Positions 1-64,000 of a stretch of DNA of 64,000 nt are shown in pieces. The stretch covers positions 62,001-126,000 of the forward strand of contig NW_027252691.1 in assembly GCF_044704955.1 (NCBI RefSeq), given 5' to 3'. The DNA is from Pristiophorus japonicus (lineage: Eukaryota). The translations under genes and the position numbers were made by a program. Every line of letters starts with the position of its first letter. The stretch's first letter is position 1. Below the pieces are notes generated by a model. The model was not told the origin of the DNA. It did no database searches and worked only from the letters and a program-made list of their open reading frames with translations.

Positions 1-1415
1 TGTATAGTCAGTGATTCTCAAACCCAGGTGTAATATACACCGTGTATAGTCAGTGATTCTCAAACCCAGGTGTAATATACACCGTGTATAGTCAGTGATT
101 CTCAAACCCAGGTTTAATATACACTGTATATAGTCAGTGATTCTCAAACCCAGGTGTAATATACACCGTGTATAGTCAGTGATTCTCAAACCCAGGTTTA
201 ATATACACTGTATATAGTCAGTGATTATCAAACCCAGGTTTAATATACACTGTATATAGTCAGTGATTCTCAAACCCAGGTTTAATATACACCGTGTATA
301 GTCAGTGATTATCAAACCCAGGTTTAATATACACTGTATATAGTCAGTGATTATCAAACCCAGGTTTAATATACACCGTGTATAGTCAGTGATTATCAAA
401 CCCAGGTTTAATATACACTGTATATAGTCAGTGATTATCAAACCCAGGTTTAATATACACTGTGTATAATCAGTGATTATCAAACCCAGGTTTAATATAC
501 ACCGTGTATAGTCAGTGATTATCAAACCCAGGTTTAATATACACTGTATATAGTCAGCGATTATCATACCCAGGTTTAATATACACCGTGTATAGTCAGT
601 GATTATCAAACACAGGTTTAATATACACCGTATATAGTCAGTGATTCTCAAACCCATGTTTAATATACACCGTATATAGTCAGTGATTATCAAACCCAGG
701 TTTAATATACACCGTGTATAGTCAGTGATTATCAAACCCAGGTTTAATATACACCGTATATAGTCAGTGATTATCAAACCCAGGTTTAATATACACCGTA
801 TATAGTCAGTGATTCTCAAACCCAGGTTTAATATACACCGTATATAGTCAGTGATTATCAAACCCAGGTTTAATATACACCGTATATAGTCAGTGATTCT
901 CAAACCCAGGTTTAATATACACCGTATATAGTCAGTGATTATCAAACCCAGGTTTAATATACACCATGTATAGTCAGTGATTATCAAGCCCAGGTTTAAT
1001 ATACACCGTGTATAGTCAGTGATTATCAAACCCAGGTTTAATATACACCATGTATAGTCAGTGATTATCAAACCCAGGTTTAATATACACCGTATATAGT
1101 CAGTGATTATCAAACCCAGGTTTAATATACACCGTATATAGTCAGTGATTCTCAAACCCAGGTTTAATATACACCGTGTATAGTCAGTGATTATCAAACC
1201 CAGGTTTAATATACACCGTATATAGTCAGTGATTATCAAACCCAGGTTTAATATACACCGTGTATAGTCAGTGATTATCAAACCCAGGTTTAATATACAC
1301 CATGTATAGTCAGTGATTATCAAACCCAGGTTTAATATACACCGTGTATAGTCAGTGATTATCAAACCCAGGTTTAATATACACCGTGTATAGTCAGTGA
1401 TTATCAAACCCAGGT
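1..1415. repeat. 42-bp minisatellite (tgtatagtcagtgattatcaaacccaggtttaatatacaccg)n, ~33 copies, runs off window start
   Basis: The unit recurs at 1, 43, 85 and onward with few substitutions. Confidence 0.95.
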
Positions 1416-1732
1416 TGAGTCTGCACGGTGCTGATGTTAAATGTTGCGGTTTTTGGAAGGTGCTCAGCCCCTGTCTTGCATCAGTGATCAAGTCTGGACA
1501 TTGAACAGTTCCCAGTGACAGAGGCTCACCCATCATCAGCCCACACAGGGCCGCAATATTCCCCTTGTTATTCCAAAATGATGATATTATTGGGCGAGCG
1601 ACACTTCATTCCGTTTACTCAGGGGGAGGAGGGGAGGGGAATTTATAAAACCACTTCCCAAACTTGAATTCCTTGTGATCATTGAGCTCCTGTCGTTGAC
1701 TGATGTCAGTATCCGGGAGCTGGGTGAATGAT

Positions 1733-2288
1733 ACATAGAAACATAGAAAATAGGTGCAGGAGTATGCCATTCGGCCCTTCGAGCCTGCACCACCATTCAA
1801 TAAGATCATGGCTGATCATTCCTTCAGTACCCCTTTCCGGCTTTCTAACCATACCCCTTGATCCCTTTAGCCGTAAGGGCCACATCTAACTCCCTCTTGA
1901 ATATGTCCAATGAACTGGCATCAACAACTCTCTGTGGCAGGGAATTCCACAGGTTAACAACTCTCTGAGTGAAGAAGTTTCTCCTCATCACAGTCCTAAA
2001 TGGCCTACCCCTTATCCTCAGACTGTGACCCCTGGTTCTGGACTTCCCCAACATCGGGAACATTCTTCCTGCATCTAACTTGTCTAGTCCCGTCAGAATC
2101 TTATATGTCTCTATGAGATCCCCTCTCATTCTTCTAAACTCCAGTGAATACAGGCCCAGTTGATCCAGTCTCTTCTCATATGACAGTCCAGCCATCCCTG
2201 GAATCAGTCTGGTGAATCTTCGCTGCACTCCCTCAATAGCACTTCCTCAGATTAGGAGACCAAAACTGTACACAATACTCCAGGTGTG
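1733..2288 (-). mobile_element. CR1-type LINE 3' fragment
   Basis: ORF 1845-2228 is a CR1 RT C-terminus (QRRFTRLIPG...TRGHSL...FFTQRVVNLWNSLP) and is followed by a (catagaaa)n tail. Confidence 0.92.
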
Positions 2289-2423
2289 GAACCCTTTCTA
2301 TTTCTGCTACCCAGAGTTTTCATCCAAAACCTATCGGGTTGTGCAGGGCACCAGTCGGGCTGCTGTGTCCTTTCTCAGCAATGTGCCTCAGGACCAACAT
2401 CATTAAAGACGCCCCCCCGCCTT

Positions 2424-3422
2424 TCACTGGATCAATGGGACATTACGTCCCTCCCTTTCACTGGATCATTGGGACATTCCCCCCACCCCTTTCACTGGAT
2501 CAATGGAACATCCCCCCCCCCCCCCCGTCACTGGATCAATGGAACATTCCCCCCCCCCGTCACTGGATCATTGGGACATTACGTCCCTCCCTTTCACTGG
2601 ATCATTGGGACATTCCCCCCACCCCTTTCACTGGATCAATGGAACATCCCCCCCCCCCCGTCACTGGATCAATGGAACATTCCCCCCCCCCCCCCCGTCA
2701 CTGGATCAATGGGACATTTCCCCCCCCCCATCACTGGATCAATTGGACATTCCCCTTCCCCCCCCCCACGTCACTGGATCAATGGAACATACCCCCCCCC
2801 GTCACTGGATCAATGGAACATTCCCCCCCCCCCGTCACTGGATCAATGGGACATTCCCACCCCCCTTTCAATGGATCAATTGGACATTCCCCTCCGCCCC
2901 CCCCACCCCCCACGTCACTGGATCAATGGAACATCCCCCCCCCCCGTCACTGGATCAATGGAACATTCCCCCCCCCCCGTCACTGGATCAATGGAACATT
3001 TCCCCCCCCCCCGTCACTGGATCAATGGAACATCCCCCCCCCCCGTCACTGGATCAATGGGACATTCCCCCCCCCCGTCACTGGATCAATGGGACATTCC
3101 CACCCCCCTTTCAATGGATCAATTGGACATTCCCCTCCGCCCCCCCACCCCCCATGTCACTGGATCAATGGAACATTCCCCCCCCCCCCGTCACTGGATC
3201 AATGGAATATCCCCCCCCCCCCCCCCGTCACTGGATCAATGGAACATCCCCCCCCCCCCCCCGTCACTGGATCAATGGAACATTTCCCCCCCCCCGTCAC
3301 TGGATCAATGGAACATTTCCCCACCCCCCCGTCACTGGATCAATGGAACATCCCCCCCCCCCCCCCCGTCACTGGATCAATGGGACATTCCCCCCTCCCC
3401 CGTCACTGGATCAATGGGACAT
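2424..3422. repeat. ~35-40 bp poly-C minisatellite (gtcactggatcaatggaacatt-Cn)
   Basis: A constant core alternates with variable C runs. The array is G-rich on the minus strand. Confidence 0.93.
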
Positions 3423-3611
3423 TACTCTTTCCCCCCCCCCCCCCACCCCGCCCTCACTGTATCCCTGGGCCAGAGATGGTCCTCCAATTGTTGCCCACTC
3501 GGCCCAGACCAAAGAGGCAATGGTCAAGCTGTGGGGCCGGGACCGACCCGAAGTGACCCAGCAAAGAATGACCATGTAGACCAGGAGTGGGCTGGGCTGG
3601 GGAACCGAGCT

Positions 3612-5803
3612 TGGGCTGTACCCCCTCCCTCTGTGTACACTCTATCCCCATATACACCGTGGGCTGTACCCCCTCCCTCTGTGTACACTCTATCCCCATA
3701 TACACCGTGGGCTGTGCCCCCTCCCTCTGTGTACACTCTATTCCCACACACACCATGGGCTGTACCCTCCCTCTGTGTACACTCTATCCTACACACACCG
3801 TGGGCTGTACCCTCCCTCTGTGTACACTGTATCCCCATATACACCGTGGGCTGACCCTCCCTCTGTGTACACTCTATCCCACACACACCGTGGGCTGTAC
3901 CCTCCCTCTGTGTGCACTCTATCCCCACACACACCGTGGGCTGACCCTCCCTCTGTGTACACTCTATCCCCACACACAGCGTGGGTTGTACCCCCTCCCT
4001 CTGTGTACACTGTATCCACACACACCATGGGTTGACCCTCCCTCTGTGTACACTCTATCCCCGTATACACCGTGGGCTGTACCCCCTCCATCTGTGTACA
4101 CTCTATCCCCACACACACCGTGGGCTGTACCCCCTCCCTCTGTGTACACTCTATCCCCGTATACACCGTGGGCTGTACCCCCTCCCTCTGTGTACACTCT
4201 ATCCCCACACACACCATGGGCTGTACCCTCCCTCTGTGTACACTGTATCCCAATATACACCGTGGGCTGACCCTCCCTCTGTGTGCACTCTATCCCCACA
4301 CACACCGTGGGCTGTACCCCCTCCCTCTGTGTACACTCTATCCCCACACACCGTGGCCTGACCCTTCCTCTTTGTACAGTCTATCCCCACACACCGTGGC
4401 CTGACCCTTCCTCTGTGTAACACTCTATCCCACACACCATGGGCTGTACCCTCCCTCTGTGTACACTCTATCCCCACACACCGTGGGCTGTACCCTCCCT
4501 CTGTGTACACTCTATCCCCACACACACCATACGCTGACCCTCCCTCTGTGTACGCTCTATCCACACACACCGTGGCCTGACCCTCCCTCTGTGTACACTC
4601 TATCCCCACACACACCGTGACCTGACCCTCCCTCTGTGTACACTCTATCCACACACACCGTGGCCTGACCCTCCCTCTGTGTACACTCTATCCCCACACA
4701 CACCGTGGGCTGACCCTCCCTCTGTGTACACTCTATCCCCATATACACCGTGGGCTGTACCCCCTCCCTCTGTGTGCACTCTATCCCCACACACACCATG
4801 GGCTGTACCCTCCCTCTGTGTACACTGTATCCCAATATACACCGTGGGCTGACCCTCCCTCTGTGTGCACTCTATCCCACACACACCGTGGGCTGTACCC
4901 CCTCCCTCTGTGTACACTCTATCCCCACACACCGTGGCCTGACCCTTCCTCTTTGTACAGTCTATCCCCACACACCGTGGCCTGACCCTTCCTCTGTGTA
5001 ACACTCTATCCCACACACCATGGGCTGTACCCTCCCTCTGTGTACACTCTATCCCCACACACCGTGGGCTGTACCCTCCCTCTGTGTACACTCTATTCCC
5101 AACATACACCGTGGGCTGTACCCTCCCTCTGTGTGCACTCTATCCCCACACACACCATGGGCTGTACCCCTCCCTCTGTGTACGCTCTATCCACACACAC
5201 CGTGGCCTGACCCTCCCTCTGTGTACACTCTATCCCCACACACACCGTGACCTGACCCTCCCTCTGTGTACACTCTATCCACACACACCGTGGCCTGACC
5301 CTCCCTCTGTGTACACTCTATCCCCACACACACCGTGGGCTGACCCTCCCTCTGTGTACACTCTATCCCCAAACACACTGTGGGCTGTACCCTCCCTCTG
5401 TGTACACTCTATCCCCACACACACTGTGGGCTGTACACCCTCCCTCTGTGTACACTCTATCTCTACACACACTGTGGGCTGACCCTCCCTCTGTGTACAC
5501 TCTATCCCCACACACACTGTGGGCTGTACACCCTCCCTCTGTGTACACTCTATCTCCACACACACTGTGGGCTGTACACCCTCCCTCTGTGTACACTCTA
5601 TCCCCACACACACTGTGGGCTGTACCCCCTCCCTCTGTGTACACTCTATCTCCACACACACTGTGGGCTGACCCTCCCTCTGTGTACACTCTATCCCCAC
5701 ACACACTGTGGGCTGTACCCTCCCTCTGTGTACACTCTATCCCCACACACACCGTGGGCTGACCCTCCCTCTGTGTACACTCTATCCCCACACACACTGT
5801 GGG
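3612..5803. repeat. ~43-bp minisatellite (gggctgtaccctccctctgtgtacactctatccccacacacaccgt)n
   Basis: Tandem units are visible directly, and the overlapping ORFs are repetitive. Confidence 0.95.
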
Positions 5804-5871
5804 CCGTGTCTATAAGCCATCAGACACTTTGTAATAAAATCCAGCGGCCAATTCCATTCACAATCAATCAC

Positions 5872-5877
5872 TTTATT
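5872..5877 (-). promoter_or_regulatory. candidate polyadenylation signal AATAAA for the short secretory Ig transcript
   Basis: tttatt on the + strand lies ~150 nt downstream of the stop codon of the candidate tail exon. Confidence 0.5.
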
Positions 5878-6028
5878 TCGCATTTGTTTTGGTGACATTT
5901 ATATTGATGCTCGTCACCATCGGGAAGGGTCACTTTAAGGTTAGTCTGGTAGAGAAACTTCGGCACACACCCAGAACAAGAGCACGCAGCGTTTCCACCT
6001 GGAACCGGAAGAGTTGCAGATTTAAGTG

Positions 6029-6165
6029 TTATACATTTTCACCTCCCGTCCCGTGCTGGGAAAGTGGGAGCTCCACACGGCCCCGGAGCTCTGCTCCATC
6101 CGGAGTTTGTATGATGCTAAAAGGGAGCAGATCGTGTGGACCATAACACGCTGTCTCACCTGGTC
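6029..6165 (-). CDS. candidate secretory-tail terminal exon of the short (2-C-domain) Ig heavy chain: GPGETACYGPHDLLPFSIIQTPDGAELRGRVELPLSQHGTGGENV*
   Basis: The acceptor (gttcgcctgttcAG) is phase 1 and matches the CH2 donor. The frame is open for 45 aa to TAA, AATAAA follows, and the sequence is non-repetitive. I could not recognise homology to known tails. Confidence 0.45.
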
Positions 6166-6344
6166 CTGAACAGGCGAACCAGAGACACGAGCTGCGCTTA
6201 AAGGGGAGCTGGGGACGGGTCACTTCAAATCTGATGTGGGGGATCAATATTTCAGTGAGTGGTCAATCGATGGAACACGTTCCCTCAGGAGAGGGTGCAG
6301 CAGCTCGTGGCAATTCATTCAAAGCAGATTTATTTCCTACCTGT

Positions 6345-7035
6345 GGGTGTATGTGCAGAAATCGCAGAAGGTTGAGAGGAGATTTGACAGAGGTGTTCTC
6401 AGGTTGGGAAAGCAGTTATAAAGGCTTCCAGGATCCTGGGCTTCATAAACCGAGACACAGAGTACTGCCCGTGGGAATGATGATGGACCTGTATAAAACA
6501 CGGGTTCGACCCCAGCTGGAGTATTGTGTCCAATTCTGGGCCCCGCACTTTAGGAAGGATGTGAAGGCCTTAGAGAGAGTGCAGAGGGGATTTCCGAGAA
6601 TGGTTCCAGGGATGAGGGACTTCAGTGACGGGGATAGACTGGAGAAACTGGGGTTGTTCCCCTTGGAGCAGAGAAGGTTGAGAGGAGATTTGATTGAAGT
6701 GTTCACAATCATGAGGGGTCTGGACAGAGGTCGAGAGAAACTGTTCCCATTGGGGGAAGGGTCAGGAACCAGAGGGACACAGATTTAAGGCGATTGGCAG
6801 AAGAACCAAAGGGATGTAAGAAAATACTTGTTTACGCAGCGAGTGGTTGGGATCTGGAATTCACGGCCTGAGAGGGTGGGGGAGGCAGACTCAATCCTGC
6901 TTTCAAAAGGGAGTTGGATAAATATCTGAAGGGAAAAATATTGGCGGGCTACGGGGAAAGGGCGGGGAGTGGGACTGGCTGGGGTCAGCACGGGCTCGAT
7001 GGGCTGACTGGCCTTTCGTGCTGTGACCATTCTCT
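6345..7035 (+). mobile_element. older CR1 LINE 3' fragment
   Basis: ORF 6234-6788 contains RPQLEYCVQFWAP...RRLRGDLIEVF. Confidence 0.85.
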
Positions 7036-7410
7036 GGTTCTAGTCTATAAAATAACATTTGGGAGACAGTAGGAAGGGAACAGGTAGGAGGTGAAGGTAT
7101 CGATGGGCCGCCCGTTTCACGCTCCGCACCATTATCCTTTCCATTGAAGTCAGCGGAGAGTAAAATCGGGCGAGAGTGTAAACGGGTGACCAGCCCGACC
7201 CCGGCAGTTTCCCCGCCCAGCGCCTTGGGTTAAAGTTACTCTCTCTAAGTGTCGGTTCAATATCAACACGTAAAATACTAAACATCTCGCCTCTCTCACC
7301 AGGGGCGATATTCGGGACAGTGATTCACGAGTTAAGGGCGAACATTAGCGCATTAAGTTAATACAAGGCTGGATTACTGACCATATTCCTCCCCCTCAGA
7401 CACCACTTAC

Positions 7411-7716
7411 CCGCTTGATACCTCATGCTGATTGTGTTAGGGAGGTTCGAAGATCCATGGGCCACTTCACAGGTGTAGACCTCCCCCTTGGTCCATTCCT
7501 CCACAGGCACCGTCAGGTAAGCCACCGTTTCAAAGGTATCGGCGGCTCCCGGTCTGGAAGGGAGAACGATACCCTTCTGGTCCACCCCGCCTTTCTTCCA
7601 GGAAACCTTTAGTTTGTCGGGATAGAATCCAGATATGGCACAGCCCAGGACAGCGGTGGTTTGATTGTAGACAACCTCCGGCGATGGAACAAGCGAGATG
7701 AGGCTTGGAGCTTGAG
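7411..7716 (-). CDS. IGHW: Ig heavy-chain constant exon CH2 (C1-set), IgW-like
   Basis: Acceptor ttacAG and donor GTAAG bound a 306-nt phase 1-1 exon. It reads TQAPSLISLVPSPEVVYNQTTAVLGCAISGFYPDKLKVSWKK...EEWTKGEVYTCEVAH...ISMRYQA, with the C1-set Cys, FYP, Trp and YxCxVxH motifs and no stops. Confidence 0.9.
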
Positions 7717-8049
7717 CTGTAACACGTTACAAGATTTCAGATTAAATGGGGTTGGGATTGGCCGCGATCTAATGCAGTAGCAGAACGGGCCGGAGAGGCT
7801 GACTAGCCTACCCCTGTTCCTGTGTTCCCCTGGACAGATATCGAGGGGTATCAACAGAACAAGGGAATCCTGTGGATCTCTCAGGTGACCTTTCATCTCA
7901 CTCAGCCTGTCAATCCACCCCCAATTGTGACTGGATTCTCTCTCGGCCTCTCCTGAAATGTGTGGTTACTTTTCAGATCTGGGCTCGGAAAACCAGCCTC
8001 CCTTTTCACATTTCAGATGCTGACCGATTTGCTGTGTATGTTCACAGCA

Positions 8050-8480
8050 TCATAGAAATTTACAGCACGGAAGGAGGCCATTCGACCCATCGTGTCCACA
8101 CCGGCCGACCAAGAGCTACCCAGCCTAATCCCACTTTCCAGCTCTCGGTCCGTAGCCCTGTGGGTTACAGCACTTCAGGTGTACATCCAGGTCCTGTTTA
8201 AATAAGGTGAGGGTTTCTGCCTCTACCACCCTTTCAGGCCGTGAGTTCCAGACCCCCACCACCCTCTGGGTTAAAAACTTTCCCCTCAAATTCCCCCGAC
8301 CAATTACTTTAAATCTACGTCCTCTGGTTATTGACCCCTCGGCTAAGGGAAACGAGTCCTTCCTATCCACTCTATCCAGGCCCCTCATAATTTTATACAC
8401 CTCAATCAGGTCTCCCCTCAGCCTCCTCTGTTCCAAAGTAAACAACCCCAGCCGATCCAATCTGTCCTCACAGCCAATGT
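8050..8480 (-). mobile_element. CR1 LINE 3' fragment
   Basis: The end of ORF 8125-11106 reads DRLDRLGLFTLEQRRLRGDLIEVYK...TQRVVGVWNS. Confidence 0.85.
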
Positions 8481-8598
8481 TTCTGCAGGGACCTGAAGAT
8501 CCCACAGTGCCCATAACCGGGTCTGGGATCGGAGTCGACAGGGCTGTACTTTGTAACCTTCTCGCTGAGCCTGTGGGGAAACTACAATTATCCACAAG

Positions 8599-11500
8599 GT
8601 GCAGGCAGTGTGAGCCCGTACCTTCACCATTCCCCCTCCATGGTGCAGTGTGAGCCGTACTATCACCATTCCCCCTCCATGGTGCAGTGTGAGCCCGTAC
8701 CTTCACCATTCCCCCTCCATGGTGCAGTGTGAGACGTACCGACACCATTCCCCCTCCATGGTGCAGTGTGAGACGTACCGACACCATTCCCCCTCCACGG
8801 TGCAGTGTGAGACGTACCGACACCATTCCCCCTCCATGGTGCAGTGTGAGCCCGTACCGACACCATTCCCCCTCCATGGTGCAGTGTGAGACGTACCGAC
8901 ACCATTCCCCCTCCATGGTGCAGGCAGTGTGAGACGTACCGACACCATTCCCCCTCCATGGTGCAGGCAGTGTGAGACGTACCGACACCATTCCCCCTCC
9001 ATGGTGCAGTGTGAGACGTACCGACACCATTCCCCCTCCATGGTGCAGTGTGAGACGTACCGACACCACTCCCCCTCCATGGTGCAGTGTGAGCCCGTAC
9101 CGACACCATTCCCCCTCCATGGTGCAGTGTGAGACGTACCGACACCATTCCCTCTCCATGGTGCAGTGTGAGACGTACCGACACCATTCCCTCTCCATGG
9201 TGCAGTGTGAGACGTACCGACACCATTCCCCCTCCATGGTGCAGTGTGAGACGTACCGACACCATTCCCCCTCCACGGTGCAGTGTGAGACGTACCGACA
9301 CCATTCCCTCTCCATGGTGCAGTGTGAGACGTACCGACACCATTCCCCCTCCACGGTGCAGTGTGAGACGTACCGACACCATTCCCCCTCCACGGTGCAG
9401 TGTGAGACGTACCGACACCATTCCCCCTCCATGGTGCAGTGTGAGACGTACTGACACCATTCCCCCTCCATGGTGCAGTGTGAGACGTACTGACACCATT
9501 CCCCCTCCATGGTGCAGTGTGAGACGTACCGACACCATTCCCCCTCCATGGTGCAGTGTGAGACGTACCGACACCATTCCCCTCCATGGTGCAGTGTGAG
9601 ACGTACTGACACCATTCCCCCTCCATGGTGCAGTGTGAGACGTACCGACACCATTCCCCCTCCATGGTGCAGTGTGAGACGTACCGACACCATTCCCCCT
9701 CCATGGTGCAGTGTGAGACGTACCGACACCATTCCCCTCCATGGTGCAGTGTGAGACGTACCGACACCATTCCCCCTCCATGGTGCAGTGTGAGACGTAC
9801 CGACACCATTCCCTCTCCATGGTGCAGGCAGTGTGAGACGTACCGACACCATTCCCCCTCCATGGTGCAGTGTGAGACGTACCGACACCATTCCCCCTCC
9901 ATGGTGCAGTGTGAGACGTACCGACACCATTCCCCCTCCATGGTGCAGTGTGAGACGTACCGACACCATTCCCCCTCCATGGTGCAGGCAGTGTGAGACG
10001 TACCGACACCATTCCCCCTCCATGGTGCAGTGTGAGACGTACCGACACCATTCCCCCTCCATGGTGCAGTGTGAGACGTACTGACACCATTCCCCCTCCA
10101 TGGTGCAGTGTGAGACGTACCGACACCATTCCCCCTCCATGGTGCAGGCAGTGTGAGACGTACCGACACCATTCCCTCTCCATGGTGCAGTGTGAGCCCG
10201 TACCGACACCATTCCCCCTCCATGGTGCAGTGTGAGACGTACTGACACCATTCCCCCTCCATGGTGCAGTGTGAGACGTACTGACACCATTCCCCCTCCA
10301 TGGTGCAGGCAGTGTGAGACGTACCGACACCATTCCCCCTCCATGGTGCAGGCAGTGTGAGACGTACCGACACCATTCCCCCTCCATGGTGCAGTGTGAG
10401 ACGTACCGACACCATTCCCCCTCCATGGTGCAGTGTGAGACGTACCGACACCATTCCCTCTCCATGGTGCAGTGTGAGCCCGTACCTTCACCATTCCCCC
10501 TCCATGGTGCAGGCAGTGTGAGACGTACTGACACCATTCCCCCTCCATGGTGCAGTGTGAGACGTACCGACACCATTCCCCCTCCATGGTGCAGTGTGAG
10601 ACGTACTGACACCATTCCCCCTCCATGGTGCAGGCAGTGTGAGACGTACCGACACCATTCCCCCTCCATGGTGCAGTGTGAGACGTACTGACACCATTCC
10701 CCCTCCATGGTGCAGGCAGTGTGAGACGTACCGACACCATTCCCCCTCCATGGTGCAGTGTGAGACGTACTGACACCATTCCCCCTCCATGGTGCAGTGT
10801 GAGACGTACCGACACCATTCCCCCTCCATGGTGCAGTGTGAGACGTACCGACACCATTCCCCCTCCATGGTGCAGTGTGAGACGTACTGACACCATTCCC
10901 CCTCCATGGTGCAGGCAGTGTGAGACGTACCGACACCATTCCCCCTCCATGGTGCAGTGTGAGACGTACTGACACCATTCCCCCTCCATGGTGCAGTGTG
11001 AGACGTACCGACACCATTCCCCCTCCATGGTGCAGTGTGAGACGTACCGACACCATTCCCCCTCCATGGTGCAGTGTGAGACGTACCGACACCATTCCCT
11101 CTCCATGGTGCAGTGTGAGACGTACCGTCACCATTCCCCCTCCATGGTGCAGTGTGAGACGTACCGACACCATTCCCCCTCCATGGTGCAGTGTGAGCCC
11201 GTACCGACACCATTCCCCCTCCATGGTGCAGTGTGAGACGTACCGACACCATTCCCCCTCCATGGTGCAGTGTGAGACGTACCGACACCATTCCCTCTCC
11301 ATGGTGCAGTGTGAGACGTACCGACACCATTCCCCCTCCATGGTGCAGTGTGAGACGTACCGACACCATTCCCTCTCCATGGTGCAGGCAGTGTGAGACG
11401 TACCGACACCATTCCCCCTCCATGGTGCAGTGTGAGACGTACCGACACCATTCCCTCTCCATGGTGCAGTGTGAGACGTACCGACACCATTCCCTCTCCA

Positions 11501-13212
11501 TGGTGCAGTGTGAGACGTACCGACACCATTCCCTCTCCATGGTGCAGGCAGTGTGAGACGTACCGACACCATTCCCCCTCCATGGTGCAGTGTGAGACGT
11601 ACCGACACCATTCCCCCTCCATGGTGCAGTGTGAGACGTACCGACACCATTCCCCCTCCACGGTGCAGTGTGAGACGTACCGACACCATTCCCCCTCCAT
11701 GGTGCAGTGTGAGACGTACCGACACCATTCCCTCTCCATGGTGCAGTGTGAGACGTACCGACACCATTCCCTCTCCATGGTGCAGTGTGAGACGTACCGA
11801 CACCATTCCCCCTCCATGGTGCAGTGTGAGACGTACCGACACCATTCCCCCTCCATGGTGCAGTGTGAGACGTACCGACACCATTCCCCCTCCATGGTGC
11901 AGTGTGAGACGTACCGACACCATTCCTCCTCCATGGTGCAGTGTGAGACGTACCGACACCATTCCCCCTCCATGGTGCAGTGTGAGACGTACCGACACCA
12001 TTCCCCCTCCATGGTGCAGTGTGAGACGTACCGACACCATTCCCCCTCCATGGTGCAGTGTGAGACGTACCGACACCATTCCCCCTCCATGGTGCAGTGT
12101 GAGACGTACCGACACCATTCCCCCTCCATGGTGCAGTGTGAGACGTACCGACACCATTCCCCCTCCATGGTGCAGTGTGAGACGTACCGACACCATTCCC
12201 ACTCCATGGTGCAGTGTGAGACGTACCGACACCATTCCCCCTCCATGGTGCAGTGTGAGACGTACCGACACCATTCCCCCTCTATGGTGCAGGCAGTGTG
12301 AGACGTACCTTCACCATTCCCCCTCCATGGTGCAGTGTGAGACGTACCGACACCATTCCCCCTCCATGGTGCAGCGTGAGACGTACCGACACCATTCCCC
12401 CTCCATGGTGCAGTGTGAGACGTACCGACACCATTCCCCCTCCATGGTGCAGTGTGAGACGTACCGACACCATTCCCCCTCCATGGTGCAGTGTGAGACG
12501 TACCTTCACCATTCCCCCTCCACGGTGCAGTGTGAGACGTACCGACACCATTCCCCCTCCATGGTGCAGGCAGTGTGAGACGTACTGACACCATTCCCCC
12601 TCCATGGTGCAGGCAGTGTGAGACGTACTGACACCATTCCCCCTCCATGGTGCAGTGTGAGACGTACCGACACCATTCCCGCTCCATGGTGCAGTGTGAG
12701 ACGTACCGACACCATTCCCCCTCCATGGTGCAGTGTGAGACGTACCGACACCATTCCCCCTCCATGGTGCAGTGTGAGACGTACCGACACCATTCCCTCT
12801 CCATGGTGCAGTGTGAGACGTACCGACACCATTCCCCCTCCATGGTGCAGTGTGAGACGTACCGACACCATTCCCCCTCCATGGTGCAGGCAGTGTGAGA
12901 CGTACCGACACCATTCCCCCTCCATGGTGCAGTGTGAGACGTACCGACACCATTCCCCCTCCATGGTGCAGTGTGAGACGTACCGACACCATTCCCTCTC
13001 CATGGTGCAGGCAGTGTGAGACGTACCGACACCATTCCCCCTCCATGGTGCAGTGTGAGACGTACCGACACCATTCCCCCTCCATGGTGCAGTGTGAGAC
13101 GTACCGACACCATTCCCCCTCCATGGTGCAGTGTGAGACGTACCGACACCATTCCCCCTCCATGGTGCAGGCAGTGTGAGACGTACCGACACCATTCCCC
13201 CTCCATGGTGCA
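8599..13212. repeat. 39-bp minisatellite (ggtgcagtgtgagacgtaccgacaccattccccctccat)n with 43-bp (+gcag) variants, ~115 copies
   Basis: A highly homogeneous tandem array inside the CH1-CH2 intron. Confidence 0.97.
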
Positions 13213-13356
13213 ATAGTAAATGGTGTCAATCGGTGTGGGGCGGGAACTCGAGGCGCCGACAGCCAATCGGCAGCCCACTTGTAGCTCCGCCCCATTGTCC
13301 TCACCATTGACCTCGGTGTAGGAAGGATGGACAAAAGAGAAAACGCAAGTTAAATG

Positions 13357-16300
13357 GCGCACTATTACAGGGAGTGAATGGTGCCCTATTACAGGGGGTG
13401 AATGGAGCCTTAATACAGGGGCTGAATGGAGCCCTATTACAGGGGGTGAATGGAGCCCTATTACAGGGGGTGAATGGAGCCCTATTACAGGGGGTGAATG
13501 GTGCCCTATTACAGGGGGTGAATGGTGCCCTATTACAGTGGGTGAATGGTGCCCTATTACAGGAGGTAAATGGTGCCCTATTACAGGGGGTGAATGGTGC
13601 CCTATTACAGGGGGTGAATGGAGCCCTATTACAGGGGGGGAATGATGCCTTATTATAGGGGGTGAATGGTGCCCTATTACAGGGGGTGAATGGTGCCCTA
13701 TTACAGGGGGTGAATGGTGCCCGATTACAGGGGGTGAATGGTGCCCTATTACAGGGGGTGAATGGTGCCCTATTACAGGGGGTGAATGGTGCCCTATTAC
13801 AGGGGGTGAATGGAGCCCTATTACAGGGGGTGAATGGTGCCCTATTACAGGGGGTGAATGGTGCCCTATTACAGGGGGTGAACGGAGCCCTATTACAAGG
13901 GTGAATGGAGCCCGATAACAGGGGGTGAATGGAGCCCTATTACAGGGGGTGAATGGAGCCCTATTACAGGGGGTGAATGGTGCCCTATTACAGGAGGTGA
14001 ATGGTGCCCTATTACAGGGGGTGAATGGTGCCCTATTACAGGGGGTGAATGGTGCCCTATTACATGGGGTGAATGGTGCCCTATTACAGGGGGTGAATGG
14101 TGCCCTATTACAGGGGGTGAATGGTGCCCTATTACAGGGGGTGAATGGTGCCCTATTACAGGGGGTGAATGGTGCCCTATTACAGGGGGTGAATGGTGCC
14201 CTATTACAGGGGGTGAATGGTGCCCTATTACAGGAGGTGAATGGTGCCCTTTATAGGGGATGAATGGTGCCCTATTACAGGGGGTGAATGGTGCCCTATT
14301 ACAGGGGGTGAATGGTGCCCTATTACAGGGGGTGAATGGTGCCCTATTACAGGGGGTGAATGTGCCCTATTACAGGGGATGAATGGAGCCCTATTACAGG
14401 GGGTGAATGGAGCCCTATTACAGGGGGTGAATGGAGCCATATTACAGGGGGTGAATGGAGCCCTATTACAGGGGTTGAATGGTGCCCTATTACAGGGGGT
14501 GAATGGTGCCGTATTACAGGGGGTGAACAGTGCCCTATTACAGGGGGTGAACAGAGCCCTATTACAGGGGGTGAATGGTGCCCTATTACAGGGGGTGAAG
14601 TGTGCCCTATTACAGGGGGTGAATGGAGCCCTATTACAGGGGGTGAATGGAGCCCTATTACAGGGGGTGAATGGTGCCGTATTACAGGAGGTGAATGGTG
14701 CCCTATTACAGGGGGTGAATGGTGCCCTATTACAGGGGTGAATGGTGCCCTATTACAGGCGGTGAATGGCGCCCTATTACAGGGGGGAAATGGAGCCCTA
14801 TTACAGATGGTGAATGTGCCCTATTACAGGGGGGGAATAGTGCCCTATTACAGAGGGGGAATGGTGCCCTATTACAGGGGGGGAATGGAGCCCTATTACA
14901 GGCGGTGAATGGTGCCCTATTACAGGGGGGGAATGGTGCCCTATTACAGGGGGTGAATGTGCCCTATTACAGGGGGTGAATAGTGCCCTATTACAGGGGG
15001 TGAATGGTGCCCTATTACAGGGGGTGAATGGTGCCCTATTACAGGGGGTGAATGGTGCCCTATTACAGGGGGTGAATGGTGCCCTATTACAGGAGGTGAA
15101 TGGTGCCCTATTACAGGAGGTGAATGGTGCCCTATTACAGGGGGTGAATGGTGCCCTATTACAGGGGGTGAATGGTGCCCTATTACAGGGGGTGAATGGT
15201 GCCCTATTACAGGGGGTGAATGGTGCCCTATTACAGGGGGTGAATGGTGCCCTATTACAGGGGGTGAATGGAGCCCTATTACACGGGGTGAATGGTGCCC
15301 TATTACAGGGAGTGAATGGTGCCCTATTACAGGGGGTGAATGGAGCCCTATTACAGGGGGTGAATGGAGCCCTATTACAGGGAGTGAATGGTGCCCTATT
15401 ACAGGGGGTGAATGGAGCCCTATTACAGGGGGTGAATGGAGCCCTATTACAGGGGGTGAATGGTGCTCCATTACAGGAGGTGAATGGTGCCATATTACAG
15501 GAGGTGAATGGTGCACTATTACAGGGGGTGAATGGTGCACTATTACAGGGGGTGAATGGTGCCCTATTACAGGAGGTGAATGGTGCCCTATTACAGGGGG
15601 AATGGTGCCCTATTACAGGGGGGGAATGGTGCCCTATTACAGGGGGTGAATGGTGCCCTATTACAGGGGGTGAATGTGCCCTATTACAGGGGGAATGGTG
15701 CCCTATTACAGGGGGGGAATGGAGCCCTATTACAGGCGGTGAATGGCGCCCTATTACAGGGGGAGAATGAAGCCCTATTACAGAGGGTGAATGTGCCCTA
15801 TTACAGGGGGGGAATAGTGCCCTATTACAGGGGGGGAATGGTGCCCTATTACAGGGGGTGAATGGTGCCCTATTACAGGGGATGAATGTGCCCTATTACA
15901 GGGGGGGAATAGTGCCCTATTACAGGGAGGGAATGGTGCCCTATTACAGGGGGTGAATGGTGCCCTATTACAGGGGATGAATGTGCCCTATTACAGGGGA
16001 TGAATGTGCCCTATTACAGGGGGTGAATGGTGCCCTATTACAGGGGGTGAATGGTGCCCTATTACAGGGGGTGAATGGTGCCCTATTACAGGGGGTGAAT
16101 GGTGCCCTATTACAGGGGGTGAATGGTGCCCTATTACAGGGGGTGAATGGTGCCCTATTACAGGATGTGAATGGTGCCCTATTACAGGGTGTGAATGGTG
16201 CCCTATTACAGGGGGTGAATGGAGCCCTATTACAGGGGGTGAATGGAGCCCTATTACAGGGGGTGAATGGAGCCCTATTACAGGAGGTGAATGGTGCCCT

Positions 16301-16403
16301 ATTACAGGGGGTGAATGGTGCCCTATTACAGGGGGTGAATGTGCCCTATTACAGGGGGTGAATGTGCCCTATTACAGGGGGTGAATGGTGCACTATTACA
16401 GGG
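13357..16403. repeat. 24-bp minisatellite (ggtgccctattacagggggtgaat)n, ~125 copies
   Basis: Direct tandem units give VNGALLQG repeat pseudo-ORFs. Confidence 0.97.
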
Positions 16404-17620
16404 TTGCAGGGACCAAGGAGACCGGTGGGTTTGTGAACACAAACCTTTGAAGGGCAGCAGGACAAGTGGCCGAGATTTTTCAGTAAAAAGCACTCGGGAT
16501 CCTGGGCTTTATAAACCGAGGCGTAGAGCACAAAGGCAATGGAATTATTCCCCACAACCGCCGTAAATCACCGGCCATGCCCCAGCTGGTGGATTGTGGC
16601 GGATTGCCGGAGCCGCACTGGACCAAGGAATTCAAGGCCACGGAGCGACCGCAGGGGAGAGTTACTGAAATGGATGAGGGGCTTCAGTGACATGGGGCGA
16701 CCACAGAAGCTGGGATTGTTCTCCTTCTGTACAGCAGAGAAGGTTCAGGGGGGAATGTAATGGATGTGTCCCACACACCGTGAGCTGTACCCTCCCTCTG
16801 TGTACACTCTATCCCCACACACCGTGGGCTGTACCCTCCCTCTGTGTACACTCTATCCCCACACACACTGTGGCTGTACCCCCTCCCTCTGTGTACACTC
16901 TATCCCCATATACACCGTGCGCTGTACCCCCTCCCTCTGTGTACACTCTATCCCCACACACCGTGGGCTGTACCCTCCCTCTGTGTACACTCTATCCCCA
17001 CACACACTGTGGCTGTACCCCCTCCCTCTGTGTACACTCTATCCCCATATACACCGTGCGCTGTACCCCCTCCCTCTGTGTACACTCTATCCCCACACAC
17101 CGTGGGCTGTACCCTCCCTCTGTGTACACTTTATCCCCACAAACACCGTGGGCTGTACCCTCCCTCTGCATGCACTCTATCCCCATATACACCGTGCACT
17201 GTACCCCCTCCCTCTGTGTACACTCTATCCCCACACACACCGTGGGCTGTACCCTCCCTCTGTGTACACTCTATCCCCACACACACCGTGGGGGAATGTA
17301 ATGGATGTGTGCCAGATTGTGAGGGTTTCAGTGGATGGGGGAAACTGTTGCCACTGCCGGGAGGGTGGGTGGCCAGAGGTCACAGATAGAATTCAATTGG
17401 CAAAAAATCCAGGGGGAAGATGAGGAATTTAGCAAAAAAAATGTTGTTATACCCTCAGCGGCAAGCTAAGATCTGGAATGCAGTGTCTGGGAGAGGGGGT
17501 GGGAGCAGACTTAATCATGTTTTTCCAAAGGGAATTGGATAAATACTTGAATCGGGAAAATCTGCAGGGCTTTGGGGAAAGAGCGGGGGGGGAGTGGGAA
17601 TAATGTGATACCTCGGATAT
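16403..17620 (+). mobile_element. degraded CR1 LINE 3' fragment interrupted by a minisatellite insertion
   Basis: Remnants include cccagctgg, gagaaggttcaggggg, ggaattggataaatacttgaa and gggctttggggaaagagcggggg. Confidence 0.65.
16770..17289. repeat. second copy of the ~43-bp minisatellite, flanked by a 21-bp direct duplication
   Basis: The unit is the same as at 3612-5803. gggggaatgtaatggatgtgt occurs at both 16749-16769 and 17290-17310. Confidence 0.9.
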
Positions 17621-17639
17621 TGCTGGTACAGGCGCGAGA

Positions 17640-18975
17640 GGGTGGGGGGGAAGGGGAGAGGAAGGGGAGTGTGTGTGTGGGGGGGGGGAGGGGGAGTGTG
17701 TGGGGTGGGGGAGTGTGTGGGGATGGGGGGGAGGGGTGTTGGGAGTGTGTGTGTGTGTGGGGGGGGAGGGGAGTGTGTGGGAAGGGGGGGAAGTGTGTGG
17801 GTGGGGGGGGGGGGAGTGTGTGTGCCGGGGGGGAGGGGGAGTGTGTGGGGATGGGGGGAGGGGTGTTGGGAGTGTGTGTGGATGGGGGGAGGGGACGGGG
17901 AGTGTGTGGTGAGGGGGCTAGTGTGTGGGGAGGGGGGGGAGTGTGTGGGGATGGGAGGGGAGAGGGGGGGGAGTGTGTGGGGAGGGGGGGACGTGTGTGG
18001 GGTGTGTGTGTGGGGGGGGGGAGTGTGTGTGCCGGGTGGGGGAGGGGGGAGTGTGTGGGGATGGGGGAGGGGTGTTGGGAGTGTGTGTGGATGGGGGGAG
18101 GGGACGGGGAATGTGTGGTGAGGGGGTTAGTGTGTGGGGAGGGGAGGGGGGGAGTGTGTGGGGAGGGGGGGGGATGGGGGGGAGAGGGGGAGTGTGTGGG
18201 GTGGGGGGAATGTGTGGGGAGGGGGGGGAGTGCGTGGGGAGGGGAGGGGAATGTGTGGGGAGGGGGGGAATGTGTGGGGAGGGGGGGGGAGTGTGTGGGG
18301 AGGGGGTGGGAGTGTGTGGGGATGGGGGGGAGAGGGGGGAGTGTGTGGGGAGGGGGGGGAGTATGTGGGGAGGGGGGTAGTGTGTGGGAAGGGGGGGAGT
18401 GTGTGGGAAGGGGGGAGTGTGTGGGGAGAGGGGGGAGTGTGTGGGGAGGGGGGGGAGTGCGTGGGGAGGGGGAGGGGAGTGTGTGGGGATGGGGGGAGAG
18501 GGGGGAGTGTGTGGGGAGAGGGGGAGTGTGTGGGGATGGGGGGAGAGGGGTGAGTGTGTGGGGAGAGGGGGGAGTGTGTGGGGAGGGGGGGTAGAGTGTG
18601 TGGGGAGGGGGGGGGAGTGTGTGGGGAGGGGGGGGAGTGTGTGGGGAGGGGGGGTAGAGTGTGTGGGGAGGGGGGGTAGAGTGTGTGGGGAGGAAGGGGG
18701 GAGTGTGTGGGGAGGTGGGGGGAGTGTGTGGGGAGGGGGGGGCAGTGTATGGGGAGGGGGGGAGTGTGTGGGGAGGGGGGGAGTGTGTGGGGAGGGGGGG
18801 GAGTGTGTGGGGAGGGGTGGGGAGTGTGTGGGGAGGGGGTGGGAGTGTGTGGGGAGGGGGGGGGAGTGTGTGTGGGGATGGGGGGGAGAGGGGGGAGTGT
18901 GTGGGGAGAGCGGGGAGTGTGTGGGGAGAGGGGGGAGTGTGTGGGGAGGGGGGAGTGCGTGGGGAGGGGGAGGGG
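17640..18975. repeat. G-rich low-complexity repeat (gggggagtgtgtggggag)n
   Basis: Dense G runs on the + strand, prone to G-quadruplex formation. Confidence 0.93.
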
Positions 18976-19312
18976 ACACGAGCGAGGACCCAATGGGCGG
19001 TATGACATCAGTCACCCGTTACACACTTTCATTGACTTTAGACCCGAATATCGGGCGTGTCATATCACGGGCGGTAGAGGCGATTCCGATGACATTACGT
19101 CTCCGCCCATTGTCCAATTTCAGGTGATTTCTCATTGCCCTGTATTGTGCCACCATCAGCACCGCTGGTGTCCCGGGGATAGAGTGTGGGGCACAGGGCT
19201 CCGTATCGCTTCTATTGCCCAACAGCCTCCCACATTGCTGGTGACATTTCCTCGTCCAGTTTCACCCCCGACACCAGTGCAGTTTTAAATAGCCAATCAT
19301 GTCTGTACTCAC

Positions 19313-19633
19313 TTTTAGGTCCAGGTTCTGGGGTCTGAGCCACCACCATTTCACTGTCCTTGTACCCCGCCTTGCAGTAGTAGACCCGATTAGTTTCCCA
19401 ATCTGCTGCAGAGACTTTGAGCACACTGCTCATCGTGTACGCCATATTTTGCCCCAAGACAGCCGGATACTTCTTCACTCCAGTCGTGATGTCCGCACCA
19501 TTAGTGGACCATGTCTGAATGATGCTCTTGGGCTGAAAGTCTTTGACCAGGCACAGGAAGGTGATCCCATCTTGGTTGGAGTTGCTGCCACAGGAAGGGT
19601 TGGCGATGTAGACAGATGGTTTGGACTGAACAA
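19313..19633 (-). CDS. IGHW: Ig heavy-chain constant exon CH1 (C1-set), IgW-like
   Basis: Acceptor cttccAG and donor GTGAG bound a 321-nt phase 1-1 exon that is in frame with JH. It reads [35 protein letters not shown]...TWS...KYPAVL...[25 protein letters not shown]. The extra N-terminal Cys (PSC) is typical of a light-chain-bonding CH1. Confidence 0.9.
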
Positions 19634-19783
19634 CTGGAAGGTAAATAGGTGCACACAGATAAGTCCAGTAAACAAAGTGCATGACAGGCACACACAGCAG
19701 GAGAGATTGTGTTGTGTATAACACCAGCCATTTCCCCAAACAGTTACACTGCGACACAACCAGCTTACAGTTGTATTGTGGCT

Positions 19784-20215
19784 CATAGAAACATAGAAAC
19801 ATAGAAATTAGGTGCAGGAGCAGGTCATTCGGCCCTTCGAGCCTGCACCGCCTTCAATAAGATCATGACTGATCATGCAACCTCAGTACCTCTTTCCTGC
19901 TTTCTCTCCATACCCCTTGATCCCTTGAGCCGTAAGGGCCATATCTAACGAACTGGCATCAACAACTTTCTACGGTTGCGAATTCCACAGGTTAACCACT
20001 CTGAGTGAAGCTGTTTCTCCTCATCTCGGTCCTAAATGGTTTCCCCTTATTCTTAGAGAGTGACCCCTGGTTCTGGAACTACCCAGCAATGGGAACATTC
20101 TTCCTGCCTCGAACCTGTCTAATCCCGTCAGAAATTTATATGTTTCTATGAGATCCCCTCTCATTCTTCTAAACTCCAGTGGATACAAGCCCAGTTGATC
20201 CAGTCTCTCCTCGTA
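19784..20215 (-). mobile_element. CR1 LINE 3' end
   Basis: A (catagaaa)n tail and a 3' UTR matching the other copies in the window. Confidence 0.88.
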
Positions 20216-20337
20216 TGGCTCAGTTGGGAATCATGGTATCATTCTCAGCTCAGTGTCAGAAGGTAGTGGGTTCAAGCCCGCTCCAGATCCTTGAGCCCAT
20301 CATCCAGGCTGATACTCCAGTGCAGTGCTGAGGGAGT
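20216..20337 (+). mobile_element. 5' fragment of tRNA-derived DeuSINE (SacSINE1-like)
   Basis: ggctcagttgg...gggttcaagcccgctccag...gctgatactccagtgcagtgctgagggagtg matches the head of the copy at 30820. Confidence 0.7.
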
Positions 20338-20611
20338 GATTAATGCAGTGACATTGATTTGGAGATTAACGCAGTGACATTGATTGGGAGATTAACGCAG
20401 TGACATTGATTGGGAGATTAACGCAGTGACATTGATTGGGAGATTAACGCTGTGACATTGATTGGGAGATTAACGCAGTGACATTGATTGGGAGATTAAC
20501 GCACTGACATTGATTGGGGGATTAATGCAGTGACATTGATTGGGAGATTAATGCAGTGACATTGATTGGGGGATTAACGCAGTGACATTGATTGGGAGAT
20601 TAACGCACTGA
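20338..20611. repeat. 26-bp minisatellite (attgattgggagattaatgcactgac)n, block 1
   Basis: Tandem units that continue at 22138 and 24722 after LINE insertions. Confidence 0.92.
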
Positions 20612-22139
20612 CAATTATAGCAGATGCATTCGTTATAATCGACCAAAATTCTCTGGACTCTGGGGAGGTACCAGCGGATTGGAAAGCAGCTAATGTAACG
20701 CCTCTGTTTAAAAAAGGGGGCAGACAAAAGGCAGGTAACTATAGGCCAGTTAATTTAACATCTGTAGTGAGGAAAATGCTTGAAACCATCATTAAGGAAG
20801 AAATAGCAGGACATCTAGATAGGAATAGTGCAATCAAGCAGACGCAACATGGATTCATGAAGGGGAAATCATGTTTAACTAATTTACTTCTTTGAGGATA
20901 TAACGAGCATGGTGGATAGAGGTGTACCGATGGATGTGGTGTATTTAGATTTCCAAAAGGCATTCGATAAGGTGCCACACAAAAGGTTACTGCAGAAGAT
21001 AAAGGTACGCGGAGTCAGAGGAAATATATTAGCATGGATCGAGAATTGGCTGGCTAACAGAAAGCAGAGAGTCAGGATAAATGGGTCCTTTTCAGGTTGG
21101 AAATTGGTGGTTAGTGGTGTGCCACAGGGATCGGTGCTGGGACCACAACTGTTTACAATATACATAGATGACCTGGAAGAGGGGACAGAGTGTAGCGCAA
21201 CAAAATTTGCAGATGACACAAAGATTAGTGGGAAAGCGGGTTGTGTAGAGGACACAGAGGCTGCAAAGAGATTGAGATAGGTTAAGCGAATGGGCTAATG
21301 TTTGCCAGATGGAATACAATGTCGTAAAATGTGAGGTCATCCACCTTGGAAAACAAAACATTAAAAGGGAATATTATTTGAATGGGGAGAAATTGCAACA
21401 TACTGCGGTGCAGAGGGACCTGGGGGTCCTTGTGCATGAATCCCAAAAAGTTAGTTTGCAGGTGCAGCAGGTAATCAGGAAGGCGAATGGAATGTTGGCC
21501 TTCATTGCGAGAGGGATGGAGTACAAAAGCAGGGAGGTCCTGCTGCAACTGTACAGGGTATTGGTGAGGCCGCACCTGGAGTACTGCGTGCAGTTTTGGT
21601 CACCTTACTTAAGGAAGGATATACTAGCTTTGGAGGGGGTACAGAGACGATTCACTCGGCTGATTCCGGAGATGAGGGGGTTACCTTATGATGATAGATT
21701 GAGTAGACTGGGTCTTTAATCGTTGGAGTTCAGAAGGATGAGGGGTGATCTTATAGAAACATTTAAAAAAATGAAAGGGATAGACAAGATAAGAGGCAGA
21801 GAGGTTGTTTCCACTGGTCGGGGAGACTAGAACTAGGGGGCACAGCCTCAAAATACAGGGGAGCCAATTTAAAACTGAGTTGAGAAGGAATTTCTTCTCC
21901 CAGAGGGTTGTGAACCTGTGGAATTCTCTGCACAAGGAAGCAGTTGAGGCTAGCTCATTGAATGTATTCAAATCACAGATAGATAGATTTTTAACCAATA
22001 AGGGAATTAAGGGTTACGGGGAGCGGGCGGGTAAGTGGAACTGAGTCCACGGCCAGATCAGCCATGATCTTGTTGAATGGTGGAGCAGGCTCGAGGGGCT
22101 AGATGGCCTACTCCTGTTCCTAATTCTTATGTTCTTATG
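20612..22139 (+). mobile_element. CR1 LINE, 5'-truncated and frameshifted
   Basis: ORFs carry [23 protein letters not shown] and KFADDTK, followed by a (ttcttatg)n tail. Confidence 0.93.
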
Positions 22140-22752
22140 ATTGGGAGATTAATGCACTGACATTGATTGGGAGATTAATGCGCTGACATTGATTGGGAGA
22201 TTAATGCGGTGACACTGATTGGGAGATTAGTGCACTGATATTGATTGGGAGATTAATGCACTGACATTGATTGGGCGATTAATGCGGTGACACTGATTGG
22301 GAGATTAGTGCACTGATATTGATTGGGAGATTAATGCGCTGACATTGATTGGGAGATTAATGCGGTGACACTGATTGGGAGATTAGTGCACTGATATTGA
22401 TTGGGAGATTAATGCACTGACATTGATTGGGCGATTAATGCGGTGACACTGATTGGGAGATTAGTGCACTGATATTGATTGGGAGATTAATGCACTGACA
22501 TTGATTGGGAGATTAATGCGGTGACACTGATTGGGAGATTAGTGCACTGATATTGATTGGGAGATTAATGCACTGACATTGATTGGGCGATTAATGCGGT
22601 GACACTGATTGGGAGATTAGTGCACTGATATTGATTGGGAGATTAATGCACTGACATTGATTGGGAGATTAATGCACTGACATTGATTGGGAGATTAATG
22701 CACTGACATTGATTGGGAGATTAATGCAGTGACAGTGATTGGGAGATTAATG
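22138..22752. repeat. 26-bp minisatellite, block 2
   Basis: Same unit as block 1. Confidence 0.92.
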
Positions 22753-24721
22753 GAAACATAGAAACATAGAAAATAGGTGCAGGAGTAGGCCATTCAGCCC
22801 TTCTAGCCTGCACCGCCATTCAATGAGTTCATGGCTGAACATGCAACTTCAGTACAACATTCCTGCTTTCTCGCCATAACCCTTGATCCCCCGAGTAGTA
22901 AGGACTACATCTAACTCCTTTTTGAATATATTTAGTGAATTGGCCTCAACAACTTTCTGTGTTAGAGAATTCCACAGGTTCACCACTCTCTGGGTGAAGA
23001 AGTTTCTCCTCATCTCGGTCCTAAATGGCTTACCCCTTATCCTTAGACTGTGACCCCTGGTTCTGGACTTCCCCAACATTGGGAACATTCTTCCTGCATC
23101 TAACCTGTCTGAACCCATCAGAATTTTAAACGTTTCTATGAGGTCCCCTCTCATTCTTCTGGACTCCAGTGAATACAAGCCCAGTTGATCCAGTCTTTCT
23201 TGATAGGTCAGTCCCGCCATCCCGGGAATCAGTCTGGTGAACCTTCGCTGCACTCCCTCGATAGCAAGAATGTCCTTCCTCAAGTTAGGAGACCAAAACT
23301 GTACACAATACTCCAGGTGTGGCCTCACCAAGGCCCTGTACAACTGTAGCAACACCTCCCTGCCCCTGTACTCAAATCCCCTCGCTATGAAGGCCAACAT
23401 GCTATTTGCTTTCTTAACCGCCTGCTGTACCTGCATACCAACCTTCAATGACTGATGTACCATGACACCCAGGTCTCGTTGCACCTCCCCTTTTCCTAAT
23501 CTGTCACCATTCAGATAATACTCTGTCTCTCTGTTTTTAACCACCGAAGTGGATAACCTCACATTTATCCACATTATACTTCATCTGCCATGCATTTGCC
23601 CACTCACCAAACCTATCCAAGTCACTCTGCAGCCTCATAGCATCCTCCTCGCAGCTCACACTGCCACCTAACTTAGTGTCATCCGCAAATTTGGAGATAC
23701 TACATTTAATCCCCTCGTCTAAATCATTAATGTACAGTGTAAACAGCTGGGGCCCCAGCACAGAACCTTGCGGTACCCCACTAGTCACTGCCTGCCATTC
23801 TGAAAAGTCCCCATTTACTCCTACTCTTTGCTTCCTGTCTGACAACCAGTTCTCAATCCATGTCAGCACACTACCCCCAATCCCATGTGCTTTAACTTTG
23901 CACATTAATCTCTTGTGTGGGACCTTGTCGAAAGCCTTCTGAAAGTCCAAATATACCACATCAACTGGTTCTCCCTTGTCCACTCAACTGGAAACATCCT
24001 CAAAAAGTTCCAGAAGATTTGTCAAGCATGATTTCCCTTTCACAAATCCATGCTGACTTGGACCTATCATGTCACCTCTTTCCAAATGCGCTGCTTTGAC
24101 ATCCTTAATAATTGATTCCATCATTTTACCCACTACGGAAGTCAGGCTGACCGGTCTATAATTCCCTGTTTTCTCTCTCCGTCCTTTTTTAAAAAGTGGG
24201 GTTACATTGGCTACACTCCACTCGATAGGAACTGATCCAGAGTCAATGGAATGTTGGAAAATGACTATCAATGCATCCACTATTTCCAAGGCCACCTCCT
24301 TAAGTACTGTGGGATGCAGTCCACCAGGCTCTGGGGATTTATCGGCCTTCAATCCCATCAATTTCCCCAACACAATTTCCCAACTAATAAGGATTTCCCT
24401 CAGTTCCTCCTCCTTACTAGACCCTCTGACCCCTTTTATATCCGGAAGGTTGTTTGTGTCCTCCTTAGTGAATACTGAACCAAAGTACTTGTTCAATTGG
24501 TCTGCCATTTCTTTGTTCCCCGTTATGACTTCCCCTGATTCTGACTGCAGGGGACCTACATTTGTCTTTACTAACCTTTTTCTCTTTACATATCTATAGA
24601 AACCTTTGCAATCCGTCTTAATGTTCCCTGCAAGCTTCTTCTCGAACTCCATTTTCCCTGCCCAAATCAAAACCTTTGTCATCCTCTGCTGATTTCTAAA
24701 TTGCTCCCAATCCCCGAGTTC
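22753..24721 (-). mobile_element. CR1 LINE, 5'-truncated
   Basis: RT ORFs at 22849-23574, 23537-23983 and 23984-24682, plus a catagaaa tail. Confidence 0.93.
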
Positions 24722-25187
24722 GCACTGACATCGATTGGGAGATTAATGCACTGATGTTGATTGGGAGATTAATGCGCTGACATTGATTGGGTATTAATGC
24801 ACTGACATTGATTGGGAGATTAATGCGCTGACAATGATTGGGAGATTAATGCACTGACATTGATTGGGATATAATGCACTGACGTTCATTGAGAGATTAA
24901 TGCGATGACATTGATTGGGAGACTAATGCACTGACATTGATTGGGAGATTAATGCACTGACATTGATTGGGAGATTAATGCGCTGACATTGATTGGGTAT
25001 TAATGCGCTGACATTGATTGGGTGATTAATGCGATGACATTGATTGGGGGATTAATGCACTGACATTGATTGGGAGATTAGTGCACTGACATTGATTGGG
25101 AGATTAATGCGCTGACATTGATTGGGAGATTAATGCACTGACATTGATTGGGAGATTAGTGCACTGAACAGTGATTGGGAGATTAAT
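24722..25187. repeat. 26-bp minisatellite, block 3
   Basis: Same unit as block 1. Confidence 0.92.
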
Positions 25188-28100
25188 AGAACATAGAAAC
25201 ACAGGAAATAGGTGCAGGAGTAGGCCATTCGGCCCTTCGAGCCTGCACCGCCATTCAATGAGTTCATGGCTGAACATTCAACTTCAGCACCCCATTCCTG
25301 CTTTCTCGCCATTTCCCTTGATCCCCCGAGTAGTAAGGACTACATCTAACTCCTTTTTGAATATATTTAGTGAATTGGCCTCAACAACTTTCTGTCTTAG
25401 AGAATTCCACAGGTTCACCACTCTCTGGGTGAAGAAATTTCTCCTCATCTCGGTCCTAAATGGCTTACCCCTTATCCTTAGACTGTGACCCTTGGTTCTG
25501 GACTTCCCCAACATTGGGAACATTCTTCCTGCATCTAACCTGTCTAACCCCGTCAGAATTTTAAACGTTTCTATGAGGTCCCCTCTCATTCTTCTGAACT
25601 CCAGTGAATACAAGCCAAGTTGATCCAATCTTTCTTGATATGTCAGTCCCACCATCCCGGGAATCAGTCTGGTGAACCTTCGCTGCACTCCCTCAATAGC
25701 AAGAATGTCCTTCCTCAAGTTAGGAGACCAAAACTGTACACAATATTCCAGGTGTGGCCTCACCAAGGCCCTGTACAACTGTAGTAACACCTCCCTGTCC
25801 CTGTACTCAAATCCCCTCGCTTTGAAGGCCAACATGCCATTTGCTTTCTTAACCGCCTGCTGTACCTGCATGCTAACCTTCAATGACTGATGTACCATGA
25901 CACCCAGGTCTCGTTGCACCTCTCCTTTTCCTAATCTGTCACCATTCAGATAATAGTCTGTCTCTCCGTTTTTACCACCAAAGTGGATAACCTCACAATG
26001 ATCCAGATTATACTTCATCTGCCATGCATTTGCCCACTCACCTAACCTATCCAAGTCACTCTGCAGCCTCATAGCATCGTCCTCGCAGCTCACACTGCCA
26101 CCCAACTTAGTGTCATCCGCAAATTTGGAGAAACTACATTTAATCCCCTCATCTAAATCATTAATGTACAATGTAAACAGCTGGGGCCCCAGTACAGAAC
26201 CTTGCGGTACCCCACTAGTCACTGCCTCCCATTCTGAAACGTACCCATTTACTCCTACTCTTTGCTTTCTGTCTGACAACCAGTTCTCAATCCACATCAG
26301 CACACAACCCCCAATCCCATGTGCTTTAACTTTGCACATTAATCTCTTGTGTGGGACCTTGTCGAAAGCCTTCTGAAAGTCCAAATACACCACATCAACT
26401 GGTTCTCCCTTGTCCATTCTACTGGAAACATCCTCAAAAAATTCCAGAAGATTTGTCAAGCATGATTTCCCTTTCACAAATCCATGCTGACTTAGACCTA
26501 GCATGTCACCTCTTTCCAAATGCGCTGCTATGATATCCTTAATAATTGATTCCATCATTTTACCCACTACGGAAGTCAGGCTGACCGGTCTATAATTCCC
26601 TGTTTTCTCTCTCCCTCATTTTTTAAAAAGTGGTGTTACATTGGCTACCCTCCACTCCGTAGGAACTGATCCAGAGTCTATGGAATGTTGGAAAATGACT
26701 GTCAATGCATCCGATATTTCCAAGGCCACCTCCTTAAGTACTCTGGGATGCAGTCCATCAGGCCCTGGGGATTTATCGGCCTTCAATCCCATCAATTTCC
26801 CCAACACAATTTCCCGACTAATAAAGATTTTCCTCAGTTCCTCCTCCTTACTAGACCCTCTGACCCCTTTTATATCCAGAAGGTTGTTTGTGTCCTCCTC
26901 AGTGAATACCGAACCAAAGTACTTGTTCAATTGGTCTGCCATTTCTTTGTTCCCCGTTATGACTTCCCCTGATTCTGACTGCAGGGGACCTACGTTTGTC
27001 TTTACTCATCTTTTTCTCTTTACATATCTATAGAAACTTTTGCAGTCCGTCTTAATGTTCCCTGCAAGCTTCTTCTCGTACTCCATTTTCCCTGCCCTAA
27101 TCAAACCCTTTGTCCTCCTTTGCTGAGTTCTAAATTTCTCCCAGTCCCCGGGTTCACTGCTATTTCTGGCCAATTTGCATGCCACTTCCTTGGCTTTAAT
27201 ACTATCCCTGATTTCCCTAGATAGCCACGGTTGAGCCACCTTCCCTTTTTTATTTTTACGCCAGACAGGAATGTACAATTGTTGTAGTTCATCCATGCGG
27301 TCTCTAAATGTCTGCCATTGCCCATCCACAGTCAACCCCTTCAGTATCATTCGCTAATCTATCCTAGCCAATTCACTTCTCATACCTTCAAAGTTACCCT
27401 TCTTTAAGTTCTGGACCATGGTCTCTGAATTAACCATTTCATTCTCCATCCTGATGTAGAATTCCACCATATTATGGTCACTCTTCCCCAAGGGGCCTCG
27501 CACAACGAGATTGCTAATTAATCCTCTCTCATTACACAACACCCAGTCTAAGATGGCCTCCTCCCTAGTTGGTTCCTTGACATATTGGTCTAGAAAACCA
27601 TCCCAGGAAGCACTCCAGGAAATCCTCCTCCACCATATTGCTTCCAGTTTGGTTAGCCCAATCTATATGCATATTAAAGTCACCCATGATAACTGCTGAA
27701 CCTTTATTGCATGCACCCCTAATTTCCAGTTTGATGCCCTCCCCAACATCACTACTACTGTTTGGAAGTCTGTACACAACTCCCACTTGCGTTTTCTGCC
27801 CCTTGGTATTCCGTAGCTCCACCCATACCGATTCCACATCATCCACGCTAATATCTTTCGTTACAATTGCATTAATTTCCTCTGTAACCAGCAACACCAC
27901 CCCAGCTCCTTTTCCTTTCTGTCTATCTTTCCTAAATGTTGAAACCCCTGGATGTTGAGTTCCCAGCCTTGGTCACCCTGGAGCCATGTCTCTGTGATGC
28001 CAACCACATCGTATCCGTTAACTGCTATCTGCACAGTTAATTCATCCACCTTATTCTGAATACTCCTCGCATTGAGGCACAGAGCCTTCAGGCTTGCCTT

Positions 28101-28325
28101 TTTAACACACTTATACCCTTTAGAATGTTGCTGCAAAGTGGCCCTTTTTGTTTTTTGCCTTGGGTTTCTCTGCCCTCCACTTTTACTCATTTCCTTTCTG
28201 TCTTTTGCTTCTGTCTCCATTTTGTTTCCCTCTGTCTCCCTGCATTGGTTCCCATCCCCCTTCCATATTAGTTTAACTCCTCCCCAACAGCACGAGCAAA
28301 CACTCCCCCGAGGACATTGGTTCCT
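25188..28325 (-). mobile_element. CR1 LINE with near-complete but disrupted ORF2 (APE endonuclease + RT)
   Basis: Endonuclease motifs LCLNARSI, ITETWL, MGDFN and SDHN, plus a 427-aa RT ORF at 25284-26567. Confidence 0.93.
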
Positions 28326-28329
28326 GTGA

Positions 28330-28885
28330 CATGGCTGATCATGCAACTTCAGTACCCCATTCCTGCTTTTGCTCAATACCCCTTGAGCCCTTTAGCCGTA
28401 AGGGCCACATCTAACTCCCTTTTGAATATATCGAACGAACTGGCCTCAACAACTTTCTTTGGTAGTGAATTCCACAGGTTCACAATTCTCTGAGTGATGA
28501 AGTTTTCCTCATCTCAGTCCTAAATGGCTTACCCCTTTTCCTTCAGGAGAAGCTGTCGGATTGTGGTAAAAACCCACCGGGTTCACAAGAACACAAGAAT
28601 TAGGAGCAGGAGTCTGCCATTCGGCCCCTCGAGCCTGCCCCGCCATTTAATAAGATCATGGCTGATCTTCGACCTCAACTCCACTTTCCTGCACTATCCC
28701 CATATCCCTCGATTCCCTTAATATCCAAAAATCTATCGAACTCCGTCTTAAATATACTGAAAGGCTGAGCCTCCAGCCCTCTGGGACAGAGAATTGCAGA
28801 GATTCACCCCCCTCTGAGTGAAGAAGTTTCTCCTTATCTCAGGTTTAAATGGCCGACCCCTTATTCTGAGACTGTGACCCCGATT
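28330..28885 (-). mobile_element. two short CR1 3' fragments
   Basis: 3' UTR remnants (catggctgatc..., gagtgaagaagtttctcc) and an acaagaacacaagaa tail. Confidence 0.7.
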
Positions 28886-29289
28886 CATTAACGTTCTTCA
28901 GGGAAGTGAACCTGCCGCCCCCTCCCCGGTCTGGGCCTACATGTGACTCCAGTCACACACACCCCCAGGGCAACTAGGGATGGGCAATAAATGCCAGCCA
29001 CACTGGCCTGAAAAATTAAAAAGGAAATCTAAGCCCTTGGTGATAGAGCGATTGCAGTAAAAGGCAATTAATGGCGGTGATTAATGAACTCTCAGGAATA
29101 GGGCAAGGATCAGACTGGGCAGAGATTGATGTAAACGGACACGTTATCACAGGTGACTCCATTCCCCAGAATTTGACGGGGGGAAAGAAATTGCTAAAAA
29201 CTAAGGAACAAGTGTGTGTGTGTGTGGAGGTTGTGCAGGATAGAGAGGGTGAGAGTAACAGAGAGCGAGAAAGGAGAGAGAGCAAGAAT

Positions 29290-29815
29290 GAAAGAAAGAC
29301 GCATTTATATAGCGCCTTTCACAACCACCGGACATCCCAAAGCACTTTACAGCCAATGAAGTACTTTTGGAGTGTGGTCACTGTTGTAATGTGGGAAATG
29401 CGACAGCCAATTTGTGCACAGCAAGCTCCCACACACAGCAATGTGATAATGACCCGACAATCTGTGACCACCCTCCAAAAGTACTTCATTGGCTGCGTAG
29501 CTCTCTGGGACACCCTGCGACTGTGAAGCCCCCCGGGGACACCCCCTCTGGGACACCCCCTCTGGGACCGTGAAGCCCCCCAGGGGACACCCCCTGGGGA
29601 TACCCTGCGAACCTGAAGCCCCCCGGAGACACCCCCCCTGGGACACCCTGCGACCGGGGACACCCTGCGACTGTGAAGCCCCCCTGGGGACACACTCCCG
29701 GGGACACCCCCCCGGGACACCCCCCTGGGACACCCTGCGACTGTGAAGCCCCCCGGGGACACCCCCCCGGGGACACCCTGCGACTGTGAAGGGCGCTATA
29801 CAAAGGCGAGTCTTT
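29290..29815. mobile_element. DeuSINE 3' fragment (-) with a fold-back inverted copy (+) whose tail is expanded into a C/G minisatellite (29505-29790)
   Basis: 29350-29381 is the reverse complement of 29464-29495 at 31/32 positions. The repeat gggacaccctgcgactgtgaa resembles the SINE tail. Confidence 0.75.
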
Positions 29816-29989
29816 TTTAAAAACAGGAAAACAAAATAAAAACCTGGAAATCTGAATTTGAAAACAAAGTTGTGATGAAAGGTCACGGACCGGAAACGTT
29901 TCTCTGACCCCAGCCGCGGCCGGAGCTGCTGAACGTTTCCAGAGCGGGCGGCACGGTGATATCAGTCGGTCATCTTCCACCCTGGGACT

Positions 29990-30527
29990 GGGGGGTCAGT
30001 GGGGGTCAGAGCGGGGTGGGTGGGGGTCAGAGCGGGTCAGAGCGGGGTCGGTGGAGGTCAGAGCGGGGTCGGTGGAGGTCAGAGCGGGGTGGTTGGGGGT
30101 CAGAGCGGGGTGGGTGGGGGTCAGTGTGGGTCAGAGCGGGGTCGGTGGGGGTCAGAGCGGGGTCGGTGGAGGTCAGAGCGGGGTCGGTGGAGGTCAGAGC
30201 GGGGTCGGTGGAGGTCAGAGCGGGGTCGGTGGGGGTCAGAGCGGGGTCGGTGGAGGTGAGAGCGGGGTCGGTGGGGGTCAGAGCGGGTCGGTGGGGGTCA
30301 GAGCGGGTCGGTGAGGGTCAGAGCGGGGTCGGAGGGGGTCAGAGTGGGGTCGGTGGGGGTCAGAGCGGGGTCGGTGGGGGTCAGAGCGAGGTCGGTGGGG
30401 GTCAGAGCGGGGTCGGTGGGGGTCAGAGCGGGGTCGGTGGGGGTCAGAACAGGGTTGGTGGGGGTCAGAGCGGGTCGGTGGGGGTCAGAGCGGGGTCGGT
30501 GGGGGTCAGAGCGGGGTCGGTGGGGGT
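29990..30527. repeat. 21-bp G-rich minisatellite (ggggtcggtgggggtcagagc)n
   Basis: Tandem units. Confidence 0.93.
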
Positions 30528-30775
30528 CCTTCTCATCTCAGTTTTAAATGGGCGACCCCTTATCTACAACTATTCCCCTAGTTGTAGATTCCCCCACGAG
30601 GGGAAATATCCTCTCTGTGTCGACCTTGTCGAGCCCCCTCAGAATCTTATATGTTTCAATAAGGTCACCTCTCTGTCTTCTAAACTCCGTCTTACTCAGC
30701 CTTTCCTCATAAGTCAACCCCTTCATCTCAGGAATCAACCTGGTGAACTTCTCTGAACTGCCTCCAATGCCAGTA
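30528..30775 (-). mobile_element. CR1 fragment
   Basis: ORF 30544-30804 contains FTRLIPEMKGLTYEERL...RGDLIETYKIL. Confidence 0.8.
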
Positions 30776-30819
30776 TAATGTTGTCTTTGGGGACAGATGG
30801 ACAATAGCCGCCCATTGGC

Positions 30820-31288
30820 AGTGGCTCAGTGGGCAGCACTCTCGCCTCGGACTCACGTGGGCGTGGGTTCAAGTCCCGCTCCGGAGACTTGAGCACATAA
30901 ATCTAGGCCGACACTCCCAGTGCAGTGCTGAGGGAGTGCCGCACTGTCGGAGGGATAGTACTGGGGGAGTGCCGCACTGTCGGAGGGGCAGTACTGAGGG
31001 AGCGCCGCACTGTTGGAGGGGCAGTACTGAGGGAGCGCCGCACTGTTGGAGGTGCATTCTTTCAGGTGAATGGTTAAGCTGATTCCCTGAGGTCCTGGGC
31101 CAATACTTATCCCTGAAGATCAGAAAAACAGATGATCTGGTCATTACCAGCTTGTTTTGTGTGGGAGCTTGCTGTGCACAAACTCGCTATCATTATGTTA
31201 CACTTCAAAAGTACTTCAGCGGCTGTAAAGCGCTCAGGGACATCCTGAGATCATCAAAGGCGCTATATAAATGCAAGTTCTTCCTTTC
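30820..31288 (+). mobile_element. tRNA-derived DeuSINE (SacSINE1-like)
   Basis: A-box tggctcagtggg, B-box ggttcaagtcc, internal repeat gtactgagggagcgccgcactgtcggagggg and tail aaggcgctatataaatgcaag. Confidence 0.8.
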
Positions 31289-31332
31289 ACAACCGTTTCT
31301 AATGCATGACGATCAAGCTTGGTTAAAAAAAA

Positions 31333-31846
31333 GAAATACTTGCATTTATACAACACCTTTCACAACCACCGGACGTCTCAAAGTGCTTTACAGCTAATGA
31401 AGTACTTTATGAAGTGTAGTCACTGTTGTAATGAAGGAATCAATATTGGCCCAGGACACCGGGGATAGCCCCACCTGCTCTTCTTCGAAATAGAGCCATT
31501 GGATCTTTTACATCCAAATGAGAAAGCAGGCGGGGCCTCGGTTTAACATCACATCGCTCAGTGCTCCCTCAGTACTGCCCCTCCGACAGTGCAGCAGTCC
31601 CTCAGTACTGCCCCTCCGACAGTGCGGCGCTCCCTCAGTACTGCCCCTCCGACAGTGCAGCACTCCCTCAGTACTGCCCCTCCGACAGTGCAGCACTCCC
31701 TCAGTACTGCCCCTCCGACAGTGCGGCGCTCCCTCAGTACTGTACTGGAGTGTCTGCCTGGATTTAAATGTTCAAGTCCCTGGAGTGGGATTTGAACCCA
31801 CAACCTCCTGACTCCGAGGCGAGTGAGCTGCCCACTGAGCCACGGC
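31333..31846 (-). mobile_element. DeuSINE, inverted relative to the neighbouring copy
   Basis: Reverse complement of the same head, Deu domain (gaagaagagcagg...gtgtcctgggccaatatt) and tail. Confidence 0.8.
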
Positions 31847-32223
31847 TGACACTGGAACCTGTGAAATCTAACCCAGTTAGGGGATAAATGATGACATGGA
31901 ATTGGCACAGCACTAAGATCGAGTCCTTCACTGGAACAGTCAAGCTCGAGAACACATGGGAAATATAAAGTGATTTGTTCAGAATCTAACCGGACTGGTC
32001 ACTGACTTCACACTGAAGCAAAAACGTATTCAGTCCCTGAGCCTCACAGAATATTGAAGAACGGCAAATCATGTGTTTCTGTCATGGGACAATAACTGCT
32101 CTGCCGTCTCCCACAATGAGGGTCCCAGAGCGTTCCCACCTTCTTGTTGATTTGTTTTGCACTTTTTATATGAAACTAAACTGCTGCAGTTTGCTTTCAT
32201 ACCTAAAGAACAGGTATTCCGAA

Positions 32224-32738
32224 GTACCTGTCCTGGGAGTGTTTAGTGGGACAGTGTAGAGGGAGCTTTACTCTGTATCTAACCCCCTGTACCTGCCCTG
32301 GGTGTGTTTAGTGGGCCATGTAGAGGGAGCTTTACTCTGTATCTAACCCCCTGTACCTGCCCTGAGAGTGTTTGATGGGATAGTGTAGAGGGAGCTTTAC
32401 TTTGTATCTAACCCCGTGCTGTACCTGCCCTGGGAGTGTTTGATGGGACAGTATAGAGGGAGTTTTACTCTGTATCGAACCCCCTGTACCTGCCCTGGGA
32501 GTGTTTGATGGGACAGTGTAGAGGGAGCTTTACTCTGTATCTAACCCGTGCTGTACCTGCCCTGGGAGTGTTTGGTGGGACAGTGTAGAGGGAGCTTTAC
32601 TCTGTATCTAACCCCCTGTACCTGCCCTGGGTGTGTTTGATATGACAGTGTAGAGGAAGCTTTACTCTGTATCTAACCCCATGCTGTACCTGCCCTGGGA
32701 GTGTTTGATGGGCCATGTAGAGGGAGCTTTACTCTGTA
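32224..32738. repeat. ~62-65 bp shark minisatellite (gtacctgccctgggagtgtttgatgggacagtgtagagggagctttactctgtatctaaccc), resumes at 34307-34480
   Basis: Tandem units split by a CR1 insertion. Confidence 0.9.
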
Positions 32739-34308
32739 TAGAAACATAGAAAATAGGTGCAGGAGCAGGCCATTCAGCCCTTCTAGCCTGCACCGCCATT
32801 CAATGAGTTCATGGCTGAACATGAAATTTCAGTACCCACTTCCTGCTTTCTCGCCATAACCCTTGATCCCCCGAGTAGTAAGGACTTCATCTAACTCCTT
32901 TTTGAATATATTTAGTGAATTGGCCTCAACAACTTTCTGTGGTAGAGAATTCCACAGGTTCACCACTCTCTGGGTGAAGAAGTTTCTCCTCATCTCGGTC
33001 CTAAATGGCTTCCCCCTTATCCTTAGACTGTGACCCCTGGTTCTGGACTTCCCCAACATTGGGAACATTCTTCCTACATCTAACCTGTCTAAACCCGTCA
33101 GAATTTTAAACGTTTCCATGAGGTCCCCTCTCATTCTTCTGAAATCCAGTGAATACAAACCCAGTTGATCCAGTCTTTCTTGATAGGTCAGTCCCACCAT
33201 CCGGGAATCATTCTGGTGAATCTTCGCTGCACTCCCTCAATAGCAAGAATGTCCTTCCTCAAGTTAGGAGACCAAAACTGTACACAATACTTCAGGTGTG
33301 GCTTCACCAAGGCCCTGTACAACTGTAGCAACACCTCCCTGCCCCTGTACTCAAATCCCCTCGCTATGAAGGCCAACATGCCATTTGCTTTCTTAACCGC
33401 CTGCTGTACCTGCATGCCAACCTTCAATGACTGATGTACCATGACACCCAGGTCTCGTTGCATCTTCCCTTTTCCTAATCTGTCACCATTCAGATCATAG
33501 TCTATCTCTCTGTTTTTACCACCAAAGTGGATAACCTCACATTTATCCACATTATACTTCATCTGCCATGCATTTGCCCACTCACCTAACCTATCCAAGT
33601 CACTCTGCAGCCTAATAGCATCCTCCTCGCAGCTCACACTGCCACCCAACTTAGTGTCATCCGCAAATTTGGAGATACTGCATTTAATCCCCTCATCTAA
33701 ATCATTAATGTACAATGTAAACAGCTGGGGCCCCAGCACAAACCTTGCGGCACCCCACTAGTCACTGCCTGCCATTCTGAAAAGTACCCATTTACTCCTA
33801 CTCTTTGCTTCCTGTCTGACAACTAGTTCTCAATCCACGTCAGCACACTACCCCCAATCCCATGTGCTTTAACTTTGCACATTAATCTCTTGTGTGGGAC
33901 CTTGTCGAAAGTCTTCTGAAAGTCCAAATATACCACATCAACTGGTTCTCCCTTGTCCACTCTACTGGAAACATCCTCAAAAATTCCAGAATATTTGTCA
34001 AGCATGATTTCCCTTTCACAAATCCATGCTGACTTGGACCTATCATGTCACCATTTTCCAAATGCGCTGCTATGACATCCTTAATAATTGATTCCATCAT
34101 TTTACCCACTACGGAGGTCAGGCTGACCGGTCTATAATTCCCTGTTTTCTCTCTCCCTCCTTTTTTAAAAAGTGGGGTTACATTGGCTACCCTCCACTCG
34201 ATAGGAACTGATCCAGAGTCAATGGAATGTTGGAAAATGACTGTCAATGCATCCGCTATTTCCAAGGCCACCTCCTTAAGTACTCTGGGATGCAGTCCAT
34301 CAGGCCCT
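32738..34308 (-). mobile_element. CR1 LINE, 5'-truncated
   Basis: RT ORFs at 32829-33200, 33188-33739 and 33882-34406. Confidence 0.93.
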
Positions 34309-34899
34309 GTACCTGCCCTGGGAATGTTTGGTGGGCCATGTAGAGGGAGCTTTACTCTGTATCTAACCTCGTGCTGTACCTGCCCTGGGTGTGTTTGATG
34401 GGCCATGTAGAGGGAGCTTTACTCTGTATCTAACCCCCTGTACCTGCCCTGGGTGTGTTTGGTGGGCCATGTAGAGGAGCCTTACTTTACACTGATGTCA
34501 ATGGAATGCTAACTCAGACGGAGTGTGATACCAGCTGCTGATTTGCCATGAACCGATTTACTATACCACCCAAAGGCAATTACAGCTTTGTGGAATGAGA
34601 CACAGGAGGAGACCGGTCAGCCAGCCACGCCTGGTCGAGCTCACGAATTAATCCCAGTCCCCTGCTTGTTCACCATAACCTTGTAAAAGGTTTTCACATG
34701 AAGTATTTATCCAATTCTCATTTAAAAGATACTGTGGAACCTGCTCCCACCGCCCTTTCACACATTGCGTTCCAGATCATAACAACTCGCTGTGTAAAAC
34801 GTTTCCTTATTTACCCCAATATTGTCTCCAAAAGTTTCCCCACTGAAGTCAGGCTGACTGGCCTGTTGCTCCCTTATACCCTTCACCTGCTTTCTCAAT

Positions 34900-35068
34900 T
34901 CATAGAAACATAGAAAATAGGTGCAGGAGTAGGCCATTCAGCCCTTCGAGCCTGCACCACCATTCAATAAGATCATGGCTGATCATTCCCTCAGTACCCC
35001 TTTCCTGCTTTCTCTCCATACCCCTTGGTCCCTTTAGCCGTAAGGGCCACATCTAACTCCCTTTTGAA
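34900..35068 (-). mobile_element. CR1 3' tail fragment
   Basis: catagaaacatagaaaataggtgcaggagtagg. Confidence 0.85.
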
Positions 35069-36606
35069 TTTTAAAAACTGCTTCTTCCCCAAGGAAAACA
35101 AACTGAAGTGTCCTTAATTCCAACAATAAATCCCAAGATATTTTTAATATCCGTGCAATGCTGACTGAGGCTGTTCATTATACCGGATGGGCCTCATACA
35201 CTACATTACCGTATGAGGTTGATGGGTGTTTTTGTGACTGGAAGGATGTTTCCAGTGGGGTTCCGCAGGGCTCAGTACTGGGTCCCTTGCTTTTTCTGGT
35301 ATATATCAATGATCTAGACTTAAATGTTGGGGGTATGATTAAGAAGTTTGATACTAAAATTGGCCATGTGGTTGATAATGAAGAAGAATGCTGTGGACTG
35401 CAGGAAGATATCAATGTACTGGTCAGGTGGGCAGAACTGTGGCAAATGAAATACAAACCAAAGCTTTTACCGATATATAAAACGGAAAAGAGTGACTAAA
35501 GTAAATGTTGGTCCTTTAGAAGATGAGAAGGGGGATTTAATAATGGGAAATATGGAAATGGCTGAGACCTTAAACAATTATTTTGCTTCGGTCTTCACAG
35601 TGGAAGACACAAAAACCATGCCAGAAATTGCTGGTCACGGGAATGTGGGAAGGGAGGACCTTGAGATAATCACTATCACTAGGGGGGTAGTGCTGGACAG
35701 GCTAATGGATTTCAAGGTAGACAAGTCCCCTGGTCCTGATGAAATGCATCCCAGGGTATTAAAAGAGATGACGGATGTTATAGCAGATGCATTGGTTATA
35801 ATCTACCAAAATTCTCTGGACTCTGGGGAGGTACCAGCGGATTGGAAAGCAGCTAATGTAACGCCTCTGTTTAAAAAAGGGGGCAGACAAAAGGCAGGTA
35901 ACTATAGGCCGGTTAGTTTAACATCTGTAGTGGGGAAAATGCTTGAAACTATCATTAAGGAAGAAATTGCGGGACAGCTAGATAGGAATAGTGCAATCAA
36001 GCAGACGCAACATGGATTCATGAAGGGGAAATCATGTTTAACTAATTTACTGGAATTCTTTGAGGATATAATGAGCATGATAGATAGAGGTGTACCGATG
36101 GATGTGGTGTATTTAGATTTCAAAAAGGCATTCGATAAGGTGCCACACAAAAGGTTACTGCAGAAGATAAAGGTACGCGGAGTCAGGAAATGTAATAGCA
36201 TGGATCGAGAATTGGCTGGCTAACAGAAAGTAGACAGTCGGGATAAATGGGTCCTTTTCAGGTTGGAAATCAGTGGTTAGTGGTGTGCCACAGGGATCGG
36301 TGCTGGGACCACAACTGTTTACAATATACATAGATGACCTGGAAGAGGGGACAGTGTAGTGCAACTAAATTTGAGAATGACACTAAGATTAGTGGGAAAG
36401 CGGGTTGTGTAGAGGACACAGAGAGGCTGCAAAGAGATTTAGATAGGTTAAGCAAATGGGCTAAGGTTTGGCAGATGGAATACAATGTCGGAAAATGTGA
36501 AGTCATCCACCTTGGAAAAAAAACCGGAAAAGGGAATATTATTTGAATGGGGAGAAATTACAACATGCTGCGGTGCAGAGGGACCTGGGGGTCCTTGTGC
36601 ATGAAT

Positions 36607-36778
36607 TTTCTCTAAGATTCTTTTCCCATACCATTCGCCTCCAACCTTCCTCTTTCTGCTCATAGCTCTTGTGATGCCAACCCTTCCACTGCAGCCAGGG
36701 TTCATCCAATTCAGGATCTAATCTTGGGGCTGCAAAGACTCCAACCAGGCACAAAGAAAGTACACAGTAGATCTTCAT
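36607..36778 (-). pseudogene. CTSL: intronless 5' fragment of cathepsin L (signal peptide + start of I29 prodomain)
   Basis: MKIYCVLSLCLVGVFAAPRLDPELDEPWLQWKGWHHKSYEQKEEGWRRMVWEKNLR has the vertebrate cathepsin L pattern LD..W..WK..H.K.Y...EEGWRR..WEKNL (start of the ERFNIN region). Confidence 0.88.
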
Positions 36779-36957
36779 CCTTTCTTCTTCGCTCCCTGCC
36801 GCTCCCGGGCTACAATCTATCGTACTCGCGAGCGCCACCAGTTTTTATGGCTCGCGTCATCCCCGCACTGATACATTTTCAGCACTGATTGGCTGGCCCA
36901 TCCAGGCACGGACCACACCCAGTCACGAGATGCAGTGCTCAGAGTGTGCTGTCGATT
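36779..36957 (-). promoter_or_regulatory. captured cathepsin L 5' UTR and promoter-like sequence
   Basis: On the minus strand: TCTCGTGAC E-box/CLEAR-like motif (36922-36930), CCAAT (36888-36892), TGACG CRE half-site (36855-36859) and CATAAAAA TATA-like motif (36842-36849), ~65 nt before the ATG. The segment is CpG-rich. Confidence 0.6.
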
Positions 36958-37656
36958 CATGAATCCCAAAAAGTTAGTTTGCAGGTGCAGCAGGTAATCA
37001 GGAAGGCGAATGGAATGTTAGCCTTCATTGCGAGAGGGATGGAGTACAAAAGCAGGGAGGTCCTGCTGCAACTGTATAGGGTATTAGTGAGGCCGCACCT
37101 GGAGTACTGCGTGCAGTTTTGGTCACCTTACTTAAGGAAGGATATACTGGCTTTGGAGGGGGTACAGAGACGATTCACTAGGCTGATTCCGGAGATGAGG
37201 GGGTTACCTTATGATGATAGATTGAGTAGACTGGGTCTTTACTCGTTGGAGTTCAGAAGGATGAGGGGTGATCTTATAGAAACATTTAAAATCATGAAAG
37301 GGATAGTCAAGATAGAGGCAGAGAGGTTGTTTCCACTGGTCGGGGAGACTAGAACTAGGGGGCACAGCCTCAAAATATGGGGGAGCCAATTTAAAACAGA
37401 GTTGAGAAGGAATTTCTTCTCCCAGAGTCTGTGGAATTCTCTGCTCAAGGAAGCAGTTGAGGCTAGCTCATTAAATGTATTCAAGTCACAGATAGATAGA
37501 TTTTTAACCAATAAGGGAATAAGGGTTACGGGGAGCGGGTGGGTAAGTGGAGCTGAGTCCACGGCCAGATCAGCCATGATCTTGCTGAATGGCGGAGCAG
37601 GCTCGAGGGGCTAGATGGCCTACTCCTGTTCCTAATTCTTATGTTCTTATGTTCTT

Positions 37657-38530
37657 ATGAAATGTGAGGTAATGCATTTGGGGAGGTCTAACAAAGAAAG
37701 GGAATACACAATAAATGGTAGGACACTGAGAAGTGTAGAGGAACAAAGGGACCTGGGAGTGCAGGTCCACAGATCCCTGAAGGTAGCAGGCCAGGTGGAT
37801 AAGGTGGTTAAGAAGGCATACGGAGTGCTTGCCTTTATTGGCCGAGGCATATAATATAAGAGCACTAGTATAAAACACTAGTTAGGCCACAGCTGGAGTA
37901 CTGCCTGCAGTTCTGGTCACCACATTACAGGAAAGATGTGAATGCACTGGAGAGGGTACAGAGGAGATTTACATAGATACATAGATACATAGAAAATAGG
38001 TGCAGTTGTCGGCCATTCGGCTCTTCGAGCCTGCACCACCATTCAATATATGAGGATCTTGCCTGGGTTGGAGAATTTTGTCTATGAGGAAAGATTGGAT
38101 AGGCTGGGGTTGTTTTCTTTGGAACAGAGGTGGCTGAGGGGAGACCTGATTGAGGTGTATAAAATTATGAGGGGCCTGGATAGGGTGGATAGTAAGGATC
38201 TGTTCCCTTAGCAGAGGGGTCAACAACCAGGGAGCACACCCGATTTACTATACCACCCAAAGGCAATTGCATCTTTGTGGAATGATAAACAGGAGGAGGC
38301 CGTTCATTCAGGTAGGAGATCTAGAGGAGTGGTGGGGGTCTGGAACTCACTGCCTGAAAGGGTGGTAGAGGCAGAAACCCTCACCACATTTAAAAAGTAC
38401 TTGGATGTGCCGTAACCTACAGGGCTACGGATCAAGAGCTGGAAAGTGGGATTAAGCTGGGTAGCCTCTTGGTCAGCCGGCACGGACACGATGGGCTGAA
38501 TGGCCTCCTTGCATGCTGTAAATTTCGATG
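37657..38530 (+). mobile_element. older CR1 3' portion, fragmented by small insertions
   Basis: ORF 37657-37854 KCEVMHLGRSN...RDLGVQVHRSLK. A small inverted CR1 tail sits at 37972-38050. Confidence 0.8.
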
Positions 38531-39069
38531 ATATGATTACAGTACATTAGCGACCTCCTACTGTACCTTTCTGTTAACCGAGTCCAGAACACAAGCTCGG
38601 GCTCAACTGATGAGTTCAACATCTTTGCAGAACTGTTCATTCAATCTTCATCCCGATTGATAGGTTGGAGGACTGTTCTATTAACTTATAGGAAACAGAG
38701 GGGAGAGAGACAGAGACAAAGGAGGATAGGGGAACAGCAAGAGAGGGCAAGAAATAAAGAGGGGAGAAAGAAAGAACAAAAACAAAGAAAAGAATCAAAG
38801 GAGGAAAGGTGAGGATGAAAGGAGGCAATGAATGAGGTGAAGGAGAGAGTGAGGAAAGGAAGGGGTAGCCAATCCCCAGTCAGCAAATTCAGACAATAAA
38901 CACCACAAAAAAACATCGAAAGCATCCGGGCACAAGATACGTTTGGCTGTCCAGTTTTCAAAGCCTTTCTGGCAAAGAAGGGTGTGTGTTGGAAGTGCAC
39001 AGGCCGAGGGGTTTTCAAAGCAGTTAGTTTAACTGGACCAAGTGTTTGTGCTCAGTGAGGTGTGTTGTT

Positions 39070-39433
39070 CCACACCACACAGTGTGTGTTAGAATCCAGT
39101 CCAGATAGATACACCAGGTGTAATAACAGTTCCACACCACACAGTGCGTGTTAGAATCTAGTCCAGATAGATACACCAGGTGTAAGAACAGTACCACACT
39201 GCACAGTGCATGTTAGAATCCAGTCCAGATAGATACACCAGGTGTAATAACAGTTCCACACCACACAGTGTGTGTTAGAATCCAGTCCAGATAGATACAC
39301 CAGGTTTAATGACAGTACCACACTGTACAGTGCGTGTTAGAATCCAGTCCAGATAGATACACCAGGTGTAATAACAGTTCCACACCACACAGTGCGTGTT
39401 AGAATCCAGTCCAGATAGATACACCAGGTGTAA
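39070..39433. repeat. 62-bp minisatellite, 6 copies, each with a CACAGTG heptamer-like motif
   Basis: CACAGTG at 39078, 39140, 39202, 39264 and 39388; TACAGTG at 39326. Confidence 0.9.
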
Positions 39434-39534
39434 TGAAAGTCTACTTTGTGCTCTGCCCCGGCAGGGTTAGGGAGGGCCATTGAAGCTCCCTTTACCGCGA
39501 ACGGGCCATAAAGCTGCATCTCAAACAGATCATC

Positions 39535-40250
39535 GGATTAACAACGGATATACGGCACAGAAACAGGCCATTCGGCCCAACCAGGCCATGCTGCTGTTTA
39601 TGCCCCACTCGAGCCTCCTCCCGTCTTTCCTCATCTAACTCTATCAGCATAACCCTCTATTCCCTTCTCCCCCATTGGCTTGTCCAGCCTCCCCTTAAAT
39701 ACATCGATACTATTCACTTCAATCACTCCCTGTGGCAGCGAGTTCCACATTCTCATCACTCTCTGGGTAAAGGAGTTTCTCCTGAATTCCCCATTGGATT
39801 TCTTGGTGACTATCTTATATTGATGACCTCTAGTTATGCTCTTCCCCACAAGTGGAAACACCTTCTCTGTATCCACCCTATCAAAACATTCCATAACTGT
39901 AAAGACCTCTATTAGTTCACCCCTCAGCCTTCTTTTTCCAAGAGAAAAGAGACCCAGCCTGTTCATCCTTTCCCGATATGTATACCCTCGCATTTCTGGT
40001 ATCATCCCTGTAAATCTGTCTCCTTTCTCTAATATAGCGACCAGAACGTTACGCAGGACTCCAAGTGTGGTCTAACCAAAGCTCGATAAAGGTTTAGCAT
40101 AACTTCCCTATTCTTCAATTCGATACCTCTAGAAATACACCCGAGTGCTTGCCTGGCTAACCAACATCACAATTTTTAATGATTTGTTCCAAGATCCCTT
40201 TATTCCTCTACCCTACCTAGACTCACACCCTCCGAGTAATAAGTGACCTC
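39535..40250 (-). mobile_element. older CR1 3' fragment
   Basis: ORF 39631-40005 IPEMRGYTYRERMNRLGLFSL...TQRVMRMWNSLP. Confidence 0.82.
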
Positions 40251-40251
40251 C

Positions 40252-40455
40252 CTATCCCTTAATCAACATAACAAAAACAGATTATCTGGACATTATCATG
40301 TTGCTGTGTGTGGGAGCTTGCTGTGCACAAATTGGCTGCCATGTTTCCCACATTACAACAGTGACTACACTTCAAAGTACTTCATTGGCTGTAAAATGCT
40401 TTGAGAAGTCTGGTGGCCGTGAAAGGCGCGATATAAATGCAAGTCTTTCTTTCTC
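40252..40455 (+). mobile_element. DeuSINE 3' half
   Basis: aaaacagattatctgg...gtacttcattggctgtaaa...gaaaggcgcgatataaatgcaagtc. Confidence 0.75.
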
Positions 40456-41092
40456 CCTAACAAAATGTAATACGTGCTCGGTGAACTTAATTTGCCAGTT
40501 TGCCCATTCTGTAAGTTTATTAATGTCCTCCTGTAAGTTGTTGCAGGCCTCCTCAGTATTGACGATCGCCAAGTTTGGTGTCAGCCGCCAATTTAGAAAT
40601 TGTGCTTTTGATTCCAAAGTCTAAACCGTTAATATAAATTATATAAGACCATCTCATTTCCCACACGCCTTGCCTTAATTTGAGATGCTGCCTCCATTAA
40701 AAGGAGCGGGTCAGAACCGCCCGAGTGATAAACCTTGTTCCACTCACACTGCAAGAGGAGATCTTACTCCATCCATTACACTTGCACTCTGCCATATTTA
40801 GTCATCAATGAGTTAATACATGTGTGTGAAATTCCCTCCTCCAATGTTTTAACCCAATAATTGTGAACATCATTCAAACTGAACAGAAAAATCTGATACC
40901 AATAGACTGCCAATTAACAGATCCATTGCTGTTATTGCTAAGGAATGATTTCGACTGCACAGAAATCCTTCTAGTTCTCAACCCTTGAATTGGTTCAGTT
41001 CAAGCTGAGGTTTCAGAGACGAGAGGTGAATTAAACACTAAATTGGGAGCATGCACCGCGCAGATAGTTAAACGGCTACTGTCCTGGCACAA

Positions 41093-41575
41093 TAAGAACA
41101 TAAGAACATAAGAAATAGGAGCAGGAGTCAGCCATACGGCCCCTCGAGCCTGCTCCGCCGTTCAATAAGATCAATGGACTCAGCTCCATTTCCCTGCCCG
41201 CTTCCCATAACCCTTTATTCTCTTATTGCTTAAAAATCTATCTTCCTCCACCTTAAATATATTCAGTTACCCAACCTCCACAGCTTTCTGGGGCAGAGAA
41301 TTCCAGATTCATGACCCTCAGAGAAGAAATTCCTCCTCATCTGTTTTAAATGGGCGGCCCCTTATTCTGAAACTATGCCCCCAGTTCTAGATTCCCCCAC
41401 ACGGGGAAACATCCTCTCTGCATCCACCTTGTCGAGCCTCCTCAGAACCTTATATGTTTCAATAAGATCACCTCTCATTCTTCTGAACTCCAATATATAG
41501 GTCCAATCTGCTCAACCTTTCTTCATTAGACAACCCCTTCATCTCAGGAATTAACCGAGTGAACCTTCCCTGAAG
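41093..41575 (-). mobile_element. CR1 3' fragment
   Basis: A (taagaaca)n tail and a 3' RT remnant. Confidence 0.82.
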
Positions 41576-42282
41576 TGCTCCACAATACAGTATCAACAGG
41601 ACACAACCTTATTACACATGCAGCCGTTTGCTATCGGTCCGGCAGCTCGCTGGTTAATGCTAAACGCTTGTTGGTGTGAGACATGTTTGATAAACACAAG
41701 TCCCTGTTTCTCATTCTGTGCAAACTATTTGCCCTCCATCAGCACTGAAATATCCAGTGGAACCTGGAACTTATTCTGTTTTACATCTAAAAGCTGTTCC
41801 TTCAACGATTTTAACTGTAACCTTAAACAACAGTCTGTGACTCCAACTGTTAAATCCCGACACAATTGGATAATGTGTTTTAACTCGGATTATAACAAAC
41901 CCCTAAAGCGCCTGCAATGTCCTACCGTCCAAATGATCAAATCTCCACCCACAGAGCAAGTGTCCCAAAACTAGAATGTGGATCCCGCAGCTCAGACTGA
42001 ACACATCCTGGAAACCCAATAACCTCCTCATTTATTAGATTCCGGGAATCAATTCTGTGGGCTTAAATCTTAACCCTTAACACTCCATCCAGTTAGCAGA
42101 TGTCAGCCACAATTACTGGGTGTATTCTTAACTCGAAAGAATGGAGTCAGTCTCGGATAGAGTCGCGTAATTATTCTGAATATCTCACCGATTTCACACA
42201 TTCGTGTATTACCGAATTCGCTAAATAACGCAAATTAAGAAAATCAATATCAGATCAGGAAGGAATGAGAAATTTGTCTTAC

Positions 42283-42330
42283 CCGAAGTCACTGTCAGCG
42301 AGGTTCCTGTGCCCCAGTAAGCAAGATAGT
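42283..42330 (-). CDS. IGHJ: Ig heavy-chain JH gene segment (YLAYWGTGTSLTVTS)
   Basis: WGxG motif, VTS end, a phase-1 GTAAG donor at 42278-42282 and an adjacent heptamer CACAGTG. Confidence 0.95.
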
Positions 42331-42369
42331 CACAGTGCTCCGTCTCCTGGTCCCAGCAATGTAGGAACT
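42331..42369 (+). other. JH recombination signal (23-spacer) with degenerate nonamer
   Basis: CACAGTG at 42331-42337, 23-nt spacer, then GTAGGAACT (4/9 match to ACAAAAACC). Confidence 0.75.
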
Positions 42370-42704
42370 TCACCCGCACAAATATCTCACAATCTCAGGG
42401 TGTGGTGAAAATAAAAAGCTGCTTTTATCCTGGGAGCAGCAGCCGCCTGTATTTGGATCTGACAGTCCATCCTAAACCTGCTCCGGGTATTCATCACTCA
42501 GCTGGTTTTGCACTTTCCCTGTCAGTGGCTAGCAGCTCCTGCACATCGCCGAGAAACACACTCGCTCCTTATCACCTTTTATTCCCCACAAATCCACATT
42601 TCCCTCCCACAGTCCGAGTGGGCGATGATCCATGTGAGTGTGAGAGGCAGCAATGCGGAATCTGTGGGCACGGGCTGTGAATCAGCCGCTTATTTGTGGC
42701 GGGG

Positions 42705-42767
42705 AGTTTTTGTCAAGCTCTGCACTGCTGTATACCCAGCACAGTGCTTCACCTCAGCTCAAACACC
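42705..42767 (-). other. IGHD: DH2 segment (coding ~42733-42739, CTGGGTA) with 12/12 RSS; the J-proximal heptamer is mutated
   Basis: V-side RSS: CACAGTG 42740-42746, 12 nt, TCAAACACC. J-side RSS: AGTTTTTGT 42705-42713, 12 nt, TGCTGTA (TACAGCA on the other strand, no CAC). Confidence 0.85.
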
Positions 42768-43102
42768 GCCGCCAGAAGATCCAGCCCCAAACACAATGTC
42801 CCACCAACCTGCCGCTGGCTTTATGGCCCCTCAGTCTGTCTCCGTGTTCCACACACAGCAGCTGTCAAACCTGGGCTTCCAGGACTTTGTAAAATGGAGC
42901 TATAATCCACAGGGAGCTTTCCGTGTTCTTGGTCCCACATCTGTTACTCGCTGCTTTCCCCTTCCTTTCAAGTAATATCTTTAAAGAAAATTGCTTGCAC
43001 AGCCAGACTGTTTAATCGGGATCTGCTTTCTATCCAGGGGTGATGAAGCAAAGGCTGGTGAGATGGCCCGAAGAGTCCAATTTAAGCAGCTTTGGTGTGG
43101 CA

Positions 43103-43183
43103 GGTTTTTGAATGGAGGGAGCCCCCACCTCTCACACTGTGCCACCCAGTATAGGCACAGTGATACACAGCCGTACAATAACC
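43103..43183 (-). other. IGHD: DH1 segment (coding 43142-43155, CCTATACTGGGTGG) with 12/23 RSS
   Basis: GGTTTTTGA 43103-43111, 23 nt, CACTGTG 43135-43141 on one side; CACAGTG 43156-43162, 12 nt, ACAATAACC on the other. Confidence 0.93.
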
Positions 43184-43269
43184 TCTGCCTCTGTCACTGA
43201 CACTGGCCCCAGTCACTTCACATTGAAACTGCACTGGCTCGGCTACAAGTGACCCTGCTCTTTGATTCA

Positions 43270-43570
43270 CGCTGGCGATGGTGGTTCTGTCACTGGCCCA
43301 GTGATCTGAAGACCTGGATTCAATAATCCCAGGAACTCCCAAGTTCAAATCCCTCTATGGGAGTTTGGCAATTTCATTTTAAAAATCTGGGGCTAAAAAA
43401 TTCTGGGCTCAGTAAAAGTGACCATGCAGCTGGCGGATGGTCATAAACACCCAACTGGTCACTGAGGTCCTTCTGGAACACAGCCGAGCCTATAGGTGAC
43501 TCCAGTCCCACCCCCAATTGCTTGCCCCTTACCTGCTCTCTGAAGTGGTCCCAGTGAGACACTCAGTTAC
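43270..43570 (+). mobile_element. degenerate tRNA-derived SINE
   Basis: B-box-like agttcaaatccc and a body (gtgaccatg...actggtcactgaggtcc...gtgactccagtcccac...actcagtt) related to 28900-28995. Confidence 0.55.
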
Positions 43571-43689
43571 CACCACCATCATCATCATAGGCAGTCCCTC
43601 AAAAGGCTTGCGTCCACTCTCAGTGAGTTCTCAGGTGACTGAACAGTCCAATACGGGAATGACAGTCTCTGTCACAGGTGGGGCACAGC

Positions 43690-46145
43690 TGTAGATAAAT
43701 TCAGGTTATCCACTTTGGTGGCAAAAACAGGAAGGCAGATTATTATCTGAATAGTGATGGATTCGGAAAATGGGAGATGCAACGAGACCTGGGTGCCATG
43801 GTACATCAGTCATTGAAGTTTGGCATGCAGGTACAGCAGGCGGTTAAGAAAGCAAATGGCATGTTGGCCTTCATAGCGAGGGGATTTGAATACAGGGGCA
43901 GGGAGGTGTTGCTACAGTTGTACAGGGCCTTGGTGAGGCCACACCTGGAGTATTGTGTACAGTTTTGGTCTCCTAACTTGAGGAAGGACATTCTTGCTAT
44001 TGAGGGAGTGCAGTCAGAATCAGGGGAAGTCATAACGGGGAACAAAGAAATGGCGGATCAATTGAACAAGTACTTTGGTTCGGTATTCACTAAGGAGGAT
44101 ACAAACAACCTTCCGGATATAAAAGGGGTCAGAGGGTCTAGTAAGGAAGAGGAACTGAGGGAAATCTTTATTAGTCGGGAAATTGTGTTGGGGAAATTGA
44201 TGGGATTGAAGGCAGATAAATCCCCAGGGCCTGATGGCCTGCATCCTAGAGTACTTAAGGAGGTGGCCTTGGAAATAGCGGATGCATTGACAGTCATTTT
44301 CCAACATTCCATTGACTCTGGATCAGTTCCTATGGAGTGGAGGGTAGCCAATGTAACCCCACTTTTTAAAAAAGGAGGGAGAGAGAAAACAGGGAATTAT
44401 AGACCGGTCAGCCTGACCTCAGTAGTGGGTAAAATGATGGAATCAATTATTAAGGATGTCATAGCAGTGCATCTGGAAAATGGTGACATGATAGGTCCAA
44501 GTCAGCATGGATTTGTGAAAGGGAAATCATGCTTGACAAATCTTCTGGAATTTTTTGAGGATGTTTCCAGTAAAGTGGACAAAGGAGAACCAGTTGATGT
44601 GGTATATTTGGACTTTCAGAAGGCTTTCGACAAGGTCCCACACAAGAGATTAATGTGCAAAGTTAAAGCACATGGGATTGGGGGTAGTGTGCTGACGTGG
44701 ATTGAGAACTGGTTGTCAGACAGGAAGCAAAGAGTAGGAGTAAACGGGTACTTTTCAGAATGGCAGGCAGTGACTAGTGGAGTGCCGCAAGGTTCTGTGC
44801 TGGGGCCCCAGCTGTTTACATTGTACATTAATGATTTAGACGAGGGGATTAAATGCAGTATCTCCAAATTTGCGGATGATACTAAGTTGGGTGGCAGTGT
44901 GAGCTGCGAGGAGGATGCTATTAGGCTGCAGAGTGACTTGGATAGGTTAGGTGAGTGGGCAAATGCATGGCAGATGAAGTATAATGTGGATAAATGTGAG
45001 GTTATCCACTTTGGTGGTAAAAACAGAGAGACAGACTATTATCTGAATGGTGACAGATTAGGAAAAGGGAAGGTGCAACGAGACCTGGGTGTCATGGTAC
45101 ATCAGTCATTGAAGGTTGGCATGCAGGTACAGCAGGCGGTTAAGAAAGCAAATGGCATGTTGGCCTTCATAGCGAGGGGATTTGAATACAGGGGCAGGGA
45201 GGTGTTGCTACAGTTGTACAGGGCCTTGGTGAGGCCACACCTGGAGTATTGTGTACAGTTTTGGTCTCCTAACTTGAGGAAGGACATTCTTGCTATTGAG
45301 GGAGTGCAGCGAAGGTTCACCAGACTGATTCCCGGGATGGCGGGACTGACCTATCAAGAAAGATTGGATCAATTGGGCTTGTATTCACTGGAGTTCAGAA
45401 GAATGAGAGGGGACCTCATAGAAACGTTTAAAATTCTGACGGGTTTAGACAGGTTAGATGCAGAAAGAATGTTCCCAATGTTGGGGAAGTCCAGAACCAG
45501 GGGTCACAGTCTGAGGATAAGGGGTAAGCCATTTAGGACCGAGATGAGGAGAAACTTCTTCACCCAGAGAGTGGTGAACCTGTGGAATTCTCTACCACAG
45601 AAAGTAGTTGAGGCCAATTCACTAAATATATTCAAAAGGGAGTTAGATGAAGTCCTTACTACTCGGGGGATCAAGGGTTATGGCGAGAAAGCAGGAAGGG
45701 GGTACTGAAGTTTCATGTTCAGCCATGAACTCATTGAATGGCGGTGCAGGCTAGAAGGGCTGAATGGCCTGCTCCTGCACCTATTTTCTATGTTTCTATG
45801 TCTATGTTTCTAACAATGTTCCCGATGTTGGGGAAGTCCAGAACCAGGGGTCACAGTCTAAGGATAAGGGGTAAGCCATTTAGGACCGAGATGAGGAGAA
45901 ACTTCTTCACTCAGAGAATTGTGAACCTGTGGAATTCTCTACCACAGAAAGTTGTTGAGGTCAATTCATTAGATATATTCAAAAGGGAGTTAGATATGGC
46001 ACTTACAGTTAAAGGGATCAAGGGGTATGGAGAGAAAGCAGGAATGGGGTACTGAAGTTGCGTGACCAGCCATGATCATATTGAATGGTGATGCAGGTTC
46101 GAAGTGCCGAAAGGCCTACTCTTGCACCTATTTTCTATGTTTCTG
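43690..46145 (+). mobile_element. young CR1 LINE with an internal junction and a duplicated 3' end; 643-aa open RT ORF
   Basis: ORF 43777-45708 contains the full RT core ([20 protein letters not shown]). A second 3' copy lies at 45813-46143. Confidence 0.93.
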
Positions 46146-48145
46146 TGATAGACAGTGGTTGAAGGAAGGGGTGGGTGGGGCAGGTTTGCCGCACGCTCCT
46201 TCCACTGCCTGCGCTTGGCTTCTGCATGCTCTCGGCGACGAGACTCGAGGTACTCAGCATCCTCCCAGATGCATCTCCTCCACTTTGGGTGGTCTTTGGC
46301 CAGGGACTCCCAGGTGTCGGTGGGGATGTTGTACTTTTTCAAGGAGGCTTTGAGGGTGTTCTTAAAGCATTTCCTATGTCCACCTGGGGCTCACTTGCCG
46401 TGTAGGAGTTCCGAGTAGAGCACTTGTTTTCGGAGTATTGTGTCGGGCATGTGGACAATGTGGCCTGCTCAGCGGAGCTGGTCGAGTGTGGTCAGTGCTT
46501 CGATGCTGGGGATGTTGGCCTGATCGAGAATGCTGACGTTGAGAAGGACACTCCATAATCCTTCACGATTGACAGAGTCGAAGGCCTTTGTTTGGTCATA
46601 GAAGGCCATGTACAGGGGTTGGTGCTGCTCCCTGCATTTCTCTTGTATCTGCCGCACAGTGAAGATCATGTCCGTTGTGTCCCTTAGTGGGCGGAATCCG
46701 CATTGTATCTCTGGAGGGAGCTCTTCAGCGACAGGGAGAAGGCGATTGAGGAGGATTCTTGCGATGACCTTCCCTGTGGCCGACAGCAGGGAAACTCCTC
46801 TGTAATTACCGTAATCATACTGGTCTCCTTTCTTGAAGATGATCATGATTACAGTGTCTCTGAGATCCCCTGGGATAAGAGAAATGAGATCATTGCTTTG
46901 CAATAATAGTGTTTTGGTGTTTCGGAGGGGATTCCTTCTGCTCCTGAGGCCTTGTTGTTCTTCAGTAGTCAGATACTGAGCAGGGCTTGTGCTGAGATGG
47001 TGGCGGGTAGCATGCTGTGGGATGGAATTGAGGACACTCACGATGAAGACAGAGTCTCGGTTAAGGAGATCTTCGAAGTGCTCCTTCCAGTGGGCACTGA
47101 CTGCCTCTCTGTTCTTAGCCCTCAGTGGGGTAGGACCTTGGGTGCTTGGGCCGTAGGTGATCTTTGACTACGCTAAAGAATCCTCGCACGTCGTGGTTGT
47201 CGGCTCCTTGCTGGATCTCCTGCACTTTCTCCACCCACCATCTGTTCTTTAGGTCACTGGTTTTCTGTTGGACCTCGGTCTTAAGATGTCTATAGAGCTG
47301 CTTTCTTGCCCTCGAGTTGTGTTGCTGCTTCCAGTTCAAGAATGCCTTGCGCTTGCAGCTTATTAGCTCCTGGATCTCCTGGCCATTCTCGTCGAACCAG
47401 TCTTGGTGTTTCCTGGTCGAGTGACCGAGCGTCTCTTCACAGGTGCTAATTATGGAGGCCTTGAGGCAGACCAGGCCCTGTGGGCACTCTGAGTCTCTGG
47501 GTCACTGGGAGTAGTCAGGCTGGTAGTGAGGCACTGGCTGAATAGAGCTTTCTTAGCAGGATCTTTGAGTGCTCCAGCGTTGATTTTCCTGCGGCATTGT
47601 TTCTGGCATGGGGTGGGTGATGCGCACGTCCTTGCGATCCCTCGCTCAGACGAAGACGTAGTTGAGCAGATGCCAGAGCTTGGAACAAGGGTGTTGCCAT
47701 GAAGACTTGTATTTGTTTCTCTGACGGAACAAAGTGTTGGTTATGATGAGGGCATGTTCTAAGCATTTTGTCAGGAGCAGGGTACCGCTGGAGTGGGTTT
47801 CCTGACCCCCTCTCTGCCGATCACATCTCCCCAGAGGTCTGTGTCTTTACCGACTCTGGTATTAAAGTCACTGAGGAGGATCAGCTTGTCGCCTGTTGGG
47901 ACTCAGGACAGGGATTGTTCAAGGCTGGAGTAGAATTGCTCTTTGGTCTTATCTGTAGCTTCCAGTGTTGGGCCCTATGCGCTGAAGACCATAGCACACT
48001 GATTCCGGGCTCGGGTGAACCGAAGGTTCATTTATCCTGCAGGGGGAGTCTCTGAGATACCCAACTTGGTCATTTTTTATGGTGCAGACTACCCCATGGA
48101 GGCGGCATTCTGCTTCTGGTTTCCCTTTCCAGAAGAAGGTGTAAC

Positions 48146-51100
48146 TGTAGTGTTTCTGCATCTTGTTACAAACTCATACGAGGCATGGATATATCAGACC
48201 CGGTCACTCTGTGACCTTCACTTTATTCCCAGGACTAAAGAGTGCTGATCCTGGGTGGGACCTCCCCTTTTATACCTGGAAGCCCAGGTGAGGAGCTCAC
48301 TCCCTGTGGTCAGGGTGTGCATTACAAGGTACAGGTACAGTGTGCATGAGTTACAGTTACATACTTATAGTCATTGCAAGATGGTGAAATACATGACATC
48401 ACCTCCCCCTCAGGTCTTTTAGTTTCAGGGGTTAAGTCTATCGGGTGGTCGGCGCTCTTTCGTGGAGCGCTGCAGTTGTGACTCTGGTGGCTGAGCCTCA
48501 GCACGTGTCTCTGTCACTTGAGGTGATTCCGGCCTGTCCGGGCTGGCCGCAGGGACTGTGCATGCTGAGGGCTGTCTTTGTTGCTCGTACGCTGGCAGTG
48601 GTGTGGGTTCTATCTCATCATGCTCTTCTTCCGGTTCCTCCGTGTCTGCACTGAACCTTTTCTTTACTTGGTCCAAGTGTTTGCGGCATATCTGCCCATT
48701 GTTTAGTCTGACCACCATGACCCTGTTTCCTTCTTTGCCAATTACGGTGCCCTCAAGCCACTTGGGTCCCAAAGCATGGTTAAGAACAAATACCGGGTCA
48801 TCTATTTCTATCCACCTCCCCCTTGAGCCTCGATCATGGAGCTCGGTTTGGGACTGGCGCTTGCCCTCAACAATGTCTGCCAGGGCTGGGTGAATGAGGG
48901 ACAGCCGCGTCTTGAGCGTGCGTTTCATGAGGAGTTCCGCTGGCGGGACTCCCGTGAGCGAGTGCGGGCGGGACCTGTAGGCCAGCAGGAGGCGCGATAG
49001 TCGGTACTGAAGAGAGGGTCCCTGGATACGTAGCATGTCCTGCTTTATGACTTGGACCGCCCGTTCCGCCTGGCCATTGAAAGCCGGCTTGAACGGCGCT
49101 GTCCAGACATGTTTGATCCCATTTCCCGACATAAACTCCTGGAATTCATGGCTGGTGAAACACGGGCCATTGTCGCTGATCAGGATGTCCGGCAAGCCGT
49201 GGGTCGCGAAAACTGTAGGCAGACTCTCCACAGTGATGGATGTCGTGCACGAGTTCAATATGATGCACTCGATCCACTTCGAGTATGCATCGACAACGAT
49301 CAGGAACATTTTTCCCATGAACGGGCCCACATAGTCCATGTGAATACGTGACCATGGCCTGGTGGGCCAGGGCCACGGGCTGAGTGGGGCCTCCCTGGGG
49401 GCATTGCCCAGCTGGGCACACGTCGTGCACCTGTGAACCCAGTATTCCAGGTCTGAGTCAATCCCCGGCCACCATACATGTGACCAGGCAATGGCCTTCA
49501 TTAACACGATGCCTGGGTGCTCACTGTGGAGTTCCCTGATGAACGCTTCCCTTCCTTTCTGGAGCATGACTACCCGGCTGCCTCATAGTAGGCAGTCGGC
49601 TTGGACGGAGAGTTCATCCATCCGTCTCTGAAACAGTCTGACCTCCTCGGGGCACGCTCCGTGTGCGGGCGCCCAATCCCCAGTCAGGACACATTTCTTT
49701 ATCGTGGATAGGAGGGGGTCCCTGTTGGTCCAGAGTTTGATCTGGCGGGCTGTGATGGGGGAGCCTGCAGTGTCAAAAGCCTCAACGGCCATGACCATCT
49801 CGGCGCTCTGCTCTGACACCCCCTCGGTGGTGGCCAGTGGGAGCCTGCTGAGTGAGTCAGCGCAATTTTCGGTGCCTGGCCGGTGCCGTATGGTGTAGTC
49901 ATACGCAGCCAGTGTGAGGGCCCAGCGCTGTATGCGAGCTGACGCATTAGCGTTGACAGCCTTGCTGTCGGACAACAGGGATGTTAACGGCTTGTGGTCC
50001 GTCTCTAGCTCGAACCGTCTACCGAAAAGGTACTGATGCATCTTTTTCACACCGTACACACACGCGAGTGCCTCCTTCTCGACCATGCCGTATCCACGCT
50101 CTGCCTGGGAGAGCGACCTGGAGGCGTAAGCCACCGGTTGGAGTCGGCCGTCATCGTTACCCTGCTGCAACACAAACCCAACCCCATAGGATGATGCATC
50201 GCATGTTATGACCAGTTTTTTACAGGGGTCATACAAAGTCAACAGTTTGTTGGAACACAGCAGGTTCCTCGCTTTATTGAAAGCCCGTTCTTGACAATCC
50301 CCCCAAAACCATTCACAACCTTTACGGAGGAGCATGTGTAACGGCTCCAACAATGTGCTTAAGTTCAGCAGGAAGTTCCCAAAATAGTTCAAGAGTCCTA
50401 GGAATGATCACAACTCCGACGTGTTGCCGGGCCTGGGCGCCCGGCGAATCGCCTCCGTTTTTGATTCAGTGGGCCGGATCCCGTCTGCGGCAACCCTCCT
50501 GCCCAAAAACTCGACATCTGGGGCCAAAAACACACACTTGGCCTTTTTCAGCCACAGGCCTATCCGTTCCAATGGGCGTAGCACCTCCTCCAGGTTGCGG
50601 AGGTGTTCCTCGGTGTCTCGACCTGTTATAAGAATGTCGTCTTGGAACACGATCGTTCCAGGGATGGACTTGAGCAAGCTTTCCATGTCTCGCTGAAAGA
50701 AAGCCGCTGCCGAACGAATGCCAAACGGGCACCTATTGTAGACAAATAATCCTTTGTGTGTCATGATGGTGGTCAGAAGCTTGGATTCTTCAGCCAGTTC
50801 CTGAGTCATGTAGGCCGAAGTGAGGTCCAGCTTCATGAACAGCTTACCACCTGCCAGCGTGACAAAAAGGTCCTCCGCTCTCGGGAGCGGGTATTGGTCT
50901 TGCAGCGACACTCGGTTGATGGTGGCTTTGTAGTCGCCACAAATCCTAACCGAGCCATTTGCTTTGAGGACGGGATCAATGGGACTTGCCCAGTTGCTAA
51001 ATTCAACGGGCGAAATTATGCCCTCTCTGAGCAGCCTGTCCAGTTCACTTTCAATTTTTTCACGCATCACGTACGGCACCGTTCTGGCCTTGTGGTGCAC

Positions 51101-52698
51101 TGGTCTGGCGTCCGGAGTGGTGCGTATCACTACTTTGGTGCCCTTGAATGTTCCGACACCGGGTTCAAAGAGTGACTCGAATTTTTGCAATGCCTGCGAG
51201 CATGAACTTCGCTCCACGGATGAAATAGCGCGCACATCCCCCCATTTCCAATTCATCTCAGCTAGCCAACTCCTCCCCAAGAGCGCGGGGCCATTTCCCG
51301 GAATAATCCAGAGTAGCAGCCGGTTCTGTGATCCATTATATGTTACCACCAAGTTTGCACTGCCCAGCACTGGGATGATCTCTTTGGTGTACGTCCATAG
51401 CTGTGTCTCAATGCGTTCCAGTTTGGGCCTGCTAGCTCTGTGTGGCCATAGTCTCTCAAATTGTTGGGCACTCATGAGGGACTGGCTAGCTCCTGTATCC
51501 AGCTCCATGTACACCGGGATGCCACTCAGTAAGACTTTCATCATCATGGGTGGCGTTTTAGTGTATGAGCTGTGGATGTCAGCCACATGAACTCTCTGAA
51601 CTTCAGCATCCATGGTTGTTCCCCAGGCCTCATCCTGCATTGCAGATCCCTCGTCTGGTTCATCTGTCTCACAGACTAGCCTTGCTAGTGCCTTTTTGCA
51701 CATCCTGGCCAGGTGTCCCTTGACATTACAAATCCTACAGGTGTAAAGTTGGAACCTGCAGATTTTTGCAGTTTGCCTGGGTGGTGTCGAATTGCCCTTG
51801 CCTGCCTGTGGGGTTCTGTCATTTTTATTACATTGATTCCCTGGTTCAACGCAACTTTAAAACCAGGGCTGTGTGCATAGATTAGCTTGGTCTCCTCTTC
51901 CCCTGCCATAAAGGTCTGAGCTATCAACTCCGCCCCTTCTAAAGTCAAATCCTTAGTCTTTATGAGCTTCCTGAAAATGCCGGCATGATTAATGCCCTCG
52001 ATGAAAGAGTCCCTTAACATCTCCCCACTGCAGGCATCGGAGAACTTACAGAGACTGGCCAAACGCTGCAGTTCCACCACGAAGTCCGAGATGTTTTGAC
52101 CCTCCCGACGCCGGTGAGAGTAGAACCGGTGCCGGGCCATGTGTACGCTACTTGCCGGCTTGAGGTGCTCACTGATCAGCTGGCTGAGCTCTTTGAAGGA
52201 CTTGTCCGCTGGCTTTTGGGATGCGAGCAGGTCTTTCATCAGCGTATACGTCTGTGGACCACAGCTGGTCAGTAGATGCACCCTCCGCTTGTCAGCCGCT
52301 GTCGCTCCCAGCCAGTCCTTTGTGACAAAGCTCTGCTGGAGTCTTTCCACAAAGTCGTCCCAGTCCTCACCCACACAGTAACGTTCCTCTGTGCCACCGG
52401 TGGCCATCCTCGTGGTTCGGTGATTCCCGATTCTCGTCGCCAAATGTAGTGTCTCTGCACCTTGTTACAAACTCACACGAGGCATGTATACATCAGACAC
52501 GGTCACTCTGTGACCTTCACTTTATTCCCAGGACTAAAGAGTGCTGATCCTGGGTGGGACCTCCCCTTTTATACCTGGAAGCCCAGGTGAGGAGCTCACT
52601 CCCTGTGGTCAGGGTGTGCATTACAAGGGTACAGGTACAGTGTGCATGAGTTACAGTTACAGACTTATAGTCATTGCAAGATGGTGAAATACATGACA
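48146..52698 (-). mobile_element. full-length Ty3/Gypsy LTR retrotransposon with disrupted gag-pol
   Basis: TG...CA LTRs at 48146-48398 and 52445-52698. PBS TGGCGACGAG (complementary to the tRNA-Ser(GCU) 3' end) at ~52433-52442; PPT at 48399-48412. gag 51685-52443; protease LDTGA and RT FQDD 50408-51703; RNase H 49583-50392; integrase HHCC/DDE 48425-49567. Confidence 0.95.
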
Positions 52699-53094
52699 TC
52701 ACCTCCACCTTGTTCCTTGAGCTGGCCTTCCCCTGCCGCCGGGTCACAGTTAGGGCGGCGATGTCTATGAAACTTTGGAGTTCCTGGGCAACTATAGCAT
52801 GCGACATTCCGGTCTGTTGCTGTTGGGGTTGTCCATGAGGGTCCTGATGTTCCAGATCCCGAACTTCATTCTCGAGAGTGGAAGATGCCTGTGCGTGAAT
52901 TCGTTTATCGTGGGGTGGCCGTCGCACACCAGCTTCCACATCGACTTGACGGAGCAAGGTCTTGGTCCCATCACAAGGTCTTGGTCCCATAACAAGGGGA
53001 CCCAAGATAATTGGAGACCGGGCTCTTCTGCATCCTCGAGAATTAACAAATATATCAATTCTTAGATGTGTCCCAAGGCCCAGCTTCAGGTCAC

Positions 53095-56000
53095 CCCAGG
53101 AATCATCCGCTAATCCTCATCATAGGCCGTCCCCCCAGAGCCAGGAATCCCCCGCTAATCCTCATCATAGGCAGCCCCCGGAGACAGGAATTCCCCGCTA
53201 ATCTTCATCATAGACCATCCCCCTGCAGCCAGGAATCCCCCGCTAATCTTCATCATAGGCAGTCCCCCGGAGCCAGGAATCCCCCGCTAATCTTCAACAT
53301 AGGTCTTCCCCCCGGAGCCAGGAATCCCCCGCTAATCCTCATCATAGGCCGTCCCCCCAGAGCCAAGAATCCCCGGCTAATCCTCATCATAGGCCAACCT
53401 CCGGAGCCAGGAATCCCCCACTAATCTTCATCACAGGCAGTCCTCCCGGAGCCAGGAATCCCCCGCTAATCTTCATCATAGACCGTCCCCGGAGCCAGGA
53501 ATCCCCCGCTAATCTTCATCATAGGCAGTCCCCCGGAGCCAGGAATCCCCCGCTAATCTTCATCATAGGCAGTCCCCCGGAGCCAGGAATCCCCCGCTAA
53601 TCTTCATCATAGGCAGTCCCCCGGAGCCAGGAATCCCCCGCTAATCTTCATCATAGGCCGTCCCCCCGGAGCCAGGAATCCCCCGCTAATCTTCATCATA
53701 GGCTGTCCCCCGGAGCCAGGAATCCCCCGCTAATCTTGAACATAGACAGTCCCCCGGAGCCAGGAATCCCCCGCTAATCTTCATCATAGGCAGTCCCCCG
53801 GAGCCAGGAATCCCCCGCTAATCTTCACCATAGGCAGTCCCCCAGAGCCAGGAATCCCCCGCTAATCTTCAGCATAGGCACTACCCCGGAGCCAGGAATC
53901 CCCTGCTAATCTTCAAAATAGGCAGTCCCCCGGAGCCAGGAATCCCCCGCTAATCTTCATCATAGGCAGTCCCCGGAGCCAGGAATCCCCCACTAATCTT
54001 CAGCATAGGCAGTCCCCTGGAGCCAGGAATCTCCCGCTAATCTTTATCATAGGCAGTCCTCCGGAGCCAGGAATGCCCCGATAATCTTCATCTTAGGCAG
54101 TCCTCCCGGAGCCAGGAATCCCCCGCTAATCTTCATCTTAGGCAGTCCTCCCGGAGCCAGGAATCCCCCGCTAATCCTCATCATAAGCAGTCCCCCCGGA
54201 GCCAGGAATCCCCCGCTAATCTTCATCATAGACAGTCCCCCCGGAGCCAGAAATCACCCGCTAATCTTCATCATAGGCCGTCCCCGGAGCCAGGAATACC
54301 CCGCTCATCTTCATCATAGGCAGTCCCCGGAGCCAGGAATCTCCCACTAATCTTCATCATCGACAGTCACCCCGGAGCCAGGAATCCTCCGCTAATCTTC
54401 ATCATAGGCAGCCCCCAGAGCCAGAAATCCCCCGGTAATCTTCATCATAGGCAGCCCCCGAAGACAGGAATCCCCCGCTAATCTTCATTATAGGCCATCC
54501 CCCGGAGCCAGGAATCCCCCGCTGATCTTCATCATAGTCCGTTCCCCGGAGACAGGAAGCCCCCGCTAATCTTCATCACAAGCAGTCCCCCAGAGCCAGG
54601 AATCCCCCGCTAATCTTCATCATAGTCCATCCACCGGAGCCAGGAATCTACCGCTAATCTTCATCATAGGCCATCCCCCAGAGCAAGGAATCACCCGCTA
54701 ATCTACATCATAAGCAGTCACCCCGGAGCCAGGAATTCCCCGCTAATCTTCATCATAGGACATCCGCCTGGAGCCAGGAATCCCCCACTAATCTTCATCA
54801 TCGGCAGTCCCCACGGAGCCAGGAATCCCCCGCAAATCTTCATCATAGGCAGTCCCCCCAGAGCCAGGAATCCCCGGGTAATCTTCATCACAGGCAGTCC
54901 CCCGGGGCCAAGAATCCCCCGCTAATCTTCATCATAGTCCGTCCCCGGAGCCAGGAATCCCCCGCTAATCCTCATCATAGGCAGCCCCCGGAGACAGGAA
55001 TTCCCCGCTAATCTTCATCATAGGCAGTCCCCGGAGACAGGAATTCCCCGCTAATCTTCATCATAGGCAGTCCCCGGAGACAGGAATCCTCCGCTAATCT
55101 TCAGCATAGGCCATCCCCCGGAGCCAGCAATCCCCCGCTAATCTTCATCATAGGCAGTCCCCCGGAGCCAGAAATCACCCGCTAATCTTCGTCATAGGCC
55201 GTCCCCGGAGCCAGGAATCCCCCGCTAATCTTCATCATAGGCAGTCCCCCCGGAGCCAGAAATCCCCCGCTAATCCTCATCATAGGCAGTCCCCCAGAGC
55301 CAGGAGTCCACCGCTAATCTTCATCATAGGCAGTCCCCGGAGCCAGGAATCCCCCGCTAATCTTCATCATAGGCAGTCCCCGGAGCCAGGAATCCCCCGC
55401 TAATCTCGATCATAGGCAGTCCCCGGAGCCAGGAATCCCCCGCTAATCTTCATCACAGGCAGTCCCCGGAGCCAGGAATCCCCCGCTAATCTTCATCATA
55501 GGCAGTCCCCGGAGCCAGGAATCCCCCGCTAATCTTCATCATAGGCCTTCCCCCCGGAGCCAGGAATCCCCCGCTAATCTTCATCTTAGGCAGTCCTCCC
55601 GGAGCCAGGAATCCCCCGCTAATCTTCATCTTAGGCAGTCCTCCCGGAGCCAGGAATCCCCCGCTAATCCTCATCATAAGCAGTCCCCCCGGAGCCAGGA
55701 ATCCCCCGCTAATCTTCATCATAGACAGTCCCCCCGGAGCCAGAAATCACCCGCTAATCTTCATCATAGGCCGTCCCCGGAGCCAGGAATACCCCGCTCA
55801 TCTTCATCATAGACAGTCCCCCCAGAGCCAGGAATCATCCGCGAATCTTCATCATAGGCAGTCCCCGGAGCCAGGAATCCCCCGCTAATCTTCATCATAG
55901 GCAGTCAACCCGGAGCGAGGAATCATCCGCGAATCTTCATCATAGGCAGTCCCCCCGGAGCCAGGAAACCCCGCTAATCTTCATCATAGGCAGTCCCCCG

Positions 56001-59000
56001 GAGCCAGGAATCCCCCGCTAATCTTCACCATAGGCAGTCCCCCAGAGCCAGGAATCCCCCGCTAATCTTCAGCATAGGCACTACCCCGGAGCCAGGAATC
56101 CCCTGCTAATCTTCAAAATAGGCAGTCCCCCGGAGCCAGGAATCCCCCGCTAATCTTCATCATAGGCAGTCCCCGGAGCCAGGAATCCCCCACTAATCTT
56201 CAGCATAGGCAGTCCCCTGGAGCCAGGAATCTCCCGCTAATCTTTATCATAGGCAGTCCTCCGGAGCCAGGAATGCCCCGATAATCTTCATCATAGGCCT
56301 TCCCGCTGGAGCCAGGAATCCCCCGCAAATCTTCATCATAGGCAGTCCCCGGAGCCAGGAATCTCCCACTAATCTTCATCATCGACAGTCACCCCGGAGC
56401 CAGGAATCCTCCGCTAATCTTCATCATAGGCAGCCCCCAGAGCCAGAAATCCCCCGGTAATCTTCATCATAGGCAGCCCCCGAAGACAGGAATCCCCCGC
56501 TAATCTTCATTATAGGCCATCCCCCGGAGCCAGGAATCCCCCGCTGATCTTCATCATAGTCCGTTCCCCGGAGACAGGAATCCCCCGCTAATCTTCATCA
56601 CAGGCAGTCCCCCAGAGCCAGGAATCCGCCGCTAATCTTCATCATAGTCCATCCACCGGAGCCAGGAATCTACCGCTAATCTTCATCATAGGCCATCCCC
56701 CAGAGCAAGGAATCACCCGCTAATCTACATCATAAGCAGTCACCCCGGAGCCAGGAATTCCCCGCTAATCTTCATCATAGGACATCCGCCTGGAGCCAGG
56801 AATCCCCCACTAATCTTCATCATCGGCAGTCCCCACGGAGCCAGGAATCCCCCGCAAATCTTCATCATAGGCAGTCCCCCCAGAGCCAGGAATCCCCGGG
56901 TAATCTTCATCACAGGCAGTCCCCCGGGGCCAAGAATCCCCCGCTAATCTTCATCATAGTCCGTCCCCGGAGCCAGGAATCCCCCGCTAATCCTCATCAT
57001 AGGCAGCCCCCGGAGACAGGAATTCCCCGCTAATCTTCATCATAGGCAGTCCCCGGAGACAGGAATCCTCCGCTAATCTTCAGCATAGGCCATCCCCCGG
57101 AGCCAGCAATCCCCCGCTAATCTTCATCATAGGCAGTCCCCCGGAGCCAGAAATCACCCGCTAATCTTCGTCATAGGCCGTCCCCGGAGCCAGGAATCCC
57201 CCGCTAATCTTCATCATAGGCAGTCCCCCCGGAGCCAGAAATCCCCCGCTAATCCTCATCATAGGCAGTCCCCCAGAGCCAGGAGTCCACCGCTAATCTT
57301 CATCATAGGCAGTCCCCGGAGCCAGGAATCCCCCGCTAATCTCGATCATAGGCAGTCCCCGGAGCCAGGAATCCCCCGCTAATCTTCATCACAGGCAGTC
57401 CCCGGAGCCAGGAATCCCCCGCTAATCTTCATCATAGGCAGTCCCCGGAGCCAGGAATCCCCCGCTAATCTTCATCATAGGCCTTCCCCCCGGAGCCAGG
57501 AATCCCCCGCTAATCTTCATCTTAGGCAGTCCTCCCGGAGCCAGGAATCCCCCGCTAATCTTCATCTTAGGCAGTCCTCCCGGAGCCAGGAATCCCCCGC
57601 TAATCCTCATCATAAGCAGTCCCCCCGGAGCCAGGAATCCCCCGCTAATCTTCATCATAGACAGTCCCCCCGGAGCCAGAAATCACCCGCTAATCTTCAT
57701 CATAGGCCGTCCCCGGAGCCAGGAATACCCCGCTCATCTTCATCATAGACAGTCCCCCCAGAGCCAGGAATCATCCGCGAATCTTCATCATAGGCAGTAC
57801 CCGGAGCCAGGAATCCCCCGCTAATCTTCATCATGGGCAGTCAACCCGGAGCCAGGAATCATCCGCGAATCTTCATCATAGGCAGTCCCCCCGGAGCCAG
57901 GAAACCCCGCTAATCTTCATCATAGGCAGTCAACCCGGAGCCAGGAATCCCCTGCTAATCTTCATCATAGGCAGTCCCCCCGGAGCCAGGAATCCCTCGC
58001 TAATCTTCATCATAGGTCATCCCCCGGATCCAGGAATCCCCCGCTAATCTTCATCACAGGCAGTCCCCCAGAGCCAGGATTCCCCCGCTAATCTTCATCA
58101 TAGTCCATCCCCCGTAGGCAGGATTCACCCGCTAATCTTCATCATAGTCCGTTCCCCGGAAACAGGAATCCCCCGCTAATCTTCATCATAGGCAGTCCCC
58201 CGTAGCCAGGATTCACCCGTTAATCTTCATCATAGGCAGTCCCCCGTAGCCAGGATTCACCCGTTAATCTTCATCTTAGGCAGTGCCCCCGGAGCCAGGA
58301 ATCCCCCGCTAATCTTCATCACAGGCAGTCCCCCGTAGCCAGGAATCCCCCGCTAATCTTCATCACAGGCAGTCCCCCGTAGCCAGGATTCACCCGTTAA
58401 TCTTCATCACAGGCAGTCCCCCGTAGCCAGGATTCACCCGTTAATCTTCATCACAGGCAGTCCCCCGTAGCCAGGATTCACCCGTTAATCTTCATCATAG
58501 GCAGTCCAGCGGAGCCAGGAATCCCCCGCTAATCTTCATCATAGGCAGTCCCCCCGGAGCCAGGAATCCCTCGCTAATCTTCATCATAGGCAGTCCCCCA
58601 GAGCCAGGAATCCCCCGCTAATCTTCATCATAGTCCATCCACCGGAGCCAGGAATCTACCGCTAATCTTCATCATAGTCCATCCCCTGGAGCCAGCAATC
58701 CCCCGCTAATCTACATCATAAGCAGTCACCCCGGAGCCAGGAATTCCCCGCTAATCTTCATCATAGGACATCCGCCTGGAGCCAGGAATCCCCCGCTAAT
58801 CTTCATCATAGGCAGTCCCCACGGAGCCAGGAATCCCCCGCAAATCTTCATCATAGGCAGTCCCCCCGGAGCCAGGAATCCCTCGCTAATCTTCATCATA
58901 GGTCATCCCCCGGATCCAGGAATCCCCCGCTAATCTTCATCACAGGCAGTCCCCCAGAGCCAGGATTCCCCCGCTAATCTTCATCATAGTCCATCCCCCG

Positions 59001-62000
59001 TAGGCAGGATTGACCCGCTAATCTTCATCATAGTCCGTTCCCCGGAAACAGAACTCACCCGCTAATCTTCATCATAGGCCGTCCCACCGGAGCCAGGAAT
59101 CCCCCGCTAATCCTCATCATAGGCCATCCCCCCGGAGCCAGGGATCCCCCGCTAATCTTCATCATAGGCAGTCCCCCGGAGCCAGGGATCCCCCGCTAAT
59201 CTTCATCATAGGCAGTCCCCTGGAGCCAGGAATCTCCCACTAATCTTCATCATCGACAGTCACCCCGGAGCCAGGAATCCTCCGCTAATCTTCATCATAG
59301 GCAGCCCCCAGAGCCAGAAATCCCCCGGTAATCTTCATCATAGGCAGCCCCCGAAGACAGGAATCCCCCGCTAATCTTCATTATAGGCCATCCGCGGAGC
59401 CAGGAATCCCCCGCTGATCTTCATCATAGTCCGTTCCCCGGAGACAGGAATCCCCCGCTAATCTTCATCACAGGCAGTCCCCCAGAGCCAGGAATCCCCC
59501 GCTAATCTTCATCATAGTCCATCCACCGGAGCCAGGAATCTACCGCTAATCTTCATCATAGTCCATCCCCTGGAGCCAGCAATCCCCCGCTAATCTACAT
59601 CATAAGCAGTCACCCCGGAGCCAGGAATTCCCCGCTAATCTTCATCATAGGACATCCGCCTGGAGCCAGGAATCCCCCGCTAATCTTCATCATAGGCAGT
59701 CCCCACGGAGCCAGGAATCCCCCGCAAATCTTCATCATAGGCAGTCCCCCCGGAGCCAGGAATCCCCGGGTAATCTTCATCACAGGCAGTCCACCGGGGC
59801 CAAGAATCCCCCGCTAATCTTCATCATAATCCGTCCCCGGAGCCAGGAATCCCCCGCTAATCCTCATCATAGGCAGCCCCCGGAGACAGGAATTCCCCGC
59901 TAATCTTCATCATAGGCAGTCCCCGGAGACAGGAATCCTCCGCTAATCTTCAGCATAGGCCATCCCCCGGAGCCAGCAATCCCCCGCTAATCTTCATCAT
60001 AGGCAGTCCCCCGGAGCCAGAAATCACCCGCTAATCTTCGTCATAGGCCGTCCCCGGAGCCAGGAATCCCCCGCTAATCTTCATCATAGGCAGTCCCCCC
60101 GGAGCCAGAAATCCCCCGCTAATCCTCATCATAGGCAGTCCCCCAGAGCCAGGAGTCCACCGCTAATCTTCATCATAGGCAGTCCCCGGAGCCAGGAATC
60201 CCCCGCTAATCTTCATCTTAGGCAGTCCCCCCGGAGCCAGGAATCCCCCGGTAATCTTCATCACAGGCAGTCCCCCGTAGCCAGGATTCACCCGTTAATC
60301 TTCATCATAGGCAGTCCCCCCGGAGCCAGAACTCACCCGCTAATCTTCATCATAGGCCGTCCCCCCGGAGCCAGAACTCACCCACTAATCTTCATCATAG
60401 GCAGTCCCCCCGGAGCCAGAACTCACCCGCTAATCTTCATCATAGGCAGTCCCCCGGAGCCAGGGATCCCCCGCTAATCTTCATCATAGGCAGTCCCCCG
60501 GAGCCAGGGATCCCCCGCTAATCTTCATCATAGGCAGTCCCCCAGAGCCAGGAATCCCCCGCTAATCTTCATCATAGGCAGTCCCTCAGAGCCCTGAATC
60601 CCCCGCTCATCTTCATCATAGACAGTCACCCCAGAGCCAGGTATCCACCGCTAATCTTCATCATAGTCCGTTCCCCGGAGACAGGAAACCCCCGCTAATC
60701 TTCATCATAGTCCGTCCCCCGGAGCCAGGAATCCCCCGCTAATCTTCATCATAGGCAGTCCCCCAGAGCTAGGATTCCCCCGCTAATCTTCATCATAGGC
60801 AGTCCCCGGAGCCAGGAATCCCCCGCTAATCTTCATCACAGGCAGTCCCCGGAGCCAGGAATCCCCCGCTAATCTTCATCATAGGCAGTCCCCGGAGCCA
60901 GGAATCCCCCGCTAATCTTCATCACAGGCAGTCCCCGGAGCCAGGAATCCCCCGCTAATCTTCATCATAGGCAGTCCCCGGAGCCAGGAATCCCCCGCTA
61001 ATCTTCATCATAGGCCTTCCCCCCGGAGCCAGGAATCCCCCGCTAATCTTCATCTTAGGCAGTCCTCCCGGAGCCAGGAATCCCCCGCTAATCCTCATCA
61101 TAAGCAGTCCCCCCGGAGCCAGGAATCCCCCGCTAATCTTCATCATAGACAGTCCCCCCGGAGCCAGAAATCACCCGCTAATCTTCATCACAGGCAGTCC
61201 CCGGAGCCAGGAATCCCCCGCTAATCTTCATCATAGGCAGTCCCCGGAGCCAGGAATCCCCCGCTAATCTTCATCATAGGCCTTCCCCCCGGAGCCAGGA
61301 ATCCCCCGCTAATCTTCATCTTAGGCAGTCCTCCCGGAGCCAGGAATCCCCCACTAATCTTCATCTTAGGCAGTCCTCCCGGAGCCAGGAATCCCCCGCT
61401 AATCCTCATCATAAGCAGTCCCCCCGGAGCCAGGAATCCCCCGCTAATCTTCATCATAGACAGTCCCCCCGGAGCCAGAAATCACCCGCTAATCTTCATC
61501 ATAGGCCGTCCCCGGAGCCAGGAATACCCCGCTCATCTTCATCATAGACAGTCCCCCCAGAGCCAGGAATCATCCGCGAATCTTCATCATAGGCAGTCCC
61601 CGGAGCCAGGAATCCCCCGCTAATCTTCATCATAGGCAGTCAACCCGGAGCGAGGAATCATCCGCGAATCTTCATCATAGGCAGTCCCCCCGGAGCCAGG
61701 AAACCCCGCTAATCTTCATCATAGGCAGTCCCCCGGAGCCAGGAATCCCCCGCTAATCTTCACCATAGGCAGTCCCCCAGAGCCAGGAATCCCCCGCTAA
61801 TCTTCAGCATAGGCACTACCCCGGAGCCAGGAATCCCCTGCTAATCTTCAAAATAGGCAGTCCCCCGGAGCCAGGAATCCCCCGCTAATCTTCATCATAG
61901 GCAGTCCCCGGAGCCAGGAATCCCCCACTAATCTTCAGCATAGGCAGTCCCCCGTAGCCAGGAATCCCCCGCTAATCTTCATCACAGGCAGTCCCCCGTA

Positions 62001-64000
62001 GCCAGGATTCACCCGTTAATCTTCATCACAGGCAGTCCCCCGTAGCCAGGATTCACCCGTTAATCTTCATCACAGGCAGTCCCCCGTAGCCAGGATTCAC
62101 CCGTTAATCTTCATCATAGGCAGTCCAGCGGAGCCAGGAATCCCCCGCTAATCTTCATCATAGGCAGTCCCCCCGGAGCCAGGAATCCCTCGCTAATCTT
62201 CATCATAGGCAGTCCCCCAGAGCCAGGAATCCCCCGCTAATCTTCATCATAGTCCATCCACCGGAGCCAGGAATCTACCGCTAATCTTCATCATAGTCCA
62301 TCCCCTGGAGCCAGCAATCCCCCGCTAATCTACATCATAAGCAGTCACCCCGGAGCCAGGAATTCCCCGCTAATCTTCATCATAGGACATCCGCCTGGAG
62401 CCAGGAATCCCCCGCTAATCTTCATCATAGGCAGTCCCCACGGAGCCAGGAATCCCCCGCAAATCTTCATCATAGGCAGTCCCCCCGGAGCCAGGAATCC
62501 CTCGCTAATCTTCATCATAGGTCATCCCCCGGATCCAGGAATCCCCCGCTAATCTTCATCACAGGCAGTCCCCCAGAGCCAGGATTCCCCCGCTAATCTT
62601 CATCATAGTCCATCCCCCGTAGGCAGGATTGACCCGCTAATCTTCATCATAGTCCGTTCCCCGGAAACAGAACTCACCCGCTAATCTTCATCATAGGCCG
62701 TCCCACCGGAGCCAGGAATCCCCCGCTAATCCTCATCATAGGCCATCCCCCCGGAGCCAGGGATCCCCCGCTAATCTTCATCATAGGCAGTCCCCCGGAG
62801 CCAGGGATCCCCCGCTAATCTTCATCATAGGCAGTCCCCTGGAGCCAGGAATCTCCCACTAATCTTCATCATCGACAGTCACCCCGGAGCCAGGAATCCT
62901 CCGCTAATCTTCATCATAGGCAGCCCCCAGAGCCAGAAATCCCCCGGTAATCTTCATCATAGGCAGCCCCCGAAGACAGGAATCCCCCGCTAATCTTCAT
63001 TATAGGCCATCCGCGGAGCCAGGAATCCCCCGCTGATCTTCATCATAGTCCGTTCCCCGGAGACAGGAATCCCCCGCTAATCTTCATCACAGGCAGTCCC
63101 CCAGAGCCAGGAATCCCCCGCTAATCTTCATCATAGTCCATCCACCGGAGCCAGGAATCTACCGCTAATCTTCATCATAGTCCATCCCCTGGAGCCAGCA
63201 ATCCCCCGCTAATCTACATCATAAGCAGTCACCCCGGAGCCAGGAATTCCCCGCTAATCTTCATCATAGGACATCCGCCTGGAGCCAGGAATCCCCCGCT
63301 AATCTTCATCATAGGCAGTCCCCACGGAGCCAGGAATCCCCCGCAAATCTTCATCATAGGCAGTCCCCCCGGAGCCAGGAATCCCCGGGTAATCTTCATC
63401 ACAGGCAGTCCACCGGGGCCAAGAATCCCCCGCTAATCTTCATCATAATCCGTCCCCGGAGCCAGGAATCCCCCGCTAATCCTCATCATAGGCAGCCCCC
63501 GGAGACAGGAATTCCCCGCTAATCTTCATCATAGGCAGTCCCCGGAGACAGGAATCCTCCGCTAATCTTCAGCATAGGCCATCCCCCGGAGCCAGCAATC
63601 CCCCGCTAATCTTCATCATAGGCAGTCCCCCGGAGCCAGAAATCACCCGCTAATCTTCGTCATAGGCCGTCCCCGGAGCCAGGAATCCCCCGCTAATCTT
63701 CATCATAGGCAGTCCCCCCGGAGCCAGAAATCCCCCGCTAATCCTCATCATAGGCAGTCCCCCAGAGCCAGGAGTCCACCGCTAATCTTCATCATAGGCA
63801 GTCCCCGGAGCCAGGAATCCCCCGCTAATCTTCATCATAGGCAGTCCCCGGAGCCAGGAATCCCCCGCTAATCTTCATCACAGGCAGTCCCCGGAGCCAG
63901 GAATCCCCCGCTAATCTTCATCATAGGCAGTCCCCGGAGCCAGGAATCCCCCGCTAATCTTCATCATAGGCCTTCCCCCCGGAGCCAGGAATCCCCCGCT
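53095..64000. repeat. ~41-43 bp satellite (ggagccaggaatcccccgctaatcttcatcataggcagtcccc)n with higher-order repeats; runs off window end
   Basis: About 11 kb of tandem units. Blocks of variants recur at offsets of ~1936 bp and ~3619 bp. Confidence 0.97.

What the first reader, a model, noticed from the sequence alone, without database searches (positions are those of the whole stretch)
6029..43183. IgW-like cluster with intact constant exons but damaged V(D)J machinery: a possible 'constant-region-only' locus
Seen: JH, CH1 and CH2 are open and in phase with canonical splice sites. In contrast, the D2 3' heptamer lacks CAC, the JH nonamer matches consensus at 4/9, and no VH lies within 20 kb of D1. 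Known: shark IgH genes are V-D-D-J-C miniloci with V to J spanning about 2 kb, and VDJ from one cluster can be expressed with the C region of another. Inference: this locus may not rearrange itself. It could be kept as a C-region acceptor for inter-cluster switching or trans-splicing, or be expressed without V (possibly from the captured CTSL promoter). It could also simply be a young pseudogene.
Basis: partly seen in the sequence, partly recalled or inferred. Interest (0 to 1): 0.7.

Follow-up and report, generated by a model that had tools for sequence, protein, structure and literature searches.

The report
Rearrangement-dead shark IgW antibody gene
This shark IgW antibody gene still has its variable segment, pushed 105 kb away by repeats, but a 7-base deletion found only in this copy removes one cutting signal, so it likely cannot assemble a normal antibody and would at most make the known variable-less chain that a contig of a likely RNA run shows for sister copies.

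Summary
The locus is IgW, likely from the sawshark (98% to a named protein), one of about seven recent copies. 'No V' is wrong: an intact leader and V with a good signal lie 104.8 kb upstream of D1, beyond an 88-kb satellite. Exons CH3-CH6 and TM lie downstream and are open. The D2 3' heptamer loss is real and private (0 of 4 siblings): a 7-bp deletion across the RAG cut site that likely blocks every route to VDJ. The 4/9 J nonamer is shared by 5 of 5 unjoined copies, so it is a family trait. This copy's branch is very young (0.2% private change), so its intact C exons show no selection on it; the family's C exons are constrained (dN/dS 0.38). One likely RNA run holds a leader-to-CH1 contig, the known V-less IgW form, with sibling alleles rather than this copy's. 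I found no support for switching or a cathepsin promoter. The scan earlier noted a sibling locus and a like contig (e1-9952089). Open lead: the whole family may be drifting to V-less expression.

The parts
5868..5998 (-). Secretory tail exon of short IgW (43 aa, Cys-rich). CH3-CH6 with the long secretory tail and a TM exon lie beyond the window's left end (G000:C2079:56,792-50,123 and about 43,300), all open
7411..7716 (-). CH2 exon, open, C1-set
19313..19633 (-). CH1 exon, open, C1-set; 76% to Squalus IgW, 98% to sawshark IgW P0019
36604..36959 (-). Processed cathepsin L-like 5' fragment: three parent exons fused without introns, inside an antisense LINE in the J-C intron; present in 4 IgW copies
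42283..42330 (-). JH segment, open, GT donor in phase 1
42331..42369 (-). J 23-signal: perfect heptamer, weak nonamer (4 of 9), identical in 5 of 5 unjoined copies
42705..42732 (-). D2 3' 12-signal, heptamer broken by a private 7-bp deletion across the coding/heptamer border; nonamer intact
42733..42767 (-). Shortened D2 coding piece and its intact 5' 12-signal
43103..43183 (-). D1 (14 nt) with intact 5' 12-signal and 3' 23-signal
43699..48140 (.). Two LINE-type reverse transcriptase inserts between V and D1 (the CR1 and RTE labels are recalled)
48146..52720 (-). LTR retrotransposon with paired LTRs and stop-interrupted gag-pol (the Gypsy label is recalled); shared in whole or part with siblings C3915, C13 and C3873
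53096..64000 (.). Start of an 88-kb array of a 44-bp unit (G000:C2079:115,096-203,169) that makes up most of the V-D1 gap. Beyond it, outside the window's right end, lie the leader exon and the open V exon (V-set) with a perfect-heptamer 23-signal, minus strand, at G000:C2079:209,976-210,428
   Evidence: array; leader and V

Best explanation
This is a complete IgW heavy-chain cluster (leader, V, D1, D2, J, CH1-CH6, secretory and TM exons) in which a 7-bp deletion removed the CAC of the D2 3' signal, which likely makes VDJ assembly impossible, so the copy is likely a young non-rearranging gene whose only plausible product would be the known V-less leader-to-CH1 splice form. Shown: anatomy, deletion, V position, sibling states, a V-less contig with sibling alleles. 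Inferred: J (23 spacer) can only pair by deletion with a downstream-facing 12-signal, and the broken one was the only such signal; inversion routes also end at it. Inferred: the C exons are intact because the lesion is recent. Inferred, weaker: the deletion spans the RAG cut site with a 2-nt microhomology and may be a germline open-and-shut joint. Not shown: any transcript from this copy.
For: The deletion is in 1 of 5 unjoined copies. CAC is required for RAG cleavage (PMC9723617 passages; PMC12711392 abstract). V is present and open. The private branch is short: 19 of 9149 noncoding sites and 3 of 2048 exon sites, p 0.41; 1 synonymous and 2 replacement private changes. Run X1 has a 768-nt contig that covers CH1 to the exon borders and continues into the IgW leader and 5' UTR; leader and CH1 are in the same phase. 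The annotated protein P0019 is leader-CH1-CH2-tail. V-less IgW is described in dogfish and nurse shark (PMC5192425 passages).
Against: The X1 contig differs from this copy at 5 CH1 letters (4 listed; they match C3873 and C3915) and lacks this copy's 4-nt shorter 5' UTR, so expression of this copy is not shown. Its leader-to-CH1 intron would be about 129 kb and would cross the satellite. The deletion rests on one assembly and was not checked against DNA reads. RSS rules come from mammalian RAG. The short branch gives no power to exclude selection on this copy. The copy may be one allele of a locus that is intact on the other chromosome.
Confidence: 0.68

Rival explanations
1. The copy is actively kept as a V-less IgW producer, as part of a family-wide move away from V(D)J use.
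For: 3 of about 7 clusters are VDJ-dead by three different lesions (this one, the out-of-frame join in C3281, the V-D-J deletion in C221). Family C exons show dN/dS 0.38 (23 synonymous, 29 replacement changes, p 7e-4) and 0 indels where about 9 were expected. The J nonamer scores 1.1 against 5.0-12.9 for 18 IgM signal types. V-D1 gaps are 9.5-105 kb. The only CH1 contig in X1 is V-less.
Against: No constraint is measurable on this copy's own branch. V exons stay open with good signals and differ more than their flanks (10 of 282 and 13 of 282 against about 1.4%, p 0.008 and 0.0015; third pair p 0.07), as expected if V is still used. The RNA evidence is one run, contigs only, tissue unknown.
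Confidence: 0.14
2. The copy is kept as a C-region acceptor for inter-cluster switching or trans-splicing.
For: Reviews report V regions expressed with another cluster's C region in nurse shark, including IgW with IgM (PMC4279169 passages). All C exons are open.
Against: The single X1 contig on CH1 is joined to the IgW leader, not to a J or a foreign VDJ. Its C region is near-identical to siblings' (0.3-1.2% replacement sites), so a switch would add little. The young branch already explains the intact exons.
Confidence: 0.06
3. The cluster still rearranges, either because the deletion is an assembly error or through a cryptic signal.
For: V, D1, the D2 5' signal and the J heptamer are intact. 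A sibling's J has been joined at least once.
Against: A 7-bp non-homopolymer deletion is an unlikely read error (inference). No other CAC with a nonamer at 12 spacing faces J in this interval. The V-D1 gap is about 250 times the usual 0.4 kb (PMC2435157 passages).
Confidence: 0.08
4. The cathepsin L retrocopy supplies promoter and signal peptide for a V-less transcript.
For: It is sense-oriented and 97-100% identical to its parent; its first 181 bases are contiguous in the parent and hold CCAAT- and TATA-like words read by eye.
Against: It has lost its introns and ends inside an exon; by eye I saw only a weak in-phase donor. The observed V-less contig starts in the IgW 5' UTR. The insert is absent from C13 and C3281.
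Confidence: 0.03

Closest known systems
Elasmobranch IgW heavy-chain minilocus (short and long forms)
   Same: Leader-V-D1-D2-J with 23/12-23/12-12/23 signal order, CH1-CH2 plus Cys-rich short tail, CH3-CH6 long tail, TM exon; CH1 60-76% to other sharks' and rays' IgW-type chains.
   Different: V-D1 is 104.8 kb (siblings 9.5-78 kb) against about 400 bp in nurse shark IgH (PMC2435157 passages) and in this genome's IgM-type clusters. The D2 3' heptamer is lost and the J nonamer is weak.
V-less IgW (IgW delta V) of spiny dogfish and nurse shark
   Same: Leader spliced straight to the first C exon (PMC5192425 passages; contig).
   Different: Described as a minor splice form (8% of dogfish IgW transcripts) with six C domains. 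Here it is the only CH1 contig in one run, the annotated model is the two-domain short form, and some clusters can make nothing else. It is not shown for this copy.
Germline-joined and pseudogene IgH clusters of sharks; open-and-shut joints
   Same: RAG-like activity in shark germ cells (PMC2193156 passages). Open-and-shut joins with signal-end loss block later rearrangement (PMC2193590 passages). Sibling C3281 is VDJ-joined out of frame.
   Different: This copy is unjoined. The open-and-shut origin of its deletion is inferred only from position.
Catfish secreted V-less IgD from a locus linked to an Ig mu pseudogene
   Same: An IgD/W-class C region expressed without V from a non-rearranging setting (PMC5192425 passages).
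   Different: That locus is a dedicated, shown product. Here dedication and expression of this copy are untested.

Membership tests
IgW isotype | C domains closest to IgW, with the Cys-rich short secretory tail | tested here: met
   IgM-type CH1 in this genome is only 33-38% identical
IgW isotype | Long form exons CH3-CH6 and TM | tested here: met
Functional shark IgH minilocus | One open V with leader and 23-signal | tested here: met
Functional shark IgH minilocus | V to J within about 2 kb | tested here: not met
   about 106 kb
Functional shark IgH minilocus | All heptamers begin CAC | tested here: not met
   D2 3' heptamer
Functional shark IgH minilocus | Working J nonamer | tested here: inconclusive
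   Best register is 23, score below all 18 IgM signal types; a sibling J was joined once, at an unresolved time
Constant-region-only locus | V, D and J absent | tested here: not met
   All present; sibling C221 lacks D, J and nearly all of V
V-less IgW producer | Leader and CH1 spliceable in frame | tested here: met
V-less IgW producer | Transcript from this copy | tested here: inconclusive
   The one contig carries sibling alleles
Switch acceptor | Foreign VDJ joined to this C region | not testable with these tools
   Only contigs of one run were available
Pseudogene | Relaxed selection on coding exons | tested here: inconclusive
   3 private changes only

The most novel reading that the evidence does not exclude
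In this shark the whole IgW family is leaving V(D)J recombination. A common ancestor already had transposons between V and D1 and a weakened J signal, three of about seven clusters have since lost VDJ capacity by independent lesions, the C exons stay under purifying selection, and the main product is a V-less, antigen-independent leader-CH1-CH2 chain.
Probability: 0.2. Interest if true: 0.68.

Novelty: new variant of a known kind. Interest (0 to 1): 0.4.

Why it matters
As a single locus it is a damaged IgW copy, which is ordinary. Two things reach further. First, V-D1 gaps of 9.5-105 kb in one family break the 2-kb minilocus rule and give a natural series for testing whether shark IgH rearrangement depends on segment proximity. 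Second, the function of IgW and of its V-less form is open (reviews). A species where V-less chains may dominate, with clusters that can make nothing else, would make that question testable.

Tried and rejected
No RNA holder was listed by record: 1 run (X1), kind unknown; I treat it as RNA only because its contig stops and joins at exon borders. X1 has no contig over J; a part without cover proves nothing and is not counted. A search for outgroup IgW DNA in metagenome contigs found 0 of 76 pattern hits confirmed, so the normal IgW J signal of other sharks stays unknown. IgNAR-type J signals in this genome do not resemble it. Trees could not place the joined copy C3281 relative to the nonamer change (support 59 or less; repeat-only rows were left in). 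No V-bearing IgW protein of this species appeared among 17 longer hits, which is weak evidence. The idea that the J-upstream motif is a lost third D was considered (a 13-nt match to the IgM D1 5' signal, 40 nt from the heptamer) and left open; older orphan copies favour the 23-register nonamer. The frame ending at 6029 was rejected as the tail. The primary papers on shark switching and IgW splicing (PMC3839419, PMC3360817) are not held and their supplements were not seen; they may describe IgW signals or non-rearranging IgW genes. Paper searches listed nothing on this species' IgW or on long V-D gaps in shark IgH; subscription papers are not covered.
Full report
What is in the window. On the minus strand lie D1 (43142-43155, 12 and 23 signals intact), D2 (5' signal intact), J (42283-42330), CH1 (19313-19633), CH2 (7411-7716) and a secretory tail exon (5868-5998). 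J, CH1 and CH2 splice in frame. CH1 is 76% identical to Squalus IgW and 98% to P0019, named 'splenic IgW, short secretory form-like' of Pristiophorus japonicus, so the isotype is IgW and the species is likely that sawshark.

V is not missing. The window is G000:C2079:62,001-126,000. An open V exon with leader and a perfect-heptamer 23-signal lies at 209,976-210,428 on the same strand, 104,792 bases from D1. The gap has no N and holds two LINE inserts, an LTR element and an 88-kb array of a 44-bp unit. CH3-CH6 and a TM exon lie left of the window and are open.

The family. 7 of 150 scored CH1 matches are 95-100% identical. 5 of 19 DNA matches carry the whole D1-D2-J stretch. V-D1 gaps are about 9.5 (C3915), 10.9 (C13), 28.8 (C3873), 78 (C3019) and 104.8 kb, against about 0.4 kb in this genome's IgM-type clusters and in nurse shark (PMC2435157, passages). 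The retroelements in the gap are shared with siblings, so they predate the duplications. C3281 has V fused to J out of frame and lacks CH3-CH4. C221 has promoter, leader and 24 nt of V joined to the J-C intron, then a 200-N gap, then CH2 onward. C2472 has CH1 alone near a contig end and may be the part missing from C221 (inference from matching repeat arrays). Some unplaced contigs could be alleles rather than paralogues.

The two claimed lesions differ. The D2 3' heptamer is broken by a 7-bp deletion in this copy only; 4 of 4 siblings keep CAC. CAC is required for cleavage (PMC9723617, passages; PMC12711392, abstract). J needs a downstream-facing 12-signal and this was the only one; inversions end at the same signal or at a 23-23 pair, so VDJ is likely blocked (inference). 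The deletion spans the coding/heptamer border, where RAG cuts. Open-and-shut joins with signal-end loss block later rearrangement (PMC2193590, passages) and RAG-like activity in shark germ cells is reported (PMC2193156, passages), but chance placement is not excluded. The J nonamer is identical in 5 of 5 unjoined copies. It scores best at 23 spacing, 1.1 against 5.0-12.9 for 18 IgM signal types (a rough matrix whose set includes some doubtful signals); 2 of 2 older orphan copies score 6.1 and differ at position 2. In a mammalian nonamer screen, the bases found here at positions 2 and 5 go with poor function (PMC12711392, abstract and section 23). So the J signal may be weak family-wide, yet one sibling J has been joined, and trees cannot date that join.

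Selection. All 43 C-region exon copies examined are free of stops and gaps. Distinct changes across the family are 23 synonymous and 29 replacement, dN/dS 0.38, p 7e-4; about 9 indels were expected from intron rates and none seen. Gene conversion among copies could affect these counts. This copy's own branch has 19 of 9149 private noncoding changes and 3 of 2048 in exons (p 0.41), so nothing can be said about selection on it. V exons differ more than flanks in 2 of 3 close pairs, which argues that V is, or recently was, in use.

Expression. One run was listed, kind not on record. One 768-nt contig, depth 46.7, covers CH1 to its exon borders and continues into the IgW leader and 5' UTR. A second contig reads a V into its unrearranged signal. 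The CH1 alleles match C3873 and C3915, not this copy, and the 5' UTR is not this copy's. Contigs may merge paralogues and the animal may differ from the assembled one. P0019 has the same V-less layout with the tail variant of C3915, C3873 and C3019. V-less IgW is known: leader spliced to the first C exon, 8% of dogfish IgW transcripts (PMC5192425 and PMC6795676, passages; PMC4279169, passages). PMC12227049 (passages) added nothing on IgW signals.

The cathepsin fragment. It is a processed copy: three parent exons fused, 97-100% identical to a gene on C1, present in 4 IgW copies, cathepsin L-like. It includes promoter-like words by eye, but the V-less contig does not use it.

Verdict. It is most likely a young, rearrangement-dead IgW copy (0.68) that could make only the known V-less chain. 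The more interesting lead is family-wide: stretched V-D1 gaps, a weak J signal, three independently VDJ-dead clusters, constrained C exons and a V-less contig. I give that about 0.2, because open, diversifying V exons and a single run of contigs argue for caution. An earlier scan note (e1-9952089) describes a misjoined sibling and a like contig; I had seen both before the look-up, and it is not independent support.

Noticed in passing
G000:C221:46,914-47,985 and 70,411-90,421; G000:C2472:1-30,000: IgW promoter and leader with V (all but 24 nt), D1, D2 and J deleted, then a 200-N gap, then CH2-CH6. C2472 holds a lone CH1 between matching repeat arrays. Together they are possibly a true V-D-J-less IgW gene.
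   Followed up: partly
G000:C3281:80,630-81,446 (L041): IgW V joined to J out of frame with a 3-nt insert that matches D2; CH3-CH4 are absent from this cluster.
   Followed up: partly
window 36604-36959; parent G000:C1:103,751,782-103,753,048: Recent processed cathepsin L-like 5' fragment inside a LINE, including sequence with promoter-like words; shared by 4 IgW copies.
   Followed up: partly
window 42365-42395: A 13-nt stretch identical to the nonamer and spacer start of the IgM D1 5' signal sits 40 nt from the J heptamer, with similar flank; possibly a relic of a third D.
   Followed up: partly
G000:C11:162.80 and 162.90 Mb; C1:135.51 Mb; C12:55.63 Mb; C8:32.83 Mb: Older orphan IgW pieces (76-86% identical): two D2/J fragments that lack the J heptamer through a shared 13-nt deletion, and three truncated leader-V fragments.
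   Followed up: partly
L044-L058 (C1478, C3, C27, C3807, C90, C1937, C158, C687, C2057, C3347, C645): A group of clusters with IgM-type CH1 (label recalled) whose V is 60-67% identical to Squalus IgW V, against about 43-53% for most C23 clusters; possible old V exchange between isotypes.
   Followed up: no
L045, L058, L061, L062, L063: Several IgM-type clusters appear partly joined in the germline (D1-D2, D-J or D2-J).
   Followed up: no
window 53096-64000 and about 43590: The 44-bp satellite unit shares a 15-nt word with the 3' end of a LINE-like element just upstream of D1, so the satellite may derive from a LINE tail.
   Followed up: no
window 1-5800, 8605-18970, 20338-25187: Introns are filled with 24- to 46-bp minisatellites whose lengths differ greatly between sibling clusters (a 26-bp array exceeds 20 kb in C2472).
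   Followed up: no
L059, L060: The V exons of C3915 and C13 are only about 81% identical to this copy's V while nearby noncoding DNA is 93-98% identical, with differences in CDR2 and framework 3.
   Followed up: partly

What the first reader, a model, noticed from the sequence alone, without database searches (positions are those of the whole stretch)
36600..36964. Captured cathepsin L promoter + spliced leader inside the Ig J-C intron, co-oriented with the Ig gene
Seen: a 351-bp foreign segment interrupts a CR1 and is flanked by a 7-bp duplication, CATGAAT (36600-36606 and 36958-36964). It carries E-box/CLEAR-like, CCAAT, CRE and TATA-like motifs, a short 5' UTR and 56 codons of cathepsin L with an intact signal peptide. 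It has no poly(A) and is antisense to the host LINE. Known: vertebrate CTSL has a non-coding first exon and an intron just before the EEGWRR motif. Both introns are absent here, which points to an RNA/cDNA template, although promoter-like sequence is included. Ordinary retrocopies keep the 3' end, and a LINE RT template switch would be co-oriented with the LINE. Inference: this is a templated insertion at a break. It may supply a ready-made promoter and secretion leader upstream of intact CH1-CH2, giving sterile or V-less IgW transcripts. The phase-1 donors inside it (AAG|GTTGGA, AGG|GTTGGC) are weak, and the better ATG|GTATGG is phase 0, so a fusion protein is uncertain.
Basis: partly seen in the sequence, partly recalled or inferred. 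Interest (0 to 1): 0.85.

Follow-up and report, generated by a model that had tools for sequence, protein, structure and literature searches.

The report
Cathepsin L mRNA fragment in shark LINE
A 351-base copy of the front end of a spliced cathepsin L messenger RNA was pasted into a jumping gene inside a shark antibody-gene intron; it is a real and young insertion, but nothing shows that it switches on or feeds the antibody gene.

Summary
A 351-bp insert (36607-36957, gene sense on the minus strand) sits in a CR1 LINE, flanked by an exact 7-bp duplication. A 94-96% identical CR1 copy in the same window has the uninterrupted site.

The insert encodes the first 57 codons of elasmobranch-type cathepsin La, plus 179 nt upstream. 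Public-run contigs support a spliced RNA template. In a related species' DNA, one contig holds the upstream part and exon 2 about 870 nt apart, and the match stops where the second intron should start (after codon 41). RNA-like runs of the same species carry the coding part at 100% identity. They continue past the insert's end into exon 3, so the insert is truncated inside exon 3 with no poly(A).

The same RNA runs carry a different 5' leader and show no depth on the 179-nt upstream part. The template was therefore a minor or upstream-initiated isoform running through promoter-like DNA.

The J segment (about 42.3 kb) and CH1 (19.6 kb) confirm the J-C intron setting and the shared orientation.

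No contig supports transcription from the insert or splicing to CH1. Earlier scan notes and rough k-mer depth suggest several copies in this genome. Verdict: a young retro-fragment or templated insertion, probably neutral.

The parts
36600..36606 (.). Left copy of the 7-bp target-site duplication, CATGAAT (ATTCATG in gene sense)
   Evidence: The sister CR1 copy has this heptamer once, at 21435-21441.
36607..36655 (-). Insert, 3' part: first 49 nt of ctsla exon 3 (K42..E57 plus 1 nt). It ends inside the exon at ..AGAGAAA, with no poly(A).
   Evidence: RNA-like contigs X5/X7 match to 36607 and then continue TTGAACTTCACAAC.. (E-I-E-L-H-N-L-E-H-S-L). The related species' genomic contig stops matching at 36656.
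36656..36779 (-). Insert, middle part: ctsla exon 2, with ATG at 36778-36776, the signal peptide and the start of the propeptide (M1-Q41). A phase-0 intron site follows codon 41.
   Evidence: Organism C genomic contig matches 36656-36781 at 95%. Exon-only protein fragments end at residue 41, and P0005 retains an intron there. PDB match to procathepsin L.
36780..36957 (-). Insert, 5' part: alternative first exon / promoter-like DNA of ctsla. It carries CCAAT at 36892-36888, TGACG at 36859-36855 and CATAAAAA at 36849-36842. It is joined to exon 2 within the shared letters AAG|G (boundary between 36783 and 36779).
   Evidence: In organism C this part (36816-36959) lies about 870 nt upstream of exon 2 on one 2304-nt contig. 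In organism A DNA, a 431-nt contig holds 36796-36959 and runs on for 267 nt unlike the window. RNA-like runs show zero depth here and carry a different leader.
36958..36964 (.). Right copy of the target-site duplication, CATGAAT
35470..37652 (+). Host CR1 LINE copy. It is 5'-truncated, has an RT ORF and a 3' tail (TTCTTATG)3, and is split by the insert. It is itself nested in an older CR1-like LINE. The 5' limit is approximate.
   Evidence: RVT_1 hit, BLAST to other copies, tail, flanks
20615..22139 (+). Sister CR1 copy (94-96% identical) with the empty insertion site at 21435-21441
42275..42337 (-). Ig heavy-chain J segment with RSS heptamer and splice donor (..LTVTS|GTAAG). It marks the upstream end of the J-C intron.
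19330..19633 (-). First constant-region exon (C1-set). The acceptor AG is at 19635-19634, phase 1. It marks the downstream end of the roughly 22.6-kb J-C intron. The 3' limit is approximate.

Best explanation
This is a young, germline, RNA-templated insertion: a retro-fragment. A minor cathepsin La (ctsla) transcript began upstream of the usual leader and so contained promoter-like DNA as a long first exon. It had both first introns spliced out. It was reverse-transcribed from an internal point in exon 3 back to about 179 nt upstream of the ATG. The cDNA was fixed at a 7-bp staggered cut in a CR1 copy that happens to lie in an Ig J-C intron.

Shown: the insertion and its duplication; intron loss; the 3' truncation without poly(A); that the upstream part is not in the abundant mRNA; and near-identity to the parent.

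Inferred: a LINE-type endonuclease and reverse transcriptase acting in trans made it (target-primed, internally primed). It has been copied to a few more places by duplication. It is a neutral passenger, not a working promoter or leader for the Ig gene.
For: The empty paralogous site and the restored LINE frame show a clean insertion with a 7-bp duplication.

One search gives five results:
- (a) Organism C genomic contig of 2304 nt: 36816-36959 maps to record positions 418-562 and 36656-36781 to 1434-1559. Intron 1 is therefore about 0.85 kb, and a second break falls exactly after codon 41.
- (b) RNA-like runs X5/X7 of organism A match 36607-36782 with 0-1 differences at depth 1100-5500. Past 36607 they continue with exon 3 codons (E-I-E-L-H-N-L-E-H-S-L).
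- (c) The same runs have depth 0 over 36785-36955 and carry another 57-59-nt leader upstream of 36782.
- (d) Organism A DNA run X1 holds the spliced form as a 171-nt contig (36611-36781, 0 differences, depth 31).
- (e) A second X1 contig (36796-36959, depth 12.3) has A at 36851, like organism C, and then leaves the window sequence. I read this as the parent gene.

The intron after residue 41 is independently indicated by exon-only fragments and by an intron-retaining prediction. The peptide is closest to elasmobranch cathepsin La.

The insert differs from the parent at about 1 of 340 comparable positions, whereas the host CR1 differs 4-6% from its sister. The insertion is therefore recent.

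Related DNA runs of organism C hold only 0.18 of the insert's words and show the intron-containing form only.
Against: - No contig spanning the insert/CR1 junctions was listed for the DNA run; the tables were truncated and swamped by CR1. My independent read support for the junctions is therefore indirect.
- All runs were Logan contigs, which drop rare variants and cannot show transcript starts or absence of expression.
- X5/X7 are only inferred to be RNA.
- The parent locus of this species could not be fetched (look-up of encoding contigs closed). Exon 1A/1B order and the true start site are unknown.
- Two CR1 copies examined here show little or no target duplication, and the target is not an L1-type TTTT/A site. 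The enzyme responsible is not identified.
- The multi-copy claim rests on unchecked scan notes and on depth arithmetic that the tool itself warns against.
Confidence: 0.72

Rival explanations
1. The insert is a break-repair patch. A staggered double-strand break in the CR1 copy, not made by a LINE enzyme, was filled in and sealed by end joining with a stray partial ctsla cDNA. This would resemble class 2 templated sequence insertions.
For: There is no poly(A), no L1-type target, and the fragment is internal at its 3' end. The parent contigs share 2 nt (TG) with the duplication at the 5' junction, matching to 36959. There may be one extra A at the 3' junction relative to an AAT/AUU-primed model. 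Spliced cDNA patches at breaks are documented in human (PMC5110952).
Against: Class 2 insertions are defined by the absence of target duplications, with microdeletions instead (PMC5110952). Here the duplication is an exact 7 bp with no loss of target bases. Two nucleotides of overlap occur by chance 1 time in 16.
Confidence: 0.2
2. One reading: the insert supplies a working core promoter and a signal-peptide leader. It would drive sterile or V-less transcripts through CH1-CH2 of this Ig gene.
For: The insert shares the Ig gene's orientation, lying 5.3 kb below J and 17 kb above CH1. The CCAAT and TATA-like boxes are spaced as in a core promoter and are unchanged between organisms A and C. The start codon and signal peptide are intact.
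Against: No RNA contig covers 36785-36955 or crosses from the insert into CR1; the coding-part contigs all follow the parent mRNA. The ORF stops 22 codons into antisense CR1. The natural donors were removed by splicing. The phase-1 GT sites are GTTGG-type, and the better ATG|GTATGG is phase 0 against a phase-1 CH1 acceptor. The feature is apparently present on several other pieces of the genome.
Confidence: 0.04
3. The insert is a DNA-level copy or an artefact. It was copied from an older, longer ctsla retrocopy elsewhere in the genome, or it is an assembly or cDNA-contamination artefact.
For: I could not list junction-spanning contigs. The window's C at 36851 is not seen in X1 contigs.
Against: The spliced form is present in the DNA run at a depth above the parent-only contig (31 against 12.3). 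The insertion is bounded by a perfect duplication at a site validated by a paralogue, which a chimeric join would not create. What appears to be the same 365-letter feature was read on other pieces.
Confidence: 0.04

Closest known systems
LINE-mediated processed pseudogenes / class 1 templated sequence insertions (PMC5110952)
   Same: A spliced cellular RNA was copied into DNA. An exact target-site duplication of at least 5 bp is present. The event is germline and heritable.
   Different: There is no poly(A) tail and no polyadenylation signal, and the target is not TTTT/A. The 3' end of the mRNA is missing, so priming was internal to exon 3, while the 5' end is over-complete. The genome is dominated by CR1-type LINEs, which normally require their own 3' hairpin and octamer tail (PMC8665684, citing Suh 2015).
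Class 2 templated sequence insertions: cDNA patches at double-strand breaks (PMC5110952)
   Same: A short internal fragment of a spliced transcript, without poly(A), with possible 2-nt microhomology at one junction.
   Different: Class 2 events lack target duplications and usually show microdeletions. Here there is a perfect 7-bp duplication and no loss.
Vertebrate cathepsin L (ctsla/CTSL) gene 5' end
   Same: It has a signal peptide plus the start of the I29 propeptide (EEGWRR, WEKNL). It has a non-coding first exon joined a few nt before the ATG. The next intron falls after codon 41. Alternative 5' leaders exist; from my own memory, human CTSL also has alternative leaders and an NF-Y/CCAAT-dependent promoter.
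   Different: Only 57 of about 337 codons are present and there is no protease domain. It is a fragment, not a gene copy.
Ig germline (sterile, I-exon) transcripts starting in the J-C intron
   Same: Position and orientation would allow such transcripts.
   Different: No transcript evidence exists. The promoter-like DNA is foreign and recent, and no suitable in-phase donor is present.

Membership tests
Processed retrocopy made by a LINE enzyme (class 1 TSIP type) | Introns of the parent gene absent | tested here: met
   Organism C genomic contig has about 870 nt between the upstream part and exon 2, and breaks at 36656. The RNA contigs are continuous there.
Processed retrocopy made by a LINE enzyme (class 1 TSIP type) | Target-site duplication of at least 5 bp | tested here: met
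   7 bp, validated against the empty paralogous site at 21435-21441
Processed retrocopy made by a LINE enzyme (class 1 TSIP type) | Poly(A) tail and the 3' end of the mRNA | tested here: not met
   The insert ends at ..AGAGAAA inside exon 3; the parent mRNA continues TTGAAC...
Processed retrocopy made by a LINE enzyme (class 1 TSIP type) | L1-type target, TTTT/A | tested here: not met
   The target is GTG|CATGAAT|CCC.
Class 2 TSIP (break-repair cDNA patch) | No target duplication; microdeletion, microhomology or untemplated bases at the junctions | tested here: not met
   There is an exact 7-bp duplication and no target loss. The only other junction features are a 2-nt overlap at the 5' junction and a possible extra A at the 3' junction.
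Cathepsin L (papain family C1A) gene | Propeptide (I29) plus peptidase C1 domain with the catalytic Cys/His | tested here: not met
   Only residues 1-57 are present. Pfam gives no domain hit for the 57 aa, while phmmer against PDB matches procathepsin L residues 9-57. The ORF runs into antisense CR1 and stops.
LINE template-switch / transduction chimera | Cargo co-oriented and contiguous with a LINE 3' end, within one duplication | tested here: not met
   The cargo is antisense to the host CR1 and is bounded by its own duplication, with no LINE tail inside.
Functional promoter / I-exon of an Ig gene | Transcripts that start in the element and splice to the first C exon | tested here: inconclusive
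   No contig supports this, and depth is zero over 36785-36955 in RNA-like runs. However, contigs cannot show starts or rare RNAs, and the tissues are unknown.

The most novel reading that the evidence does not exclude
The ctsla fragment keeps a working CCAAT/TATA core promoter. Sitting co-oriented in the J-C intron of one or several Ig clusters, it would start V-less transcripts that carry a secretion leader. A second, more mechanical possibility is that CATGAAT in this CR1 subfamily is a recurrent landing site where a non-L1 LINE enzyme pastes non-polyadenylated cellular RNA. In gene sense the site reads ATTCATG, close to the CR1 tail unit TTCTTATG.
Probability: 0.05. Interest if true: 0.65.

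Novelty: new member of a known kind. Interest (0 to 1): 0.25.

Why it matters
The main value is as a clean, datable example of how cellular RNA enters the germline in a genome ruled by CR1-type LINEs, where ordinary poly(A) retrocopies are expected to be rare. The insert is a spliced, internally primed, poly(A)-less fragment with a perfect 7-bp duplication. It also records a rare upstream-initiated ctsla transcript, presumably one present in germ cells. If more such fragments share the target motif, they would reveal the cutting and priming preferences of a shark LINE enzyme. For antibody biology it matters only if the promoter-like piece is active. Nothing here suggests that, and its apparent presence at several loci argues for a passenger carried along by duplication.

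Tried and rejected
The species' own ctsla locus was therefore not examined.
- The search for homologous proteins with an amphibian-like representative, N-terminal region only: returned 22 tetrapod proteins and no shark.
- The profile search did retrieve elasmobranch cathepsin La, but none was more than 84% identical to the peptide. The species' own protein was not retrieved and the species was not identified.
- The search of earlier findings by place, relatives and sequence gave nothing; the word CATGAAT is not indexed.
- Idea that CR1 itself made the 7-bp duplication: two CR1 copies checked show no clear duplication, and four intact tails show no common downstream motif. This is left as speculation.
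- Clean microhomology priming at the 3' junction: the AAT/AUU pairing would give one A fewer than observed. Rejected as a firm claim.
- A 12-nt match between the alternative mRNA leader and the CR1 sense strand: about 0.15 such matches are expected by chance and the flanks do not align. Treated as chance.
- Copy number from contig depth (31 against 12.3, giving roughly 3-5 insert copies per parent copy): reported only as a rough hint, because the tool warns that depth is not copy number.
- Ig isotype: the Atlas search returned only a generic C1-set result. IgW versus other isotypes was not tested.
Reading phase was worked out from coordinates only.

Full report
**What is in the sequence**

Reading 36300-37300 on both strands confirms the description. 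CATGAAT occurs at 36600-36606 and again at 36958-36964, with 351 bp between. The plus strand on either side is a CR1-type LINE ORF; an RVT_1 domain lies just upstream. That ORF is interrupted between ..RDLGVLVHE and SQKVSLQVQQ...

BLAST of the host element against the window finds a sister copy at 20615-22139, 94.1% and 95.6% identical on the two sides. Its left-side match ends at 21441 and its right-side match begins at 21435. The sister therefore has the heptamer once and nothing in between. The 7-bp repeat is a genuine target-site duplication of a clean insertion, not a chance repeat.

**What the insert encodes**

It ends at ..AAT CTT AGA GAA A with no A-tract.

The peptide matches human procathepsin L residues 9-57 (E 4.5e-10). 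It also matches cathepsin L N-termini in the 1.8-billion-protein representative library (best E 3e-17). Among full-length proteins retrieved with a profile, the closest are elasmobranch 'cathepsin La': Scyliorhinus torazame 84%, Pristis 82%, Mustelus 81%. None is close enough to be this species' own protein.

**Was the template spliced RNA?**

The single read-laying run is the main evidence. All four runs were Logan contigs.

- In a DNA run of a related species (organism C, X10), one 2304-nt contig carries 36816-36959 at its positions 418-562 and 36656-36781 at positions 1434-1559. About 870 nt there separate what is 35 nt apart in the insert.
- That contig stops matching at 36656, exactly after codon 41 (..Y-E-Q | K-E-E-G-W-R-R), and runs on for 745 nt.
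- The codon-41 intron is independently indicated. About a dozen exon-only protein fragments end at residue 41, and one predicted protein reads through an intron at that point (P0005).
- In two small runs of the same species (X5, X7; RNA-like by behaviour, not on record as RNA), contigs match 36607-36782 with 0-1 differences at depth 1100-5500. Beyond 36607 they continue with TTGAACTTCACAACTTGG.., which extends the frame as E-I-E-L-H-N-L-E-H-S-L, as in other shark cathepsin La.

The parent mRNA is therefore spliced exactly as the insert is. The insert stops inside exon 3.

**The 'promoter' part**

The same RNA-like runs have zero depth over 36785-36955. Upstream of 36782 they carry a different 57-59-nt leader (gene sense ..TTTACAATATTTTCTTG|AAGGATG). 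The shared letters AAG|G allow both first exons to end in AAG and exon 2 to begin at GATG. This fits the organism C genomic match ending at 36781.

In the species' own DNA run (X1), a 431-nt contig covers 36796-36959 with one difference and then continues for 267 nt unlike the window. The difference is A at 36851, the base also seen in organism C. I read this contig as the parent gene's upstream region.

So the 179 nt are genomic DNA of the ctsla 5' region. They are separated from exon 2 by an intron and are not part of the abundant mRNA. The CCAAT box and the CATAAAAA box are unchanged between the two species. The TGACG and the partial E-box each carry a difference in organism C (table 3).

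The simplest reading is that the template was a minor isoform. It started upstream of these motifs, used this stretch as a long first exon and was spliced normally. Both parent contigs match 2 nt beyond the insert (to 36959). This hints that the RNA went further upstream and that the 5' junction used a 2-nt overlap. That hint is weak, since such an overlap arises by chance 1 time in 16.

**Age and copy number**

The insert differs from parent sequences at about 1 of 340 comparable bases. The host CR1 differs 4-6% from its sister. The insertion is therefore much younger than the CR1 copy. Organism C runs hold only 0.18 of the insert's words and show only the intron-containing form.

In the DNA run X1 the spliced form exists as a 171-nt contig (36611-36781, no differences) at depth 31, against 12.3 for the parent-type contig. 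Simple k-mer bookkeeping gives roughly 3-5 insert copies per parent copy, but the tool warns that depth is not copy number.

Four earlier notes of this scan (s1-878793, s1-878191, s1-877607, s1-878152) describe what appears to be the same 365- or 172-letter cathepsin feature in a CR1 on other pieces of this genome. One follow-up reports an unrelated insert at the same CR1 nucleotide. I could not inspect those loci.

**Setting**

A J segment (..DYLAYWGTGTSLTVTS|GTAAG) with an RSS heptamer lies at 42275-42337 on the minus strand, and further heptamers lie upstream. A C1-set exon follows an acceptor at 19635-19634 in phase 1.

The insert is thus inside a roughly 22.6-kb J-C intron and shares the Ig gene's orientation, as stated. 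The intron is swollen by CR1 copies and satellites. I did not test whether the constant region is IgW.

**Mechanism**

The features are mixed. An exact 7-bp duplication with no target loss speaks for a staggered cut and target-primed synthesis. That would make it the CR1-world counterpart of class 1 templated insertions (PMC5110952).

Against that, there is no poly(A), the target is not L1-like, and priming was internal. CR1 enzymes are thought to need their own hairpin and octamer tail (PMC8665684). The host CR1 ends in (TTCTTATG)3. Two CR1 copies examined show no clear duplication.

A break-repair patch (class 2) would explain the missing poly(A) but not the perfect duplication. Microhomology at the 3' junction is not clean: AAT/AUU pairing predicts one A fewer than observed.

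In gene sense the duplicated heptamer ATTCATG resembles the CR1 tail unit without its TT. With one case this is only a lead. I put a LINE-enzyme event ahead of break repair, but the enzyme is not identified.

**Function**

Nothing supports use as a promoter or leader for the Ig gene. No RNA contig covers the upstream part or crosses from the insert into CR1. The ORF ends 22 codons into antisense CR1. Splicing removed the natural donors. The remaining phase-1 GT sites are poor, and the better ATG|GTATGG is phase 0 against the phase-1 CH1 acceptor.

Contigs cannot prove silence, so this stays open at low probability. I built and searched no joined ctsla-CH1 model.

**Limits**

- Junction-spanning DNA contigs were not among the rows listed.
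- X5/X7 are RNA by inference only.

**Verdict**

The RNA-template inference is supported; the functional inference is not. The finding is an ordinary kind of event in an unusual form. Interest is about 0.25.

Noticed in passing
window 37628-37651; also 22116-22139, and minus-strand tails near 41098 and 28583: These shark CR1 copies end in 2-3 copies of the octamer TTCTTATG (or TTCTTGTG). This is close to the ATTCTRTG tail of amniote CR1s. The insert's duplicated heptamer in gene sense, ATTCATG, resembles this unit.
   Followed up: partly
window 20338-20613, 22138-22752, 24722-25187: A 26-bp satellite (TGATTGGGAGATTAATGCACTGACAT) flanks the sister CR1 on both sides. The CR1 landed inside the array with no clear target duplication; about 3 nt of the unit are unaccounted for.
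   Followed up: partly
window 35158-35470 and 37650-38000: The host CR1 is itself nested in an older CR1-like LINE. That LINE's ORF (..WQMKYKP | KCEVMHFGRSNKEREYTINGRTL..) resumes right after the host's tail.
   Followed up: partly
window 8605-13212, 13353-16403, 17644-18976, 53096-64000: Very long tandem arrays (39-mer x116, 24-mer x128, a G-rich 20-38-mer block, 44-mer x247) lie between the C exons, in the J-C intron just upstream of CH1, or beyond the cluster.
   Followed up: no
window 48425-52443, minus strand: Four consecutive long ORFs look like gag, protease-RT, RNase H and integrase of an LTR retrotransposon (Ty3/gypsy-like by motif). It lies upstream of the V-D-J side of the cluster.
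   Followed up: no
window 42740, 43135-43162: RSS-like heptamers (CACAGTG/CACTGTG) lie upstream of J, two of them 14 nt apart as around a D segment. No V exon was located between them and the CR1 block at 43777-46144.
   Followed up: no
Read laying loose end at 36782 (X5, X7): The abundant ctsla mRNA of this species uses a 5' leader (gene sense ..GTGTTTACAATATTTTCTTG) unrelated to the insert's upstream part. It shares a 12-mer with the CR1 sense strand (36316-36327), probably by chance.
   Followed up: partly
window 36851: The window has C here. The parent-type contig of the same species and the related species both have A. This could serve as a marker for the insert copy or copies, but the C form was not seen in the DNA run's contigs.
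   Followed up: no
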